This document shows, piece by piece, positions 1 to 64,000 of a stretch of DNA of 64,000 bases. Below the pieces are notes generated by a model. The model was given only the letters and a program-made list of their open reading frames with translations, was not told where the DNA came from and ran no database searches. Source of the stretch: a virus (lineage: Duplodnaviria > Caudoviricetes); IMG/VR virus record IMGVR_UViG_3300022660_000043, one strand, 5' to 3'. The position numbers were made by a program, and so were the translations under genes. The number at the start of each line of letters is the position of its first letter. Positions within the stretch are counted from its first letter, which is position 1.

Positions 1-187
1 TAACACGCGCAGTCTCGTACACAGCATTTTCAGCAAGTTCTTCAGTAACCATAGGTGTAAGAACTTTACCGTTTACGGTCACAGTATCTGCTTCCTTATC
101 TACTACAAACTCATACTCAGGAGCAGGTACAGGCTTATCATCCTTAAAGGTTACGCAAATGCGTCCATTTCTTTCATAAATAAACAT
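1..187 (-). CDS. hypothetical protein, runs off window start (MFIYERNGRICVTFKDDK...)
   Basis: Manual translation; ATG at 187 just downstream of nrdD; open to position 1. Confidence 0.7.
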   Translation of the reverse strand, partial: MFIYERNGRICVTFKDDKPVPAPEYEFVVDKEADTVTVNGKVLTPMVTEELAENAVYETARV

Positions 188-214
188 TTTAATCTCTTCC
201 TTTATATTATATTT

Positions 215-2419
215 TTATTCTCCGAGGTGGACAACGCGTTCCTTAATTTCCTGCGTCCTTCCATATCCCCATTTATTAACACCAATATAACCACAAGTTC
301 TACGAGCTACATTAATGAGCTTTTCATCATGATTGTTACAATTTGGGCAATACCACTTCATATCATCTGTAATTTGCATTTCACCATCATACCCGCAAAC
401 CTGACAATAATCACTCTTAGTATTTAGCTCAGCATACATAATATTCTCATAGATAAACTTCATTACCTCAAGAACAGCCTCTACATTAGAAGTAAGATTA
501 GCTGTCTCTACATAACTAATGGCTCCGCCGGGAGCAAGCTTCTGAAATTCTGATTCAAGTGCAAGTTTTTCAAATGCGTCAATCTCTTCAAATACAGGTA
601 CATGATAACTATTAGTAATATAGTTTCTATCCTTGCCATCAAGCTTCACAAAGACATCATTACCAAAGCGAGACTTAAGCTTTTTAGCAAACTTATAAGT
701 AGTGGACTCAATAGGAGACCCATAAACCGAGTAATCGATATTCTCCTCAGCCTTCCACTTTGCACACATATCGTTAAGCTTCTGCATTACCTTAAGCCCA
801 AACTCTTTACCTTCTGGATCTGTATGGCTGACGCCGGTCATATACTTAACACACTCATAAAGACCTGCAAAGCCAAGACTTGCAGTAGAGTAGCCATTGT
901 ATACAAGATTAGTAAGTTTCTCTCCATAGTCCAATCTTGCCAAGGCACCATATCTCCAAAGAATCGGGGCTACATCAGCAGGTACCTCAAGAAGTCTATC
1001 AATACGAGCTCTTAAGCCAAGGTGACAAAGTTCACATCTCTCCTCAAGAAGCTTCCAAAACTTATCTCTATTCTTGCCTGAAGAAAGCGCTACGTCAGGA
1101 AGACTAATAGTAGTAACACCCATATTAAAACGACCATAATACTTCGGCTTTTCAGGATCATAATTAAGAGCCTTGGCATAGTTAGCAGTAGTTCTATCAG
1201 GTGTTAAAAAGCTTCTGCAACCCATGCAGGGATACACATCACCAGAAGACTGCCCTGCTCGAAGCTTATATTCTCTCATCTTCTTTGCAGATATGTAATC
1301 CGGCACAAGTCTCTTAGCTGTACATTTGGCAGCAAGCTTTGTAATTTCCCAATACTCAGAATCCTCTCGAATATTATCTTCATCTAATACATAGAGAAGC
1401 TTAGGAAAAGCAGGAGTGATATAAACACCTTGGGCATTCTTGAGACCCTTAATTCTTTGATGCAAAAACTCCTCAATAAGCATAGCAGTCTCTTTTCTGA
1501 ACTCGGGATCCTCAGAGATGTACATATTTACAGAAATAAAAGGTGCCTGCCCATTAGTACTGGACATAGAATTAATCTGATAATTAAAAGTCTGTACTGA
1601 ATCTCGTACTTCCTTCATAAGTCTCTTCTCGGCAATCTTTTTTATAAGCTCTGGTTTATTATCTATAACAAGCTCGGCAAGCTCACCGGCTACTTCATCT
1701 AGATAACTTTCATAGCTCATTCTTACGAAAGGCGCGAGATGTGTTAAAGTAATAGTTACCCCACCATACTGAGAACTACTTACAGCAGTAATAATCTGAG
1801 TAGCTACAGTAGTAGCAGTAAGAAGTCTATGCTGCGGGTCAATACGAACTCCATTAAGAACAGTACCATTCTGAAGCATGTCTTCCAGATTGACGAGACA
1901 ACAATTATTTCTAGCTTTCTCAGCCATATAATCCATATCGTGCTGATGAATAATACCTGCGTCGTGTGCCTCACAAACAGCCTTAGGAAGCAAGAATCTA
2001 CGCGCAAGATCCGTGCCTGCGATACCTGCAAGGTAGTCTCTCTGTGTAGTTACAATAGTAGCATCCTTATTTGAGTTCTCAGTATTCCAGTACTCGCTCT
2101 CACCCGAAAGAAACTCAAGAAATGTTTTATCAGTAATAGAGCCTCTCCTTTGAGTTCTCTGCTCACGATAAAGAATATAAGCTTTAGCCGTCTGATTAAA
2201 ACGGCTCTTAAGTAAAGAATCTTCTACAAGGTCCTGAATCTGCTCTACAGTGATTCGATCGGAATTTAAACGCTCACATTTATTACCTACAATTTCCGCA
2301 ATTCGATCAACATCCTGGTCAGTCATTTCCTTAGTATCTTTGGCTGCTGCTTTAAGAGCCTTACGAATTTTCTTCTCGTCAAAGTCTACAACCGCGCCGT
2401 CGCGCTTAATTACCTTCAT
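215..2419 (-). CDS. nrdD: anaerobic (class III) ribonucleoside-triphosphate reductase
   Basis: N-terminal ATP-cone (MKVIKRDG..FD..KI), PCMGCRSFL, SPIEST, CQVC..CPNC Zn site, glycyl-radical motif RRTCGYIG; AAAGGAG RBS supports start at 2419. Confidence 0.96.
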   Translation of the reverse strand: MKVIKRDGAVVDFDEKKIRKALKAAAKDTKEMTDQDVDRIAEIVGNKCERLNSDRITVEQIQDLVEDSLLKSRFNQTAKAYILYREQRTQRRGSITDKTFLEFLSGESEYWNTENSNKDATIVTTQRDYLAGIAGTDLARRFLLPKAVCEAHDAGIIHQHDMDYMAEKARNNCCLVNLEDMLQNGTVLNGVRIDPQHRLLTATTVATQIITAVSSSQYGGVTITLTHLAPFVRMSYESYLDEVAGELAELVIDNKPELIKKIAEKRLMKEVRDSVQTFNYQINSMSSTNGQAPFISVNMYISEDPEFRKETAMLIEEFLHQRIKGLKNAQGVYITPAFPKLLYVLDEDNIREDSEYWEITKLAAKCTAKRLVPDYISAKKMREYKLRAGQSSGDVYPCMGCRSFLTPDRTTANYAKALNYDPEKPKYYGRFNMGVTTISLPDVALSSGKNRDKFWKLLEERCELCHLGLRARIDRLLEVPADVAPILWRYGALARLDYGEKLTNLVYNGYSTASLGFAGLYECVKYMTGVSHTDPEGKEFGLKVMQKLNDMCAKWKAEENIDYSVYGSPIESTTYKFAKKLKSRFGNDVFVKLDGKDRNYITNSYHVPVFEEIDAFEKLALESEFQKLAPGGAISYVETANLTSNVEAVLEVMKFIYENIMYAELNTKSDYCQVCGYDGEMQITDDMKWYCPNCNNHDEKLINVARRTCGYIGVNKWGYGRTQEIKERVVHLGE

Positions 2420-2554
2420 ATATTTTCTCCTTTCCAACTAATATATCCGGTATATATTTTAGCAAATCTAAACCTCTCTTTTCGGCCTGAATCTATACTA
2501 AAAATTAATCAGGGCAGGCCAAGAAAGCAAACTACCCTGATATATTATACAATT

Positions 2555-5500
2555 TTAATCTTCCATTTCTTGGGATAAATAAAGCTTTTTATAGAAAGAA
2601 AAATATATACCAATACCATCACAATATAGGTAATATCTCTCTTGATTGTTAGTCTCGCTTATTACTATCTGAGATTTTTCTCTGAACTTACCTAAATATA
2701 GAGCACCTACAGGTCTCTGATTAATATCTAATAACTCAATGATAGGTGGATTAGGCTGTTCAATCCACAAGGTAAAAAGCTGTGCTAAAGATTTTCCCTC
2801 TTCCATTACGGTCCCTCATTTCTATGATCCCAACAATGCCAGGATTCTCTTTCTCTGCCCCAAAAGAACTGATCCATAAAATGACCCTTACCTAAATAAG
2901 CATCATACTCATCTAACATATTCTCTGCGGTTTCAAGTTCTTTTTTATAAAACTCTCTGCACTCACCATACTGCCTGTACACGCAAAGTAGACTAAAATC
3001 ATTATTGCCTTCTCTCACTTGCTTACAATAAGCTTTATACATAGAGTCTAGTATGTTGTCGAAGAGTTTAATTACAGTTCTAAGACCTTTCCTACTAAAG
3101 CGCATTACCCTAAACTCTGCCACACTTTTAATATACTCAAAACCAGTATGTTCCTTATTAATTGCTTTCTCAACCAAAGCTTTAAATAACTCCTCTTGTT
3201 CCTCTGCTGACTGAGAAGTTGTATTTTCAAATTCAATCATAATATATAACTCCTATAAATCTTATTATATAATACAATAAAATAAAAAGAAAAGCTCCTT
3301 ATAAAAAGGAGCAAATCTTATAGCTCTACAAAGTCAAAAGGATCATTAGGTTCCCAGCGAATATCTACCTTATAGGGCATTCTAGTCTTCTGACAGCTGG
3401 TTTCCAAAAAATTAGGTCTCATCTCAATACGCTTCTGCATATAAGCAACTTCCTCTGGTGTAGCATCAAACTTACCATAGCCATCATCTTCGCCATATCC
3501 ATAAGTTTGTACTTCACACTTAATTTTAGAAGGGCCTGCACACTTGTTTAATACTTCCTCAAAGAAAGTCCAGCCAGCTAAATCATCATAGCAAATAGGT
3601 TCACCACCACATAAACCTTCGCCTACAAAATTAGTAGTATCGGAAGTAACCTTTACTTTAGAAAATATAATCATAATTACACCTCTTCATCAATTTCATT
3701 AAAAGCAGTTCTATCTAAACCGTCTGCCCACTCCCAGAATAGATCATATACCTCATCTATATCTGCGGCTGCAAAATCACCAAGCTCCACTATTGCGGCA
3801 GTAACAATATCTTCTTTTTCACTTGAGCTTGCACTTTCCCAGGAATCATAAGTCCAGCCTTGTAAACCTGCCCAGAAAAGATCAATAAGTCTATCTCTAA
3901 TTTGCTCAGTCATTACTATACTCCTTTTAGTAGGTCTACATAATTTAGCAATAAAAAGAAGCCTAAGTTAATAGGCTTCAAAAATGTTTCTTCATATACT
4001 TATTTAGCTTCTTTGTATACTTTGGCTTAACAGGTACTCCTAAAGCTTCAGTCAGTACTCTGCCTTCGTATTCACAGCCTTTAGGATATATAACTCCAAG
4101 CTTAGTATAGCCTTGCCAGACTGCCATAGGTATAGGTTTAAAAATATTTTGGTCTATTCTATCTGCCATTACCAATCTCCTTCTGCTGCAGAATCAAGAA
4201 GCCTTAGAATACCTGAGCTATTACTCGCCCCTGAGCAAGAACCGTACTCCGCTGATATATATTCACAATTAGCGAATAACCATTTAGCAAATTCTTCTTT
4301 AGACATCTTAGTTATCTTGTCCCACAAAGTTTCTGGTTTTGGTTCCAAAGGCTCTATCCCAAAAGCAAGCCCCTTGCCTATAGCTACCGGACATAGCTTC
4401 ATATAAGAAATAAACTCAAAAGCCTCAGACTCATTATTACATTTATATGCTTTATCAATATTCTCTGTAATTAAAAGATCTGTATCCACAGAAAAATGTT
4501 TCAAATTTAAGCCAGAGTAATAGTATTTCCTAGAGCCTTGGTAGATAGTAATTACATATTTAGTCATTATCTTCCTCCGGAATTACTTCAATACAAAAAG
4601 TCTTCTTAAGATTTTCTCTCTGTTCTTTGGTAGGCATTTCAAACTCCATATTATCATCTATGTAGAAAGTCAAGCCACCACCACAGAGCTTTATTGTAGC
4701 AACTCTTTTTGGTATCCTAATACTATATCCAACTGTAGCGTTTGGAAAGTTAATGGTACCTTCATTACGCTGTTCCATTAATCCACCTCCAAACCATATT
4801 TCTGTTTAAGTCTATCAAACGTCTTATGATAAGTACCAAAGTAATCAGCTACATGATCAAGCAAATCACTCTTAACATCTGCAAAGATCTTCTCAGCCAT
4901 AGCTCGCTCGACCTGCTTAATCTTATCATCAAAGTCTTTCTTAGACATACTTACCATAGGATTCATTTCTATAATCATTACTTACACATCCTTTCTTCAA
5001 GCTCTGCAAGAAAAGCACCGAAAGCTTTTTCATCCAGTGGTTTATGAGTATCACAGTAGTACAAAATCTTTGAAATTATTTCATGTGCTGCTTCACTTTT
5101 ATGACAATATCCTGCTTCTGCTAATACCTCAGCATAGCGCTCTGAATGACACTTTATTCGGTCAGCCATATACATATCATAAGCATATCTACAGGTATCA
5201 CAGTCATATGGTAAGCCGCAGAGGGTCTTGGCCATTTTTAAAGTCTTGGCATCCATTACGCTTAAATCTCCTCTAATTCACCATTAGCATTACGAATATC
5301 AATAATCTTTTGCTGCAGTTCTTCAGCTTTATCATAGAGCTTTTTATATTCGAGATAGCCCAAGCTACTTTTAGGATACTGATCCATGGCATTCTTACAA
5401 TAAGACTTATCTCCCTCACAGCAGATAATCAAATCAAAAATTTCATCCGGAGTAAAAGTAATAGAAACATCTTCTTTCAATACATAACACTTAGCCATAA

Positions 5501-6772
5501 TTTATTTATCCTCCTTAACGATAAGGTCTATCCGAATTAAAAATCAATTCGCTTACTTTAGAAGCAAGCTCAGGATCATTTCTCTTATAGGGATTATCCG
5601 GGATATGTCTCTTAGTTTCTTGCTGGGTTACAGGATTCGCTAAACGACTGTACACAAGTTTGAGCTTAGCTAAATCCTTAAGAAGCCCCTCCTCTACCTT
5701 AGAACTAAGTACGGCATATGCCAAAGTCTCACCCATATCATCAATTACTTCCGCTAAAAGGTCTATAGTAGGTTTCATTACTTATCTCCCCACTTAACTG
5801 TAACTTGTGCCTCATATCTATATCCATCAGATATATAAAACTCCGCATCAAAACCCTGAGCTTCTAAAAGCTTTACTATCTCGGGACCTACTACTTCAAC
5901 ATTAGGAAGATTCATTTTAGTATTCGTAAGATCAAGTACTACATTATATCTGCCAAGGTCAATAGCCTTACGAATTAAGGTCTCCGCATAATTTACGACA
6001 TACTCTTTAGCAAGAACCTTAAGTCTTTCCTCAGTTGCCGATCTGGCTTCTTTTGCTGTAATCATTTTCTATACCTCCATAATAAATACTATTATATAAT
6101 ACAATAGGCCTGGTCCTAAAACCAAGCCTATAAATAAAGTTATTAATTTTATTTCCTCTTAAAAGAGTCCAGCTTCTTCTGCTTCAAAAGATTTCATTAG
6201 GCATCTCATGCACATTCCAGTAAGAGTAGAGAATGGTGCCTTTTCTGGTACGGGATACTGACAAATACCATTCTCACAATAGACTCTCTTTGTGCCTTTA
6301 TCTTCTGTATGAGGACAAGTCCATGGCGTAAGTGTGGCAAGAGGTGTTTCAATCAAAGTAGCTGTAGCGGCAGTAGCCGTTCTGATTAGTACAAGAGCTA
6401 TAGCATAATCTCCATCTACCTTTTTAATTATTGCAGGATCGCCTTCAAAACTATAGACTTTATTTTTATCCATTATCGTCCCTCCTTAATTCTCTGCTTA
6501 CGTAAAGCCTTAGATTCTTGCTTATTAAGTACATGCTCTCTGGTGGCAAGTATTCTCTTCACTTGCTCCATATTAAAGTTTTGGTGATTACCACATCTAG
6601 CACACTCTTCATCTTGTTTGTCACAGCGACAGTCGGCGCAGTACTCAGATACATGATACAAATGATTGCGTTCATTTAATAGTTGTTTAGTATGCATGTT
6701 CTCCAAGGCTCGAATGTCGGCATAAGTATATTTATAATGAAAATAAAAACATGCCATCGCTGTACCCTCCAT
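2555..6772 (-). other. run of ~14 small hypothetical genes (2555-2806, 2806-3240, 3318-3674, 3677-3913, 3978-4175, 4169-4567, 4560-4778, 4778-4978, 4978-5256, 5262-5498, 5515-5778, 5778-6065, 6159-6473, 6473-6772)
   Basis: Tightly packed ORFs with GGAG/GAGG RBSs and TAATG overlaps, split by class-2 promoters and terminators. Confidence 0.8.
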
Positions 6773-6853
6773 AAAGTTTTCTTTATAATATAATACAATA
6801 AGAGCATAATAAAAATCACAAGTTATTTTCGAATAACTGGTGATTTGTTTTAT

Positions 6854-7252
6854 TTAATCCTTATACTGTATTTCCTTACAGTCTACTGTCGGATAAGGAG
6901 TGAACATAGCATGAGTAAAAGCAACTTCAGTTACTACTGCTTTATCATCTGTATACTCTACTGCACCAGTTCCAGCCAAAGTAAATGCTGCACTGTATTT
7001 GAAATCTTTAAGTAGCTTAATATAGGTAGAGTCAAATATCTCGCCGTCTATTGCTACTACTCTCTTATCTTCAAGCATTGCCGTTCCTAAACCAATAAGC
7101 TTATTGTCTTCTGAGAGAATTGGAAGTGCTTTAGTATTACATAACTCTTTAAATGCTGGTTCATTAAACGCCTTCTCAAGAACTTCCTGTGGGTAGATTC
7201 TGCCATTCCTAGTTCCTTTTTCTGGATATGCATATTTCATAGTAACCCTCAT
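6854..7252 (-). CDS. protein resembling the N-terminus of T4 gp21-type prohead protease; catalytic His motif not seen
   Basis: TRNGRIYPQEVLEKA matches the NxNGRxYPxxVLxK motif of gp21-like proteases; no GELxHP. Confidence 0.5.
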   Translation of the reverse strand: MRVTMKYAYPEKGTRNGRIYPQEVLEKAFNEPAFKELCNTKALPILSEDNKLIGLGTAMLEDKRVVAIDGEIFDSTYIKLLKDFKYSAAFTLAGTGAVEYTDDKAVVTEVAFTHAMFTPYPTVDCKEIQYKD

Positions 7253-7262
7253 AATCTACTCC

Positions 7263-8114
7263 TTAATAATTAGTTATAATAACTTCTTTGCCTTTTCTAT
7301 TATTACCGTTTCTATTGACACTACGACGAACGTCTATTTCATGAATATTATAATCCTTAAATAGTTCACGGATAAAGGTAGTATCATTATTACTTACAAT
7401 AAGCTTACAGCCCTTAGCAGTAAGCTTATCACAGACTGTCTTAAGTCTAATAGTATCTTCTCTGGTCCAGCCTTCTTTCTGATAACCTACAAATCCGCCA
7501 GTCTTAATCTCTTCATCTGGATCATAAGGCGGATCAAAATAAACCCAATCACCAGGCTCTATGTCTTTGATAGTCTCAGCGTAATCGCCCTCTCTAATTC
7601 TTACACCTTTAAGAAAAGCAGAGAGCTCTCTAATTGCTTCTTCTTGCACTATATCAGGACACCTGCCATTTGAAGTTCTGCCTAAAGGTGTATTGAAGTA
7701 GCCCTTTGAATTAACTCTATAAAGACCATTAAAACAAGTCTTATTAAGATATACAGTTCTTGCTGTGATCTCAGTACTCGGTCGCTGCCAAAATCCGGGT
7801 TCTCGATCCAAGTCTCTTATTGTGTAATACCATTCTCCAGTAGCAAGCTTAGGGTTACAATGCTGCTCCTGATGAATCTTAAGCTCTTGAATTAAAGACT
7901 CAGGATACTGCCTTATTACTTTATAAAGATTTACTAATTCAGGATTAAGGTCACTAATAGTAGTATACTTGTAGCCAAGGTCAAACGCCAAAGCCCCACC
8001 ACCAATAAAAGGCTCATAAAAAACATGGCCATTAAGTTTTTCTACATCTATGTATTTCTTAAGTTCTGATAAAACTTGGCCCTTTCCACCTGGCCATTTA
8101 AGTATTGGTTTCAT
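7263..8114 (-). CDS. dam: Dam-family DNA adenine methyltransferase (likely GATC)
   Basis: LKWPGGK, EPFIGGGA (motif I), LNKTCFNGLYRVN, DPPY (motif IV), EVIITNY. Confidence 0.93.
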   Translation of the reverse strand: MKPILKWPGGKGQVLSELKKYIDVEKLNGHVFYEPFIGGGALAFDLGYKYTTISDLNPELVNLYKVIRQYPESLIQELKIHQEQHCNPKLATGEWYYTIRDLDREPGFWQRPSTEITARTVYLNKTCFNGLYRVNSKGYFNTPLGRTSNGRCPDIVQEEAIRELSAFLKGVRIREGDYAETIKDIEPGDWVYFDPPYDPDEEIKTGGFVGYQKEGWTREDTIRLKTVCDKLTAKGCKLIVSNNDTTFIRELFKDYNIHEIDVRRSVNRNGNNRKGKEVIITNY

Positions 8115-8382
8115 CTTCTGCCTCCTCGTCCTCGGGTGGTTCAGGTAAGTAAGTCCAATGAGTTACCCTATCTATACTACCTGGGATTCTCCACGAATAG
8201 CCCCAGTCACCCCACTCACAATAACCTTCTTTTACCATCTTCTTTCCACTGTACTGTTTACAAGCACAGAGTACTCTGATAGATACTTTACCATTTTTAT
8301 ATCTACTCTTCTTATCTGGGTCTATCTCTGGGAGTCTTTCATCTACGCTTATCCAATTAGTCATTTTCTTTATAACCTCCAT
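8098..8382 (-). CDS. DUF551-like phage protein
   Basis: WISVDERLP...VTHWTYLPEPP signature. Confidence 0.75.
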   Translation of the reverse strand: MEVIKKMTNWISVDERLPEIDPDKKSRYKNGKVSIRVLCACKQYSGKKMVKEGYCEWGDWGYSWRIPGSIDRVTHWTYLPEPPEDEEAEDETNT

Positions 8383-11300
8383 TTAATCATGATAGAACTC
8401 ATGAAGATAGCCACAGTCAATTTGCTGACCATCTTTAGTATCAATGATTTGTAAGGCATGAAAATCGTTCATGCCGCTATCTCCATCTATCATTACTAAT
8501 AAAGAAAACAAAATGCCATCTACAATTTCTTCTGTTGTTCTAGTGCTCTGCCTAAGCCAGTAGTTCTTTATATCTTTAACCTGATTAATAAATTGTTCTT
8601 GCTTGGTCATATTACTTCTTCCTCTGTAAGTTTTTTACCGCAGTAAGGACAGTATTTAAATTCCTGAGTCAGTTCTTTATCGATAACATTTCCGCTAATC
8701 CAGCCCCAGCCTTCCCAAAGGACTTTCTCCAAAGTCTTTCCACAGCAGATAAATGTCTGCTTAAAGATCTTATCTGGTTTCATCTTGGGGTTTTCTAACG
8801 AAGGCTCTTCAAGCACCTCTAGAATTATCTTATTCATAATTGCTCCTTAAGTTCTTTCATTCTTGCTATAGCTTCAGCCTCAGTCTTAAAACTCTTTTCT
8901 ACTACATAGAAGTTAGTAGAAGGCAGCCACTGCCAACAGATAAGTTCTTCACCTGTTTTAAGCTCCTCCCCATAGACACTATATTGCACCATCTTAAGAG
9001 GCTTACCCTTACGCGCAAAGTATTCTACTACTGCATATCTAGTCTCATAAGGTGCTGAATAGATTACATTAACCTTTGCTGCCCTACGATACTTCTCTTC
9101 AAATACCTCCATAGTAGTAGGTTTCTTAATTCCTGTCATATCAAAGGGCCTCCAATTCATTAAGTACCTGATCAAGCTTAGGTTGAACTACAGCAAGAAG
9201 CTCTTCTTGAAGATTCTCTCCATAAGCCTGCGCGATCTCTTCTAAGGTCTGGAGTTCAGTAATCTCACTCATCAAAGATTCATAGGCTTCTATTTTATAA
9301 AGCAAGCTGGATGCTTGTAAAGCTTTCTCTCTTGTCATATTAAAGTGCCTCTAATTCTGCTCTAAGCTCCGCTCTCTTTTTATCACAGTAATCAGCAATA
9401 AGCTTTGCGAGCTCTTCATCTGTAATTAAAATATTAGACGTCTCATCTGACTTACAAATATAAGCTTTCTTTCTAAAGAGCTTAAATCTCTGATATGGAA
9501 ATGAGCAGATAAAAGCTATCTTATCATAACGGCCAATCTGTGCTTCAAGCTCATTAGCTTTATCTATAGTTTCTTTTTTCATACTTCCTCAAGCTCCTTA
9601 ATCATAATAGGTACAATCTTAAACTCCTCGGTAGGAGCAACCATCTTTCCGGTATAACAATCCCTACCCTTGATATAATGCCAAGCCTGTTCCTCAGCTC
9701 TCTTCTTACTTACATAGATCTGAGCTTCTCTAAGCTGTGAACTAAACTTCTTAAGGCCACAGCTGTATTGGCCATTAGAGTACTTGATTACCCAAAGTCC
9801 TTTATCTGGATTCATATTACTTCTTCTCCTTCATATTAAACTGCAGGGTCTTAAGCTTAGTAGCCACATTCAGAAGATCACGGAAAGCCTGTCCCTCGGA
9901 AGTCTCTGTATAGAGATAATCAATTACCTTATCTAACTCTTTAATAGCCATATCCAGAGCTACTGCATCAGCTCTGGTGACAAAAGGCATAGCCTTATCT
10001 GCTCCAGGTCCCCAAAGAATACAGTTCTCTCCAGGCCAGCCTGCGTAGTAAAGAGTATTAGACATCTTAGTAGGTTTACATTTAATTATATATTGATGCA
10101 TCTTATCTCTCCTTATATTCAATAACAATACAAAGCTGATTATCCTTACCTGTATTTACTGCCTGCCAACTAACTACCTCAAGAGTAGGATTCTCTTTAA
10201 GCCAGTTATTAACCAGGTTATCTGCTGAGATCCAATGCTTAGTATCCTTTACGTAATAGTAATCCGAAACAAAGTGTTTAAATCCTGTTTTCATATAGTC
10301 CTCCAATTTAAAGTACTATAATATAATACAATACAAGAGTATATAAAAATAAAGCCTATAATAAATTTAATTACTATAGACTTTATTATATTAATTCTTT
10401 GACTTGCTTTTCAACATATACTCAAGCCAGTGCTCGTAGCAATCCATGTCATGGGGACACTTATCACAACCATCTGCTGAGTACATACATACAGCGTGAT
10501 AGCATTCAGGTTTAATCATCTATGTTATCCAACCTTTCGTTAAGCTCTCTAGCTTCCTCTTTAGGTATAGCTATTGCTGCCCCCATAACAACTACGAGAA
10601 AAAGAGACATAAGGCCACACAGAAGTCCGGATACAAAGAGTCCAAGAGCAGCCCAACCTGCTGCACTGAGGAAAGCCAAGAAGGCTGAGACAGCTACACT
10701 GAGAAACATAAGAGCAAGAAAGCAAGCGGCCATTTCCGCAAGACCTAGCCCTAAGCATCTAAAAAAGGGTTTCATTTCTTATCCTCCTCTGATCTTACTT
10801 TAGAGATCTTCGACATAACCTGCCAAGAAAGACGGTAGCAGGGAATATCCATGAGACCTGCTTCCTCAAGTCTCTGCGCTTTACGAGAACATCTCTCCTG
10901 TATAAAGTCAAGCTCTTCTTGTGTAAGCTCCAGAGTATAAGTAGGCTCCTTAGCAAGATCTACTCCTAGAAGCTTATATACTTCATTAGTCTTATCCACT
11001 TTAGCTAAGCCCTTTGACATCCACTTATCTACCATAGTAGGATCTTCAAATTTGTTATACATCTTTATCCTCCCCCATTCCCTCACGCAGCTCGAGGATA
11101 AGAGTAAGCACCTCAGCATAGGTAGTACCTCTACCAAGCCAAAAGGCAAAGCCTTCCTCATCTCCAGTACCTTTATAAAAAGTTTCACGTGACTTAGACA
11201 CAGCTTCTTTCTTTTTTAAGATAATAGCAGCAAGCTCATCAGCAAAGTCTTCTTTACCCTTCTTATAAAAAGATTTATAAAAAGCTGCTTCATCAATATT

Positions 11301-14300
11301 CTGCTTATCCATAATTTATTCTCCTATATCAATATATTTTCGTACAGGCCCCTCAATCCAGATCACTTCAATCTGACGCTTCTCCAGAGCCTCATAAATC
11401 TCCGTGTACGAGGGTTCGGCTATGAGGGAGTAATCTTGCTTGGGCTCTTTCTTCTTGGCCACAGGACGAGAATATAGATGCCCTACAGTAAGATTGATAT
11501 GGGTCTTTAAATTACGTCGATCGATTTTCTTATACCTTAGCATTCTGTGCCTCCAACTTCTCTTCGAGGTATGCCTGAATCTTAAGCTTAAGTTCAAAGG
11601 AAGAAAGACCTGCGACTATGAGACCACCTCTGTTTAAGAAGCTGAGGGAGAACTGACCATTGATATCAGTATTCTCAAACCAGCAAATATGCTTCTTATC
11701 TTCCTGAGGTCTGTAGCCATGTTCCCTCTCGTACTTATCCATCTCAGCGTTATGATCGAAGTCTTCCTGAGTATAGATAAGAACCGTGTTGTCATCATTC
11801 TTAGCTGCATGGTAGCTAGGATAGAAAGCCTTGAGGCCGAGAGCCTCGCAGGCTTCTTTGATAGCTGTCTGTTGCTGAGTGTACCTGGGGTCGAGGATAG
11901 TTACTCTGTTTCTGTTGTACATAAGTCCTCCTTAGATTTTGTTCATGTAATAGATTCGAGCGGGTTCGATAGTTTCATGACTTACATCTACTTCCTTGGT
12001 TTCTGTATCATAGACATATGTACACTTCTCTACCGTAGGCAGATAGTAATGGATCTTTCCTTGCTGTGCTACAGCATACTGACAAGCTTCCTTAAGATCT
12101 AAGAACTCAGCATTGAGGACACGATACCCTTCAATATCACATCCGTAGACTTTATAAATAACAGTAGTTGTCATGCCATAAAGTATCCTTTCTTTTTCTC
12201 TTCTTCCCAAGCTGCCTTGGTTGTAGTGTGGGTTGACTTGGATATAGAACCCCAGCAGTTTGTCATGACCTTGACAGTCACAAGATTAGGATACTGAGGA
12301 GAAGTCTTTTCTTCAAGGACCTCAAGAATGTAGTGTTCTAGAAGATTCATTCTTACCCTCCAAGTTCTTAAACCTTTGTTCATTAAGCTTCTCATAAGTC
12401 TGCTGCAGTTCTCGCATAGCCTCAACCTCTTCAACAAGGGCATCGTATTTCTTAGCTTTAAGTTCGAGCTCTTCAATGCGTTCACGATCATCGCTAAACA
12501 TAGAGCCACTAAGCCAGATGTAAGCAGAGAGAAGCAAGATAGCAGCAATCGAGAAGTTAAGTACGCAGAGATAATAGATCGCAAGACCAATACTTATTAA
12601 ACCAACGAGTAATTCAAACCAGTGTTTCTTAATATAAGACATTTTACTTTACCCCCTTATCAGGTCCGAGCTTACGCATACAGGTGTAGTGATTAGGCTC
12701 TGTTTCTATTACATCTGTGATAGCACGGTTCTTGATTTGTTCTACTTCCTTCTCGAGAGCTTTGATTCTTTCTTCATTGTAATTAACATTGGCCATAATA
12801 AGCCAGACCACACAGCTCAAGGTCCAAGCCACTGCCATGAGATCATCTCCCTGCACCATATTAATAATAGCCAGAGCAAGAGCGGCGATACCAAAGAGTA
12901 TGTTCGGCCACTGCGATTTCAAAAACTTCATATATGTTATTCTCCTTTAAGCATTAAGTTTAGTATTACATTTCGGGCAGGAGAGCAAGGGATTAAATTC
13001 CTTAAAGTCCTCGGACCAAAAAGATTCTTCCGGGGTTTGGAAGCCACAGACAGGACACCAGTAGGTGCAGCCTAGGTCATCGTCATTACCCTTGAGTTCC
13101 CAATACTTTTCTTCTGCAGCAGCTTCGATCTTCTTCATCTCGCCTTGGTACTCTGCTATGAGTTCCTTAATCCTCGGGGTTTCCTTACCGCCGGAAAGCT
13201 GGGTCAGCATAGCGAGTTCCTCTTCGATAGCGTTCATTCTGTAAGTCAGCTTCATTCCTCGATCTCCTTTACTTCTGCTATCGAGAGTTGCTGCAGAAAG
13301 AAGTTACAATAATTCATTGCCTTCAGGTCTGCCCTCTCGCGAGCGAGTTCGAATTCTTTCTGTACTATATCCCACAAGGGTTTCTTTTCAACATACTGTT
13401 TCTTCATAGTTACTCCTTTAAACCGAGAGCATCGCAGAGGTTATCGAAAGCATCTGCTGCAGCATTTGAAGAACCAAAGACTACCCTCTCGCTCTTGGTA
13501 TCACCACAAGTGAAAGTAAGATAGATCTCATTGTTCAGGACCTGCGCGGTTCTGATAGTCTCAAGGTTAATAATCTTGTCTTCCTGAATCTCGTAGAACT
13601 TCATTTCAATCCTCCAAATTTCTTTGCTTCATTAATCCGTATTTCAAGTCGGGTAAGCTGATCCTCAAGTTCCTGTCTACGGATATACAGGTCAGAAATC
13701 AGGGCTTCGGCTACCTCTTCTTTGGTAAGGTAGAGCGTAAGGATTTCGTATTGAACCAGGGCCCAGTCGTAATACTCGACTGTTCCACCCTTGAGTTTGT
13801 AACCAATTCGAAAAGCAGCTTTGCGAGAAGGCTGAGCAACCCGTTCCTCATGGAAGGTGATAGAAGTAATTACTACTTCTTTAATTTTATTATTCTGAAT
13901 AGTGTAAGCTACCTGGCCTTTAACCAAAGTCTTTGCTTGTTCGTAAGTGATCATCTCAGTCTTCCTCCCAATACTTAGGATCTCTCAGGCTCTGGCCGAA
14001 GAGGTTGTACCATCTTCCACACTCGCATCTCACTGCTCCGGCGTAGTCCGAGTCAAGAACAACCTCTGCTCCGCAGATACACTTTCCAACTGCCGGCTCG
14101 ATGTAAGACAAGGTTTCTTTTCTGAACTCCGGTTCAGTAAGTCTCTCGTCCTTGAGACAAAGATTATAGTTCTCGATTGCTTCAGGAGGCATCTTATCGA
14201 AAGCCGGTGTTCCGTCTCTGTTAGCCGGGAAGCAGAAGCCACAGTCAGGATCATCCTTATAAAAAAACTCGATGTAATACTCAGTCAGAGTCGAAGGCGT

Positions 14301-14449
14301 TCTCTCTTTGATAATCTTAATCATTTTCTTTCTACCCCAATTTCCTTTCTCTCTTCCTCAGACATGGAATCGATAATCATAGGTGTCACTGCACACGCTG
14401 CCATAACCAAGGTTACCAAACCAATAATAATATAAGCTACGATAGTCAT
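8383..14449 (-). other. run of ~22 small hypothetical genes, including paralog pairs 9141-9338/9340-9582 and 12322-12642/12644-12931 (membrane) and Zn-ribbon proteins 8607-8837, 12947-13255, 13956-14324
   Basis: Contiguous ORFs with RBSs and ATGA overlaps; CxxC pairs; hydrophobic N-termini. Confidence 0.8.
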
Positions 14450-14485
14450 TATGTAAGTCCTCCAGAAATATGTAAGTTTCATTCT

Positions 14486-14555
14486 CTATATATATTATAC
14501 TACATTTCACCAAAAAAGTAAATAGTTAAACTGCACAGACTTTAACTTTTTTTCT
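14486..14555 (-). promoter_or_regulatory. class-1 (early, SigA-type) promoter repeat, copy 1
   Basis: TTTACT-N17-TATAAT plus conserved upstream AAAGTCTGTG block. Confidence 0.85.
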
Positions 14556-14559
14556 ATAT

Positions 14560-14597
14560 AAAATGACCGGACTCCCTTTTTGAAATCCGGTCATTTT
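14560..14597 (-). terminator. intrinsic terminator hairpin
   Basis: AAAATGACCGG...CCGGTCATTTT immediately after the stop at 14602. Confidence 0.75.
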
Positions 14598-14601
14598 AAT
14601 A

Positions 14602-15105
14602 TTAGTTATAGTGTGTCTGAATATAGCTCTTCAAAACTAGGTCAAAGACGGGTTCGTCGTCATATAGGATCTGTTGAAGTTCTTCCTCAAGTTCATCCTC
14701 GTCAGTAGGAATGTCAGCTTCAGTTTCCCAGTAATCGAGGGGATCAATAAATGACCTAAAGTGTTTCTGAAACCACGAAAGTACTTCGAAGTTTTCATCT
14801 CCGGTAGTACAGTAGATAACGTCATCATTGTCACAGTCTTCATGAATCGTATCTATCAAGTTCTCAAATTCAATATCGAAATCGGAAGGACTGGTAATTG
14901 CATCTTGGAGAACCTCAAGCTCAGGTTTAGAGAGGTCACACTTTATGAGGTACAACTGACTTACATCATCTGGCCCATATCCGAGGAAGTCAGGAAGGTC
15001 TTTCTCCTTTCAGTGCTTGACAGCATTTTTAAGAGATCTGTCGATATGATATACTGAGTAACTTTCACCTCGATCATATCTATAGTATGTAAGATAAATT
15101 TTCAT
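14602..15105 (-). pseudogene. acidic hypothetical protein interrupted by an in-frame TGA at 15010-15012
   Basis: MKIYLTYY...AVKH*KEKDLPDFLGYGPDDVSQLYLIKCDL... reads in frame into ORF 14602-14955; RBS and TGCTAAATTAT upstream. Confidence 0.7.
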
Positions 15106-15160
15106 TATGGGAGTCTCCTTATTAAATTTATTAAGTCTGTATAATTTAGCAATAAAAAAG

Positions 15161-15193
15161 GACGAAGCCGGAGTTAAGCACGCCGGCTTCGTT
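15161..15193 (-). terminator. intrinsic terminator
   Basis: ACGAAGCCGG...CCGGCTTCGT followed by a T-tract on the minus strand. Confidence 0.85.
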
Positions 15194-15224
15194 ATTACTA
15201 CAATCACAATATTCAAAACAAACA

Positions 15225-15512
15225 AAATAAACTTAAGTTATAGCTACTTCCATTTCATAAGCTCTTGCTCCTCCAAAGCTACTAAAGGTCGGTGGGAATG
15301 TACGGGAACACTAGTTAATATAAATCTAATCTCCTACGTTGCTACTTCATTTTCTTAGCCCCTCCAATGGCACAACAAGTAAGGGTTGATCGGCTCACAT
15401 CAAACATAAGTCTAATAATAATCAATCTCTTAAGTTGCTACGTCATTTTCATAGTCCCTCCTCAAGACCCAAAGAAATTAAACGGTTATGTGGTACCGAA
15501 AAACATGTCAGT
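15225..15512 (-). repeat. three-unit degenerate tandem array, period 96-98 nt
   Basis: GCTAC cores at 15243, 15341, 15437; minus-strand consensus GGAGG..CTAWGAAAATGAMGTAGCAAC. Confidence 0.85.
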
Positions 15513-15786
15513 CTACATACTCATATACTCATCATCTTCGTCTTCCCAATCGTCGTCGGGCAAATCCATATCCCGGCGGCAGAGGAGAAGACCTTCGGGA
15601 ACATCCTCTTCTGTCTCCCTCTCGAACTCTTCTTTTGTTACCTCAGTAATTTCGTACTGACAATCTGCATCAAAGTGAAGAGCGAGGGCGAGGTGAGCGG
15701 GGGGTTTCGTTTTCAAGGGTTGAGGAAACATAGAACTCCCACTCATCATCCTCGTCTTTGATGTTAGTTATCTTAAAGTATTTCAT
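15513..15786 (-). pseudogene. acidic hypothetical protein frameshifted at a C6 tract (15699-15704)
   Basis: MKYFKITNIKDEDDEWEFYVSSTLENETP joins AHLALALHFDAD... only if one C is removed; GAGG RBS before ATG at 15786. Confidence 0.7.
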
Positions 15787-16232
15787 TTTGGATTACCTCA
15801 CTGAATAATAATGTCGTCACCTGCTTCGGAAGCAAGAACTTCTACATAGCTCCAGTCTTCGTCAGTCGCCTTGAGAGTAAGAGTAGCAGAAGGGTCAGCC
15901 TTAGACAAAAGCTCTATAAGCTCTCTCACATTCCTCGCGTCTCCAATATATTTATACTGCATCACTAACCTCCTTGATGATCACATTCGTAAAGTCAGTC
16001 AAACTTCCGACCTCGACGGTTTTGGTTTCGAAGGGAACAATCCCTCTCTTCTTGAGAGCTTTGAGATACAGCTCTCTGCGTTCTTCCGGCGTAAGCTCAG
16101 GCTTAGACATCTCCTACCTCCTTGAGGCTCTCAACCTCTTCCCAAAGATCGGCATAGAGTTCAACATCGAATTGGGGGTTGTTGTAGAAATCAGCGTAAG
16201 TCATTTTGAAATCCTCCGTTTCGTTCGCTTGA

Positions 16233-16303
16233 TTACATTTATATTATACCATAAAACGAAGGATTTGTAAATTGACAAAACAACCAAAGTTTAATTATTT
16301 TTC
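16233..16303 (-). promoter_or_regulatory. class-1 promoter repeat, copy 2
   Basis: TTTACA-N17-TATAAT, upstream AAACTTTGGTTGTTTTGTCAA. Confidence 0.88.
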
Positions 16304-17098
16304 CGTGTAAATCTTACGAAGGCTCCTCCTCAGTAACCAGATCAGCTTCCTGAAGAGTAATATGAACTTCAACTAAAGTATCATCCGGCGCAGTGTAGTC
16401 GATCTCGTAAAACTCCTCTGCCTCAGAACCATAAACTCTGAGGGACTCAGAGATCAGATCCTTGTCCTCTGCATCCTCAGTGTTCTCATAGATCACAGAG
16501 ATCCACTCATCTTTGCTCTTGGTCAAAGCCTTGAGAGCTTGCTCCCGGTTAATGTAAACTCCATCACTTCCGGCGGAAGCATCAACCGGCATCCCGTCTC
16601 CACCCATAGCTCTGGCCCAACAGATTATATATACCTTTTCCATATTAGTTCTCCTTTTCTCCGATGATATAAAAGTCTCCCTCTCCGAGTTTACCGGAAA
16701 GTTTATTAGAAGCGATCCTTACTGCCTGAGGTCCAGACTCTGCCGTGACAGTAATCTGATATTCCTTACCTCCAGCTTTTCGAAAGCCTATCAACCAAGG
16801 TTTGTATTCCATTTAATCCTCCTCAATAGTAGAATTGATCATAAGCTTTCCGCAATGCGGACAGAACTTAGAATCCGTACTCTGGCCGAAGCAATCGTTC
16901 AGAGCCGAACGACCACAGTTCGAACAAGTGTAGTACAGCCCATCTTCGTGGAATATCCAGAACGCTTCATTTTCGTCCACAGACCGCGTTTCTTCCTTAG
17001 GCAGTAAAGTATCAGGGCCCACGGCTTCGTCTCGTTCTTGGGCGTTTTTGGTAGGCTGTGGCTTAAGCCACAAATCAAGTTCTTTTAACTTTCTGAAT

Positions 17099-17311
17099 TC
17101 AGGCATTTTCAACCTCCTGCAAATTAGCTTCGTTCCACCAGCCGGAAAAGCATTCTACTTTGTATTGGGGTTCTCCTCGATAAACTCTACGGTCTGTTAC
17201 CCTGAGTCCGGGACCACGCGTAGAGTAGACGGGTGTACCACCAAAGGAAGAACTGAACATTTCTCCAAATCGGATATGAACTTTTTGACCTTTCTTAAAC
17301 TTGAAGTCCAT
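17099..17311 (-). CDS. small SH3/KOW-like protein (MDFKFKKGQKVHI...)
   Basis: GGAGG RBS; KFKKGxxV...WW pattern; track ORF 17099-17470 is over-extended. Confidence 0.65.
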   Translation of the reverse strand: MDFKFKKGQKVHIRFGEMFSSSFGGTPVYSTRGPGLRVTDRRVYRGEPQYKVECFSGWWNEANLQEVENA

Positions 17312-17312
17312 A

Positions 17313-17489
17313 TTAACCTCCGTGCATTTTAGCGATCTGGGCAGGGGAAGCAAGGACGAGTCTATCCTCTTCCCACCATCTATTACCCTTGAGTCTGTAG
17401 TAGGTTCCTTGTCGAGCGGTGATCTTAAAGAGCTGTCTATTTGCGGTGTGGGTAATCCATACCCAGTCACCTTTCTTAAACTTAGGCAT
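17313..17489 (-). CDS. small SH3/KOW-like protein (MPKFKKGDWVWI..., 58 aa), paralog of 17099-17311
   Basis: Manual translation; GGAGG RBS; first gene after class-1 promoter copy 3. Confidence 0.7.
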   Translation of the reverse strand: MPKFKKGDWVWITHTANRQLFKITARQGTYYRLKGNRWWEEDRLVLASPAQIAKMHGG

Positions 17490-17513
17490 TTTCAGTCCTC
17501 CAATCTGTGTCGC

Positions 17514-17595
17514 TTACATTTATATTATACTATATTTGCAAGCGATTGTAAACTGACAAAGTACACGAACTTTTATTATTTTTCCGTGTACTTTG
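17514..17595 (-). promoter_or_regulatory. class-1 promoter repeat, copy 3, with stem-loop
   Basis: TTTACA-N17-TATAAT; inverted repeat CAAAGTACACG/CGTGTACTTTG. Confidence 0.88.
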
Positions 17596-18532
17596 CCAGT
17601 CTAAGCACATCAGTTGTAGGCAGTGAGCCAAGCGCAGATCCTTTTCTTCATATCCCTCTCCTGCTCTCTTGCTGCTTCCTTAGAATCGAAAGCCCACAGG
17701 AAAGTTACGCAGTCAGTGTGGAAGGTATCCACATTCGCCCACTTCTTCTGAACAAAGTCTCTGAGCTCATCCCAAAGTTCTTCATTCTGAGAAACAGCGT
17801 ACAGAGTATCCTGCATATTCTGTGGCCACTCGATCTGCCAACCAAGGTATTCGTTGTGTACTACCATCTTAAGCCTCCTCGTCAGTATAGAAACAACTTG
17901 CATCAGAATCGACTTGAATATCGAAAAAAGTTCCGCCGTTTGCAATGCAGTCATCAATCATACGACTAACTTCCTGCAAGAATTCCTCTTTCGTACCATA
18001 GCACATACCAGAGCCGTTGTCATTAAGCGTCTCAATAGTAAAAGTAAACTCCTCTTCAGGTTCTGCAGGAGCTTCGTATCTTCCGCTGAACACAGACTCA
18101 GGATAAATGGCTTCCTCACCTTCAAGGTAGTAGTGAGGTTTGTTGTCATAGGAAGGAGCAATTCCCGCGATAGTCGCGACTGTACCTCCCTTATCTGCGA
18201 GACCACAAGTAGGGTTCTTAAAAGAAACCTTAAACATTACCTGATCTCCTACTTCGTACTTATGAATAATGTTTCTCATTATGCTACCTCCACATTAGTT
18301 CCAAGACTAGGACCTGCAATCCAAATCATATCAATTTGACCAAGCTTGAGAGCATACTTAAGTTCGTCAAGCATAAAGCCATCAACTACCTGAAAGCTTT
18401 TATCTTCACGATACTTAGCAGCCTTTCTATCTCTAAAATAAAGATTACCATCTGTTCTTTTAGAGAGTCTAGTTACATTTCTCGTAGTTACATTTGTGTA
18501 AGTAATCATAATTATAACCTCCGTAGTTCCGT

Positions 18533-18615
18533 TTACATATATATTATACCACAAAATGAAATATTTGTAAATAGGTAAAGCACACAGACTTTAACTTTTT
18601 TTCTGTGTGCTTTAC
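18533..18615 (-). promoter_or_regulatory. class-1 promoter repeat, copy 4, with stem-loop
   Basis: TTTACA-N17-TATAAT; inverted repeat GTAAAGCACACAGA/TCTGTGTGCTTTAC. Confidence 0.88.
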
Positions 18616-20311
18616 ATAAGTATTATTAAATTCGCTGACGAACAGTAATAATCTTGAAAGTCTTACCCATATCTATGGCTCTGAAGATACGGGCATCTCG
18701 GTCAGCTTCCTCAAGCCAGTCATATCTCTTTGCCTTCCTCTTATTACATTCGAAGACTGAAGCTCCAGACTTTCCCTCTCCACAGTAGAAGTACTCGAGA
18801 TCAGGTCTGGTGTCGAGAGTCATCTGAATTACATACTTGGTTACCATCATAAGTCCTCCTTGCTCAGTACCACTGAGACCACATAGCATATTTGAAATCA
18901 GAATTTTTCGGATACTCTCCGGTATACTCCTTATAAAGCTCAGACATTTTGGAAATGAGTTCCTGATTAAGAACTCCAGCGGGCATATTGAGTTCAAAGA
19001 ACTCGTTGTTGTCTCCGAGGTTTCCACCATCGACATACTTGTCCACCTGAATGAGTCTGGCGAACTCCCCACACATGCCATCGTAGATCAGGAGAAGCTT
19101 TCCCTCTCGGTCACTGGTATGGTAGTTATATTCGTCAAGCTCCGGATACTTTTTCTCCAGAGCGTGACATTTCGCAAAACTCTTCAAAGGTTTCTCAAGC
19201 TCCAAGGTGAGACCGGTAAGTACTCTGCACTCTACACTCATCTCAGGTCCTCCCGCAATTAGACCACACCACTTCATTGGTGTCATCATCGTCTTCCGGC
19301 ATAAAGGTTACCTCCACGCACTTGTAGAGTTTGTGGTCGAGGAAGCTGTGGGCAGCACGGATAGCTTCCTCATCAGTCTTCCACGCAGACACTGGTTGAA
19401 GATTGTCTTTGGTTTCCCCGGCAAACAGAATGTAATCAAACTTCTCAGTCTTCATCTTCTACCTCCTCAAAAAGTTCATTGGCTTTTGCCATCTCGGTTA
19501 CTTCATCTTCCGACATCCACTTGAGACACATCAGAACTACGTCTCTGGGATTGAGGATACTCTCGTCGATCATCTCAAGTATCTTGTTTGTGGTTTCGCG
19601 AGAGGGTTTAAGGCCGGCCCTCCAGTGCTTAGGTCTCGTAGTCATCTTTATTCCTCCTCATCTTCTTCATCAAAATCGATCAGGTCTTCAAGATCTTCCT
19701 TACAGGTTACAGGAATAGGGGTTTCACAAGTACCCATTGAGTAATCGTATCTCCAGTCTTCTACATCAGGAAGACCATCTTCGTAGATAGCAGTAAGGAT
19801 ATGGATAGCGACATTGAAAGAGTCATCATCTATCTTATCCTTTGCAAACTGAATAAGAGTATCTTCATCTGTGAGGTCGTCGATATTCTCTCTTGCCCAC
19901 TCAAGAAATTCTTCAAATTCCATACTCTCAAATTGTTCTCTTTTCATTTTCGGCATCATAGTTTTTTCCTCCGTTGTTCTTATTGAGGGCTCAGTTAAAC
20001 ACCAAGCCCCATAGCTTTCAGAATTACGTTATAACAATATGTACAAACATCAAGCTTCGTTCTTTTCCTCAGAAGATTTCGTTTGAACTCAGGAAGCTTC
20101 TTTTTGTTGTAGAAGGCCGGGGTAATCAACTCAAAAATGTTCTGAACGAACTGGTCTCTCGTTACTGTAGGGTCTTCAAACCAAGCATTTATTTTTTGGT
20201 TGCTCTCAAACAGCTCTTTCGAATAGCATCCGTTCTCTCTCGTAAAATCCATAGTAGTCGTCATTTTTTTAATCCTCTCTTTTAATTTTATCAGGGCACT
20301 TATTCTTTAAC

Positions 20312-20407
20312 TTACATTTATATTATAACATAAATCGCCAAAAAAGTAAACTGACAAAATAGCCAGAGTTTAACAAATTTTTTGTGCAGTCTGTTAAACT
20401 CTGGCTA
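20312..20407 (-). promoter_or_regulatory. class-1 promoter repeat, copy 5, with stem-loop
   Basis: TTTACT-N17-TATAAT; inverted repeat TAGCCAGAGTTTAACA/TGTTAAACTCTGGCTA. Confidence 0.88.
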
Positions 20408-20418
20408 TTAGTATTTAA

Positions 20419-21720
20419 TTAGAAATCAGCTTCGAGCTTGTCAAATCTGAAATCCTTAAAGATCGGGAAGCGAAGACTAATGCCGCCGTCTGCATTTGTC
20501 GTTTCTTCGAAGTACTGAATCTCAGCAATCTTACCAACGAAGTCGGAAGGCTCAAGCCAGATAAGATCTCTAAGCTTATCGCTGAAGCCGGAACCAACTT
20601 TCACGATGTTACCGTTCTTGTACCTTACGTGAATGGCACCGAGAGTACCGGAGAGTCTGCCGGAACCTTCTTCGAAGCCGACGATCTCAAGGTCAAGAGT
20701 GTTCATCTTCTTCACCTTCATCAGAGACCACGTTCTGGAGAACTCATAGACAGCATCACAGATGTTGATCATCACTCCCTCTTCCTGATTGGCGATAGCT
20801 TCGTCAAGGAATTCAAGGATCTTGGAAGTGTCAGTTCCCACGTAGAGAACAGGCAGCAACTCAAAGTAGGTGGGAGCTTTTGCAGCATAGAAGAACAAAC
20901 CCTCAAGTAGCTCTCTTCTCTGTTTCCAAGTGTGAGTGCACTTCTGGTTCTTCCACTCATCGATGTACATAGCATCGAAGACTTTCATCTTGAGTCCATG
21001 CTTCTCGCCATCGGAACGAGTGATCTTCATTGCTCTCTTGTAGGCTTCCTTACTCGGAATTCCAGAGTCATCAAGGATAGTGATCTCTCCGTCAAGAACG
21101 GTTCCGTCAGGGAAAGTTTCCAGCATCTCCCTCTCCAGATCTACCAGACCCTCGTATCTCTGACCAGCTCTGGTGAAAAATGAAACCTGATCATTTTCGC
21201 GAATAGCAATGATACGACCGCCATCAATCTTGGTAGTGAGGGCAAAGGTCTTACCCTCTACCTTACTGGGCTTCTCAAAGTATTTCTGCGCGAGCTGAAC
21301 CGAGAATGTAGGAATGAGTCCCGGCATTGCAGCGTTAATCGACTTGGCATCGACTCCGATACTCAGATCCTTACAGATAAGCTTCTCAAGAAGAGCAGCA
21401 AGCTCCATGTTATAGGCAGCAACCTGACCGAGAGTTTCCTGACACATCTTGATCGCAGTATCAGTACCGGTATTATGTTTCTCCAACCAGTAGAAGAGAT
21501 CGAAGATAGAATCTGCCGGATACGGGCGAACTCCCTCGGGATGTTTACTCAACTTCTTGGTGCTTAGGCCGTAGACCGCGAAAGGATCGAAGACGATCTT
21601 GAGGTACTTCTGAATGACCTCGTCGTCCTTATACTTCTGCAGAACCTCCTGCTTAAACTTCTTAGAGTTACTTGAGGAGATCTCCTTTACGAATTCATTA
21701 AAATGCTGAAGTGTTCTCAT
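20419..21720 (-). CDS. lig: ATP-dependent DNA ligase
   Basis: KIDGGR (motif I), LDGEI, EGVMI, MKVKK, KVGSGF, SLRFPIF. Confidence 0.95.
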   Translation of the reverse strand: MRTLQHFNEFVKEISSSNSKKFKQEVLQKYKDDEVIQKYLKIVFDPFAVYGLSTKKLSKHPEGVRPYPADSIFDLFYWLEKHNTGTDTAIKMCQETLGQVAAYNMELAALLEKLICKDLSIGVDAKSINAAMPGLIPTFSVQLAQKYFEKPSKVEGKTFALTTKIDGGRIIAIRENDQVSFFTRAGQRYEGLVDLEREMLETFPDGTVLDGEITILDDSGIPSKEAYKRAMKITRSDGEKHGLKMKVFDAMYIDEWKNQKCTHTWKQRRELLEGLFFYAAKAPTYFELLPVLYVGTDTSKILEFLDEAIANQEEGVMINICDAVYEFSRTWSLMKVKKMNTLDLEIVGFEEGSGRLSGTLGAIHVRYKNGNIVKVGSGFSDKLRDLIWLEPSDFVGKIAEIQYFEETTNADGGISLRFPIFKDFRFDKLEADF

Positions 21721-21920
21721 ACTGCCTCCTTAGATGCGAAAATTAGCGTCACATTCGAACTCTCCAAGAGCTTTATACAACTGCTGAATAAAAGCAATCT
21801 TAGAGTTTAGATTGTTATTAACGATTTTCTTTACCGGACGAACAACTTCCTGATAGAAAGGACACTCGTCTGTTACCAGACACTTGTCACATACACACTT
21901 TCCAGACATATCTCTCCTCC

Positions 21921-22139
21921 TTACTTAATTCTCTTAAATGGATACTGCTCGTACACAAACTCGTTCAGATACTTTCCGACAGACGGAGCAATAATAAGTT
22001 CTTCATATACTTCTTTAGGCACATCATGGAAAGTATAGATTCTTCCATCCTTGTACTCGACGCGAAGACATTCTCCAGCAGTACCAAATTCAAGTCTCTT
22101 AATGTGAGAAGAATTAGGGGCATCAAAAACTTTAATCAT
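21921..22139 (-). CDS. KTSC-domain protein
   Basis: SSHI...L.VEYKDG.IY.F.DVP.EVY.ELI.APSVGKYLN. Confidence 0.85.
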   Translation of the reverse strand: MIKVFDAPNSSHIKRLEFGTAGECLRVEYKDGRIYTFHDVPKEVYEELIIAPSVGKYLNEFVYEQYPFKRIK

Positions 22140-22163
22140 ATTATGTATCCTCCATGCTCTTGT

Positions 22164-22257
22164 TTACATTTATATTATACCATATTTTTCATAATTTGTA
22201 AATAGGTAAAGCAGCCAGAATTTTCCTGATTTAACAAGATTTTTCTGGCTGCTTTAC
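22164..22257 (-). promoter_or_regulatory. class-1 promoter repeat, copy 6, with stem-loop
   Basis: TTTACA-N17-TATAAT; inverted repeat GTAAAGCAGCCAGAA/TTCTGGCTGCTTTAC. Confidence 0.88.
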
Positions 22258-22260
22258 ACA

Positions 22261-22920
22261 TCAAGTGGTCATACAATATTTTTGGAAGAGGTCTTTAAGA
22301 TATTTGAACCAATAGCTCTCTTCCATATTATAGTCGGGCTTCACAAAATCGAAGCTATAGCTCTTTCCGACAATAGTTTCAGGAAAAGCTTCCGGGTTAA
22401 AACGACATACATCTGCCTGAAGATGCTTGATGTACTCTTGAACCTGTTTCCACTCATAAGGAGAGAACTTGGCGGCTGCTTCAAGACAGTACTTACTAAG
22501 AAGCAACTCCACTCTAGAGAGCTCAAGCAAAGACTTAGCAGTAAGCTGTACAGCCTTCGCTCTAATCTCCTCGAGGGTTGGAAACACGAGAGCTGCTTCA
22601 GCTGCAAGGTATTCCTTCTCATACTCCACGCAAGCATTATAAAAGTCCTGCAGATCCTTATCCGTGAGACCGGCTGCCGGAACTCCGTTCCATCTCCACT
22701 CTGCATCATGGTAATGAGGAAGTTTGGAATATGTCTCATGAGGCAGAGTACCACGACCACAGTCAGAAGAGATACTGAGATAAGCCTGACCATCAGAGAT
22801 AAGCTTGGATACTCTTACTGCCTTACCTGCGCGATAGCATTGAAAATGGTTTCCGTCGTCTGAGAAATCTTCTTCAGGCCAACGCTCAAACCCATATTTA
22901 GTCATCACGATTCTCTTCAT
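22261..22920 (-). CDS. hypothetical protein (219 aa)
   Basis: ORF with GGGAG RBS. Confidence 0.8.
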   Translation of the reverse strand: MKRIVMTKYGFERWPEEDFSDDGNHFQCYRAGKAVRVSKLISDGQAYLSISSDCGRGTLPHETYSKLPHYHDAEWRWNGVPAAGLTDKDLQDFYNACVEYEKEYLAAEAALVFPTLEEIRAKAVQLTAKSLLELSRVELLLSKYCLEAAAKFSPYEWKQVQEYIKHLQADVCRFNPEAFPETIVGKSYSFDFVKPDYNMEESYWFKYLKDLFQKYCMTT

Positions 22921-23310
22921 GCCTGAGCTCCCTTCAGCATAAATGCTTTTGCCACAAGGCTATTCTCATTCAGAACCACGGTCTCCTCTTCCTGAGAGGG
23001 ACGGAAGAAGGCGTCAACCCTCTCGCCTTTGTCGTTAGTAATAACGATAGTCATCTTTTCTTTCCTCCTTTAACTGTGCTTGATTTTGAAATAGCTTACT
23101 GCCGGACCATTGACGAAAGAGAACTGGACCTTGTTCTTCATCGCCTCCAGGCAATCTTCTTCGCTGAACCCGTCTACCAACTCCCAACGGTCATCATCCT
23201 GATTAAACCAGTAAAGGTTTCCGTCAGTACGGTTGTAGTAGTGATTCAGGGTCTTCGAATTAACGGCTTCGATAGTTTTCATTATTCTGTCCTCCAATAG
23301 GTTCGCTTGA

Positions 23311-23380
23311 TTACATTATTATTATAACATATTCCAAGCCATTTGTAAACTGACAAAACTACCAGACTTTTACTATTTTT
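23311..23380 (-). promoter_or_regulatory. class-1 promoter repeat, copy 7
   Basis: TTTACA-N17-TATAAT; separate terminator hairpin at 23388-23417. Confidence 0.88.
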
Positions 23381-23452
23381 CTTATACAAAATGACCCGAC
23401 CGAAATCGGGTCATTTTCAAAAGTCCAATATCGAAATCAGACTGTTTTCAGA

Positions 23453-24274
23453 TTACATCGCGAGACCGGCTTCGAACTCAGTCAGATATGTAGCAGGCAC
23501 AAACTTTCTGATCTCATCGACATTCTGTTTCTTGCCGAACTGGAAACCGTACTTGTCAACGAGAGTCCAGAAGAATTCGACTGAGTCAATTGCCTTCTTG
23601 TTCTTTTCCGTAGCCTTGACGGTCAGTACAGAAGGAACTTCAGCATCGAAAGTGCCGTGGATACTGAGAGTATACTTCATAGGATTATTTCCAGAAGTCT
23701 TTGCTCCCTTCTCGTAGACTGTGGCACATTCAACCGGTCCGAACTTAGACTCAAACCAGCTCTTACACTCTTCGGGCATCGAGGGCTTGATAGACTTAAG
23801 ATGCTTTGCCATCCAACCGATCATCTCGTATTCAGTCTGCGGAGTCTTACAGAGCGTAGACAAATCTTCAGGCTTCAGACGATCGAGACGAGCAATAGTC
23901 TGCTCAACTTTCTTCTTTGCTTCAGCTTCCTGCTTTTCCTGTTCTTTCTGAAGACGAGCAGCTTCCTTACGAGCTCTCTCTTCTTCTCTTCGCTGCTGGT
24001 CCATTTCAAACCAGTTAGCTCCGTACTCTGCCATCAAACAGTCCAGAGTTTCCTGATCAGTCTCGTCGAAAGTGATAAGCTTACGTGCAGAGATGATAGA
24101 GAAGGCGAGAGTTACTGTCTTGACCGGGGACTCAAAGGTCATGAAAATTTCAGGCTTGCCCTGATATTCAGAGCACCTGAGGCTCGTAACCTTACCGGCA
24201 CCGTAGACCTTGTGGACGCAAGCGATTTCGCAAGCAGTTTCAGAATTGAGAGTAGTGAGCATAGTCGTATCCAT
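23453..24274 (-). CDS. hypothetical protein (273 aa), SH3-like N-terminus plus coiled coil
   Basis: VHKVYGAGKV, E/K/Q-rich helix; only gene in its cassette. Confidence 0.8.
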   Translation of the reverse strand: MDTTMLTTLNSETACEIACVHKVYGAGKVTSLRCSEYQGKPEIFMTFESPVKTVTLAFSIISARKLITFDETDQETLDCLMAEYGANWFEMDQQRREEERARKEAARLQKEQEKQEAEAKKKVEQTIARLDRLKPEDLSTLCKTPQTEYEMIGWMAKHLKSIKPSMPEECKSWFESKFGPVECATVYEKGAKTSGNNPMKYTLSIHGTFDAEVPSVLTVKATEKNKKAIDSVEFFWTLVDKYGFQFGKKQNVDEIRKFVPATYLTEFEAGLAM

Positions 24275-24321
24275 AGTTGGACCTCCAAAATTTTATTTGT
24301 CAGAACTTAACTTCTTTGTTC

Positions 24322-24392
24322 TTACATACTAATTATAACATATTTTGACAAAAAAAGATACTGACAAAACAGCCAAAGTTTAATTATTTTTC
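24322..24392 (-). promoter_or_regulatory. class-1 promoter repeat, copy 8 (degenerate -35)
   Basis: TATCTT-N17-TATAAT with the full upstream AAACTTTGG..TTTTGTCAG block. Confidence 0.75.
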
Positions 24393-24403
24393 TATGCAGA
24401 ATA

Positions 24404-24488
24404 TAAAAAGGGAGCACAGCCCAACGACCAACTGTGCTCCAAAAAGAAAGGAGGTGAAAAATGTATGCAAGAACTACAACGCCCGCAC
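24404..24488 (-). ncRNA. candidate small RNA carrying the anti-SD sequence UCACCUCCUUUCU
   Basis: Class-2 promoter 24489-24501, no ORF, terminator GGAGCACAG/CTGTGCTCC-CTTTTT. Confidence 0.65.
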
Positions 24489-24527
24489 ATTATATTATAC
24501 AATGTCGAAAACCAAAATTTAACTATT

Positions 24528-25262
24528 TTAGAAAGTTTCTTCTGAAACTCCAGTAAACTGTTTCTGCTGAGTTCCGATTCTAGTGCCGACCCCGGAAGCC
24601 GGATAGGTAGGTCGGTTCTTCGGAAGCACCCAACTTACGTTAGTGTATCCACTCGCTGCTGCCTGACGAATTATAGCAACCTGAGTTGCCGGATCTTGAG
24701 TAAACTCTGTGAGAGTATCATGGAAGATCTGAATAACTCCCTTAGTCAGATTACCCTTCTTACCTTCGATAATAGCTTCGACCCAGAGCTTATAAGCTTC
24801 TTGTACTTCCGAGGTATGACTCAAGGTAGCAGTAAACCCGGTGAATGTCGCAATCTTACCCTGTCGTTTGGCGGCAGCTACATCAGTAGTCTTGGTCTTA
24901 GCTTTCTTCTGCAACTTCTCCAGAACCTTAACATCATCGTCGAGAAGATATTCCGCCATCTGCTGGACGTTGATTCCAATCTCATTAGGATTCTCAGGGT
25001 TAACCTGAAGAACTCCGATCCGAATTAATGCCTGATCCAAAGCGAGTTGCTGTTCTACCGGAATTCCGCATTCCTTTTCTACATACTCTCGCTTGAGAGG
25101 GAAGTAACCTGTGGCCACGAGAGTATCCCACTTCTTTTCTATTACCCTAGGATAAACATCGAGTAGGACGGCAAAGTAGGTGCTGAGTTCCAGACCGAAG
25201 TAACGAACCATCTTCTTATTAACAAGGAGATAAGAGTCCTTGCTCATAATATCAATAAACAT
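24528..25262 (-). CDS. winged-helix protein, phage replication initiator/replisome organiser-like
   Basis: YLLVNKKMVRYFGLE..YFAVLL...GYF......E.ECGI....Q......L...GVL pattern; own class-2 promoter 25285-25298. Confidence 0.55.
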   Translation of the reverse strand: MFIDIMSKDSYLLVNKKMVRYFGLELSTYFAVLLDVYPRVIEKKWDTLVATGYFPLKREYVEKECGIPVEQQLALDQALIRIGVLQVNPENPNEIGINVQQMAEYLLDDDVKVLEKLQKKAKTKTTDVAAAKRQGKIATFTGFTATLSHTSEVQEAYKLWVEAIIEGKKGNLTKGVIQIFHDTLTEFTQDPATQVAIIRQAAASGYTNVSWVLPKNRPTYPASGVGTRIGTQQKQFTGVSEETF

Positions 25263-25389
25263 AAAATCCTCCAAATAAATATTCTATTTTATTATACGAT
25301 ATAAGTAACTACGAAAAAACACCCCATCCGAAAATAGGGTGTTTTGAATTTTACATATTTGAAAACCGGTGGTTTTCAAATTATATGTA

Positions 25390-26274
25390 TTAGTAGGAGA
25401 AATTACCTCGTGCATCCGCAAGAGTACGATCGAGGAAGCGATAAAGCTTCTGATTGTTGGCACTTCTGATAGCTTCGAGAGCCTTACCGAACTCTACCGG
25501 ATTGAAGTTATAGTTTTCACCGAAATACGAGGCATAATCCTGAGGAAGTTTGCTCAGAAGCTGCACGCACCGGAAAGGCCAGAACTCTTTGGATACTTGA
25601 GTGAACTTCTTGGGATTACCTTCAGGATCTCGGCCCTCAACAACCTTCTTCGAAGTCTTCATAACGTCGTTGAAGGCGATAGTGTCGAGGATGATGGCCT
25701 CAACAATCTTCTTCTTGTTGAGATAAAGCTGAACCAGAGCTCTGGCATTACCTTCCGCAGAAGACCGAGCTTGATAATCAAGGTCATCATCGTCAGCGAG
25801 AGTATCACCAAGAGTGGTCTTGCCCTCTCCGCCAAACATTTCGCTGATTTCCTCATCCATCGAGGCAGCGTAGTGATTAGCACGGCTCTTGTCGAGGTTT
25901 TCCTGATAGTTATCTCGGAGGAAGGTAGTCTTGATGCACTTCTTTACAGCCTGATCGGCATTAACACCACGAGAGGGATCCTGCCAGACCTTGTACTCAA
26001 GAGCAAGCTCAATAGCTTTCCAGCCCTTGGAGATCTTCTCGTCGTATTCTACGTTCATACCGATCTTCTCATTGATGAAGTAACTCCAGAAACGGAGCAT
26101 AAGACCGGCAGCGCAGCAATCACGAAGCTTCTCGTCTCCAGCTTCTCTTGCAGCCTCCATAGTATCGAGCATCCAAGCTGCGGTTGCAGGATCTTTGTTA
26201 GAGTACTTAACTCCATAGTCCCTCTCAAGAACCGCTGCCTGTGCCTTAAACATAGTAAAAGCGGGGTTAGTCAA
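25390..26274 (-). CDS. putative phage RNA polymerase sigma-factor-like protein
   Basis: Region-2-like helices (LMLRFWSYF, GWKAIELALE) followed by region-3-like ASMDEEI...GEGKTTLGDTL. Confidence 0.55.
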   Translation of the reverse strand: MTNPAFTMFKAQAAVLERDYGVKYSNKDPATAAWMLDTMEAAREAGDEKLRDCCAAGLMLRFWSYFINEKIGMNVEYDEKISKGWKAIELALEYKVWQDPSRGVNADQAVKKCIKTTFLRDNYQENLDKSRANHYAASMDEEISEMFGGEGKTTLGDTLADDDDLDYQARSSAEGNARALVQLYLNKKKIVEAIILDTIAFNDVMKTSKKVVEGRDPEGNPKKFTQVSKEFWPFRCVQLLSKLPQDYASYFGENYNFNPVEFGKALEAIRSANNQKLYRFLDRTLADARGNFSY

Positions 26275-26305
26275 TATGTATCACCTTGTCCTTTCTTTCA
26301 TTGTC

Positions 26306-26620
26306 TCAGTCACAGAAACTGTAACTTACCTTATCAGTAAATGCCGGGAACAGCTGCTGCTTCTTCTGTCTTGCCACTGCCTCAACCTCAAGCAAGCCCT
26401 TACGAACTTTGAGAACCTGAGCAGCGGTCAGTCTGATCATCTTCATTGCCTTACCATCTGAAGTCAGTCGCTCCCAAATGTAATAGTACTGTCTATGACC
26501 GGCGGAGGAACATCTCACTCTCTTACCTTCTACCTTCTTGAAGGCAGGTGTAACCTTTGCTACACCGACATGAGTGCAGGTCCACTTACCAGACTTCATT
26601 CCCATATACTTACTTTTCAT
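26306..26620 (-). CDS. basic hypothetical protein
   Basis: K/R-rich ORF with GAAAGGA RBS, first gene after promoter copy 9. Confidence 0.75.
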   Translation of the reverse strand: MKSKYMGMKSGKWTCTHVGVAKVTPAFKKVEGKRVRCSSAGHRQYYYIWERLTSDGKAMKMIRLTAAQVLKVRKGLLEVEAVARQKKQQLFPAFTDKVSYSFCD

Positions 26621-26648
26621 TTTTGTATGTACCAGTCCTTTCTTAATT

Positions 26649-26725
26649 GTACATAATATTATATCACGTTTTGTTATGTTTGTAAACTGACAAATCTGCC
26701 AAAATTTAGATAAATTTGTCAGTTT
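26649..26725 (-). promoter_or_regulatory. class-1 promoter repeat, copy 9, with stem-loop
   Basis: TTTACA-N17-TATAAT; inverted repeat AAACTGACAAAT/ATTTGTCAGTTT. Confidence 0.85.
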
Positions 26726-27907
26726 TTCTTATGCAGAATTTCGTTAAAGATCGCGCCGGCAAAATGATCATCTCCCTCTACCTTGACAACTGTCTCAACC
26801 CACACATGCAAAGCAGCAAGAGGTTTGCCGTACCAGTTAGAACCCTTGAAATCGAGCAAAGCATGAAGACTTGGGATCTTATCCCTCGCAATAAGGATTG
26901 CCTCATCTGGGTCAGCTCCGGCCCAGAGCAAGAGAATACCTTCAAGCTGTTCTCCCTCTACCCCAATGCCCTGAACCAGAACCCGGTACTCACAGGGTTC
27001 GAGCTCAAAGTCCTCAAGGTCATTCACACATTCCATGTTCTTGTCGTCCATCCCTCTCCTCCATCCTTAAGATACCAGTCGCCGTCTTCGCCGTGGAAGA
27101 TCTCACCTTCAGATTCCAGAACAGCGTAGACTGCTTCGCAAGCTGCGTCGAAGTTATCACAGTCTTCTTGAAATGCCTTACGCTCCTGATCATCTGAGTC
27201 AGAGTTCCAGAAGATATACTGGTTCCACTCTACCTCAAGCTCATGGTACTGCTCATCAAGACCGACATCCAGCCAGTATCTTCGCTTCGAGTCTTTGTGG
27301 TAAAGACAAACAGACCAGCAACCTTTTGTTTTGTTTTTTACAACAGTCAATGGTGTAAACATCAGTCATCCTCCCCTACTTGAATATGAAGTCGAATGCT
27401 TTCCATCATCATATCCTGCTGGTCTTCGTCCCACCATTGATTAGTGACCTCAAGCTCATCAGAGTTGATCACGTCACACCACCATTCTCCAAGCTTACGC
27501 GGAACATTGTCCAGAACTTCTTCTACCTGCTTCATAGTCTCACAACTATCAAGAGCTTCCCAGACATCATTTACATGATTAAACGTTTTCATAGCTTACC
27601 TCCAGTCGTTTACTCATCATCTATATTATAACATATTTTCAAGGATTTGTAAACTGACAATCTGCACGAAGTTTTAGGTGGCTTCCTGTTAGTCCTTTAC
27701 TGGTTCTATAACACAGTTCAGCACTGATGACCTAGATAAGAGCATGGACCTCCAAAGCTCTGCTTTCTCAAAATCCATTACCCAAGCCTCTTCTTTCCGT
27801 GTATCCCACTTGATAGCTCCTTCCTCATCGAGACCACTGAGATAATAAATCTCGGGTGCGATCTGACCTTTGCGATTAGCTAAACGAAAGCTGAGAATGT
27901 ATTTCAT
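26719..27907 (-). other. small hypothetical genes 26719-27051, 27024-27362, 27362-27592, 27689-27907
   Basis: RBS-led acidic ORFs. Confidence 0.75.
27621..27675 (-). promoter_or_regulatory. class-1 promoter repeat, copy 10
   Basis: TTGTCAGTTTACA-N17-TATAAT. Confidence 0.85.
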
Positions 27908-27917
27908 GTCCCTCTCC

Positions 27918-28241
27918 TTACTCTACATTATTTTCAACCAAAGCTCTGGATACATAGATCCTGTCGATGTATCCAGCAATTCGGTCGACCTCCTCATTCC
28001 AATAAATCTTGGCTCTTTCTCTTGCATCTTCGGGGGTGCTGTAGATGTCTTGAGTCTCTACTCCCTTTACCAGACCACAGCACTCACACTTGTACTGATA
28101 AGAAGAGTGACCGGGATAGCCATGACCTCCAGGTCTTCCGAGATCGCACTCTTCACGATGAGGATGCTCCCCGCAGATAGGGCAAGCTTTTGCAGAAATG
28201 AACTGAACTTTCGGCGTTATATTTCTGTAGTAGGTGCTCAT
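27918..28241 (-). CDS. Lar-like (restriction alleviation) Zn-ribbon protein
   Basis: KACPICGEHP...CECCG...A...WN pattern. Confidence 0.55.
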   Translation of the reverse strand: MSTYYRNITPKVQFISAKACPICGEHPHREECDLGRPGGHGYPGHSSYQYKCECCGLVKGVETQDIYSTPEDARERAKIYWNEEVDRIAGYIDRIYVSRALVENNVE

Positions 28242-28243
28242 GA

Positions 28244-28978
28244 TTAGTCCTCCTTAATTTTGAGAATAAAGTTATTGATTTCGACTCTGCCGCGGTTCTC
28301 ACCGAAGAGCCTAAGAAGAGCTTCTACCAGACAGTCGAGCTGCTGGATAGAAGAAATGTCTACGCCCTCCTTACCCACAGTGAGAGGGGCAAACTCAAGG
28401 TACTCCAAGTCCTCGCTGTAACGATCGTTGAAGTGGTCAATAACTTCAGCAAGAATGAAGTTGTCGTAGTCCAATTTGGAATACTCATTAACCAGATCTC
28501 TGAGATCGTCACAGAGTCTGTCGAAGTCTCTTACCAACTGAGTCCATACTCTAAGGTCGTGGATGAAGTCCTTTACTGTATTACCATAGTAGCTGCGGGT
28601 ATCGTCCTTGAAGTCCTTATAGGTCTGATAATCCCAGATCCAGTCAGGAAGCACATGATCATTGTTATCTCGGTTGTAGAGAACGAGGTAACCACCCTGA
28701 CGACCGTTAAAGTGGACTCTGTACACCGGATGCTCTGCTACGAAGTCATCAATCTTTTCCTGAATAAGGAACTGAAGATCTCCAATGTCTTGTTCATCAA
28801 AAAGGAAACGAGCTGCAGTAGTCCAGTCACCTTCGAGCTTCAGGTTGTAGAGCTTTACGTTATGTGCAATCGATCTTCCACCATTCCAAGAATGGCAGGT
28901 GGAATAAGTAAAGTGATCATGCAGGAATTCCCACATAGACTTGGGGTTAGAAATGTCAACACCAGTTTTATAGAACAT
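28244..28978 (-). CDS. hypothetical protein (244 aa)
   Basis: GAGGAGG RBS; FNGRQGGYLVL motif. Confidence 0.8.
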   Translation of the reverse strand: MFYKTGVDISNPKSMWEFLHDHFTYSTCHSWNGGRSIAHNVKLYNLKLEGDWTTAARFLFDEQDIGDLQFLIQEKIDDFVAEHPVYRVHFNGRQGGYLVLYNRDNNDHVLPDWIWDYQTYKDFKDDTRSYYGNTVKDFIHDLRVWTQLVRDFDRLCDDLRDLVNEYSKLDYDNFILAEVIDHFNDRYSEDLEYLEFAPLTVGKEGVDISSIQQLDCLVEALLRLFGENRGRVEINNFILKIKED

Positions 28979-29110
28979 CTTTTTTCCTCCTCAAATTTTA
29001 TCGGTTCTCTGAATATACAACGGAATAAAGCCAAACAGGAAAATTCCCTTGTAATCATAACGATCTCTGAAACGATTGTATGTATGCCACTTCTTGTAAA
29101 CGATCATTTC

Positions 29111-29332
29111 TTATTCCTCCTCGTTGTTTGCAGAATTAGGCCAGTAAAGATTTTTGAGTTCATCATAGTTTTCAATCCAGCTGAGAAGAACATCTTTTGC
29201 CAGACTCTTCGTAATGCCTGCAAGCTCAGCAAGATAAGGGGAAGCTCCCCACATATTACATATACCCGACTGTCTGATTGCTTCGAGCATGATGTAGTAT
29301 TCTTTCCACTTATGATTGATGGGATATTCCAT
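29111..29332 (-). CDS. DUF5049-like small protein
   Basis: LEAIRQSGICNMWGA...WI.NY.EL. Confidence 0.55.
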   Translation of the reverse strand: MEYPINHKWKEYYIMLEAIRQSGICNMWGASPYLAELAGITKSLAKDVLLSWIENYDELKNLYWPNSANNEEE

Positions 29333-29354
29333 AAGAAGTCCTCCGTTCTTTAAC

Positions 29355-29427
29355 TTACATATATATTATATCATAAAACGGCTTTGTTGTAAACTGACAA
29401 AATAACCAAAGTTTAGATAATTTTTTA
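29355..29427 (-). promoter_or_regulatory. class-1 promoter repeat, copy 11
   Basis: TTTACA-N17-TATAAT; terminator hairpin at 29441-29472. Confidence 0.88.
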
Positions 29428-29493
29428 TCTATTTTATAGTAAAAGCACCCAAGATCCCTCTCAGGTGCTTTTATCATGTACTTTACTTATTTA

Positions 29494-30609
29494 TTAGTCG
29501 TCGATCGATACGAGGTCACACTCGTACAGCACATCAACACACTCAGTGTAGCCCTCTTCAGGATCAAGCTCATCCTCAGGCTCCATCTCAATACACTGCT
29601 CCACTCTGAGAGTCAAGAAGTCGCCGCGCTCGGGATGAAAGCCATAGATAGTATCCATAGTTTCACCGGCGAACTCAAGGCAATCTTCTACTGTCCGGAT
29701 TTGGCGAGCATACTCAAGAGCAGCCTTCGGAACCTCAAATTCTTCCAGAAAGATTTCGGTGTCGGTGGGGTCACCGTCCTTGTTGTAGCCGAGAGCACAA
29801 ACAACGTAAATGTAATTTTCCATAGTATATTCCTCCGTAGTTTCATTTGATTACATATATATTATATCACAACCGGTAAGATTTGTAAATCGACAAAGTG
29901 CACAGACTTTTATTATTTTTCTATGCACTTAGCCGGCACCCACACAGCAGTCGAGCTTGAGCTTCGTCTTCAGAGCCTGAAAACAAGTGATCTGCCCAAT
30001 GTCTCCGAGTCTCTCCCCTTCGATAAAGAGTTCAAGTTCTTCGAACTCATAGGGCTGGATATACTCAGACTCCATCTTCTTCTGCACTCTGTAGAGCTTG
30101 TAACCCTTAAGCTCGGGATACTTGAAAATCTGATCCTTTTCCCAAGGAATTGCTTTGCCGTGAGCATCCCAATAAGATTTTACATCAACTCTCTTGGTGT
30201 ATCCCATCTGAACAAGCTCTCTGGAAATCTCAGTAACCTTCATCTTAAACTCCTTTCAGGGTTTCAAGCATGTCTGCAAATCCAGAACACTCTTCTGCAT
30301 TCTCAAGGTGCATCTGAGCCTGCTCTGCATCCTTAGCTCCCTTAGCCCAAAGTCTCTCATTACTTGCTGCGCCTCTGTAATCAGAGATCAGTTCATCAAG
30401 CCACAGTTTCTGGTTTTCAGTCATAGTTAATGCTCCTCCTTAACTTCACAAATTTCTGCAGGGAAAGAACGTCCATCGCCATACCAGCAATCAGTGTCCG
30501 GCTTATAGAGCCAGTCCTTATCGCAGATATAAAAAGGCGGATAGAGAGCGTTTTTAGGGACAATCTTCATGTCACCATGAAAGGCTTTATAGCCTTCAAC
30601 CTTAATCAT
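29494..30609 (-). other. small hypothetical genes 29494-29823, 29929-30243, 30427-30609
   Basis: RBS-led ORFs. Confidence 0.75.
29851..29930 (-). promoter_or_regulatory. class-1 promoter repeat, copy 12, short stem
   Basis: TTTACA-N17-TATAAT; AAGTGCA/TGCACTT. Confidence 0.88.
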
Positions 30610-30633
30610 AAGTCTTATCCTCCGTGCTCTTGA

Positions 30634-30716
30634 TTACAATATTATTATATCACATTTTGATTGATTTGTAAACTGACAAAGCTACCAGACTTTTACAATC
30701 TTTTCTGGTAGCTTTG
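30634..30716 (-). promoter_or_regulatory. class-1 promoter repeat, copy 13, with stem-loop
   Basis: TTTACA-N17-TATAAT; CAAAGCTACCAGA/TCTGGTAGCTTTG. Confidence 0.88.
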
Positions 30717-31029
30717 TATGTTTTCATATTTCACATTTTGCTGCGAGCTCTTTCACAATCTCAAGAACCTGAGCTTCATGGTAAATAGAACCGTAGTCCC
30801 TCTCCCACTCTCCGGTACGTCTATCTACCCGGAAGATTCCCCAGCTCTCTCCGAGACTGATCTCTACTCTGGGTCCGTATTGGTCTTCGCTTATAGTAGC
30901 TTGAAAGATATCATAGTTTCCGTATTTCTTCTGCTGGTTAATCTTTCTGGTCATGAAAGCTTTGTTCTTTCCTCTGACAATAGAAAGCATTTCATCCTGA
31001 GTTAAACGTTTCATATCCAACCTCCAAAC

Positions 31030-31698
31030 TTATTTCAAAAGCTCTACTACATCTTTAGGGTTTCGAGCATCGTAGCAGTTACGACACTCTACACATCTCC
31101 TCTTACCACAGTTGATAGCAGGATTAGTCTTGTCTCTCGTCACAGTGAAAGTAATAACTCTTCTGTGATACTGTTTGATGTTCTCAACAAAGGACTCGTG
31201 AAGAACATGGTCTATGTAAGGACTGGAGAGGATCAAGGTTACGTTATCAGGAAATCTCTTTCCACTTTCGAAATACTTTCTGATAATACCGTACTGTTTA
31301 GTAAACAGTGCGAATTTCGTATGTCTTGCTGCTCTTGCAATTCTTATGTAGTTGAGAAGCTGTGTTTCATTAGTCAGATCTCCGAAAGATTCGAATCTCG
31401 CAATCGCAGTGTTCAGAAAGAACTTCGCAATCTCCTTAAGCTCGGAGGTAGTAAGTTCCCTCTCTGCAAGGATGTGAGTGTTGTTCGTGAGAGCACCCTC
31501 AAGTCTCGGATACATTGCCATTGTCCTGTCTACATAGCAGTGAGTACAAATGCAATCAGGATTATCAGAGCAGGCTCTTTGCATGCACTGGGGGTTAAGT
31601 TTCTTGTTCGTGCTAAGACTGGGGATCATGGTCATCTTACCCTGATGCTCAGAGAGAGTGATATGTTCTTGATCGTTGATTTGAATTTTGAAGCTCAT
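31030..31698 (-). CDS. GP88-like Cys-rich phage protein
   Basis: C..RA....CIC.HCY, ARFESFGD, FALFTK, C..RRC.EC.NCY. Confidence 0.6.
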   Translation of the reverse strand: MSFKIQINDQEHITLSEHQGKMTMIPSLSTNKKLNPQCMQRACSDNPDCICTHCYVDRTMAMYPRLEGALTNNTHILAERELTTSELKEIAKFFLNTAIARFESFGDLTNETQLLNYIRIARAARHTKFALFTKQYGIIRKYFESGKRFPDNVTLILSSPYIDHVLHESFVENIKQYHRRVITFTVTRDKTNPAINCGKRRCVECRNCYDARNPKDVVELLK

Positions 31699-31722
31699 GG
31701 TCTTTACCTCTCCACTTGTTCG

Positions 31723-31784
31723 TTACAATAATATTATAACATATTTTGCCGAAAAAGTAAATAGGTAAACTAACCAGAGTTTAC
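31723..31784 (-). promoter_or_regulatory. class-1 promoter repeat, copy 14
   Basis: TTTACT-N17-TATAAT; upstream AAACTCTGG. Confidence 0.85.
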
Positions 31785-32450
31785 TTACTTTTCTTGTGCA
31801 TCTTGATAAATGCCTGTGAACATATCTCTCACGTTATTTGCCTTGAAGACACCAACGTAGTTTCCGAGAGTATCAATAGTCCATCTAATTCCACCGTACT
31901 CCGCAGCATTCTTTGCTTTCGCAATCATGTTGTCGCTGGACATATTAACTCTCGCTTTCTGAGACCAGAGATCTACAAACTCTGCGAGTCTATCAGGTGT
32001 AACCTGAATCAATTCTCCGGATACAGCGAAAGGCAGGTTTCCTGAAACGAGAACAGGAGCTTCTACAGAACTGAGACTGAGACCACCAAAACCGTGAGTC
32101 TTATAGAAAGAGGATACAGGAAGACCGGGGAGAGTTGAGATCTTATCAAAGTTCATCGCGATAGTTTTGATAGTGGATCTATACTTGAGGTATTCCTTAA
32201 TACCGTATGTAAACTTCATCATCTGCGGCGGAGTAAGATCGCCCATACCGATAATATGATAAAGATCACACTGAACGATCTTGGTCTGCAGTGATTCCTC
32301 GGCTCTACAGAAATTCTGAAGTTCCAGGGCTTCCTGTATAGTCAGCTTCTTGAGATCGTCTGTTGTCTTGATACCTCCAAGTAAAAGCTCGCACTTATCA
32401 ATGCGAACCTTAAGCAGAGTCATAAATCTTTCGAAAGTTTCCTTATTCAT
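31785..32450 (-). CDS. hypothetical protein (221 aa)
   Basis: AGGAGG RBS. Confidence 0.8.
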   Translation of the reverse strand: MNKETFERFMTLLKVRIDKCELLLGGIKTTDDLKKLTIQEALELQNFCRAEESLQTKIVQCDLYHIIGMGDLTPPQMMKFTYGIKEYLKYRSTIKTIAMNFDKISTLPGLPVSSFYKTHGFGGLSLSSVEAPVLVSGNLPFAVSGELIQVTPDRLAEFVDLWSQKARVNMSSDNMIAKAKNAAEYGGIRWTIDTLGNYVGVFKANNVRDMFTGIYQDAQEK

Positions 32451-32704
32451 AGGTCCTCCTTACTGAACCAGTTCAATATCAAGTCTCTCAAGAGCAAGCT
32501 TGAAGGTGAGACAATCTGCGGTGCCGAGAGGGAGTTCATAGCAAGAACACTTGTAGTCCCCCATAACCCGGATATTAACCGGACCTCCCCAGAGACAGAT
32601 GAGTCTCACGAAGTTTCTGAGATCCTCACAATCTTCCGGTATCCAGAGCCTAGGGCCATAGCAACCCTTAATCTCAGGAATAAATTCTATCTTACGAGTC
32701 TGCT

Positions 32705-33025
32705 TCATGTTCTTACCTCCTTGATCAAGTTCCAGCCCACAATATCACAGTAGTAAAGTCGGCACTTTCCGTTTCTCTCAATGTGCACACAGTCGCTTAC
32801 GGAGAGGGAATGTCCAGTGAAATCCTCAGGTCTTCGCATATTAAATATATAGAAGAGAACTTCGAGGGCTTCGAGATCAGATTTGTCATCCATAGTTTCA
32901 GACTCAAGATCATAGACAATCTCGTAGTCCTCTATGTTAAACTTATCTTCCTTGTATCCACGGAAAGCATAATCGCAACCCGCAATATCCTTGATCTGCA
33001 AAATACGAAAACGCGTCATTTTCAA
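32705..33025 (-). CDS. YodL-like protein
   Basis: Y.F......DY..VY...LE.LF.IFN..RPEDFTGHSLSVSD...YY.D..G. Confidence 0.85.
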   Translation of the reverse strand: MKMTRFRILQIKDIAGCDYAFRGYKEDKFNIEDYEIVYDLESETMDDKSDLEALEVLFYIFNMRRPEDFTGHSLSVSDCVHIERNGKCRLYYCDIVGWNLIKEVRT

Positions 33026-33215
33026 TCCTCCATATAATTCGGTTTGTATTTCGGCTTTCTCTTTCGACGGTCATCAAAGACCTGAGCTCTGTTCTTCAAC
33101 CGGCTGAATTTCCGGTCCTGAGAAGGAACACTTGAGATGTCAATTCGAATCTGAATCACATTCTCAGGTTTCCTCTCTCGTACTTCATAGGTTCTGCGCT
33201 TCATAAGGTCTTACC

Positions 33216-33467
33216 TCACGCCTTTCCGTTCGCCATGTCCATAACGGTCATGAGAACTTCATTAGAAGGATTAGGATCAAGCTCCATCCACTCATCTGCA
33301 TAGACGTGAGTACTTCCAAAAGAGAACGCGTGGTTCACATCGATGTACTGAACCAGAGTTTTGTTTCCTCTGTCCTCAAGAACAACGTATCTCTCTTCAC
33401 CAGTCTCTCTGGGGCCAAGCCATTCAGGCTTTGCTTTGATAATGTCTCCAACGTTAAACTTACTCAT
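33216..33467 (-). CDS. small SH3-like protein (MSKFNVGDII...)
   Basis: GGAGG RBS; KFxVGD motif. Confidence 0.7.
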   Translation of the reverse strand: MSKFNVGDIIKAKPEWLGPRETGEERYVVLEDRGNKTLVQYIDVNHAFSFGSTHVYADEWMELDPNPSNEVLMTVMDMANGKA

Positions 33468-33490
33468 TTCTAAAACCTCCAAGTTTCAAT

Positions 33491-33560
33491 CACAATATTA
33501 TTATAACATGTTTGTCAGATTTTGTAAACCGACAAAATATACAAAGTTTAAAAAATTTTC
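33491..33560 (-). promoter_or_regulatory. class-1 promoter repeat, copy 15
   Basis: TTTGTCGGTTTACA-N17-TATAAT. Confidence 0.88.
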
Positions 33561-33574
33561 TAGCAGAACCTAAT

Positions 33575-33675
33575 AAAAAACGACGACCTGTCCAGGAGGA
33601 ATAGACAAGCCGCCGCCAAAAAGGGAGGACTGCTGCTTTCGCAGCTAACTATGAAAAACCGAGGTTTCTAACCTC
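33575..33675 (-). ncRNA. candidate structured small RNA with anti-SD/anti-AUG tracts
   Basis: Class-2 promoter 33676-33689; hairpins GAGGTT/AACCTC and CTGC-GAAA-GCAG; terminator with TTCCTCCT loop and T6. Confidence 0.6.
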
Positions 33676-33732
33676 TATTATATTATACAGTATCCAAATC
33701 GCTTTTTTATTATTTCGTCCAAAAGTTTTTTA

Positions 33733-34230
33733 TTAGAATCTAAAGATTCTCATCCACTCATCCCAGAAAGATTTGGGGTCAAAGAGCTGATCAGCCAACT
33801 CTTTATACTCGTTGCTAGAGCTAGAGATAGTTACCACATGGTCACCATCCTTGAGAGTCATGTGATATCCCTCGGGGTGCTTAGCAATAAACTCATTAAG
33901 AGCTGCCTGATAAGCTGCCTCAGCATCATCTTTTGCTTTTGTTTCTGCGGCAATCGCTTCCTCATGCTTCTTATTAACCTCGCTTAGAGTCTCACGAATT
34001 GCATTGAGATCATTGTTAAGCTGCTTCTTGAGATTAAGAACATTGGTGTTGTACACCTGCTTTGCAGCATTGAAGTTCTTAAAAGCATCTTCTACTTTCT
34101 TAGCTTCAGCCTTCTTAATCTCAGAAGCTTTCTTCTTCTTAGCTTCCTTCTCTGCAGCCTGCTGCTCAGCTTCCTGAAGAGCCTCTGCAGAATCAAACAT
34201 CATATCAAGTGTTTCAGAATAAAATTTCAT
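33733..34230 (-). CDS. coiled-coil hypothetical protein
   Basis: MKFYSE..., A/E/K-rich; TAAGGAG RBS; long leader. Confidence 0.85.
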   Translation of the reverse strand: MKFYSETLDMMFDSAEALQEAEQQAAEKEAKKKKASEIKKAEAKKVEDAFKNFNAAKQVYNTNVLNLKKQLNNDLNAIRETLSEVNKKHEEAIAAETKAKDDAEAAYQAALNEFIAKHPEGYHMTLKDGDHVVTISSSSNEYKELADQLFDPKSFWDEWMRIFRF

Positions 34231-34402
34231 AAGTAAATTCTCCTTATCCTATTAAGTTTAAATTTTTCGCGCTCGAGAAGATAGTTCCTCTCCTTATCCC
34301 TCTCACGACTTATATTTTCAAATCACCTGAACGAAAATGATTTGTTTTCATTATTAATATACAGTAAAGCCAGAATTTTTTTATTCTGGCTTTACATAGC
34401 TC

Positions 34403-37400
34403 TTACTTTATACGCCAAGCTAAACTTATAGCTTCTTCATAAGCTGGATTATCAAAAGAAATACCCTTGAAGCCATCTTGATTAAGTTCTCTTAATTGTT
34501 CGGCATTCCAGCCCCACAATGAAGGTTTTCCTGAAGCAGTAAAAATAAAGGTAAACATTCCACCAAGATCCAACATTTCATCGTGGCACGATTGTATATC
34601 TTCACTGGATACATCATCATAAGACTTTATTAAAACTGCCTGTGCTACACCGTCTTCTGGTTCTTCTAACCCCCAAAGTTCTACTCTACTGCTATCTACA
34701 CACTCTGCAAAGTCTGCAGGAGAAAGATTAAGAATACTTTCTTTCATTGCACTAGTCATGTTAGATAAACTTGAGGCAGCACTCTTAAGTTTACTTCCAG
34801 TATCCTCTAGTTCTGCAACTGCATCTTCAGTAGACTTAAGATCTTCTTCAATGATTTTTCTAATGCACTCAAGAAGTTCATCTTCTCTTTCAAAGTTTTC
34901 ACCTAGACCTTTAAGCTTACGTCTAAGCTTATTCATTTCTTTATGCCACTTATCAGAAAGCTTGGTTTTACTCTTATCTGCATAACCTACACCTTGACCC
35001 TTAAGTGCAGCATACATTCTAGCAAGCTGAAGATCAGACAAGTCGCTCAACTTGCCAGAGAACCCAGAAGCTTCTTCCTCAGTATCCTCTTCAGCATCTT
35101 CCTCTTCAGCATCTGTGTCTCCAGTATCTGAAGTGTCCTTAGCTACTAATAACTTCTTAGCTTCCTCAAACTCGGCTTGAGGCATAATATCCAGTAATGC
35201 TTCTAAGGTCTCAGCTTCTTTCATCTTTTTAATAGATGCTTCTATAGCAGCTAAGAATTTCTCATAAGATTCTTCTGTGTATCCTTCTTTTTCTACGGTA
35301 TCTCTAAGATCACTTAATGCTTTGATTAATTCCGCTCTTTCTGCTTCCAGATCCTCACTCGCTGTTTCTCCGGAGTCTTCATTTTCCTCCTCCGCAGGCT
35401 TAAGAACAAGAAGTTTATTAAATTCCTCAATCTTAGCTGCAAGACCGGCATCGAGTTCTTTATATTCCTCTTCAGACTTAAGTTCTTTTAACACAGTCTC
35501 AGCATAGTCCACAATTGCCTCATCATAAGCATTCCAGGATTCTTCTGTGTATTTATCTTTTTCAGAGTTCTTAACTACCTCACTAAAGAGTCTTGCAGTG
35601 AGCTTCTCAATGAGTTCATCGAGATTAACTCCATCATCTTCAGGATTCTCATCCTCAGGATTTTCATCCTTATTCTTAGGATCTTCATCACCGGTATCTT
35701 CATCATCATCCTCAGTACCTGTATCCTCAGGGGCTTCCTCTTCTTTAGGATCTAGGAGAGCTTTAAGTTTCTCTAGCCATGCAGGTAACTTATCAATAAA
35801 TGCTTGAACCTTAGAAGACTGAGTAGCTTTCTTAATTGCCTCACTCTTAGTTTGAATCTCACTCTCGTAGTCAGCGTAAGAATCCTCGGTGTAAGCGTCA
35901 GGCTTTTCTTTACCTTTCTGTAAAGCTTTAAGTGCCATCTTCTTTAGGAGTTCAAGATCCTCATTGTCCTCGACAGTATCTTCGTCTTTACCATCAGATC
36001 CACCTGTACCACCGGAACCGCCGCCGCCATTAGCTTTCTTAAGTAAAGCATTTAACTTAGGAACCCTCTCTTTAAGCTCTTTAGGATAAACTTCAGTTAA
36101 AGTTTTAAGCTGCTTCGCACCCTCAATACTGGATTTATATTGTTCATACTTCTTAGAGTACTGTTCGTAAGATTCAGGAGTATAACCCTCGGGTTTAATC
36201 TTCTCACCGAGAATAGCCAGACATTCAGCTCTAGCTTCTTCTAGTTTCTTAGCTGCATCATCTTCATCTCCATCATCATCTAAGCCACCGTCTTTTTTCT
36301 CAAGAAGGTTTTCTGCTGCTTCTTTCTTACCGGCTACATCAAAGTCTTCGAGTTCAGCAGCTTCCCCAGCAGCATCGATTTCCTCAATGATTGCATCCCA
36401 AGCTTCCTTATACTTAGCATAAGACTCCTCAGTATATCCGGCGGGAGGAATAATCTTACCAAGCTCTTTCTTAAGCTCTTCTTTTACCTCATCAATAGGA
36501 GTAAAGGTCTCACCAGCTTCTGCGCTATTTTGATTTGCAATTACAAGTTCCTTGATTCTCTTATTAATATCATCACGACCGGAAGTAGTAGTAGCCTTAC
36601 CATTAACATAAACTTCTAGCTTCCAACCATATTTATCAACAAGCTTCTTAATCTGAGGATCACTAATAGTAACTCCTTCTTTAATTGCTATAATCTCAAC
36701 ATTAGCATTATTAAATCTAACTGAATGGCCTTTAGCAATCTTCTCCGCAGAGTCTAGAGTTTGTGCACGTTGGTTCTGACAAGGTTTACCATTGGCATCC
36801 ACGATATCTTCTTTTTTAGGTCCGACAATATGGATATAATAACCTTCAGAAAAAATCTCATTAATATTAATTGTAGCTTTAGTAGCCTTATTAACTACCT
36901 GCTTTGCCTTGTTTCCAAGTTTATTGAGGGTCTTCTTAAAAAAACCGGCCTCAGCCTCGGTAAGGTACTCGGTCTCATCGAATACTTCATCTTCACCTGA
37001 GAGCTCTACCAAAAGTTCATCAGGCTCGTAACCCATAGGAACCCACTCACAAGCGTACTCACGCTCAAGACGCTCATAAGCTTCTTCTTCGGTAGCAGCT
37101 CTCACAGCGCCTACAAACTCACCGTTGTCAGTATAGCCAACCCAGGTAGGAAGATTAACAGACTCTACTAAGATCTGCTTATCCGCAGACTCTTCAATTT
37201 CTTTCTCGTCCTCTTCGCCTTTGTCTTCATCTTTGTCTTCATCTTTGCCCTCATCTTCTTCCTGATCTTCTTCCTGATCTTCGCCAGCAAGATCCTTGAG
37301 TTCATCGATGTGTTCTTCTTCCTCTTCCTTGATATGATCTATAGTATCGAGGATATCATCCTTCTCATCCTCATCCATAGGTAGGTGCTGAATAGTTTCA

Positions 37401-37777
37401 TCAGCTGCCTCATATGCATCGATAGCATCATACTCATCCTTAATAAGAGTGTCGAGAGCATCCATTACAGTAGGCTCACTCTCCCAGTCCTTTGTAGTAT
37501 CTGGGGCATACTCAGTTACATCTGGAAACTCTTGAGTATAAAGATCATTAGTCAAAGCAAACTGGTCGAGCTTAAACTCAGGGGCTTCAGTAACTCTGGT
37601 CCAAGTTTTTGCCATTTCATCTGTATCCACTTTTCTTTGGCAGGTTGGACAAATATAACCTACCTCCAGTTTAACACCATCTGCCTTGGGAAATAGGTCA
37701 AAGCATTCCTTACACTCAACCATGTCTTCATTGAGCTCAAGGTCTTCAACCATATCTTCAAACTTATCCATATCCAT
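34403..37777 (-). CDS. large acidic protein: Zn ribbon, ferritin-like helix pair, five FIVAR-like repeats; probable virion internal protein
   Basis: CKEC..CPTC; DEYDAIDAY...HIKEEEEEHIDEL; YTEESY/YTPESY/YTEDSY/YTEESW/YTEESY; TGCTAAATTAT at 37837-37847. Confidence 0.7.
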   Translation of the reverse strand: MDMDKFEDMVEDLELNEDMVECKECFDLFPKADGVKLEVGYICPTCQRKVDTDEMAKTWTRVTEAPEFKLDQFALTNDLYTQEFPDVTEYAPDTTKDWESEPTVMDALDTLIKDEYDAIDAYEAADETIQHLPMDEDEKDDILDTIDHIKEEEEEHIDELKDLAGEDQEEDQEEDEGKDEDKDEDKGEEDEKEIEESADKQILVESVNLPTWVGYTDNGEFVGAVRAATEEEAYERLEREYACEWVPMGYEPDELLVELSGEDEVFDETEYLTEAEAGFFKKTLNKLGNKAKQVVNKATKATININEIFSEGYYIHIVGPKKEDIVDANGKPCQNQRAQTLDSAEKIAKGHSVRFNNANVEIIAIKEGVTISDPQIKKLVDKYGWKLEVYVNGKATTTSGRDDINKRIKELVIANQNSAEAGETFTPIDEVKEELKKELGKIIPPAGYTEESYAKYKEAWDAIIEEIDAAGEAAELEDFDVAGKKEAAENLLEKKDGGLDDDGDEDDAAKKLEEARAECLAILGEKIKPEGYTPESYEQYSKKYEQYKSSIEGAKQLKTLTEVYPKELKERVPKLNALLKKANGGGGSGGTGGSDGKDEDTVEDNEDLELLKKMALKALQKGKEKPDAYTEDSYADYESEIQTKSEAIKKATQSSKVQAFIDKLPAWLEKLKALLDPKEEEAPEDTGTEDDDEDTGDEDPKNKDENPEDENPEDDGVNLDELIEKLTARLFSEVVKNSEKDKYTEESWNAYDEAIVDYAETVLKELKSEEEYKELDAGLAAKIEEFNKLLVLKPAEEENEDSGETASEDLEAERAELIKALSDLRDTVEKEGYTEESYEKFLAAIEASIKKMKEAETLEALLDIMPQAEFEEAKKLLVAKDTSDTGDTDAEEEDAEEDTEEEASGFSGKLSDLSDLQLARMYAALKGQGVGYADKSKTKLSDKWHKEMNKLRRKLKGLGENFEREDELLECIRKIIEEDLKSTEDAVAELEDTGSKLKSAASSLSNMTSAMKESILNLSPADFAECVDSSRVELWGLEEPEDGVAQAVLIKSYDDVSSEDIQSCHDEMLDLGGMFTFIFTASGKPSLWGWNAEQLRELNQDGFKGISFDNPAYEEAISLAWRIK

Positions 37778-37841
37778 TCTCCTTTTAAACTATATCTAAT
37801 TAAAATGATTTATCTCCAAATCACCAAATTAATCATATAAT

Positions 37842-38252
37842 TTAGCAGTAAATATAAGTACGTAAAGTTTGAATTGCATCTTTTTGTATTTTAGCCTCTA
37901 GGGCTGGATCTCGAGTTGAGGATTTACAAAGGTAGAGTTTAATCACCCTGCCTTTGTGGATTAATCGAATATCTGAAAACGAGCCATTTTGGAAATACTC
38001 TAATTTGGAACCATAAAATTCCGGGATATCTCGAAATCGAGTTATGGTATCCAGGTATTCATCTACTAAAAGTTTAGCATCTTCCCGATAAGACATGTTA
38101 TCGCGGCCGAATTCAAAAAGAAGATCTTTCCAGATAGTAACTAGCTGTCTTCCAGAAAGATCTTCATAAAACTTTAAAGTTTGTCCTCTATACTCAAGCT
38201 CATCCACAACAATTCCAGAATTTTGAAGTTGTTCTATTTTGGATTTACTCAT
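37842..38252 (-). CDS. hypothetical protein
   Basis: ORF coupled to the helicase gene. Confidence 0.8.
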   Translation of the reverse strand: MSKSKIEQLQNSGIVVDELEYRGQTLKFYEDLSGRQLVTIWKDLLFEFGRDNMSYREDAKLLVDEYLDTITRFRDIPEFYGSKLEYFQNGSFSDIRLIHKGRVIKLYLCKSSTRDPALEAKIQKDAIQTLRTYIYC

Positions 38253-38253
38253 G

Positions 38254-39963
38254 TCAAAGCTCCCTAAGAATTTTTCTCATTTCATTTTGTAGTGAAATGG
38301 AAAGCTCATTCTCCTTACCATCTATTACATAGTCCGCAAGATCTTTCTTAGCTTCCACTACATCCCACACTCGGTCATCTATAGTATCCGGACAACCTAG
38401 GATCTTGATAATAGCAGGTCTGGTATTAGTAACTCTCCATATACGGTCAGCAGACTGCGAGAGGGAACTCCAGGTCCAGGGAGAATCAAGACAGATCATG
38501 TAACTCGCTGCATTTAAGGTCCAGCCGGTTCCACACTTACCATGAGTCCCAATGAAAACGAACTGTTTTGGGTCTGACTGGAAAGCATCCATATTTCTTC
38601 TTACCTCAGAGTCATCCTGATCTCCAGTATTAACCGTCGGACCTAGGTCCTCGAGAAGTTTCGCTAATTCATATACCGGTTCTTTAAACGTACTCAGGAT
38701 TACTACCTTCTCGCCCTCTCCCACTAGGTCTCTCACTATGTCTACACATCTTTCTATCTTAGAAGAAAGTATAGGTTGAGAAGTTAGGATACCAGGGCAA
38801 GCAGTCGCCTGTCTCAGGCGGGTTGTGAGCGCGAGTAAGTTACCGGCTTTAAGTTCGACTCGATCGGCTTCTTCCTTTACGCCTTCCTTGATAGCCTCAT
38901 AAAACTTCCGGTGCTCATCACTCATCTCTACCAACTCATAAGTAATGGTCTTAGGAGGCATGTCTGATCTTACCTGATCCAGGGTTCTGCGAATAGAACA
39001 GGCTCCGAGTTCTTCTCTCAGAGTTTCCAGGTTCTTGTATCCAACAACTTGCTTATCTCCGAAACCGCCATACTCACAGTACTGAGCTTTGAAGTTAGTG
39101 AGAGTAGCTTGGTCATTCTCAGTCCAAGCAAGAGGCATGTAACAGGAGAGGGGAGAGTTAATCAGCAAAGTACCGGTGGCAGCAACTTTGTAATCTGCAC
39201 CGAGCTTGAGAAGGTTTCCGCCCTGAGCTGAAGTCTTAGTAGCGAACTTATGAACCTCATCGACTGCGATAAGTCCGAACTTATTAGAGCTCTTCTTGAA
39301 AGCTTCGACGAACTCATCTGACCGGAGAGTAGCCGCATTAACTATAACAAAGAATTCCTCTATTGGATTCATGAGGATCTCGGCTCTCTTCTTAACAGAC
39401 TCATAACTGATTCTGCCATGTTTTGAAATCTTCTCACCTAGGACAATACAGGACTCATTTGAAAACTTCTTAATCTCGGCTTTCCAGTTCTGTCTCAAGG
39501 AATCTACACCGCAGATGATCATGCAATGATCTATCAACCCTCTCGCCTTGAGGATCTCAGCATACATGATAATCTCATTTGTCTTACCTAGACCCATAGA
39601 ATCTAGAAGAAGCCATTTAGGTCTTTCCGGATCTAGACCGAAGTTAACCCCCTCAATCTGATGTTGGAAAGGTTTGAACTTAAAACTCAGTACCTCAGAT
39701 TCGGTAAGTTGAAAACGATCTGTTTTGAAATCCTGCTTTTCTGGAATTAGCTGAAGCTGGATTTCATCATAGAACGTGAGTTTGTCTAAAGCTTCTCCAA
39801 GTTCGTCTGCTGGAATTTCCCAAGTGTAATCCTTCTTGTGGTACACAGCCATAGCAAGAGTCTTCATTGTATCCACTATCGCAGGATTATACTGGAAGGT
39901 AATGAGAAAGGAACTGAGGCCACTGAGTTTTCTTGGTGGCTGGCTTTCTCTTATGTTAATCAT
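38254..39963 (-). CDS. SNF2-family helicase/ATPase
   Basis: DSMGLGKT (Walker A), DEVH (Walker B), ATGT, GTGWTLNAA, QSADRIWR. Confidence 0.92.
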   Translation of the reverse strand: MINIRESQPPRKLSGLSSFLITFQYNPAIVDTMKTLAMAVYHKKDYTWEIPADELGEALDKLTFYDEIQLQLIPEKQDFKTDRFQLTESEVLSFKFKPFQHQIEGVNFGLDPERPKWLLLDSMGLGKTNEIIMYAEILKARGLIDHCMIICGVDSLRQNWKAEIKKFSNESCIVLGEKISKHGRISYESVKKRAEILMNPIEEFFVIVNAATLRSDEFVEAFKKSSNKFGLIAVDEVHKFATKTSAQGGNLLKLGADYKVAATGTLLINSPLSCYMPLAWTENDQATLTNFKAQYCEYGGFGDKQVVGYKNLETLREELGACSIRRTLDQVRSDMPPKTITYELVEMSDEHRKFYEAIKEGVKEEADRVELKAGNLLALTTRLRQATACPGILTSQPILSSKIERCVDIVRDLVGEGEKVVILSTFKEPVYELAKLLEDLGPTVNTGDQDDSEVRRNMDAFQSDPKQFVFIGTHGKCGTGWTLNAASYMICLDSPWTWSSLSQSADRIWRVTNTRPAIIKILGCPDTIDDRVWDVVEAKKDLADYVIDGKENELSISLQNEMRKILREL

Positions 39964-40261
39964 CGAACAATGAAACTGAAGTATTAGTAAAGTCTAATTC
40001 TTCCTGCTCCTTCTTTGCTTTATAACTTACTGAAACCTCAACTATAAACTGCTTTCCACAACCGTCGCAGATATAACTTTCTGTCTGGCAAGGATCCTCA
40101 GAATAAGAGTGATGAAGAATCTTTCCTAAAGCATCTCTCAAAGGCATGTCTTCCGGCTTACCTAGAAAATCACCCGGCATCATAATCTCACAAGGTAAAT
40201 ATTCATATCCGCAATGTGGGCACTTTATAAATTGCTTAATTTTTTCAATATTGGAATCCAT
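39956..40261 (-). CDS. Zn-ribbon protein
   Basis: CPHCG...CDGCG. Confidence 0.75.
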   Translation of the reverse strand: MDSNIEKIKQFIKCPHCGYEYLPCEIMMPGDFLGKPEDMPLRDALGKILHHSYSEDPCQTESYICDGCGKQFIVEVSVSYKAKKEQEELDFTNTSVSLFDD

Positions 40262-41984
40262 TATATGTAAATCTCCTAAAAATAATTTTCTCTAAAAATA
40301 ATTAGCTCGCGCGTGCGCATTCAGATCTGAAGCTATATATAATAGCTTTAAGCTTAAAGCTATATATTAAAGCTTTAAAATATATACTTAAAATATTTAT
40401 ATAGAATATATATTTTGGGCTTTTGAAAATGCTTCAAAATGCTGTATAATAAAAATGTGAGTTCAGCCTACTACTCAGAAGTCTGACGACTTCTGAAAAC
40501 AGTTCATTTTCAGTTTACTTGTTTTTCAGTTGGACTTAACTTCCGGCTGGAGCCGGAAGTAATACCCTCTCCCCCAACCCCCTCTCCCTCTTACGAGGTC
40601 AAGGAAGGCAGGGAGCATAGAAAGAAATAATTGAAAATGAACAATCCAGAGAACTCGCAGTCTCTATTATATTATACAATATGCACAACCATAGATTAAC
40701 AATTTTATATAAATTATTTAATTTTATTTAATTTAATTTCCGGCCACGGAGGTCAGTAATTAAATTTTTTTATTGAGCCAAATTGTTAAAAATTTATCAG
40801 TCTTGAATAAAAGCAAGGACTCGCTCCAGAGGCCGTTTAAAGGCCCTCAGGCGAGTTTTCTTTTTTAGGCTACCAAGTATTAGCCCCTCTCGACTTCGTG
40901 CGAATTTGGCTAGAAATTTTGAGCCACACAAAGTTCTGGGCCTTAGGCTAGACCTGTCTGGCTTCCCTCCCTTTGGCCCCGGGAAATTGTAAACATTTTG
41001 TAAATTTTTGGAGAGGGCCTTAAGGGGAAGCCAGACAGGAGAGGGAGACTGGTCCTCCTAAGCCCTAGGCTGAAAACAGATTGTTTTGACTTCCGGTCGC
41101 GGGGTGAAAACATTTTCTTTTGGCTTTGGCCCTAGAATGAAAACACTTTATTTTCAGAAGCCAAAAATGAAAACGCCTTAAAATCGAAAACGATCTTTTT
41201 TCGCCGGCTATGAAAAAATGAAAATAGTCTAAAATCGAAAACATTTCTTTTTCGGTGCATGTAGAAAAAAGAGAAAAAATGAAAACTCCCCATTTTCAAA
41301 ATGATCTGTTTTCACCTTAAGCCAAAAACCAAAATATTTCTTTTTCAGCCTATATTCTAAACCCAGGTCCCTCTCCACCTCATTATTCAGTATATAAAGC
41401 CTCGGAGATGAAGCGCGAGGGCCTGAGGAGGGGCCCGAGCCTCTCTAAGCTACATATAGTAGCCATGGCTCTCTGCTTCACTGTATGCCGCGCCTTGAGG
41501 CCTCTCCTTCTGCCTTCCCCTCCCTCTCGCCCTAAAGCAAAATGAAGTTTTGAGTTCTTGAAACTGCAGAAAAGGCTTCAAATACTCGCTTTTTCCTATA
41601 GCCTAAACTAAGTTTTTTGCAGTTTTTGATTTTGAAAACTTCGTTTTAGATAAAAGAAAAGCCCCGACTATTGCCGGAGCCCTCATAAAAAGAAGAAGCC
41701 CGGGGGGAAGCCCACCTCGGACGCTGCGCCAAAAACTAACCGGCGACTTACGCCGTGCACTTCGGCCAGTTTTTTGCTGTCTTCATTTATTTTAGCTAAT
41801 ATTTTTTAATAAGTTATTAAACTATTAATTTAATAGCTGGTACCCAGAGCGGGAAGAAAGGAAAAGAGAGAATACGGCTTTGAGGATAAGGCTTTAAGGC
41901 TTTAGTTTCTGGGAAGTACTTTGTATATAAAGAAAAAGAACAATACAGGTTTTTGAGGCCGGTATTGTTCTTTATAATATTCTT
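40262..41984. other. 1.7 kb non-coding region; candidate replication origin or packaging region
   Basis: No ORFs of 60 aa or more; AT-rich palindromes, GC-rich hairpins, 17-bp palindromic repeats. Confidence 0.6.
41072..41346. repeat. array of SAAAA-N7-TTTTS palindromic sites (8 copies)
   Basis: Starts at 41072, 41106, 41139, 41186, 41237, 41281, 41297, 41330; outliers at 40495 and 34333. Confidence 0.8.
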
Positions 41985-42374
41985 TTACTTATTCACATCG
42001 AAGTCAGGAAGTGCAGTATAGAAGTGAACCTTATAGTGGAAGGGATCTGTTGAAGTGCCGGTAATATCTTCTACTACATAAATAACGTATTCATTGAGGT
42101 AGATATAATTCTTTTTATATTCATTTTCACCGGTCTTACAAGTAACTACAAGCTCGTTGGTAGTATTATTAGAAAGACTCATGTATCCTTCCATTTCCAT
42201 AACAATCAGGTCCGTACGTGCGTTGTAGACTGTAATCTTTCTTAGGCATTCAAAGTTATCTGCGGCCTGAGAGAGATTGTGGTTTACATTATCTGCTGCT
42301 GTACAGGAAGCGAGGCTAAAGCAACAGGTTCCGAGGATGATAATACAGAGAATCAATGCAAAAAGTTTTTTCAT
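41985..42374 (-). CDS. lipoprotein
   Basis: MKK + hydrophobic signal peptide + lipobox LASC; NLSQAADNF...R.ITVYNARTD. Confidence 0.8.
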   Translation of the reverse strand: MKKLFALILCIIILGTCCFSLASCTAADNVNHNLSQAADNFECLRKITVYNARTDLIVMEMEGYMSLSNNTTNELVVTCKTGENEYKKNYIYLNEYVIYVVEDITGTSTDPFHYKVHFYTALPDFDVNK

Positions 42375-42551
42375 TTTTTAATATCCTTTCATGATTAAGT
42401 ATTTTTAAGATAGGGATCTTAAGTTAAGATTTTGGGTATACAGGTTATCGAGATCTAGTCTCATTTGAAGGTATCTGGTCTCTAGATCTTTTTCTGTTTT
42501 ACATTCTTTGAAAATATCGTCTACTAAAGACATGAAGTCGTATCTATCCAT

Positions 42552-42770
42552 TTATTTCTCCTTTATATCTTTTCCGCAGTCTTGAGAGATATATCTACTT
42601 TCGCCTTTAATTACCATGGGTTTTCCTTCATATTCAAGAAGGAGTTGATTTATATCATAGCAGCTTTCGAAGTATATACATTTAGGGCAGAAGTCGAATT
42701 GTATAATAAGAGTGAGGTCAGTCTCTTTGAAGGGTTTGTATTCTACGTTTTGTTTACATTTATTTATCAT
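42552..42770 (-). CDS. hypothetical Cys-containing protein
   Basis: AAGGAG RBS; class-2 promoter 42792-42805. Confidence 0.65.
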   Translation of the reverse strand: MINKCKQNVEYKPFKETDLTLIIQFDFCPKCIYFESCYDINQLLLEYEGKPMVIKGESRYISQDCGKDIKEK

Positions 42771-42877
42771 TTATTTTCTCTCCTTTATTTCTATAATATT
42801 ATACATTATAGAGTATCCTAAAATTAAGGTGGGCAAAAGAAAAAGCCCAAGGTTTTTAGATCTTGGACTTTTGGTTA

Positions 42878-43393
42878 TTAAATAAAGTCTGATGCTTGAG
42901 CTGAGAGGTGGAGAACTGTACAAGCGTTTATAAAGTTATTTTCTGCTTGATCAATTTCATTGGGATTAAGGTTTAGTAGATTTTGTTTTTTTCTTTTATT
43001 CCATTCTTGGATCATGAGATCTATATCTTGTTGCTGGAACTTAAGGTGTTCAATGAAGTCATCTATATCATCTCCTGCTGCGTCGTCATATAAGCCGATG
43101 AGAATAAATTTATCTATGAAGCCTTTTGGCAATTTAATCCATTCTTCTAAACAGTCTGAACATAATTTATGGCCATTTTGTAAGATATAAGGTTCGCTGA
43201 AAAAATTAGATGTATTCACAATATTTTCCACTACACACCCACAGCCTTCACAAGAATCTTGGTCATCTAGTTGATGAAGCGGCCATCCACCTGTATTGCC
43301 TGTTAAAGTTATTTTTTTCTTATTAGAATCTAGCCATTCAGTGAGGCTACCCCACATAGTTTCATATTCTTTAAACTCTTCATATAATTTCAT
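42878..43393 (-). CDS. probable capsid-internal protein
   Basis: N-terminal MKLYEEFKEYE...LTE resembles the T4 internal-protein targeting sequence and gp21 cleavage site; lies in a late-promoter operon. Confidence 0.55.
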   Translation of the reverse strand: MKLYEEFKEYETMWGSLTEWLDSNKKKITLTGNTGGWPLHQLDDQDSCEGCGCVVENIVNTSNFFSEPYILQNGHKLCSDCLEEWIKLPKGFIDKFILIGLYDDAAGDDIDDFIEHLKFQQQDIDLMIQEWNKRKKQNLLNLNPNEIDQAENNFINACTVLHLSAQASDFI

Positions 43394-43443
43394 TTTCTTT
43401 TTACTCCGACTAACTGATCCGCCAGCTATTAACAGTAATACTA

Positions 43444-44059
43444 TTAAGCAGGCATTTTACCGTATTCTAATTTACCGTTATCATCCAGATAATATTCATC
43501 GTATTCTGGTTCGCCCTCCTGGATGATATTAATTCCTTTAGCTTTGAGAGAATCTAGAATACTCATGAAATTATTTAATCTGAGGTCATAAGTTTCATCT
43601 TCATTACCTTGTTCGTCATAAGTAGCGTCAGCAATACGATCTCCATCCTTGCTTCTTACTACTGCAATATGTTCCCAGTTGATATGAACAGCTGTAACGT
43701 AATCAGAAACATTTTCTATATTCTTATAAATTCTTTCTTCTGATTCACCGGGAGAATCAAAGTCATCTTCATACTCATCGAATAATTCTAGCTCATATCC
43801 TGCAGCGAGAAGTTTTTCTCTGCTGAATTGAATCCCACAGGGGTAGCCATAGATTTTATAATTTTCATCAGTGGTTAAACAAACAGCCTTTAGATGAACA
43901 TCTGCTTTTAGAGTGTTTTCTGTAAAGATCTGAACTAAGGGTGTTGGGTTAGTCCAATGGTAAAGAATATCTTGATCACTTATAATTCTTTTTGCTTCAT
44001 TAATCTCTGAAAGCTAGCTCATCATATACTTTATTAAAATCTGAATTTAAATTCATCAC
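43444..44059 (-). pseudogene. ADP-ribosyltransferase-like gene disrupted by a 4-bp AGCT duplication (44012-44019)
   Basis: Manual translation: MMNLNSDFNKVYDE/LSEINEA..ILYHWT..AVCLTTD..GESEERI..; AAGGAG RBS; late motif at 44086-44096; absent from ORF track. Confidence 0.7.
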
Positions 44060-44132
44060 TGGTAAATCTCCTTTTTAAGATCTACATAATTTAGCAAAAA
44101 GAAAAGACCTGAGGTTAATCAGGTCTTAAGTT

Positions 44133-44888
44133 TTACCATTTAAGAGTTATTGAATATATATCATGGTCTGGGAACTCCTGGTGGCCAAAGGCCATATCAT
44201 AAGCTTTGAAGCCAAGTGCAATAAAAGCTTCTGCAAATAGCTCTACATAATGTTGAGGAGAACATCCTTTCGGAATAAAGGTAGAATATTCAGCACCTCG
44301 ATTATTACCAAGAGCTATACAAGACCCAGGTTGAGGAGCAAAAAGATACAAAGTAAACTTTCTGGCATTATAGTGGTCATTCATAATTTCTTTGATTGAT
44401 TCAATATGATTTTGAATATCCTCAAGAGTCAATGAACGTTCCGCTTTTTCTATAAGCTTGTCTTTAAAAGTTTTAGGTCGAGCCTGCTTGATATGTTTAA
44501 GCTCGAGTAAACTATTATTTACTACGTTACTGACATAAGTTTGCATCACTAAATCAGGGTCTTCCTTTGTATACCAAGAGAGCACTTGCTCTGTTGCCCA
44601 AAGTACTTGCTGGTCAGGATAGTCATTGATGCCCAAGAAAGTTAAAAAATCTCCTTTTACAATCTCTGTAGACTTATCATTGACTTGAATAGGTGTACCA
44701 TTACTTAGAATATAAGTAATAGCGGAAAGAAGCTTTCTGAAAATATAATCTCTACTTTTAACTTTTCTTAAATCCTCTACCCAATTTTTAAGCAGCTCCA
44801 TTTCCAAATCCATTTTAGTGGGCTCTGACTTTGGAATATTCCCAGCTACATCTAAAGTTTCAGTTTTAAATATTTTTTTAAAATTCAT
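44133..44888 (-). CDS. hypothetical protein (~251 aa)
   Basis: GGAG RBS before MNFKK. Confidence 0.8.
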   Translation of the reverse strand: MNFKKIFKTETLDVAGNIPKSEPTKMDLEMELLKNWVEDLRKVKSRDYIFRKLLSAITYILSNGTPIQVNDKSTEIVKGDFLTFLGINDYPDQQVLWATEQVLSWYTKEDPDLVMQTYVSNVVNNSLLELKHIKQARPKTFKDKLIEKAERSLTLEDIQNHIESIKEIMNDHYNARKFTLYLFAPQPGSCIALGNNRGAEYSTFIPKGCSPQHYVELFAEAFIALGFKAYDMAFGHQEFPDHDIYSITLKW

Positions 44889-45051
44889 TATTAGTATTCT
44901 CCACAAATATATCTTAGTACGTCAAGTACATCAATTAAGAACTGTCTTTGTGCTGCATGATTGTCATAAAAGTCATCAGCGTACTCTTGCGCTAAATAAG
45001 AAAGTTCACTTTCAATTCTTGTTTTAATATTTCCGTCTCCAAAACTACTCA

Positions 45052-48000
45052 TCAGTTTTCTCCTTCTTCTAAAATTTCATTGAGGCAAGCATTATAACCA
45101 TCTTCGAATTCCCAAGTATAATCTCGGTCATGAGGCTTTTTCTTTTCTTCTTCTATATTGTAATGCCCCGGCAAAGACTTAAGAGGACACCACTTTTGGC
45201 GAAAGGTATCTGGGTATGGGTAATCGATAGTTCTATTATTTAAACCTCTACAACACATATCATTATAGTGATTCTCAAACAGTGAGCACTCAGAGCAGGA
45301 TTTTATACTATCCAAAATTAAAACTGCTTTACTCATTTATTTTCCTCCAGCCATTTCAGCATATCTTCATAGAGCTTGCCGGTTACATCAAGTCTAGCTC
45401 CCCACCAACCAATAGAGAACCAACCACCGTCTGTAGTACGAACGAAGTAAGAAGGATCTTCTTCATCTTCAAATTCTGTTTTAATGAAGTAGTCAGTCTC
45501 CTTGTCATAAAGCCAGTAGCATTCCTCTACGTTCTTTTTCCAAGATTCAACAAGCCAAGGTTCAGCAATCTCAAAAGGAATGACCTCAAGTACTTTTGTA
45601 ATAGCATGACGACTAGGGCTGATTTTACCGTCGTCAAAGGTGTGATATTCTTTATTTGCTTCTGGTACCATCTGCTTATCATAAGGTGTAAGGTTGATTA
45701 CTGTTACAGTTCCCATTAGTTTTTCTCCTTTCTCATCTTTGCTCCGCATTCTGAGCAGTATTTACAAGTATCCCAATCCCAATGTCCACAAAGTGAACAA
45801 GTAGAGTCTCCGTCTTTTTCTGAGCACTCTGCTTTAATCCAGGTCCCGGTTCTGGAAGTAATATCAGGAACTTGTTCTCGCGGTAGCTGAGTATAAGAAA
45901 CAAGTTCATCAATAAGTTCCTTCAGGCTTTCAACTCTGTTGCATCCATCATAGTCATGTCCGATAGCCCAGATCAAATGACGACGATTATTGAGATCTGC
46001 AACCTCTTTCTTGAGCTCATCAATATCAGCTTCAACTACTGGAACCTTTTCCAAGTAATCAATCATCTGACAGATAGTATCATTATCGCTCATAGACCAG
46101 GTACGATCCTCCAGAGCTTTATCCAAAGCTTTAAGTGCGGCTTCACGTACAATATATTCTTTAGTCATAGATTACTCCTCCAACAAAGCTTTACTTTGAT
46201 CAAGTTCTTTAAGTATAAGATTAGCCTTCTTTATAGTAGACTGAAGCTGTGGAGATATATACTCTCCCGGTTCACAGGCAGCCACCAAATCTTCTGCTGA
46301 AACAGTCGCTTTTCTTAGAAGCTCTATAAGTTCAGTTAGTGTCTTATCTTCCATAGTTAGTAACCTCAGTTAAATGCTGGCTCATAGTTTCGTGGAAGTA
46401 GCTTACAAGTATATTCTACTTTTCCACACTTTTTGCAGGTTCTACTCCAACGAGCCTTTGTTTCTTCTTTCCAGCCACAGATAACAGAAAAGCAGTCTAC
46501 CCCTTGCCAGCGTTCCTCAAATTCAGGAAGTCTCTGAATCTCTGGGTCATATTTTGCTGTACTCCATTCATGAGCGCAGCCTGCTTGCTCTCTTTTAAGG
46601 TCAGCAAGCTTTGTTTCATATTCATACTTAAGTTGTTCTTCTCTAGTCATATTAAATCCTCCCGGTTACTGAGTAATACAAATATCATAGGCAGTCCAGT
46701 AGTAAGTTGCTTCACCATTTTCCCATTGTTCTTTGAGCTCATACTGAATAGAGACCTTAGGATCTCCCCAGTCTTCCATCTCAACTGTAGGTGCAAACTT
46801 TCTCCAGAGTCTGAGGACCTCTTCTTGAATCTGCTTATGTTCCTTAGAACCTTTTTTGAAGTGGTTGTCAGGATTCATGAGATGATAACGAGTTTCCTCC
46901 AATGCTTTTTCTGCATCCCAAGCTTTATTAAGAGCTTCACAATAAGCTTCAACCGAATCAAAGTTGTCTCGCTCAATTTCATAGGACTTATGTTCAGGAG
47001 TAAACATTACATTTCTCAAACCCTTGCAGAAATCTTCAAAATAGTTTGTGATATCATTGTCTCCGAAGCTCAGTCTAATAATCATTATAATTCCTCCATA
47101 AAATATTCTATAATATTATACGATATATAAAAAAGAGAAGTAAGACTTTTAATCCAACTTCTCTTTTTATTTTTAAATAAATTTATCAGCCGCAGAGTAG
47201 TCTATAGCTTTGCCGCATTCGGGGCAGGTAGTTCTGAACCAACCAACAAACTTTCCTATCTTTGGAAAGCCAATCAAGTCGCCAACTGCACGGTTACAAG
47301 GGTAAGGACACCAGACAACGCCTTTCATGGTGCCTTTTCCGTATAAAGGCTTAACTTCTCCTGTATATTTAGTTAGCTCAGAGAAATCAGTGTAGTCTTT
47401 AAACTCAAGTCTCATTTACAGGCTCAACCTCCGACTTCTTGTCAAATAGCATTACCTTATAGGTAGAGAGATCTACAGCAGCCACAAAGCTCTGGAGTTT
47501 ATCTCCGAATACAAAACATTTAGAGACTTCCATGTCTACGAGCATATAAGTGTTCTCATCATCCTTGCGCTTGAATTTCATACCCGGAATAAGATTGCCA
47601 AGAGTTCTAACTCCAGCATGCTCGGGATGAGTATTATAATACTTATTGATGCTATTAAATAGTCTTATATTTTCTCGCTCAAGAGTCTTCATAATTCGAG
47701 AGGCACCGAAGTAAGTACCTCTATAGAGAGTTCCACCTTCATGAGGCCAATCGTCTCCGATAACAAGTTCACCATTTTCGATAAAGGCATAATAACCGTA
47801 GTCTCTTCCTGCTCTGCTTCCTGCAAAAGTATGAGTAATCGACATTTTAAAATCCTCCCTAGTTTTTCATTGTATTATATTATACGACTTTTGAAAATAC
47901 AAATTAAGACTTTTGTTGAAATTTGGGACAAGTCTTTTTGCATTCCTCTGTCCACCAAGTAAAATCGAGAGCAGCTTCATTGGCTGAGTTACTCTGGTCT

Positions 48001-49867
48001 AGGAGCTCTCTTGCTTTCTGTTTTCCTTTTTCACACTTTTCATAGCAGTAATTACTGTCTATCATTTCCTCTTCTTTCTTTGCAATAAAATAACATCTTC
48101 TGTTATCTAAGCATTTTTTAATATACCACTCTCGTGCCGGTAAGACCATCTGAGCACAAAGGGCGTTGCGACAGTTATCACAGATTTTTTCCATTTTCTT
48201 CCTCCAATGTAATATGAGCAAGTGGGAGTAATTGCTTTAAGACCTGAATAATATCATAGCCGGTTAGTAGAGCATCGTCTTCAAAATATTGAGTACCTGT
48301 TTGAGTTCTAAATTCTTTATTTAATCTACGAACTTCTGGAGCAAGAAATTTAAGAAGCTTTTCCATTTTCTTCCTCCTCAAAATAAGCACCACAATTTCG
48401 ACAAAAGTGATCTTCTCTTTCTATTCCGTCGTGACCACAGACACTACAAAAATATTCTAGGACATCAGGTTTGGTATCATACTCGATTTCATCGTGACTC
48501 AGAAGAGCAGGTCTCTTCTTTGCTTTAGGCAGACGATTAATTAAGTACAATGCTATCTCAAGGCCATTAAGCTGTCCTTCATAATAACTATAGGATCCAA
48601 GTGTTTTATCTTTTAACTCATTTCCGAGCCGACAAGTTTCATGTGCAAGAACATGAAGAGTCTCAATAAGACCTGGGAGTTTAAGAACATCCATACATTC
48701 TTTAGTGAGAAGCTCCTTAGCTTTATCTATGGTAATTTCATACTCAGCCATTTCTGTGTGCCTCCCTAAATAGTTTAATTTCTTTTAGCTGCTGTAGTTT
48801 AGTGGTGAGATATTCCTCGTCTCTAAGAAGTTCACTACAATATTCACAAAGATATTCTTGCTCAGCTTGGCCATTAACAACAGGACAATCGGGATCATTA
48901 TATTTGCAGCCATGCCATTTACAGCAATGACTTGTGTGTACTCCAATATTCATTACTTGTCCTCCGCGTTAGTCCAACCACAGGAAAGACAGGAACAAGT
49001 ATCAGTTTCAGGTACCCATTTAATCTTAGTAGCTTCCATACAATTAGGACAGGTGCCAATACGGCCTCTCGGTCCTTTAGGATCTTTGTGCCCTTTAATC
49101 TTGCCAAGCTCTTCTGCAATACGGATAACTTCTTCATAGGTATAGAAACGCTCGTGCGCACCCTCACCCCAACGCTCATTAAGATTCCACCAAGTAACAG
49201 CGAAGCGAGTAGTGCCATAGCAATAAATCTTATCTATATAGTCTCTTACCATAAGATCTGCTTTTTCAAGAGATTCTGCAATACCTACGATCTCTTCATC
49301 ATCGTCATATCTGTTATGGGCTTTTACCATATAAACTTTTGTCATTTAATTTACCTTTACCTTTCCGAGCAACATGATATTCATGATTACTACATTCTTA
49401 AAATTATTTCTATCTTTAATTACCTGAAGAATATCGTTAAAGTCCTCCAGAGTAGTAATCTTTCTTTTACGCGTCATTTGTGCACAGCCTTGTCCGCCTT
49501 CATGACAAAAGGCAATAGCATAAAGATACTGTTTCTTTTTCATACTTCCTCCTTATTTTACACTTACTTCGAAGTTTTCAAGAATTTTAGATTTGGAAAC
49601 ATAAAAATTCGCTACAGAGAGAATATCTTCTTTCTTTCCCTTAAGGATCACTGTTGCTTTAGGTCCGTCCATTTCAGAAATATAACATTTGATAAGTCTT
49701 TTAGTCTGACCTTTTTCTTTAAGCTTTTCATTTACACCTTCGACATATTCGACGATCTTTGCAGCCCAAGGCCCAGGGTTATGATAAGAATAAATACCAA
49801 ATGCAATACCTTTGGCTGATGTGTCCCATTCTTTACGTGCTTCTATAGTGATTTTAACTTTAGCCAT
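45052..49867 (-). other. run of ~15 small hypothetical genes, many with Zn-ribbon CxxC pairs (e.g. 45716-46168, 46366-46650, 47173-47415, 48350-48751, 48744-48953, 48953-49345)
   Basis: Packed RBS-led ORFs under class-2 promoters at 47109, 47873, 49892. Confidence 0.8.
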
Positions 49868-49891
49868 ATTCTACCTCCTAACATAAGTATA

Positions 49892-49944
49892 CATTATATA
49901 ATACAACTTAAAACAACTTAATCTTAATATATCTGCTAAATTAT
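49892..49944. promoter_or_regulatory. divergent promoters at the strand switch: class 2 (minus, 49892-49905) and class 3/late (plus, 49934-49944)
   Basis: TGTATTATATAATG on minus; TGCTAAATTAT on plus. Confidence 0.75.
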
Positions 49945-49984
49945 TCAGACACTCTAAATACTAAAAAACACGGAGGTAAAACTC

Positions 49985-50542
49985 ATGACAGAGACTACAC
50001 CAAACACTCAAGATGTTGTCAATGCTACAGAAATGGTAGCAGAGAAAGCAGTAGAGCAGGTATCTAGTCAAATGCCCACTATGACCGTTGCTGAGTGTCA
50101 AGTGGAGACCCAGAAACATATTGAGGCTGTAAGAAAGTATATAAGATTTATGATTGATAAAATAGATCTTAGAGGAGTAAAGCATGATGCCTCAAAGCTT
50201 GAGACACCAGAGGTAGAGCTTTTTGCAGAATATACACCTAAGTTAGCTGGTTTAACTTATGGCTCAGAAGAATATAAAGCTTCTCTTGAAGCTTTGAAGC
50301 CAGCTCTTGATCATCATTATGCTACCAACCGCCATCATCCAGAGCATTTTAATAATGGAATTAATGATATGACGCTTGTCGATCTTATGGAGATGTTTTG
50401 TGATTGGAAAGCTAGCACACTCAGACATAACGATGGTAACTTATTAAAGAGTATCGAGATTAATGCTGAGCGCTTTAATATGGACGGACAATTAAAACAG
50501 ATTTTGATGAATACCGCTAGAATGCTAGATGAGCAAGAATAA
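49985..50542 (+). CDS. DUF5662-like HD-related protein
   Basis: HDASK...ALDHHY..NRHHPEH...EMFCDWKA. Confidence 0.75.
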   Translation: MTETTPNTQDVVNATEMVAEKAVEQVSSQMPTMTVAECQVETQKHIEAVRKYIRFMIDKIDLRGVKHDASKLETPEVELFAEYTPKLAGLTYGSEEYKASLEALKPALDHHYATNRHHPEHFNNGINDMTLVDLMEMFCDWKASTLRHNDGNLLKSIEINAERFNMDGQLKQILMNTARMLDEQE

Positions 50543-50547
50543 GGATT

Positions 50548-50572
50548 GGCAACTTCGGTTGCCTTTCTTTTT
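50548..50572 (+). terminator. intrinsic terminator
   Basis: GGCAAC-TTCG-GTTGCC-TTTCTTTT. Confidence 0.85.
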
Positions 50573-50610
50573 CACAAAAATAAATTTAATAAATCTATTT
50601 TAAGAATATT

Positions 50611-50621
50611 TGCTAAATTAT
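50611..50621 (+). promoter_or_regulatory. class-3 (late) promoter of the tail operon
   Basis: TGCTAAATTAT. Confidence 0.75.
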
Positions 50622-50664
50622 TTGAGGTTACAGTGAATGTAATCGAGAAAGGACTATCAACAAA

Positions 50665-50832
50665 ATGGGTAGAAAAAAAGTCGATAGAAGTGATAAGGTA
50701 ATGCAAACTTTTGAGACTACTAGACCTCTGAAGGTTAGACTTGAAGAGCTTGCGGCAAAAAAGGGTATTACAGTATCAGCCTTAATTCGAGAAATATTAG
50801 AAAAGCATTTTGAAGACAGAATTGAAATTTGA
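50665..50832 (+). CDS. ribbon-helix-helix (CopG/Arc-like) protein, 55 aa
   Basis: Manual translation MGRKKVDRSDKVMQTFETTRPLKVRLEELAAKKGITVSALIREILEKHF; GAAAGGA RBS. Confidence 0.8.
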   Translation: MGRKKVDRSDKVMQTFETTRPLKVRLEELAAKKGITVSALIREILEKHFEDRIEI

Positions 50833-50846
50833 AAGGAAAATTTATT

Positions 50847-51614
50847 ATGGCAGAAAGACAGACTAATTACACAATTGGCGAGTGTGCAGAGCTTCCGTCT
50901 AAAGGGCTTATTTATGGAGCAGGAATGCCTTCTCAGGTAGAGCTTCGTTCTATGACCGCAAGAGATGAGATGAAGAGACTTGCTCCTAGTAAGTCTCAGT
51001 TTAAAACTCTTGCTGATATTATTGAGGGCTGTATGATTGAGAAGTATCCAGTGAAAGTGTATGATATGGCATTAGGCGATTATGAGTATCTTTTGCACAG
51101 ACTTCGTATTGTAACTTATGGTGATGAGTATAAGATGACTTTACGTTGCCCCTACTGTGGAGAATATATTGATGCTGTTGCACATCTTGAACAACTGAAT
51201 ATTAAGGAATTTGATATGCAAGAATTTGAAGCTGCAAGATCTTTAATTCTTCCAAGAGGTGGTCAGACGGTGACGATTAACTATCAGACACCTAGAATGC
51301 TAGATGAGAATGATATTAAAGTAAAAGATATGAAACGTAGGTTTAAAGATGCAGATGTAGACTTTAATACTCTTACTACACTAACTAGTGCTATTGACAC
51401 TGTAGATGGAATGCACTTAGATTCTGTACAGCTAGAGAACTTTGTTAATCGTCTATCTGCACTTGATATGGCTAAGATTCTAAATGCTATTGAAACTCTC
51501 AACGCTGGAATTGGCATAGATAACTCTCTGGTTGTCGATTGCGAGAAATGCGGAGGAGAGGTACCCACCTCCTTTCGCTTTGGACCAGAGTTTTTTAGAC
51601 CCACGACTATCTGA
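50847..51614 (+). CDS. T4 gp26-like baseplate hub/tail assembly chaperone
   Basis: LPSKG..Y, RSMTARDE, GD..YLL..LR..TYG, CPYCG, CEKCG, EFFRP; precedes tape measure. Confidence 0.8.
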   Translation: MAERQTNYTIGECAELPSKGLIYGAGMPSQVELRSMTARDEMKRLAPSKSQFKTLADIIEGCMIEKYPVKVYDMALGDYEYLLHRLRIVTYGDEYKMTLRCPYCGEYIDAVAHLEQLNIKEFDMQEFEAARSLILPRGGQTVTINYQTPRMLDENDIKVKDMKRRFKDADVDFNTLTTLTSAIDTVDGMHLDSVQLENFVNRLSALDMAKILNAIETLNAGIGIDNSLVVDCEKCGGEVPTSFRFGPEFFRPTTI

Positions 51615-51816
51615 GGACGGAACTCCTTACGGACCGAAGAGATATAAAGATATTGTAAAGGAGTGCTGGTATGTTAGTGATAACACTAATACCAGCTATA
51701 CTGATGTTTTAGATATTAGTTATCTAGAACGAATGTACTTAATAAGATTAATTGGTGAAAAACGAGAAGCCACTCAAAATGCAATTAATGATCTAAAGTC
51801 TAAGAGTGGTAAATAA
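51592..51816 (+). CDS. gp51/gpT-like chaperone extension, probably made by frameshifting
   Basis: Overlaps the previous gene in the +1 frame at GAGTTTTTTAG; SYTDVLDISYLERMYL motif; no RBS-led start. Confidence 0.6.
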   Translation, partial: FLDPRLSEDGTPYGPKRYKDIVKECWYVSDNTNTSYTDVLDISYLERMYLIRLIGEKREATQNAINDLKSKSGK

Positions 51817-51848
51817 ACTCAAATAAATTTTTGGGGAGGAGTGTTCTA

Positions 51849-54800
51849 ATGGCAGAACAAAATCCAGGCTCTGGAAGAGGAAATAAAGGAGTCTCTACTT
51901 TAAATTTAAATGCCCTCACTGCAGATTCAGTACAGCTAGACTATCTTGCTAAAGAGCAGCAAGCAGCGGGGGAACTGCTTGCTATTCAAACAAAGAATGC
52001 ACAGCAGCTCTCAAAGATCAGATTAGACTTGCTTAATAAGCTAATGCAAGAAACCCAAGATCGTGGTAGAGAAGTAGAAAGTGATCTTGCAGACTTTAAG
52101 CATAATAAGGCACTCGAGAATCTAGCTGCAGAAATTAAAGAAGTTAGGCAGAATTATCAAAAGTTATATACTGAACAACTAAAAATACAGCAGCAGAATT
52201 TAACAGCTATTAGGCAAGCAGAAACTCAGCTGGCAAACTTTAGACTCGAGTCTCTTAAAATAGAGGGAGCTCAAAGACTTCGAGACATAGCCGCTGCGGA
52301 AAAAGCTACAATTGACGCTTTAAAGCGTAGAGGTGAGCTAGATCCTGCCATTCAACTGGACATGTCCGCTTTAGAGCAGGCGGATGCTGAGATATCCGAA
52401 ACACTTGTTCAAATGGATAAGTCTTTGCAAGAAATGCAGACGGCTAGATCTGAAGAGCTAGCCGCAGCAGCGAGTCGGTTTGAGGAGATAGTAGGCTTAG
52501 CTGAGGATACTGCAGAAACAATAAGTACTGGGCTTGCTCGTAGTGCTGCCGATTTCACAGCAGAAATGTCTGCTCCTCCACCAGCTAAGCCAGGTACATC
52601 ACCCGTCGTAGATGAACCAGGCGATTTATCACCGGAAGATCTATCAGCTGAAGCTTCTGAGACGCCGACTACTCCAGTAGTTCCAGATACTCCTTCTACT
52701 ACACTTACTGAGGCAGAAGAAGCGCGTAAAGTTATCTTAGATAGTCTTAATGAGGAACAACTTCAGAGACTTGAGGCTCACAAACTTCGTATGAAACACC
52801 TTTCTGATGAGCATTTACAAAGAATGCTTTATGAGAAGGATGCTAGAGGCAAGTATGCTATAGGTGCAGAAGAACGAATAGCAATGGAAGAAGAGCTTAC
52901 TGAGCGTAAGAAAACGTTAGAAGCTCAAGCTTTATTAGAAGTTTTTGCAGAGCAAGAAGAACAGCAAGAAGCTGCATCCAAGCGTTTACAAAAGCAGCTT
53001 CTAGAAGAGAAAAAGCTTAAGATAAAGAATGAAATGGATTACCTATCTAAGGTACGGACTAAACGTGGTAAGGATGGGGAGCAAAAGTATTCTGATAGCT
53101 TAGTTAAGCAAATGTACTCTACTCAGGCTACAGTTAAAACTGTAGATACAATGGGTAATGAAGTTGAGGTAACCAAGTCTAAGGCAGATTTAACTCAGCA
53201 AGAATTAAGCGAAGTTCAGAAGCAGGAAATAGAAGCTTTTGATGCAACAAACTCTGATGAGAATCTCCAAGCACAAGCAGAGGCTCAGGCAAGAGAGCAA
53301 GCAGCTGCTAGCGGAGACCTAATGTCAGAGGATGAGATGGCAGCCATTACTGCCGACTTCTTTAAACAGCTACAAGAAAACCGTGACCAAGAGCGTGACG
53401 GTATGCTTGAACGTCAAGGTCTTGAGCAAAGTCTTCTAACAGATAAAGAAAAAGCTGAGAAGAAGATGGCAAAAGAGAATAGTAAGTTCTCTAAGAGTAA
53501 ACTCGGTCAAGCACTTGAGAATACTAAAAAACAAGCTCAAATATTTACAGATCCAAAAGCAATAGCTGATGGGCTTGCTGCTGAGGGTAAGACTTCAAAA
53601 GAAATACAAGCAGAAATGCAGGCACAACTTGACGCTACTATGGGTGCTCTGGGGGATTTCATCTCCAACCTTAACGCAGCAGGTCAGAAGTCTGCCACAA
53701 AGAAAGCAGCAGTTGATACTGCAATGCAGGGTGCAGGAGCAGATAAGACTGCCCTAGGTTCTTATTGGGACAAAATCAGTGATAAGATTGCCCTAGGTAT
53801 TGGAATGTCTCCATTAGTTCGTCAAGATGCTATGGAAGATAATGTGGAAGCACTTGCTAAACAAGGTGTTGTATATAACTTAGAGCAACGTGCTTTCTTA
53901 ATGACTATTAAGGATAAGATTGCTGCTACCTTTGATGTTGCTGATGGTACAATGCGCAAACTTATTCGTATCCAGCAGGCCGATACTACTGCAGCCCGCT
54001 TAGGCATGGAGTCAGCCTTAACAGCTTTCTTAAATAGTATGTATGATACCTCAGAATTCATGAAAGAGGTAGCTATTAACATAAGAGAAAGCTTGTATGA
54101 AGCAACTGCATTAATGGAAGCAGAACAAGCTGCTGAGTATGAATTCCAAGTTCAAAAGTGGACTGGTGCTTTATATTCTATGGGCTTTAGTAGTAGTGCA
54201 AAAGTAGCAGAAACTTTAGGTAAGATCACAGCTGGTGATATTAGCGGAGTTACTGAAGGTGGCATGGGCAACCTTCTTATCATGGCTGCTAATGAAGCTA
54301 GCTTGCCGATTGCAGAGATTCTTGCCGAGGGATTAACTCCAGATGAGACTAATAAATTAATGAAGTCTATGGTGGAGTATTTAGGTAGAATTTATGACGA
54401 AACAAAAGGTAGTAATGTTCTAGCTCAGCAATATGCTAATGTATTCGGTGTAACTGCATCAGACCTTAGGGCAGCAGCTAATCTTTTAAATACAGGCTTT
54501 GATAAGTTGTCTGGTGAGCTAGTAACTTATTCAGATATGGAAGCTCGACTTAAAAGCATGTCTAATAGCATGTGGCTAAGATCTAGTCAGTCTGAGCTAA
54601 TGACCAACCTGAAGGATAACTTAAATTATACTTTCGCTACCACAATTGCAAATAACCCGGTTCTTTCTGGCTTAAATAACATGGCTAACATGCTTAATGA
54701 CCTTGTAGGTGGTATTGAGATCCCGTTTATTAACGTTTATGGCTTTGGTTTTGATCTTAATGCTACTATTGCGGACTTAATGAATGTTGCTGCACTATCC

Positions 54801-55238
54801 GGTACTGTTCTTGGTGGTATGGGCAAACTTATCGGAAGTTTAGCAAACGGAGGCGGTTTCTCAGGTTCTGGAATGTTGAATGCCTTTGGCATAGATCTTA
54901 ATGGCAGTGCTGCTGCTATAGAGCACAGAGGTCAGGGTCTATCTTTGACTAGTATTGGCGGTGCTACTACTTCTGCTTCCGGTATGGTTGGTAACGAGAG
55001 CGGCGACGATATTAAGAATAAGACAATTCAAGACAACTCTGAAGAACCAGAAAAGCAAATTGCAGAAGCAAAAGAAGAACAGGAAGATAAAGAAAATGCC
55101 CGCACTATGTTAATTGATGGGCATATTGTAGATATTTATAATCTATTAAATGAAGTTACTCTTGGCTCCAAGAAATGGCATGTACAACTTGAGGTTGGTA
55201 ATGCTCCTAGCACTTGGGCATCTGGTACTTGGACGTAA
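51849..55238 (+). CDS. tail tape measure protein
   Basis: ~1130 aa, helical A/E/Q/L-rich with Gly-rich C-terminus; follows chaperones; GGAGGAG RBS. Confidence 0.8.
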   Translation: MAEQNPGSGRGNKGVSTLNLNALTADSVQLDYLAKEQQAAGELLAIQTKNAQQLSKIRLDLLNKLMQETQDRGREVESDLADFKHNKALENLAAEIKEVRQNYQKLYTEQLKIQQQNLTAIRQAETQLANFRLESLKIEGAQRLRDIAAAEKATIDALKRRGELDPAIQLDMSALEQADAEISETLVQMDKSLQEMQTARSEELAAAASRFEEIVGLAEDTAETISTGLARSAADFTAEMSAPPPAKPGTSPVVDEPGDLSPEDLSAEASETPTTPVVPDTPSTTLTEAEEARKVILDSLNEEQLQRLEAHKLRMKHLSDEHLQRMLYEKDARGKYAIGAEERIAMEEELTERKKTLEAQALLEVFAEQEEQQEAASKRLQKQLLEEKKLKIKNEMDYLSKVRTKRGKDGEQKYSDSLVKQMYSTQATVKTVDTMGNEVEVTKSKADLTQQELSEVQKQEIEAFDATNSDENLQAQAEAQAREQAAASGDLMSEDEMAAITADFFKQLQENRDQERDGMLERQGLEQSLLTDKEKAEKKMAKENSKFSKSKLGQALENTKKQAQIFTDPKAIADGLAAEGKTSKEIQAEMQAQLDATMGALGDFISNLNAAGQKSATKKAAVDTAMQGAGADKTALGSYWDKISDKIALGIGMSPLVRQDAMEDNVEALAKQGVVYNLEQRAFLMTIKDKIAATFDVADGTMRKLIRIQQADTTAARLGMESALTAFLNSMYDTSEFMKEVAINIRESLYEATALMEAEQAAEYEFQVQKWTGALYSMGFSSSAKVAETLGKITAGDISGVTEGGMGNLLIMAANEASLPIAEILAEGLTPDETNKLMKSMVEYLGRIYDETKGSNVLAQQYANVFGVTASDLRAAANLLNTGFDKLSGELVTYSDMEARLKSMSNSMWLRSSQSELMTNLKDNLNYTFATTIANNPVLSGLNNMANMLNDLVGGIEIPFINVYGFGFDLNATIADLMNVAALSGTVLGGMGKLIGSLANGGGFSGSGMLNAFGIDLNGSAAAIEHRGQGLSLTSIGGATTSASGMVGNESGDDIKNKTIQDNSEEPEKQIAEAKEEQEDKENARTMLIDGHIVDIYNLLNEVTLGSKKWHVQLEVGNAPSTWASGTWT

Positions 55239-55250
55239 GGAGGAATACAG

Positions 55251-56999
55251 ATGATTCAATTTGGTTCTACTGGAATAGTTGCAGGATATATTAAACAATT
55301 ACTTGCTTCTTTTCAGCTGCCTAAAACACAAATATATACTGCTGAACACGAGCAGTATTTTGACAAGCATGGCAAGGAGTCTCCATATTTATTGGAGACT
55401 ACCTTCCCAGGGCAGACTGTTAAATCAGGTTCTGAACAGCTATTATCTAATAATGGGCATTTGCTCAATAGACACTGCTATGTGCCCTATTTAAAAGATG
55501 GTAGAGTTCAATTCTTATTGGGTGGATATTATCTAGATAATAATAAATATGTACAAGGTACTTGGCAGTCTGCACCTCTGGATATTAACAATGTCCGAGG
55601 TGGTCCTTGGCAGACTTATAGCCGAGGAGATAAGATTCCTAATTTAACGCGTACACTTGAGTTAAAGAATAATATTTATGATAGCTATACTCATGAATAT
55701 CTAGGAGATTATCTTAGATTTATAAGAGATTATGATGGCATAAATTTAATGTCCATGTATAATTGTTTCAGCAACCGTAGACCTTATAGATTAAAATATA
55801 AGGATGATTTTATTAGTCTAGATACCTCAGATTCAAATTATAAAATTTATGTATTGCCTGTTAAATTGTTTCAGGAATATACCATAGCTATTGACTCTGC
55901 TTACCCTGTAGAGCTCTGCTGTGGTATAAATACAAAACTTAATAATTTTACTGGAATAGATGCTAAAAATGATGAGTTAATAGAACAAAAGCTTTCTAAG
56001 CTTACTTACCACAAGTATGCATCTATGAGATTTAATGATCCAGTATTATATACTAAGCTAAAAGATTTAGCTGTCACTCCTATGGGTACAGTTGTAACAG
56101 CTGCTGAGCAGGAGGTGCACGAGGAGAGACGTAAGCTATTAGCTCAGCTAGGAAATCAGACTCACGAGCTAAAACTTTACATAAAGCTTCATAAGAATGC
56201 TGAGACCTCTATTGTAGTACTGGAGGGAAATTATTTAGGTTGGAATGATGCAGCTGTCATGCAAACACAGACAGGTTCTAAGACTAAGTTAGTAGTGGCA
56301 GCAAACCATACTACCTTAACTAGTTCTGCGATTTTTGCAGACTTCGAACCTACCTACATTAGCCCAGTATCATTACTTAGATTAAATACTCATTCGCATA
56401 CTCCATTTGCACCGAGACTTTTGGAATATCTTTTAGATCAGTGTGTTACTGGTGGGGCTAATGAAGTTAGAGAGAATGTACTTATGGCTCAGCATTTAGC
56501 TGGACTTAGATATACAGGTAATGTTAACTCTTATTATGCACTCTGCCCACCTAGAGTTATGAAGGGACAGAAGACACCTGCAGATCCTACTGAGTATTGG
56601 ATTTTTAACGGAAAGATGACTGATATACCTGTGGGTACAGATCGACTGCCTAAGTATAAACCTGTTAAGCTTGAAGATAATTCTATAGCTTGGAAGATAT
56701 ATAGTACAGATCCAGTTACTAAGGTAGAGATTGAGAGCGAGCCGGAGCTGCCTATAAAAGTAAAGATAACACCAGATAGCTTAAAATATGATTTATTAAA
56801 TGGTGTGTGGACACCTGCATTAAGAAAATTATTTTATGGCTATATGAGCAATCGACCAGATTTTGCGAGCTATGCAGATATTTTAGGTTACGTAGATAAG
56901 GATGTAGAAAAATCATTTGTTGCAACAACGTATAATGGTGATAAACCTATAAGTAAGTCAATGATAGATTTTAATGTGTGGGAGGATATTAAAGAATGA
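55251..56999 (+). CDS. virion structural protein of unknown function
   Basis: 582 aa; AAGGAGG RBS; inside tail operon. Confidence 0.65.
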   Translation: MIQFGSTGIVAGYIKQLLASFQLPKTQIYTAEHEQYFDKHGKESPYLLETTFPGQTVKSGSEQLLSNNGHLLNRHCYVPYLKDGRVQFLLGGYYLDNNKYVQGTWQSAPLDINNVRGGPWQTYSRGDKIPNLTRTLELKNNIYDSYTHEYLGDYLRFIRDYDGINLMSMYNCFSNRRPYRLKYKDDFISLDTSDSNYKIYVLPVKLFQEYTIAIDSAYPVELCCGINTKLNNFTGIDAKNDELIEQKLSKLTYHKYASMRFNDPVLYTKLKDLAVTPMGTVVTAAEQEVHEERRKLLAQLGNQTHELKLYIKLHKNAETSIVVLEGNYLGWNDAAVMQTQTGSKTKLVVAANHTTLTSSAIFADFEPTYISPVSLLRLNTHSHTPFAPRLLEYLLDQCVTGGANEVRENVLMAQHLAGLRYTGNVNSYYALCPPRVMKGQKTPADPTEYWIFNGKMTDIPVGTDRLPKYKPVKLEDNSIAWKIYSTDPVTKVEIESEPELPIKVKITPDSLKYDLLNGVWTPALRKLFYGYMSNRPDFASYADILGYVDKDVEKSFVATTYNGDKPISKSMIDFNVWEDIKE

Positions 57000-57610
57000 G
57001 TACAACAGCTTATTGGCCGGAAAATTATATTTATATTTCTCATTTAGGTAAAGAGGGTTATTATTGGTGGATACCATGCTGCCCAAAATCTATGACTGAC
57101 TCTATGTCGTCTGAGTTTGTGCCTACGACAGCCCTTGGGCGTACCGCACCGGTATATACATATAGTAGTTCAGGCCCGAGAACTTTGCAGCTGGACATTG
57201 AATTACACAGAGACATGATGGATTTTGCAAATGCTGGTAATACCTCAATGAAAGACTTTTTAAAAGGAGCGACAGATTATCCTGATGTTTCTACTAGTGA
57301 AGATTATGTTGACAGCTTGATTAGAGCTTTACAGGCTATATCTGTACCGAAGTACACACTTACTAATAAAGCTATTGAGCCACCACTAGTTGCAGTACGT
57401 CTTAGTAATGAGGTTTTTATCAAAGGAATTGTAACGGGTAATATAGGTATTGAGTATGAGATGCCTATTATTAAGGGAGGCAAATACGCGCAGGTTAGAC
57501 TTTCTATAACTATAACTGAGGTAGATCCTTACGATGCAGACCTAGTATTTTCTAATGGATCTTTTAGGGGCTTAGTTCAAACTTTACGTCCTAAGATGGG
57601 TTATAAATAA
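56996..57610 (+). CDS. baseplate/tail-tube initiator-like protein
   Basis: LGRTAPVYTYSSSGPRTL, PKY...EPPLV; gene order. Confidence 0.65.
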   Translation: MSTTAYWPENYIYISHLGKEGYYWWIPCCPKSMTDSMSSEFVPTTALGRTAPVYTYSSSGPRTLQLDIELHRDMMDFANAGNTSMKDFLKGATDYPDVSTSEDYVDSLIRALQAISVPKYTLTNKAIEPPLVAVRLSNEVFIKGIVTGNIGIEYEMPIIKGGKYAQVRLSITITEVDPYDADLVFSNGSFRGLVQTLRPKMGYK

Positions 57611-57622
57611 GGAGAATAGCAT

Positions 57623-57943
57623 ATGGATAAGCTAACAAATAAACAGAATTTAGTTTTTGATTATCAATCTAGATACGCTGGCGTGCCTTTTTATTATGAT
57701 ACTAAGCTTAAACGAGAGACACCAGGTTTAACAAACCAGATAAATTTTGATAACGATTACTTTATACATAAAGTAAAAGCAGAAGATACTTTAGATAGCT
57801 TAGCTTTGGACTATTATAACAATCCAACTTTCTGGTGGCTAATTGCTTATTTTAATAAGATCAATGATCCATTTATAGATCTTGTCACTAAATATCAAAC
57901 TTTAAAAATTCCAAGTATTACAGAAAACACTTTTGAGGTATAA
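57623..57943 (+). CDS. LysM-like baseplate wedge protein (T4 gp53/P2 gpX-like)
   Basis: HKVKAEDTLDSLALDYYNNPTFWWLIAYFN.I.DPF...LKIP. Confidence 0.85.
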   Translation: MDKLTNKQNLVFDYQSRYAGVPFYYDTKLKRETPGLTNQINFDNDYFIHKVKAEDTLDSLALDYYNNPTFWWLIAYFNKINDPFIDLVTKYQTLKIPSITENTFEV

Positions 57944-57945
57944 GT

Positions 57946-59241
57946 ATGGCTTTTGTACCAAAACAGCGTCGTAGCCTAATTCATGGGCAAGCGAGAATAC
58001 AGGCACCTTGGGTTAAAGTTACTATTGGTAAATATACCTTTGGCGTCTTTAATCGAAAAGACATTAAGAAAAATAGGCAGGGTAACTACGAAAGCTTTAA
58101 TGTTCAGTATCCCGACTATATACAAAGTTTAAATATCATAAAAATTAATGGTCAGGTAAATCAGTATACTCTTACATTAAGCTATCCAGTACGTTCTTGC
58201 GATGACCCCAATTTAATTGAAAAAATTTTAAGTAGTGTTACTCGTACTCGAGAAATTATTTTTAGCTATGGAGATGCTTGTAATCCAGCTTATGTTTATA
58301 AAGACGAGAAAGCTTTAATTACAAAAGTAGACCAATCTTTTCAGCTTGAATCTAGTGTTATTAATTATACTATTCATGCGGTTTCAGGTGCTGCTTTAGC
58401 TGGTGCGGGAGTATTTAACTTTATAAATAATGCTGGAGTTAAGAAGAAACCCAGCGATGAAATTAAAAGAGTATTTAACGACAGTACTTATGGATTAAAA
58501 AAAATATTTACTGGAATGACAAAAGATAAGCTGGACCAATTAATTGATAGCACCGATGCTGCAGTTGAGCTGGACAGTAAGACAAATACGTCGGCTCTTG
58601 ATTATATTGTTTATTTAGTTAGTTGCATGGTACCACAAGGTGCAACGCAATCAACGTTCAGTAAAGATATTTATATCATGACTATTCATGATGAAACAAT
58701 TTTTGATACTGCCTTTAGTAATTCTTTTAACGCAAATACCGCTTATGGTGGTCCATATTTTAAGGTTACACGAGTATCTACCAGTACTATGTTTAGGGCA
58801 GATGCTTATGAAATAGATGTTGGTATAAATACTTCTACTATTGTGCTAAGTTTTTCTCTAGAAAATAATGAAAATTATTCCATGTTATATGAGTATACCG
58901 CTGATCTTCAGACAGAGCAGTATGCAATGCGTATAGATGATCGAGGTAACTGGGAACAAAAATACACACCAATGATTGCCTCGGGCAATAACAGATACTT
59001 GTCGAGAGCAGAGGATAAAGTTTGGTTTACTAAACTTACTAAGTATCCAATTTCTGCAACAATAAAGATTCAAGGTTTATTAAGACCAGCATCTCTGCTT
59101 CAATATGTTAGACTTAATGTTATTTTCCCTGGAGGAAATAAGCATATAAGCTCAGGACTTTATATTGTGACTAAGCAAATAGACGATATATCTGGTAGTG
59201 GCTATTTTACTACATTAAATCTAACGCGTATTTCAGATTAA
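57946..59241 (+). CDS. baseplate hub protein (gp27/gpD-like)
   Basis: C-terminal ATIKIQG...SGLYIVTKQIDDI..SGYFTTLNLTR; gene order. Confidence 0.7.
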   Translation: MAFVPKQRRSLIHGQARIQAPWVKVTIGKYTFGVFNRKDIKKNRQGNYESFNVQYPDYIQSLNIIKINGQVNQYTLTLSYPVRSCDDPNLIEKILSSVTRTREIIFSYGDACNPAYVYKDEKALITKVDQSFQLESSVINYTIHAVSGAALAGAGVFNFINNAGVKKKPSDEIKRVFNDSTYGLKKIFTGMTKDKLDQLIDSTDAAVELDSKTNTSALDYIVYLVSCMVPQGATQSTFSKDIYIMTIHDETIFDTAFSNSFNANTAYGGPYFKVTRVSTSTMFRADAYEIDVGINTSTIVLSFSLENNENYSMLYEYTADLQTEQYAMRIDDRGNWEQKYTPMIASGNNRYLSRAEDKVWFTKLTKYPISATIKIQGLLRPASLLQYVRLNVIFPGGNKHISSGLYIVTKQIDDISGSGYFTTLNLTRISD

Positions 59242-59250
59242 GGAGATTTT

Positions 59251-59676
59251 ATGATTACCCTAGGTGTTATTGAAGAAATTGATATTTATAATAACATGTG
59301 CAAAGTTAAATTACCTACCTTAGAAGGAGCGGGTAATATGACTGAAGTGAGTCTACATGCAACACAGCTTCTCCCACCAGGCATAGATGCTGGCTATGAG
59401 AAAGGAGATGTTGTATTTGTAGGTTTTGTAGATAATACTCTTGGTAGGCCAGTAGTTCTAGGGCAGTTATATCGAGGACCTAATAAAGGGCATAAGGTGG
59501 ATGGCATGAATATTGACACCAGTCTAGGTAGAGCTGCAACTATGGCTTGTGCTAACTTAGATGTAAGTGAGGATGCAAAGGTTAATGGTGTATCGGTCGT
59601 AGGATTAATTAGTCAAGTTGCGGCACTAGAGGCCAGGGTAAAAGAGTTGGAGACAAAGCTAAAAGCTTTAAGATAA
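59251..59676 (+). CDS. baseplate spike OB-fold protein (gpV/gp5-N-like)
   Basis: CKVKLP...GDVVFVGF......PVVLGQL. Confidence 0.75.
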   Translation: MITLGVIEEIDIYNNMCKVKLPTLEGAGNMTEVSLHATQLLPPGIDAGYEKGDVVFVGFVDNTLGRPVVLGQLYRGPNKGHKVDGMNIDTSLGRAATMACANLDVSEDAKVNGVSVVGLISQVAALEARVKELETKLKALR

Positions 59677-59741
59677 GCAGGATTCAAGTTTACTTTCTAA
59701 GGTTTACAATTACATAAATTTATTAAAAATATCAAATAATG

Positions 59742-59752
59742 TGCTAAATTAT
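59742..59752 (+). promoter_or_regulatory. class-3 (late) promoter
   Basis: TGCTAAATTAT. Confidence 0.75.
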
Positions 59753-59773
59753 ACGATTGAGAGGTTTTTGCGT

Positions 59774-60166
59774 ATGAAGTCTATAAAATTTCCAAATATG
59801 TTTGGCACAAGTGGTACGAAGGTGTGGGAAGAAAGCGAATACCGTAAAGCTACTGCTCAAAACCTAAAGTTAAGCTTATTGTCGATGCGAGGCCATTTAC
59901 TAGGTGATCCCTATTTTGGAATCTCGTTGCAGCAATTTATGTTTGAGCCGAATAACTATATCTTAAGAGATCAATTAGTTGATACTATTTATACTCAAAT
60001 TGCAATTTTTATTCCGCAACTAAGAGTACAGAGAAAAGATATAAAGATTATTCAAGATAAACGTAAAGCTTGCTGCTATTGCCAGATTTATGGCATCAAT
60101 AACTTTGATTATACTCCAAATTCTTTTGAGCTACTATTATTTAGTAGTGATGAGAAAACTGTTTAA
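59774..60166 (+). CDS. gp25-like baseplate wedge/sheath initiator
   Basis: SIKFP...QNLKL.LL..RG....DPYFG..L....FEPN. Confidence 0.85.
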   Translation: MKSIKFPNMFGTSGTKVWEESEYRKATAQNLKLSLLSMRGHLLGDPYFGISLQQFMFEPNNYILRDQLVDTIYTQIAIFIPQLRVQRKDIKIIQDKRKACCYCQIYGINNFDYTPNSFELLLFSSDEKTV

Positions 60167-60188
60167 TTTATAATGAGGAGAATTACTA

Positions 60189-64000: not shown

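Follow-up and report, generated by a model that had tools for sequence, protein, structure and literature searches.

Promoter-early stem-loop (PeSL) motifs have been described in T4-like phages (Arbiol et al. 2010, PMC2839356; Comeau et al. 2014, PMC4122927). Their promoter takes the form TTTACW-N17-TAYWAT in T4/PST (PMC4122927), and in one subclass the stem-loop lies in the A/T-rich stretch located upstream of the -35 (PMC2839356; PMC4122927). The array described here, known from sequence alone, resembles the PeSLs in consisting of repeated composites of ~80-100 bp, in which an upstream stop codon, an A/T-rich block, a sigma-70-type promoter and a stem-loop with G-T pairs are followed by a Shine-Dalgarno sequence and the start codon of an ORFan; its -35 and -10 match the T4/PST form. 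Both are also concentrated in plastic regions; PeSLs are associated with indels and replacements, and the array may be as well. The array differs in that its 15 copies occupy one contiguous, strand-pure block of 19 kb, whereas PeSLs are found across several hyperplastic regions, and in that its stem-loop wraps a conserved A-rich loop of 13-24 nt, whereas RB49 has a short G-run/loop/C-run. Further differences are an additional conserved TTTGTCAG, a TGTAA start that is likewise conserved, an extended -10 of the Gram-positive TRTG type, and a phage that belongs to a very distant, uncultured lineage. The element is read as a PeSL-type composite of terminator and early promoter. The composite design is already known from T4-like phages, and the array would be a clean new example rather than a new kind of element.

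The host-takeover module of SPO1 is transcribed from numerous strong sigma-A promoters and has strong ribosome sites, and the array likewise appears to group small early genes under a series of sigma-A promoters. The two resemble each other in their dense small early genes, mostly of unknown function and apparently aimed at host processes (PMC10531801). They differ in that the SPO1 module is part of the terminal redundancy in a Herelleviridae genome, whereas the array is internal and accompanied by T4-type head genes; no genes common to the SPO1 module and the array were detected. The analogy with both systems, drawn in an earlier note on this DNA, is apt. A T4-type capsid protein (PF07068, Gp23; 99.9 bits) and a T4 portal (PF07230; 104 bits) are present in the genome. 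There was no nucleotide match to INPHARED phages, and the phage would be a distant uncultured T4-like relative, its T4-likeness known from these two head genes only. The style of promoters and ribosome sites points to a Gram-positive (Bacillota) host.

Fifteen predicted promoter units on one strand

The genome is that of an uncultured phage (221,361 bp), with the array internal, at 135.7-154.7 kb of a linear record in which no end repeats were detected. Coordinates below refer to the window, i.e. the whole stretch of 64,000 nucleotides analysed. A repeat search recovered a family of ~80-bp units, and nhmmer with a 77-nt unit profile gave exactly 15 matches in the whole genome (E 1e-10 to 2.5e-16), the next-best match having E = 0.44. 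The earlier note had proposed 15 copies on the minus strand; all matches lie within 8 nt of the starts it gave, and its consensus agrees with the one derived here. The units are as follows.

14487..33560, minus strand: whole array, 15 putative promoter-terminator units with ~55 small genes between them
33486..33560, minus strand: element 1, -35 from 33528; heads 5 genes including the YodL-like one
31719..31793, minus strand: element 2, -35 at 31761, TTTACT
30630..30703, minus strand: element 3, -35 at 30672
29847..29921, minus strand: element 4, -35 at 29889
29351..29424, minus strand: element 5, -35 at 29393
27613..27683, minus strand: element 6, -35 at 27653
26653..26717, minus strand: element 7, -35 at 26686
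24319..24392, minus strand: element 8, degenerate -35 TATCTT at 24360; extended -10 and all else kept
23307..23381, minus strand: element 9, -35 at 23349
22160..22232, minus strand: element 10, -35 at 22202; heads the DNA ligase cassette
20308..20381, minus strand: element 11, -35 at 20350, TTTACT
18529..18603, minus strand: element 12, -35 at 18571
17510..17584, minus strand: element 13, -35 at 17552
16228..16303, minus strand: element 14, -35 at 16271
14487..14554, minus strand: element 15, -35 at 14522; diverged start region

The same units stood out in searches for promoters as such. A strict -35/N16-18/-10 regular expression found 14 copies on the minus strand of the array region and no other match there, and TTTACW-N17-TATAAT occurred genome-wide 14 times forward and once in reverse, against 0.3 in shuffles. 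In a generic promoter scan the array copies were the 14 top matches, with the remaining matches at chance level; apart from the array copies, the genome has no full -35/-10 promoter. Two further over-represented motifs are dispersed genome-wide, the distribution that later promoter classes should show. The phage genome yielded no sigma-70 region 2 gene.

In the upstream part of the unit, A/T tracts lie at approximately -64, -54 and -42, spaced by about a helical turn, and a few of the G/C bases between these three tracts are conserved. This part is followed in order by TTTGTCAG, TTTACA, a 17-nt spacer ending TRTG-n, TATAAT and ATAWATGTAA. Downstream of the start region come a leader of 15-25 nt, GGAGG and an operon of 1-6 small genes, the GGAGG and start codon lying 13-39 nt past the start region. 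That copies head short gene groups, as previously claimed, held throughout: each is followed by GGAGG and ATG and by 1-6 minus-strand ORFs. TTTAC(A/T)-N17-TATAAT is present in 14/15 copies and the TG of the extended -10 in 13/15. Consensus and fixed spacing are kept over 71 copies from ten lineages, among which TRTG, the Gram-positive extended -10, occurs in 54 and TG in 66. A and T tracts are conserved from -31 to -1 relative to the -35 hexamer and reach -66, farther upstream than the canonical UP element, which spans -40 to -60. Nor does an UP element explain the conserved upstream G/C bases (C/G at ~-53, G at ~-49 and GTC-G at -40 to -36).

The sequence strongly supports the proposal that these are early promoters, with four RNA polymerase contact elements, ORFan operons and strong ribosome sites. 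In T4 early promoters, UP, -35, TGn and -10 elements occur together (PMC2613000), and the array shares with the strong ones the presence of all four recognition elements in one promoter; it departs from them in A/T tracts that extend to ~-66 and in the specific G/C bases conserved between these. Most or nearly all array products are ORFans. Besides a KTSC-domain match and weak zinc-ribbon matches, the following were recognized.

32705..33019, minus strand: YodL-like protein, 104 aa, cassette 1 (PF14191, E = 1.4e-18)
31030..31698, minus strand: GP88-like protein, 222 aa (PF17338)
20419..21720, minus strand: ATP-dependent DNA ligase, 433 aa

YodL perturbs cell shape via MreB (PMC6965359), and the predicted gene content fits an early region.

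Hairpins at the upstream edge

The earlier note had placed a hairpin at the upstream edge of most copies, and one was found in 12/15. In seven of the 15 it is built from the element itself, as a co-varying integrated hairpin wrapping the A-rich block, and in five others a classic GC hairpin with a T-run stands just upstream. The copies with their -35 at 31761, 27653 and 16271 showed no convincing upstream hairpin.

30676..30717, minus strand: integrated hairpin, 14 bp, 14-nt A-rich loop
29896..29930, minus strand: integrated hairpin, 11 bp, loop 13; its 5' arm overlaps the upstream gene's stop codon
26684..26725, minus strand: integrated hairpin, 5' arm an inverted copy of the TTTGTCAG-TTT block
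22206..22257, minus strand: integrated hairpin, 15 bp, loop 22
20358..20409, minus strand: integrated hairpin, 17 bp, loop 18 (ungapped count)
18575..18615, minus strand: integrated hairpin, 14 bp, loop 13
17550..17602, minus strand: integrated hairpin, up to 20 bp, loop 13
33579..33617, minus strand: conventional GC hairpin and T-run, just upstream of element 1
29440..29473, minus strand: conventional hairpin with A and T runs on its flanks, upstream of element 5; ends approximate
24411..24440, minus strand: conventional GC hairpin and T-run, upstream of element 8
23388..23417, minus strand: conventional GC hairpin and T-run, upstream of element 9
14560..14598, minus strand: conventional GC hairpin and T-run, upstream of element 15

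Helices of 11 bp or more form in 26/71 copies, compared with 9% when the arms are swapped between copies. RNAalifold independently found a 12-bp helix in which six pairs are changed on both sides; the observed covariation score was reached in 0/500 shuffles, and slid controls collapsed. Folding energy was better for the sense than for the antisense strand (-22.3 vs -17.6 kcal/mol), and the hairpins start at, or a few nt from, the upstream stop codon. The five adjacent hairpins have the form of canonical intrinsic terminators, defined by a GC-rich stem, a loop of 3-8 nt and an unbroken T-run. The integrated hairpins, with loops of 13-24 nt, the tail TTTGTCAGTTTAC and an interrupted T-run, fall outside that definition. 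None of them was called by a simple terminator scan, the sole call within an element (20366-20351) being a different, 5-pair stem. Judged from sequence, their loop size and interrupted T-run are atypical for efficient intrinsic terminators; the hairpin is nevertheless part of the unit, and most likely a terminator or attenuator of the preceding operon.

In combination, the repeats are probably (at a probability of about 0.75) the phage's full complement of early promoters of the host sigma-A/sigma-70 type, every one joined to the site at which transcription of the preceding unit stops. Host RNA polymerase would start at or near the G/A of TGTAA immediately upon infection, with the A/T block serving as an UP-like or curved-DNA enhancer. 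RNA from the upstream operon would fold into a hairpin right behind the stop codon of that operon. In seven copies the 3' arm of this hairpin would be the element's own -24 to -4 segment and its loop the A-rich block, with the T-rich tail running into the -35; in five, the ordinary GC hairpin and T-run just upstream would do the stopping. Read-through would in this way be stopped or attenuated, with every cassette expressed from a promoter of its own.

Alternative readings and related lineages

The integrated hairpins could instead process or stabilize RNA, either as RNase III-type sites or as protective 3' ends, so that a long early transcript would be cut into cassette-sized mRNAs. Their long, near-perfect stems (12-20 bp), large loops and poor T-run are indeed unlike typical intrinsic terminators, and the preference for wobble pairs on the sense strand implies a structure that acts in RNA. 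However, ordinary terminators stand at the same position in five copies, which argues that the job there is termination, PeSL stem-loops have been shown to terminate (PMC2839356), and the hairpins yielded neither an RNase III-type internal loop pattern nor an Rfam family match; we consider a processing role unlikely. A candidate operator is likewise improbable, although the conserved non-A/T bases upstream of the -35 (AAAcTytG and TTTGTCAG), perhaps with the TTTACA/TGTAA inverted pair, keep their fixed spacing in 71 copies, hairpin or not. Through such a site an early shut-off factor of the phage, or else a regulator of the host, would switch the 15 promoters in concert; the Spo0A boxes on phi29-family early promoters offer a precedent of host control (PMC2731898). 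In relatives the same core promoter also occurs with a second, different upstream block, a hint at exchangeable upstream regulatory modules. Against this, a search of the array proteins gave no DNA-binding candidate, the hairpin arm and T-rich tail explain part of the conservation, and TTTGTCAG shares only TGTC-R with the 0A box. As a Spo0A site proper the block was rejected: relative to the literature consensus TGTCGAA most copies read TGTCAGT, matching at 4/7 positions (5 if position 5 is taken as any purine), and only a few have TGTCGAT or TGTCAAT. Far less probable still is an integron-like array, with the hairpins as attC-type sites for a site-specific recombinase. Arm sequences do vary while the structure is kept, and the copy at 20350 has a GTTTAAC ... 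GTTAAAC pair resembling inverse-core/core sites, but this resemblance is confined to the inner stem part of that one copy, every cassette has its own promoter and half of the copies are without such a hairpin. Tyrosine and serine recombinase genes (PF00589, PF00239) were not found in the genome; their absence effectively refutes an attC array, and the cassettes are not promoterless.

The same strand-pure arrays occur in nine related metagenomic lineages (in relative G001 both ends of the record fall inside the array), the relatives compared being only ~65-87% identical. They bear on the suggestion of the earlier note that the element is a homology or recombination handle for shuffling accessory cassettes. 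Over the ten lineages, adjacency was kept across an element in 68/263 informative comparisons (26%) and inside cassettes in 553/992 (56%), so that junctions at elements were broken about twice as often; these comparisons are non-independent, and 44% of those within cassettes were broken too. Many breakpoints fall elsewhere, and single-gene indels are common inside cassettes. The element junctions are moreover ~10x longer than others and therefore tolerate random breaks anyway. Whole cassettes have been inserted, deleted or replaced from element to element, e.g. the ligase cassette and the 8-9 cassette relative to G003, and element 7 (26653..26717), an ~80-bp solo unit, lies between two genes of G000 and is missing between their orthologues in G003. 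Several long inter-lineage alignments end either at +60 to +70 relative to an element or at ~-30 to -45, and PeSLs provide a precedent. Homogenisation proved weak: the loop block has a weak genome-specific signature (p = 0.003), but the spacer, start region and arms are without within-genome homogenisation. Identity between copies is only 64-82% over 75-120 bp, and their exact tracts have a median length of 12 nt and reach 22 nt at most. In a test of co-travel between half-elements and flanking genes the effects were small, and one direction only fits crossover inside the element. A handle role is thus plausible but unproven, the sequence comparisons being suggestive. That the units serve first of all as recombination handles or as mobile regulatory cassettes seems doubtful, if somewhat less so than the readings above; copy exchange, possibly via mini-circles as in phi1/RB49, would then excise, insert and reshuffle cassettes, and recombination would maintain the extended conservation. 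With the units as composite early promoters and terminators, the dispersed ~80-bp similarity and the long non-coding junctions would probably favour gene shuffling there as a by-product. All copies sit in the mosaic region.

The repeat family and its promoter anatomy

The repeat family of the array is real and sharply defined, and a chance origin was rejected. Repeat searches of the window aligned, for each seed family, 11–14 copies located at 14.4–33.6 kb, and a strict regular expression (TT[TG]AC[AT]-N16-18-TA[TA]AAT) matched 14 minus-strand copies in the array and a single unrelated site in the remainder of the 64-kb window. The 15th copy (24360; copies are named by the start of their -35 hexamer) carries TATCTT in place of this hexamer, with the rest of the unit intact. 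The window corresponds to the reverse strand of bases 105,234–169,233 of the IMG/VR record (221,361 bp, estimated 95% complete), and searching this whole genome (G000) with an nhmmer profile of the unit (77 columns) returned exactly 15 matches, all on the same strand, with E-values of 1e-10 to 2.5e-16 and a next-best E-value of 0.44. The 15 copy starts reported in the earlier note all lie within 8 nt of the profile matches, and its minus-strand consensus agrees with the one derived here. TTTACW-N17-TATAAT occurs 14 times in forward and once in reverse orientation in the genome, as compared to 0.3 times in shuffled sequence. Likewise, the 14 best matches of a generic promoter scan were units, the remaining matches being at chance level, and the whole-genome motif count revealed no TTGACA-type promoters. 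In IMG/VR the core pattern was found at 50 loci on approximately 23 contigs, representing about eight distinct lineages. Nine relative lineages were taken for comparison with G000 (ten in all), and the arrays of all nine are strand-pure with 5–12 units each.

Consensus of the unit (minus strand, positions counted from the first base of the -35 hexamer)
-31 to -28: A run
-21 to -17: AAA(C/G)T
-14: conserved G, followed by a variable 'arm'
-8 to -1: TTTGTCAG (or TTTACCTA)
Downstream, in order: TTTACA, AAT, a 17-nt spacer ending in T-R-T-G-n, TATAAT, ATAWATGTAA

The start region is followed by a leader of approximately 15–25 nt and then by GGAGG and ATG. Every unit heads 1–6 tightly packed minus-strand ORFs, in line with the earlier description of most copies as heading short groups of small genes. 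The TRTG motif, present in 11 of the 15 copies in G000 and in 54/71 across the ten lineages (TG alone in 66/71), is the Gram-positive form of an extended -10 element (PMC2613000). In combination with the style of the ribosome sites, it points to a putative host among the Bacillota. Three A/T tracts, centred near -64, -54 and -42 in promoter coordinates, are spaced about one helical turn apart. UP elements are located at -40 to -60, and in strong T4 early promoters they occur together with -35, TGn and -10 elements (PMC2613000). The phased tracts could serve as a UP-like or curved-DNA enhancer, a reading that leaves the conserved G/C positions among them unexplained.

Two further motifs are over-represented in the whole genome, GCTAAATTA (29 copies vs 3.6 expected) and TGTATAATA (27 copies vs 7.7 expected). 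Both are strand-biased and dispersed through G000, and they are likely later promoter classes. As the units are the sole class resembling a full host promoter, they appear to be early promoters. No protein with a sigma-70 region 2 was found in the genome. Sequence inspection also revealed two units devoid of ORFs, both of which start with a -10-only TGTATAATATAAT motif and end with a GC terminator; they are listed here with a separate stretch that lacks a convincing ORF (elements are numbered 1–15 from 33560 downward):

24404–24510, minus strand: ORF-free unit directly upstream of element 8 (24319–24392), containing TCACCTCCTTTCT, which resembles the 16S 3'-end (anti-Shine-Dalgarno) sequence
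33575–33700, minus strand: ORF-free unit directly upstream of element 1 (33486–33560)
15105–15513: stretch of about 400 bp in the cassette after element 14 (16228–16303), with no convincing ORF in a Shine-Dalgarno-based gene call

In the downstream array parts of two related lineages, G001 (loci L062 and L063) and G002 (loci L060 and L061), a second promoter class is found. It shares a TTTACA-N17-TATAAT-ATATATGTAA core and has a different upstream block, GTGAACAAnTTGTAAACA ... AAAAGGGG; this class was not found in G000. Two units of G001 (L062, reg positions 11423 and 11909) are separated by 486 bp without an intervening ORF, the interval being either a cassette devoid of genes or a further non-coding unit.

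Upstream hairpins and the likeness to PeSL elements

Seven G000 copies (30672, 29889, 26686, 22202, 20350, 18571 and 17552) contain an integrated hairpin in which bases -24 to -4 pair with a stretch upstream of the A-rich block; the stems measure 9–20 bp and the loops 13–24 nt, with single-sequence fold z-scores of -2.1 to -6.7. Five other copies (33528, 29393, 24360, 23349 and 14522) have an ordinary hairpin and T-run just upstream, while no convincing upstream hairpin was found in 3 of the 15. The earlier claim that most copies carry a hairpin at their upstream edge is thus borne out (12/15). The arms of the integrated hairpins vary in sequence between copies with complementarity kept, and across the ten lineages helices of 11 bp or more are seen in 26/71 copies, vs 9% after swapping arms between copies. 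Covariation was assessed on 13 copies with 13–14-nt loops. RNAalifold predicted a 12-bp helix unaided in this alignment, both partners having changed in six of its pairs, and the covariation score was reached by none of 500 shuffles and collapsed in slid controls; since these copies were picked for having helices, the result establishes covariation among hairpin-bearing copies rather than the universality of the hairpin.

The sense strand folds better than the antisense strand (-22.3 vs -17.6 kcal/mol) owing to wobble pairs, which indicates that the hairpin acts in RNA from the upstream operon. Its 5' arm starts at, or a few nt from, the upstream stop codon. We take the integrated hairpins to be putative terminators or attenuators, the best argument being that ordinary terminators fill the same position in some copies. 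Still, they are atypical for terminators in their large loops and interrupted T-run. A simple terminator scan called none of them, its one in-element call (20366–20351) being a different 5-pair stem, and Rfam returned nothing above threshold and no family matching the hairpin.

This architecture closely parallels the promoter-early stem-loop elements (PeSLs), motifs that recur in the hyperplastic genome regions of T4-like phages. PeSLs combine an upstream stop codon, an A/T-rich region, a sigma-70-type promoter, a stem-loop, and a ribosome site with the start of an ORFan. Their conservation spans approximately 100 bp, their stem-loop contains G-T pairs and terminates transcription, and in one subclass it lies within the A/T-rich stretch situated upstream of the -35 hexamer (PMC2839356). 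The promoter form of the array is the same as the PeSL promoter of the T4/PST pair, TTTACW-N17-TAYWAT (PMC4122927), and the sequence-level defining features of PeSLs are present in the array. The G000 units differ from PeSLs in forming a single contiguous array and in their large conserved loop, TTTGTCAG block, TGTAA start and TRTG motif. The host-takeover module of SPO1 (PMC10531801) is a functional analogue of the array and no relative. Judged from its sequence, the array is a PeSL-type early promoter-terminator array of a new phage lineage, and the kind of element is already known. This suggests that the PeSL design extends past the Gram-negative-infecting T4-like phages where it was described. 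From sequence alone, the array maps the early regulon of this uncultured 221-kb phage as 15 transcription units. The repeat units themselves are predicted to be ready-made strong promoter/terminator parts.

Array rearrangement and the recombination-handle reading

The ten lineages with homologous arrays are material for studying module shuffling. They share a common but rearranged backbone of gene families, with shared genes approximately 65–87% identical, and in G000 and the related lineage G003 more units divide this backbone into smaller operons. Gene families 27 and 36/39 have several copies per array in the arrays of the ten lineages, and two of the three family 27 copies in G000 directly follow a unit as its first gene. 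Both ends of the G001 record (220,023 bp) lie inside its own array and the contig of another relative, G004 (135,441 bp), ends inside its array, either because the repeats break assemblies or because the physical genome end is located there.

The earlier note further proposed that the units act as recombination handles for the cassettes, to be checked by whether gene gain/loss breakpoints between related phages fall in the element. Gene adjacency is kept across a unit in 68/263 informative genome comparisons (26%), vs 553/992 (56%) inside cassettes, albeit these comparisons share ancestry and are hence not independent. As evidence against a leading part of the units in recombination, 44% of the intra-cassette comparisons are broken too, and unit-bearing junctions are about 10 times longer than others and would tolerate breaks anyway. 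Comparison with G003 revealed unit-to-unit indels or replacements, e.g. of the ligase cassette and the 8-9 cassette, and several long alignments break off near a unit, at +60 to +70 or -30 to -45 relative to it. Two orthologous genes that overlap in G003 are separated in G000 by a solo unit of about 80 bp, which is absent from G003. PeSLs are themselves associated with indels, and mini-circles have been demonstrated (PMC2839356). Against this, the G000 copies are only 64–82% identical over 75–120 bp, and their exactly matching tracts have a median length of 12 nt and reach 22 nt at most; a genome-specific signature of concerted evolution is small and confined to the loop block; and co-travel of unit halves with their own flanking genes gave small, asymmetric and partly contrary effects. 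First genes after a unit display a weak variability trend (singletons 6/15 vs 6/33). With the adjacency, indel, identity and half-unit evidence mixed in this manner, the recombination handle is plausible but unproven: the loss of adjacency at units and the cassette and solo-unit indels speak for it, the frequent breaks elsewhere and the short identical tracts against it.

An integron array was rejected as no tyrosine or serine recombinase was found in the G000 genome, and a transposon on the same grounds and because neither terminal inverted repeats nor a target duplication were obvious at the solo indel. A Spo0A-box reading was also rejected. A more far-reaching reading appears unlikely. In it the unit would not be a passive promoter but a regulatory cassette that propagates itself and can insert solo between genes, as at the 21/22 junction; it would mediate the excision and insertion of ORFan cassettes by way of circles in a T4-related lineage of jumbo phages infecting Gram-positive gut bacteria, and its conserved G/C positions would serve as an operator by which a single factor controls the entire early regulon.

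Cassette genes and the phage lineage

The products of the cassettes are nearly all ORFans, almost none being assigned a function by PHROGs or Pfam. The recognisable array products and the T4-type head genes of G000 are:

Array cassette: ATP-dependent DNA ligase, 433 aa
Array cassette: GP88-like protein
32705–33019, minus strand: YodL-like protein, 104 aa, first cassette (PF14191, E = 1.4e-18)
G000:C1:90418–91494, outside the window: T4-type major capsid protein (PF07068, 99.9 bits)
G000:C1:85500–86864, outside the window: T4-type portal (PF07230)

The YodL-like protein (family 5) is conserved across several lineages. YodL itself, a small protein, disturbs cell shape by way of MreB (PMC6965359), which fits a host-takeover role; the YodL-like protein may be MreB-directed. 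The cassettes, with about 55 candidate host-takeover genes, constitute a short list of small proteins for host-inhibition screening, one of them YodL-like. Among the 43 small ORFs at window 12644–33467, one encodes a KTSC domain (E = 1.6e-16), and weak zinc-ribbon matches were observed in one or more. The array is flanked by genes for an SNF2 helicase, a Dam methylase, NrdD and a baseplate hub.

The putative T4 kinship of the phage rests on the two head genes, which in G000 occur alongside Gram-positive-looking promoters and ribosome sites. T4-related phages of Bacillota would be unusual. Megablast of the array against the INPHARED phages gave no match; the only tblastn hit of one late protein was a gut fragment of 37% identity, the relatives that a single metagenome scan returned for the central 273-aa protein are at most 63% identical, and a search for NrdD homologues returned metagenomic proteins only. 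The pattern scan of the genome collection recovered only contigs in taxonomically inconsistent MAGs (Bacteroidales, an archaeon, Blautia, Acidiphilium and Clostridia), presumably mis-binned phage DNA, so that no host call was made from them. At window position 45285 a one-base difference separates the window (A) from the genome record (G, same strand).

Follow-up and report, generated by a model that had tools for sequence, protein, structure and literature searches.

The window analyzed here is a 64,000-nt stretch of a 221 kb virus record with 38% GC, the standard genetic code and 31 tRNA genes, among them both Lys tRNAs and one Thr tRNA; the genome is 95% complete. The nearest cultured-phage helicases are those of Firmicutes phages (32–37% identity), and INPHARED phages gave no DNA match. 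The locus described here belongs to a stretch of short early cassettes, in which a promoter at 16271–16243 precedes four small ORFs. A tandem array of three units begins after the last stop codon of this cassette, at 15513, and stops at an intrinsic terminator; we found no terminator-like site between the promoter and the array. The features of the locus are as follows:

16243–16271, minus strand: sigma-70-type early promoter (11/12, extended −10; consensus match only), at the head of the cassette whose last element is the array
15513–15786, minus strand: last protein gene of the cassette, with a frameshift at six consecutive C near 15700; the gene is intact in relatives L031, L041 and L052
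15438–15512, minus strand: unit 1, without the AT-rich first half
15454–15468, minus strand: SD of unit 1, with GGAGG at 15461–15457 in the loop of a 3-bp hairpin
15438–15446, minus strand: putative minigene 1, Met-Thr-amber; a second in-frame ATG at 15452 would give MKMT
15342–15437, minus strand: unit 2, common to L064 and, more distantly, to L073/L076
15358–15371, minus strand: SD of unit 2, with GGAGG at 15365–15361 in the loop of a 3-bp hairpin
15342–15350, minus strand: putative minigene 2, Met-Lys-amber, as read from the sequence
15244–15341, minus strand: unit 3, with 97% identity to its L064 counterpart
15267–15279, minus strand: SD of unit 3, with GGAGG at 15274–15270 in the loop of a 3-bp hairpin
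15244–15258, minus strand: putative minigene 3, MKWK-amber (MKRK-amber in L064)
15193–15243, minus strand: AT-rich tail past the final stop (80% AT)
15152–15192, minus strand: intrinsic terminator (arms 15162–15174/15180–15192, about −20 kcal/mol, then a T run)
15142–15150, minus strand: late-type promoter motif, GCTAAATTA, directly past the terminator

The neighbors of the array are small ORFs of unknown function, among which no link to CRISPR was seen. The frameshifted form of the last protein gene of the cassette is present in at least six public contigs, and hence is not a one-off error. On the other side of the array, the AT-rich tail is a feature of all complete homologues (31–51 nt, 80–90% AT), and the terminator is as strong as a preliminary description of this DNA had proposed. 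The sequence GCTAAATTA recurs 5ʹ of many structural genes, as judged by eye without scoring. A 167-aa gene lies past the terminator (14602–15105, minus strand); it belongs to a family of 33 unnamed proteins, and an in-frame TGA stands at a position that is Trp in P0001 (96% identity). We consider that GCTAAATTA probably marks a late promoter of this phage. Since the motif adjoins the terminator, transcription of the next gene probably does not come through the array, which would make the array a 3ʹ element of an early transcript rather than a leader. The possibility of an antisense late promoter within the AT-rich block was rejected because the late motif differs.

The preliminary description had reported three minus-strand units of ~97 nt, and this was borne out. 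The units are spaced 96 and 98 nt apart, and a three-unit profile searched against the 221-kb genome recovered only its own units (E about 1e-18, which is so partly by construction; next E 0.65). Units 1 and 2 also match one another by blastn (E 2e-8). As described, GGAGG lies 10, 10 and 11 nt before ATG, and the mini-ORFs MT (or MKMT), MK and MKWK all end in TAG. Three such SD-ATG-stop cassettes in one array were seen in none of 1000 shuffles (shuffle mean 0.05). In unit 3, an extra 6 nt keep the frame, and of the three differences that separate this unit from its L064 counterpart, two lie in sense codons. The constant sequences were drawn a little too uniformly: unit 1 is not an exact match to the RACC.TTA motif, and unit 3 differs by two bases from the motif given for the unit ends. 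Each unit also contains a tract of 13–16 nt that is variable, and most tracts carry a GATC or GTAC palindrome. A function as restriction-site decoys was rejected, since the tract palindromes are not depleted in the genome.

Eleven homologous arrays, each with two or three units, are present in related phage contigs. Neither outcome that would have refuted the preliminary description, a lack of homologues or homologues showing decayed duplicates of one protein gene, was observed. Six of these arrays (L064, L068, L069/70, L091/92, L093 and L094) were reached through searches with flanking proteins, without motif bias; the other five (L073–L077) came from a metagenome motif scan, all in one assembly, with a pattern that presupposed a minigene in one unit. 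Wherever both ends are present, the array lies between the stop codon of a gene and a terminator. At least four different genes precede it and several different terminators follow it, and the same upstream genes occur without an array in L031, L041, L052, L088 and L090. More distant complete relatives also lack it. Unit types are mixed between phages: L064 has counterparts of units 2 and 3 of the window, preceded by a different first unit. The tracts of units 2 and 3, which had been thought unique, recur in other phages. By its distribution among these sequences, the array behaves as an optional accessory gene block that is gained and lost as a module.

Motif and protein scans of IMG/VR gave chance matches or nothing, and a motif scan of GTDB gave chance matches only. 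A profile search found no array in 16 related virus records, nor, with filters too strict to prove absence, in 101 Clostridia-class genomes, and a covariance-model search of Rfam 15 gave no match at the gathering threshold or at a useful E-value. In the literature searched, which covers few subscription journals, we found no description of a phage array of such minigenes. Two relatives have other contents nearby. In L071, the place taken by the array in other relatives is occupied by an intergenic RNA (7130–7430) that has a promoter at its head and several ACCTCC anti-SD tracts, and positions 7715–8665 encode an HPr kinase (PF02603/PF07475), a Firmicutes carbon-control enzyme. In the closest relative, L064, a GmrSD/HNH gene and an EcoRI-type methylase lie just past the downstream gene of the array (3699–5986).

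It is striking that the units, which are 85–98 nt long and mostly 43–72% identical to one another by type, all end in the same way. Each end has an SD, an ATG, usually a single codon (AAG or ACN) or, for the type of unit 3, three codons, and then a stop. This is true of all 13 units in the six arrays found without bias, with TAG as the stop in 12. Across 13 unit types, ATG, an A at +4 and an in-frame stop occur in every one and TAG in 12, whereas the commonest base at each of the nine positions 5ʹ of ATG occurs in just 5–9; the counts are not independent, since the units have a common ancestry and the pattern used to delimit them included these features. Profiles of the window units had, nonetheless, found the first homologues independently of that pattern. 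The Thr codon varies synonymously (ACG, ACC, ACT), and the other sense codon is AAG. In L064, L068, L075 and L091, the sequence ahead of the first minigene is unrelated and amounts to a plain, good ribosome-binding site, which indicates that function has been kept and sequence has not. Pairing energies for all 16 SD-start pairs (−9.3 to −13.5 kcal/mol) equal or exceed in strength the median for the phage's genes (−9.1). We saw no unit without a minigene between a gene and a terminator.

The amber stop is rare elsewhere in this phage, as had been noticed: of 197 genes with a good ribosome-binding site, 5 have TAG as their stop (2.5%), as do 15 of 405 in its kin (3.7%). It ends 16–24% of genes in three Clostridia samples, which are stand-ins for the host. 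AAG is a common codon in both the samples (18–36 per 1000 codons) and the phage (37 per 1000). No longer reading frame is conserved across units; a 27-aa ORF over unit 2 is out of frame in L064, and, by inspection, no frame beyond TAG is conserved that could yield a read-through or frameshift product. Anti-SD tracts are present in two small RNAs (24404–24490 and 33575–33680, minus strand), which pair with many gene starts; a special pairing of these RNAs with the array was rejected because the array units rank 41–138 of 249 starts.

Could these signals be neutral debris, left by decayed duplicates of a gene start or small gene? The region does tolerate decay, as both flanking genes are broken in this genome, and an A at +4 is typical of gene starts. 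However, in an AT-rich genome, ATG, the stop and the rare TAG outlast 30–55% divergence; a longer ORF is not conserved, and the signals are kept in 11 other arrays. We therefore consider debris very improbable. The explanation in the preliminary description that fares best is that of minigenes like lambda bar, since SD, ATG, frame and TAG are kept in homologues while the rest drifts. Together, the comparisons establish, at the level of sequence conservation, selection on translation start and stop signals in RNA that is predicted to be unstructured.

The folding predictions do not bear out the earlier view of the repeats as structured RNAs with a co-varying outer helix. The whole array region folds no better than shuffles (z = −0.62), and 15 homologous units, delimited in the register of the preliminary description, fold worse (mean z = +1.1; 14 of the 15 above zero). 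Cognate halves of the outer helix pair no better than non-cognate ones (−3.3 vs −3.2 kcal/mol; permutation p 0.39–0.52). A weak AU-rich hairpin 7–17 nt past the stop, located by motif search in 12 of 13 full-length units, is no stabler than chance. A tRNA-like fold was also rejected: the SD hairpin recalls a D arm, but the T-loop and acceptor stem are missing. The tracts of units 1 (15480–15500) and 2 (15385–15405), both on the minus strand, can pair with one another (−13.8 kcal/mol, p 0.014 vs shuffles); this result did not recur in L073 (p 0.56). Elsewhere in the genome, outside the window, a five-copy RNA array (G000:C1:187250–188420) represents a different family with no motif in common with the minigene array.

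The small hairpin with GGA in its loop is real: all 15 internal units examined contain a 3-bp stem whose loop carries GGAGG, and three versions of the stem keep pairing. We found no conserved nested fold beyond this stem. The units might therefore be a sponge for CsrA or another protein, whose binding site resembles a gene start by chance, and the string ANGGA is indeed present in 9 of 13 unit types. We consider this improbable. The stem is marginal, the first units lack such a hairpin, and a unit holds only 1–4 GGA per ~90 nt, mostly the SD. Unlike in CsrA/RsmA sponges, there is one loop GGA per unit, which is the sole conserved GGA and is the SD itself, and there is none in the loops of first units. 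No phage Pth, Pth2 or CsrA was found in the genome, and a sponge leaves the ATG, frame and stop unexplained.

Constant flanks around a variable tract, with unit types shuffled between phages, would also suit processed guide-like RNAs in which the tract directs a protein to its target. However, the tracts are inherited and shared between phages, several of them hold a GATC-ACC core, and they match neither three Clostridia rRNA operons (both senses) nor the phage genome above shuffles; one 14-nt AT-rich self match of the unit 2 tract was judged to be chance among 15 tests. A Nop-domain protein (PF01798) was not found in the genome (95% complete), and a conserved scaffold fold is lacking. Hence, guide RNAs seem more improbable still than a sponge. 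The least probable of the explanations is a pseudo-antitoxin array for a type III toxin, in spite of the tandem RNA repeats ahead of a terminator and the A-rich runs near the repeat ends of the window units. The GAAAU motif is found in only 1 of 13 unit types, there is neither a stable conserved fold nor an Rfam match, and the units are 85–98 nt long, whereas ToxI-class antitoxins are pseudoknots of 34–36 nt (PMC5086642).

What, then, is the functional significance of the array? Most likely, it is a tandem minigene module that would drive futile initiation and UAG termination, and so would act through ribosomes and not through a protein. We have good confidence that the array is transcribed and, judging by its conservation, translated. 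A strong early transcript would carry two or three minigenes at its 3ʹ end. Every unit would present an open, strong ribosome-binding site, with the units spaced so that ribosomes do not collide. A ribosome would start at AUG, add Lys or Thr, and reach UAG, where either release by RF1 or drop-off of the dipeptidyl-tRNA would free it to start anew. The product would be the cycle rather than a peptide.

As its most likely role, we tentatively propose that of a trans-acting sink: during early infection, the array would occupy host ribosomes, RF1 or Lys/Thr tRNA. RF1 is the only release factor to recognize UAG. Since the phage hardly uses this stop, and 16–24% of genes in the Clostridia samples end in it, RF1 loading would hit the host selectively; the phage would be spared further by carrying its own tRNAs. 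Minigenes of such build can strand tRNA as peptidyl-tRNA (PMC8012679), fMet-Lys-tRNA drops off fast, and without Pth it is Lys-tRNA that is depleted first (PMC10192219). ACT is classed among toxic minigene codons; on the other hand, UAA minigenes are reported to be more toxic than UAG minigenes, and a natural Met-Thr-stop minigene is harmless in trans in wild-type E. coli (PMC8708949). Together with the common use of AAG, these reports indicate that plain bar-type toxicity does not explain UAG. There are further points against a sink. It would also tax phage translation, and a phage Pth was not found. RF1 turnover is fast, so titration needs very high RNA levels. The minigene model also leaves the conserved middle of each unit unaccounted for.

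A bolder version of the sink is that the amber minigene RNAs drain RF1 and ribosomes purposely. Host genes ending in UAG would then stall, whereas phage genes, 97% of which end in UAA or UGA, would be completed, and ribosomes might also be helped past a UAG in the phage polymerase gene. Motif A of the polymerase (G000:C1:49266–49270, outside the window) is interrupted by five bases beginning with TAG. Three relatives without an array have an uninterrupted motif A, and are too few to mean anything. We regard purposeful draining as a long shot. If true, it would represent an RNA-only, stop-codon-selective host shut-off, and possibly a step to UAG recoding in gut phages.

An alternative to the sink is that the translated minigenes act in cis: ribosomes parked in the 3ʹ UTR could determine how stable the early mRNA is or how it is processed, or could shield 3ʹ fragments from 5ʹ-to-3ʹ decay after cuts in AU-rich stretches. 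The conservation of SD, ATG and stop fits this reading too, an AT-rich stretch follows every stop, and natural minigenes protect mRNA in cis (axe-txe, LEE1 and LEE4; PMC8708949). However, the known cases lie upstream of the gene that they serve, and here only a terminator follows; the same upstream genes do without an array in five relatives, and different genes precede it in others. A cis role also does not require UAG. We consider it unlikely, if a serious competitor. The strict UAG and the Lys codon are both accounted for by a different alternative, in which the units are decoy substrates for ribosome-dependent defense nucleases of the RelE/YoeB/HigB type that cut the A-site codon. Such nucleases favor UAG or lysine codons. 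The array is patchily distributed and lies among accessory early cassettes, where counter-defense genes are expected. Nevertheless, a substrate that can be cut inhibits a catalytic enzyme only weakly, and this candidate reading seems to us somewhat less likely than a cis role, although more so than purposeful draining. The explanations other than the trans sink, cis stability and the nuclease decoy, taken together, rank between the sink and the cis role.

Natural minigenes have so far been single oddities, such as lambda bar, CreT and the leader minigenes. Here, they would constitute a selected, shuffled and copy-number-variable module in an early accessory region that neither gene callers nor Rfam detect. 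In the event that the array acts in trans, it would be a protein-free means of commandeering or shielding translation, and it would offer a natural test of what minigenes are for. The phage otherwise avoids UAG, yet uses it strictly here.

Comparison with known systems places the array close to, but outside, several of them. Like ToxI, antiQ, CptI and the pseudo-ToxI of phiTE (PMC5086642, PMC3475682), it consists of tandem RNA repeats ahead of a terminator; unlike that class, whose repeats are near-identical, its unit types are mostly 43–72% alike, and its unit is about three times longer and has a conserved SD-AUG-stop in place of a conserved cleavage motif. It differs from CRISPR and TIGR guide arrays in that tracts are shared between phages, with no rRNA or self target and no TIGR Nop effector in the genome. 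The axe-txe and EHEC LEE1/LEE4 minigenes (PMC8708949) are likewise two-codon ORFs with an SD; Met-Thr-stop is found both there and here, as are AU-rich surroundings. They are found in leaders, 5ʹ of the regulated gene, whereas the array is a 3ʹ element, after which the transcript contains no further gene. In the RNA toxin CreT of CRISPR-linked CreTA (PMC8501985, PMC10097628), as proposed here, strong initiation signals and a mini-ORF act, and not the peptide. CreT, however, depends on either consecutive rare codons (archaeal type) or a stable hairpin, and CreA together with Cas represses it, whereas this phage 3ʹ UTR array has a single AAG or ACN, no codons that are rare in the stand-in hosts, and no stable hairpin. 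The anatomy of the units (SD, start, one to few codons, stop) is that of lambda bar, also from a phage, and of synthetic two-codon minigenes, with SD, AUG, sense codon and stop (PMC8012679, PMC2490762), and peptidyl-tRNA drop-off is a candidate in common. Lambda bar is a single AUG-AUA-UAA with a rare Ile codon, toxic mainly under Pth deficiency. The array, unlike bar, has common Lys or Thr codons, UAG, two to three tandem copies and a conserved spacer of ~80 nt, and is gained and lost as a module. Our best reading is that the array works like lambda bar or CreT, and is a member of neither.

Follow-up and report, generated by a model that had tools for sequence, protein, structure and literature searches.

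The c4 RNAs of phages P1 and P7 and the sar RNA of phage P22 mask the ribosome-binding site (RBS) of a phage gene. PreS of phage lambda is a base-pairing RNA that tunes the infection programme, and VpdS of phage VP882 is cited in the same source as a phage regulatory RNA (10.1101/2024.10.31.621285). All four come from temperate phages of Proteobacteria and, like the RNA described here as we predict it to act, are phage-encoded, base-pairing and involved in tuning the infection programme. To our knowledge, none of them has been described as silencing a phage sigma factor or as carrying the 16S rRNA tail. The phage sRNAs described so far are mainly those of temperate phages (10.1101/2024.10.31.621285; PMC8244752), and few have even been predicted for virulent phages (PMC8244752). 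Our literature search, whose coverage excluded most subscription journals, returned no paper on a phage sRNA that carries an anti-Shine-Dalgarno (anti-SD) copy or represses its own sigma factor.

Two groups of bacterial sRNAs are also close. RsaE of S. aureus, RoxS of B. subtilis, and RsaD are C-rich anti-SD sRNAs of Bacillota that block translation initiation through an unpaired seed (PMC8334554). Like them, the RNA described here is a stand-alone RNA close to 90 nt long, and its unpaired C-rich seed is likewise predicted to bind SD sequences and block initiation (PMC8334554). It differs from them in being phage-encoded, in having a full 16S-tail seed rather than UCCC, in having no Rfam or sequence match, and in having the phage's own sigma gene as its predicted main target. 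OmrA/B acting on ompR and Qrr acting on luxO are Hfq-dependent sRNAs that repress their own regulators, both of them response regulators, and the predicted feedback on translation of the RNA's own activator is of this kind (PMC13501541). Here, by contrast, the regulator would be a sigma-like factor encoded by a large phage, in a loop that is itself inferred.

The locus lies in a window of 64,000 nucleotides, the whole stretch analysed, from the record of a large uncultured gut phage, 221 kb long with 31 tRNAs and 38% G+C. The NrdD of this phage is closest to those of Enterocloster phages (66%) and of two gut Bacillota MAGs, one from the Oscillospiraceae and one from the Erysipelotrichaceae (65%), so a Bacillota host is likely. 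An earlier note, made from the sequence alone, had proposed a class-2 promoter, about 85 nt without an ORF and then an intrinsic terminator. All of these parts were found at 24501-24411 on the minus strand. They are given here with the neighbouring features:

24489-24501, minus strand: class-2 promoter motif, with no -35 element; one of 44 coding-strand copies, and present ahead of every homolog
24405-24488, minus strand: small RNA gene of about 84 nt, with a probable start near 24488; present in all 19 syntenic loci that were informative
24458-24488, minus strand: variable 5' hairpin region, with a near-invariant GUGC at its 5' end
24441-24457, minus strand: unpaired seed, made up of the 13-nt copy of the 16S tail (24457-24445) and a U-run
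24405-24440, minus strand: intrinsic terminator (24440-24411, followed by a U-run)
24528-25262, minus strand: conserved 244-aa gene that separates the sigma-like gene from the RNA; a class-2 promoter of its own lies at 25298
25390-26274, minus strand: gene for a sigma70-like phage protein of 294 aa, the predicted main target, 1.8 kb upstream of the RNA
26275-26299, minus strand: predicted target site, a bipartite sigma RBS pairing through 11 bp, a 3-nt bulge and 5 bp (dG -19.7, rank 1 of 511)
26658-26686, minus strand: class-1 (sigmaA-type, early) promoter of the operon of the 104-aa and sigma-like genes, an 11/12 match with an extended TG
33572-33676 (up to 33689), minus strand: second class-2 anti-SD RNA (sister RNA), z -3.6

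The note had also reported an exact copy of the Bacillota 16S tail, within a 23-nt stretch that maps to 24467-24445 of the minus strand. The 13-mer is indeed identical to the end of the 16S gene, as distinct from a mapped mature end, in two gut Bacillota, a Lachnospiraceae-family genome and a Solobacterium genome. The 221-kb genome contains it a single time, where base composition predicts 0.008 occurrences, an expectation that overstates the surprise because the complement of the 13-mer is a natural RBS. In the predicted fold the 16S-like stretch is unpaired (P(unpaired) 0.98). The fold of the whole RNA has a z of -3.2, nearly all of it due to the terminator, which is one-directional, with a U-run on the minus strand only. 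The 5' hairpin alone has a z of -0.7 here and is strong in L010, L012 and L018 (z to -4.7 among homologs). The note further described the stretch as complementary to an ideal RBS plus AUG. The presence of the anti-AUG CAU is explained in part by its closing of the 5' hairpin against the invariant 5' GUG, and in this genome it does not lie opposite the sigma start codon, which is TTG. A second anti-SD match, at 51574, was set aside, as it falls within the last part of a coding gene on the plus strand.

Searches with the Rfam 15 covariance models, which include RsaE/RoxS, C4 and sar, gave no match in the window at the gathering threshold, and relaxing the search to E 10 gave nothing relevant for the small RNA. 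The RNA belongs to no catalogued family, though it is RsaE/RoxS-like in its predicted action. An exact search of viral contigs with a 20-nt core found a sole match, the RBS of an unrelated gene, and GTDB genomes yielded no copy of the promoter and core together.

Conservation was assessed by synteny, using the neighbouring 244-aa gene as the anchor. This gene always follows the sigma-like gene, and by eye its product looks like a wHTH/DnaD-type replication initiator; family searches with it gave no match. Among its 47 homologs, 19 distinct loci had enough downstream DNA to be informative, and in all 19 the promoter, the variable hairpin, the seed and the terminator occupy the same place. The exact 13-mer is retained in 17 of the 19, L010 and L028 carrying variants, and the seed has 16 invariant columns across 15 aligned homologs. 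Fifteen homologous terminator stems are divergent in sequence (10-15 bp, -16 to -20 kcal/mol), and all five consensus pairs show two-sided, compensating changes. An RNA model matched a distant phage (G386; E 1e-4); model R1 captures only six promoter-region pairs and behaves mostly as a sequence profile. A blind 24-nt scan was noisy: on the coding strand, the RNA came out at rank 1 or 2 in six close loci and at rank 1 in L305, but not in the others. Antisense ORFs on the plus strand run from 2 to 59 aa in the homologs, lie in each of the three frames when counted from the promoter, and have no peptide in common. There is accordingly no conserved, cis-overlapped hydrophobic toxin ORF of the kind that a type I toxin-antitoxin locus would have. 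Since the plus-strand ORF is not conserved, the element is almost certainly an RNA gene. It has its own promoter and intrinsic terminator without a conserved ORF, and a conserved, unpaired C-rich seed complementary to the SD, as do the C-rich anti-SD sRNAs. The proposal of a trans-acting, RBS-occluding sRNA is well supported by the synteny, the invariance of the exposed core, the compensated stems and the lack of a conserved antisense ORF, and the RNA very probably acts by pairing with start regions.

The gene upstream of the anchor encodes a protein of 294 aa for which no PDB profile match and no clear sequence-family match were found. Residues 29-126 of its AlphaFold model match sigma domain 2, and sigma factors account for nearly all of the top 30 hits of a structural search, the best being SigB (Z 8.2, rmsd 2.5, 88 residues); a Z of 8.2 for domain 2 is moderate for a helical domain. 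The best Foldseek match is sigmaA (E 0.09), region 4 reaches a Z of about 4.7 in the structure comparison, the comparison with the PHROG sigma gives an E of 0.02, and Pfam Sigma70_r3 is matched weakly, by 2 of 82 family members (E 0.003). The modelled structure thus has the fold of sigma70 domain 2, and the protein would be the sigma factor that reads class-2 promoters. Most homologs retain the hexamer TACATA ahead of the sigma start, and the RBS of the 104-aa gene upstream is similar (AAGAAAGGAC, followed by TACATA ahead of the start), at 26620-26650 on the minus strand. A mini-ORF of six codons lies over the sigma RBS in this genome (26282-26302, minus strand) and was not seen in the homologs.

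The earlier note had seen no matching target in the window. No long contiguous complement was found in this genome (G000) or in a relative (G001); once bulges were allowed the sigma RBS emerged as a target, with an interrupted match at 26299-26281. When the seed was paired with all start regions, called by a simple custom caller, the sigma RBS ranked 1 of 309 genes in this genome and 2 of 203 in the relative, and with the whole RNA in place of the seed it ranked second in both. The bipartite pattern is unique to the sigma gene among the 309 and 203 phage genes and was found in none of 765 host-like genes. Its downstream half is a working SD, and its upstream half is not, since it lies at least 14 nt from the start codon, too far for an SD. 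For this genome and for L007, L296 and L297, pairing is also predicted between the 5' hairpin region and the first codons of sigma.

In seven of 15 loci the sigma gene ranks sixth or better among 511; these seven fall in three separate branches of the sigma tree, although five of them form one clade. Pairing is moderate in four loci (L006, L012, L018 and L303; ranks 30-60) and unremarkable in four others (L025, L010, L028 and L027; ranks 123-436 of 511). Overall, the predicted start-region pairing is strong in G386 and in 7 of the 15 loci, moderate in four and absent in four. Among 34 gene families in the 15 loci, the sigma family comes top both by binding rank and by cognate-versus-swapped pairing, with a residual of -1.9 kcal/mol (permutation p 0.003, kin not being independent), and the family of the 104-aa gene is only mid-table. 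The variable 5' part alone covaries with sigma only at a p of about 0.1.

Whatever pairs with the seed can equally pair with 16S rRNA. Taken by itself, the 16S tail places the sigma RBS at ranks 2-4 in six loci, and a strong SD could therefore account for part of this signal. Three results, from L006 to L020, from L303 and from G386, reach further. In L006, L012, L018, L020 and L303, the RNA ranks the sigma site far above the rank given by the 16S tail (e.g. 2 versus 69; 51-60 versus 268). The seed of L303, whose sigma has 44% identity, diverges from the 16S sequence and acquires an 11-bp match to the RBS of its own sigma, an extension with a chance expectation of roughly 0.1-0.2. The homolog in G386 (35% sigma identity), which the RNA model found blind, retains the promoter, hairpin and terminator and has lost the CCUCC/anti-SD. 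It pairs through about 20 bp over a sigma start that has no SD, ranking it 1 of 44, and the 16S tail ranks the same start 42 of 44; the G386 seed is pyrimidine-rich and ranks 19 of 511 against the genes of other phages. G383 has the strongest sigma RBS of its genome, yet the homolog search found no RNA there.

Two promoter classes are present in the phage. Class 1 is sigmaA-type with a long upstream box, and its 14 coding-strand copies are confined to 14.5-33.5 kb of the window. Class 2 is a -10-only motif whose coding-strand copies precede replication, packaging and tRNA genes. By these features class 1 would be early and class 2 middle/late. GGAGG is found in 71% and 69% of class-1 genes versus 33% and 31% of class-2 genes in the two genomes, and the seed binds the putative early genes better than the class-2 genes (p 1e-10 and 1e-3). 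With GGAGG roughly twice as frequent in early genes as in class-2 genes, anti-SD RNAs would strike early messages hardest. The sister RNA at 33.6 kb consists, in order, of a hairpin, an anti-start linker (CAUAGUU), a second hairpin, an anti-SD and a terminator loop with a second CCUCC. It is as well conserved as the first RNA and occurs in at least 8 relatives: L006, L007, L008, L022, L024 and L296, with a variant in L010 and G384. Most of its best partners are early genes, none of which stands out as the target. Longer class-2 RNAs of 170-250 nt with two anti-SD motifs each were noted at L303:11838-12066, L305:16330-16640 and G385:C1:6045-6215, and RNAs of 73-86 nt with the anti-SD in the linker and the terminator loop were noted in more distant phages (L338:2909, L346:2574, L347:2892 and L335:4126). 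The distant sister RNAs are mostly without a preference for sigma, only that of L335 fitting its sigma start well (rank 4 of 34). Elsewhere in the window, 40262-41984 is a region of about 1.7 kb without long ORFs, in which a class-2 promoter at 40678 leads into a G-rich structured stretch; it is possibly an origin or a further RNA. The window and the genome copy differ by one base at 45285.

On the host side, perfect 13-nt sites followed by a start codon are present in 33 of 201 Lachnospiraceae-family genomes. Among 29 such loci are about nine mobile-element sigma70-region-4 proteins, four Flp-pilin-like proteins and three small hydrophobic peptides. Sites of this type precede mobile-element sigma70-region-4 proteins in, among others, L268, L278 and L293, and in L267, L290 and L280 they precede hydrophobic peptides of 28-37 aa that look by eye like type I toxins; the L267 peptide has no Pfam match. 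The full 16-nt complement was found in 1 of 302 Lachnospiraceae-family and Oscillospirales-order genomes, in no conserved host gene.

These data bear on several readings of the RNA. Feedback on sigma as its main role stands at an even chance. Alternatively, the RNA and its sister at 33.6 kb could mask many GGAGG-type RBSs in a broad early shut-off with sigma as just one target. The better binding of early genes agrees with this, as do the distant class-2 RNAs with two CCUCC and mostly no preference for sigma, and the full anti-SD kept in L006, L012 and L018 despite a sigma RBS that uses only its 3' half. We nevertheless regard it as unlikely, as it leaves unexplained both the unique bipartite sigma site and a G386 homolog that tracks sigma without CCUCC. 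The earlier note suggested silencing of host (e.g. defence) or phage mRNAs; a phage mRNA, that of sigma, is the top conserved partner, and host or defence genes are not the best-supported target. A role in masking mRNAs with a strong SD, whether of the host, of its prophages or of conjugative elements and possibly including type I toxins, is similarly improbable, but it stays alive, as a rival or as a side effect, because of the perfect 13-nt sites on mobile-element sigma-like, pilin-like and hydrophobic-peptide genes. Host-like starts also bind the seed at -14 kcal/mol or better more often than phage starts (20% and 14% versus 6%), a comparison confounded by G+C (48-61% versus 38%). Moreover, genes with a perfect SD match any 16S copy by definition, and the full 16 nt have no conserved host site.

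That the displayed rRNA end is a decoy that sequesters a nuclease, toxin or ribosomal protein of the host would account for the exact, unpaired copy of 13-14 nt kept in 17 of 19 close homologs. We think this very unlikely, since L010, L028, L303 and G386 depart from 16S, the last having lost the copy while keeping the promoter, hairpin and terminator, and since the copy is internal rather than a free 3' end. Most improbable of all is a peptide gene on the plus strand, with the minus-strand signals incidental or an antitoxin RNA. Nearly all homologs do have a perfect RBS there, with an ATG or GTG 4-11 nt away, and the earlier note had named a translated plus-strand ORF as the result that would count against an RNA. 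However, the variable antisense ORFs make such a gene unlikely, the terminator U-run is oriented to the minus strand, and no convincing plus-strand promoter was found.

Returning to sigma feedback, the early operon with the sigma-like gene would, judging by its promoter, be transcribed by host sigmaA. The phage sigma would then turn on class-2 promoters, one of which makes the RNA, and the unpaired seed would bind the RBS of the sigma mRNA as in the computed pairing. Translation of sigma would thereby be blocked, so that negative feedback would set in at the switch from early to middle/late expression, once the job of sigma is done; expression of the RNA, its timing and the repression are parts of the loop that we infer. 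The resemblance to the 16S tail would arise because the seed must cover an SD, and not from rRNA mimicry directed at a protein. As the seed is a generic anti-SD, the RNA would probably also damp other GGAGG-rich early mRNAs, and we rate this combined reading, a trans-acting antisense RNA in negative feedback on the phage sigma with such wider damping, as evenly balanced. Somewhat more tentatively, the switch may be made of RNA only: sigma would induce a set of anti-SD RNAs, one member of which would co-evolve with the sigma mRNA and silence it, and the set would lower GGAGG-type early messages, and strong-SD messages of the host and mobile elements, while middle/late genes with weaker SDs stay translated.

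What is known of how large lytic-type phages shut down early expression concerns mainly proteins, and a target has been named for very few of their small RNAs. With the mRNA of the phage sigma, an uncatalogued RNA family gains a specific predicted partner, together with natural compensatory variants that can serve as controls. The genome-wide difference between early and later RBSs fits translational switching, and a portable anti-SD RNA of 84 nt could act as a translation repressor in gut Bacillota.
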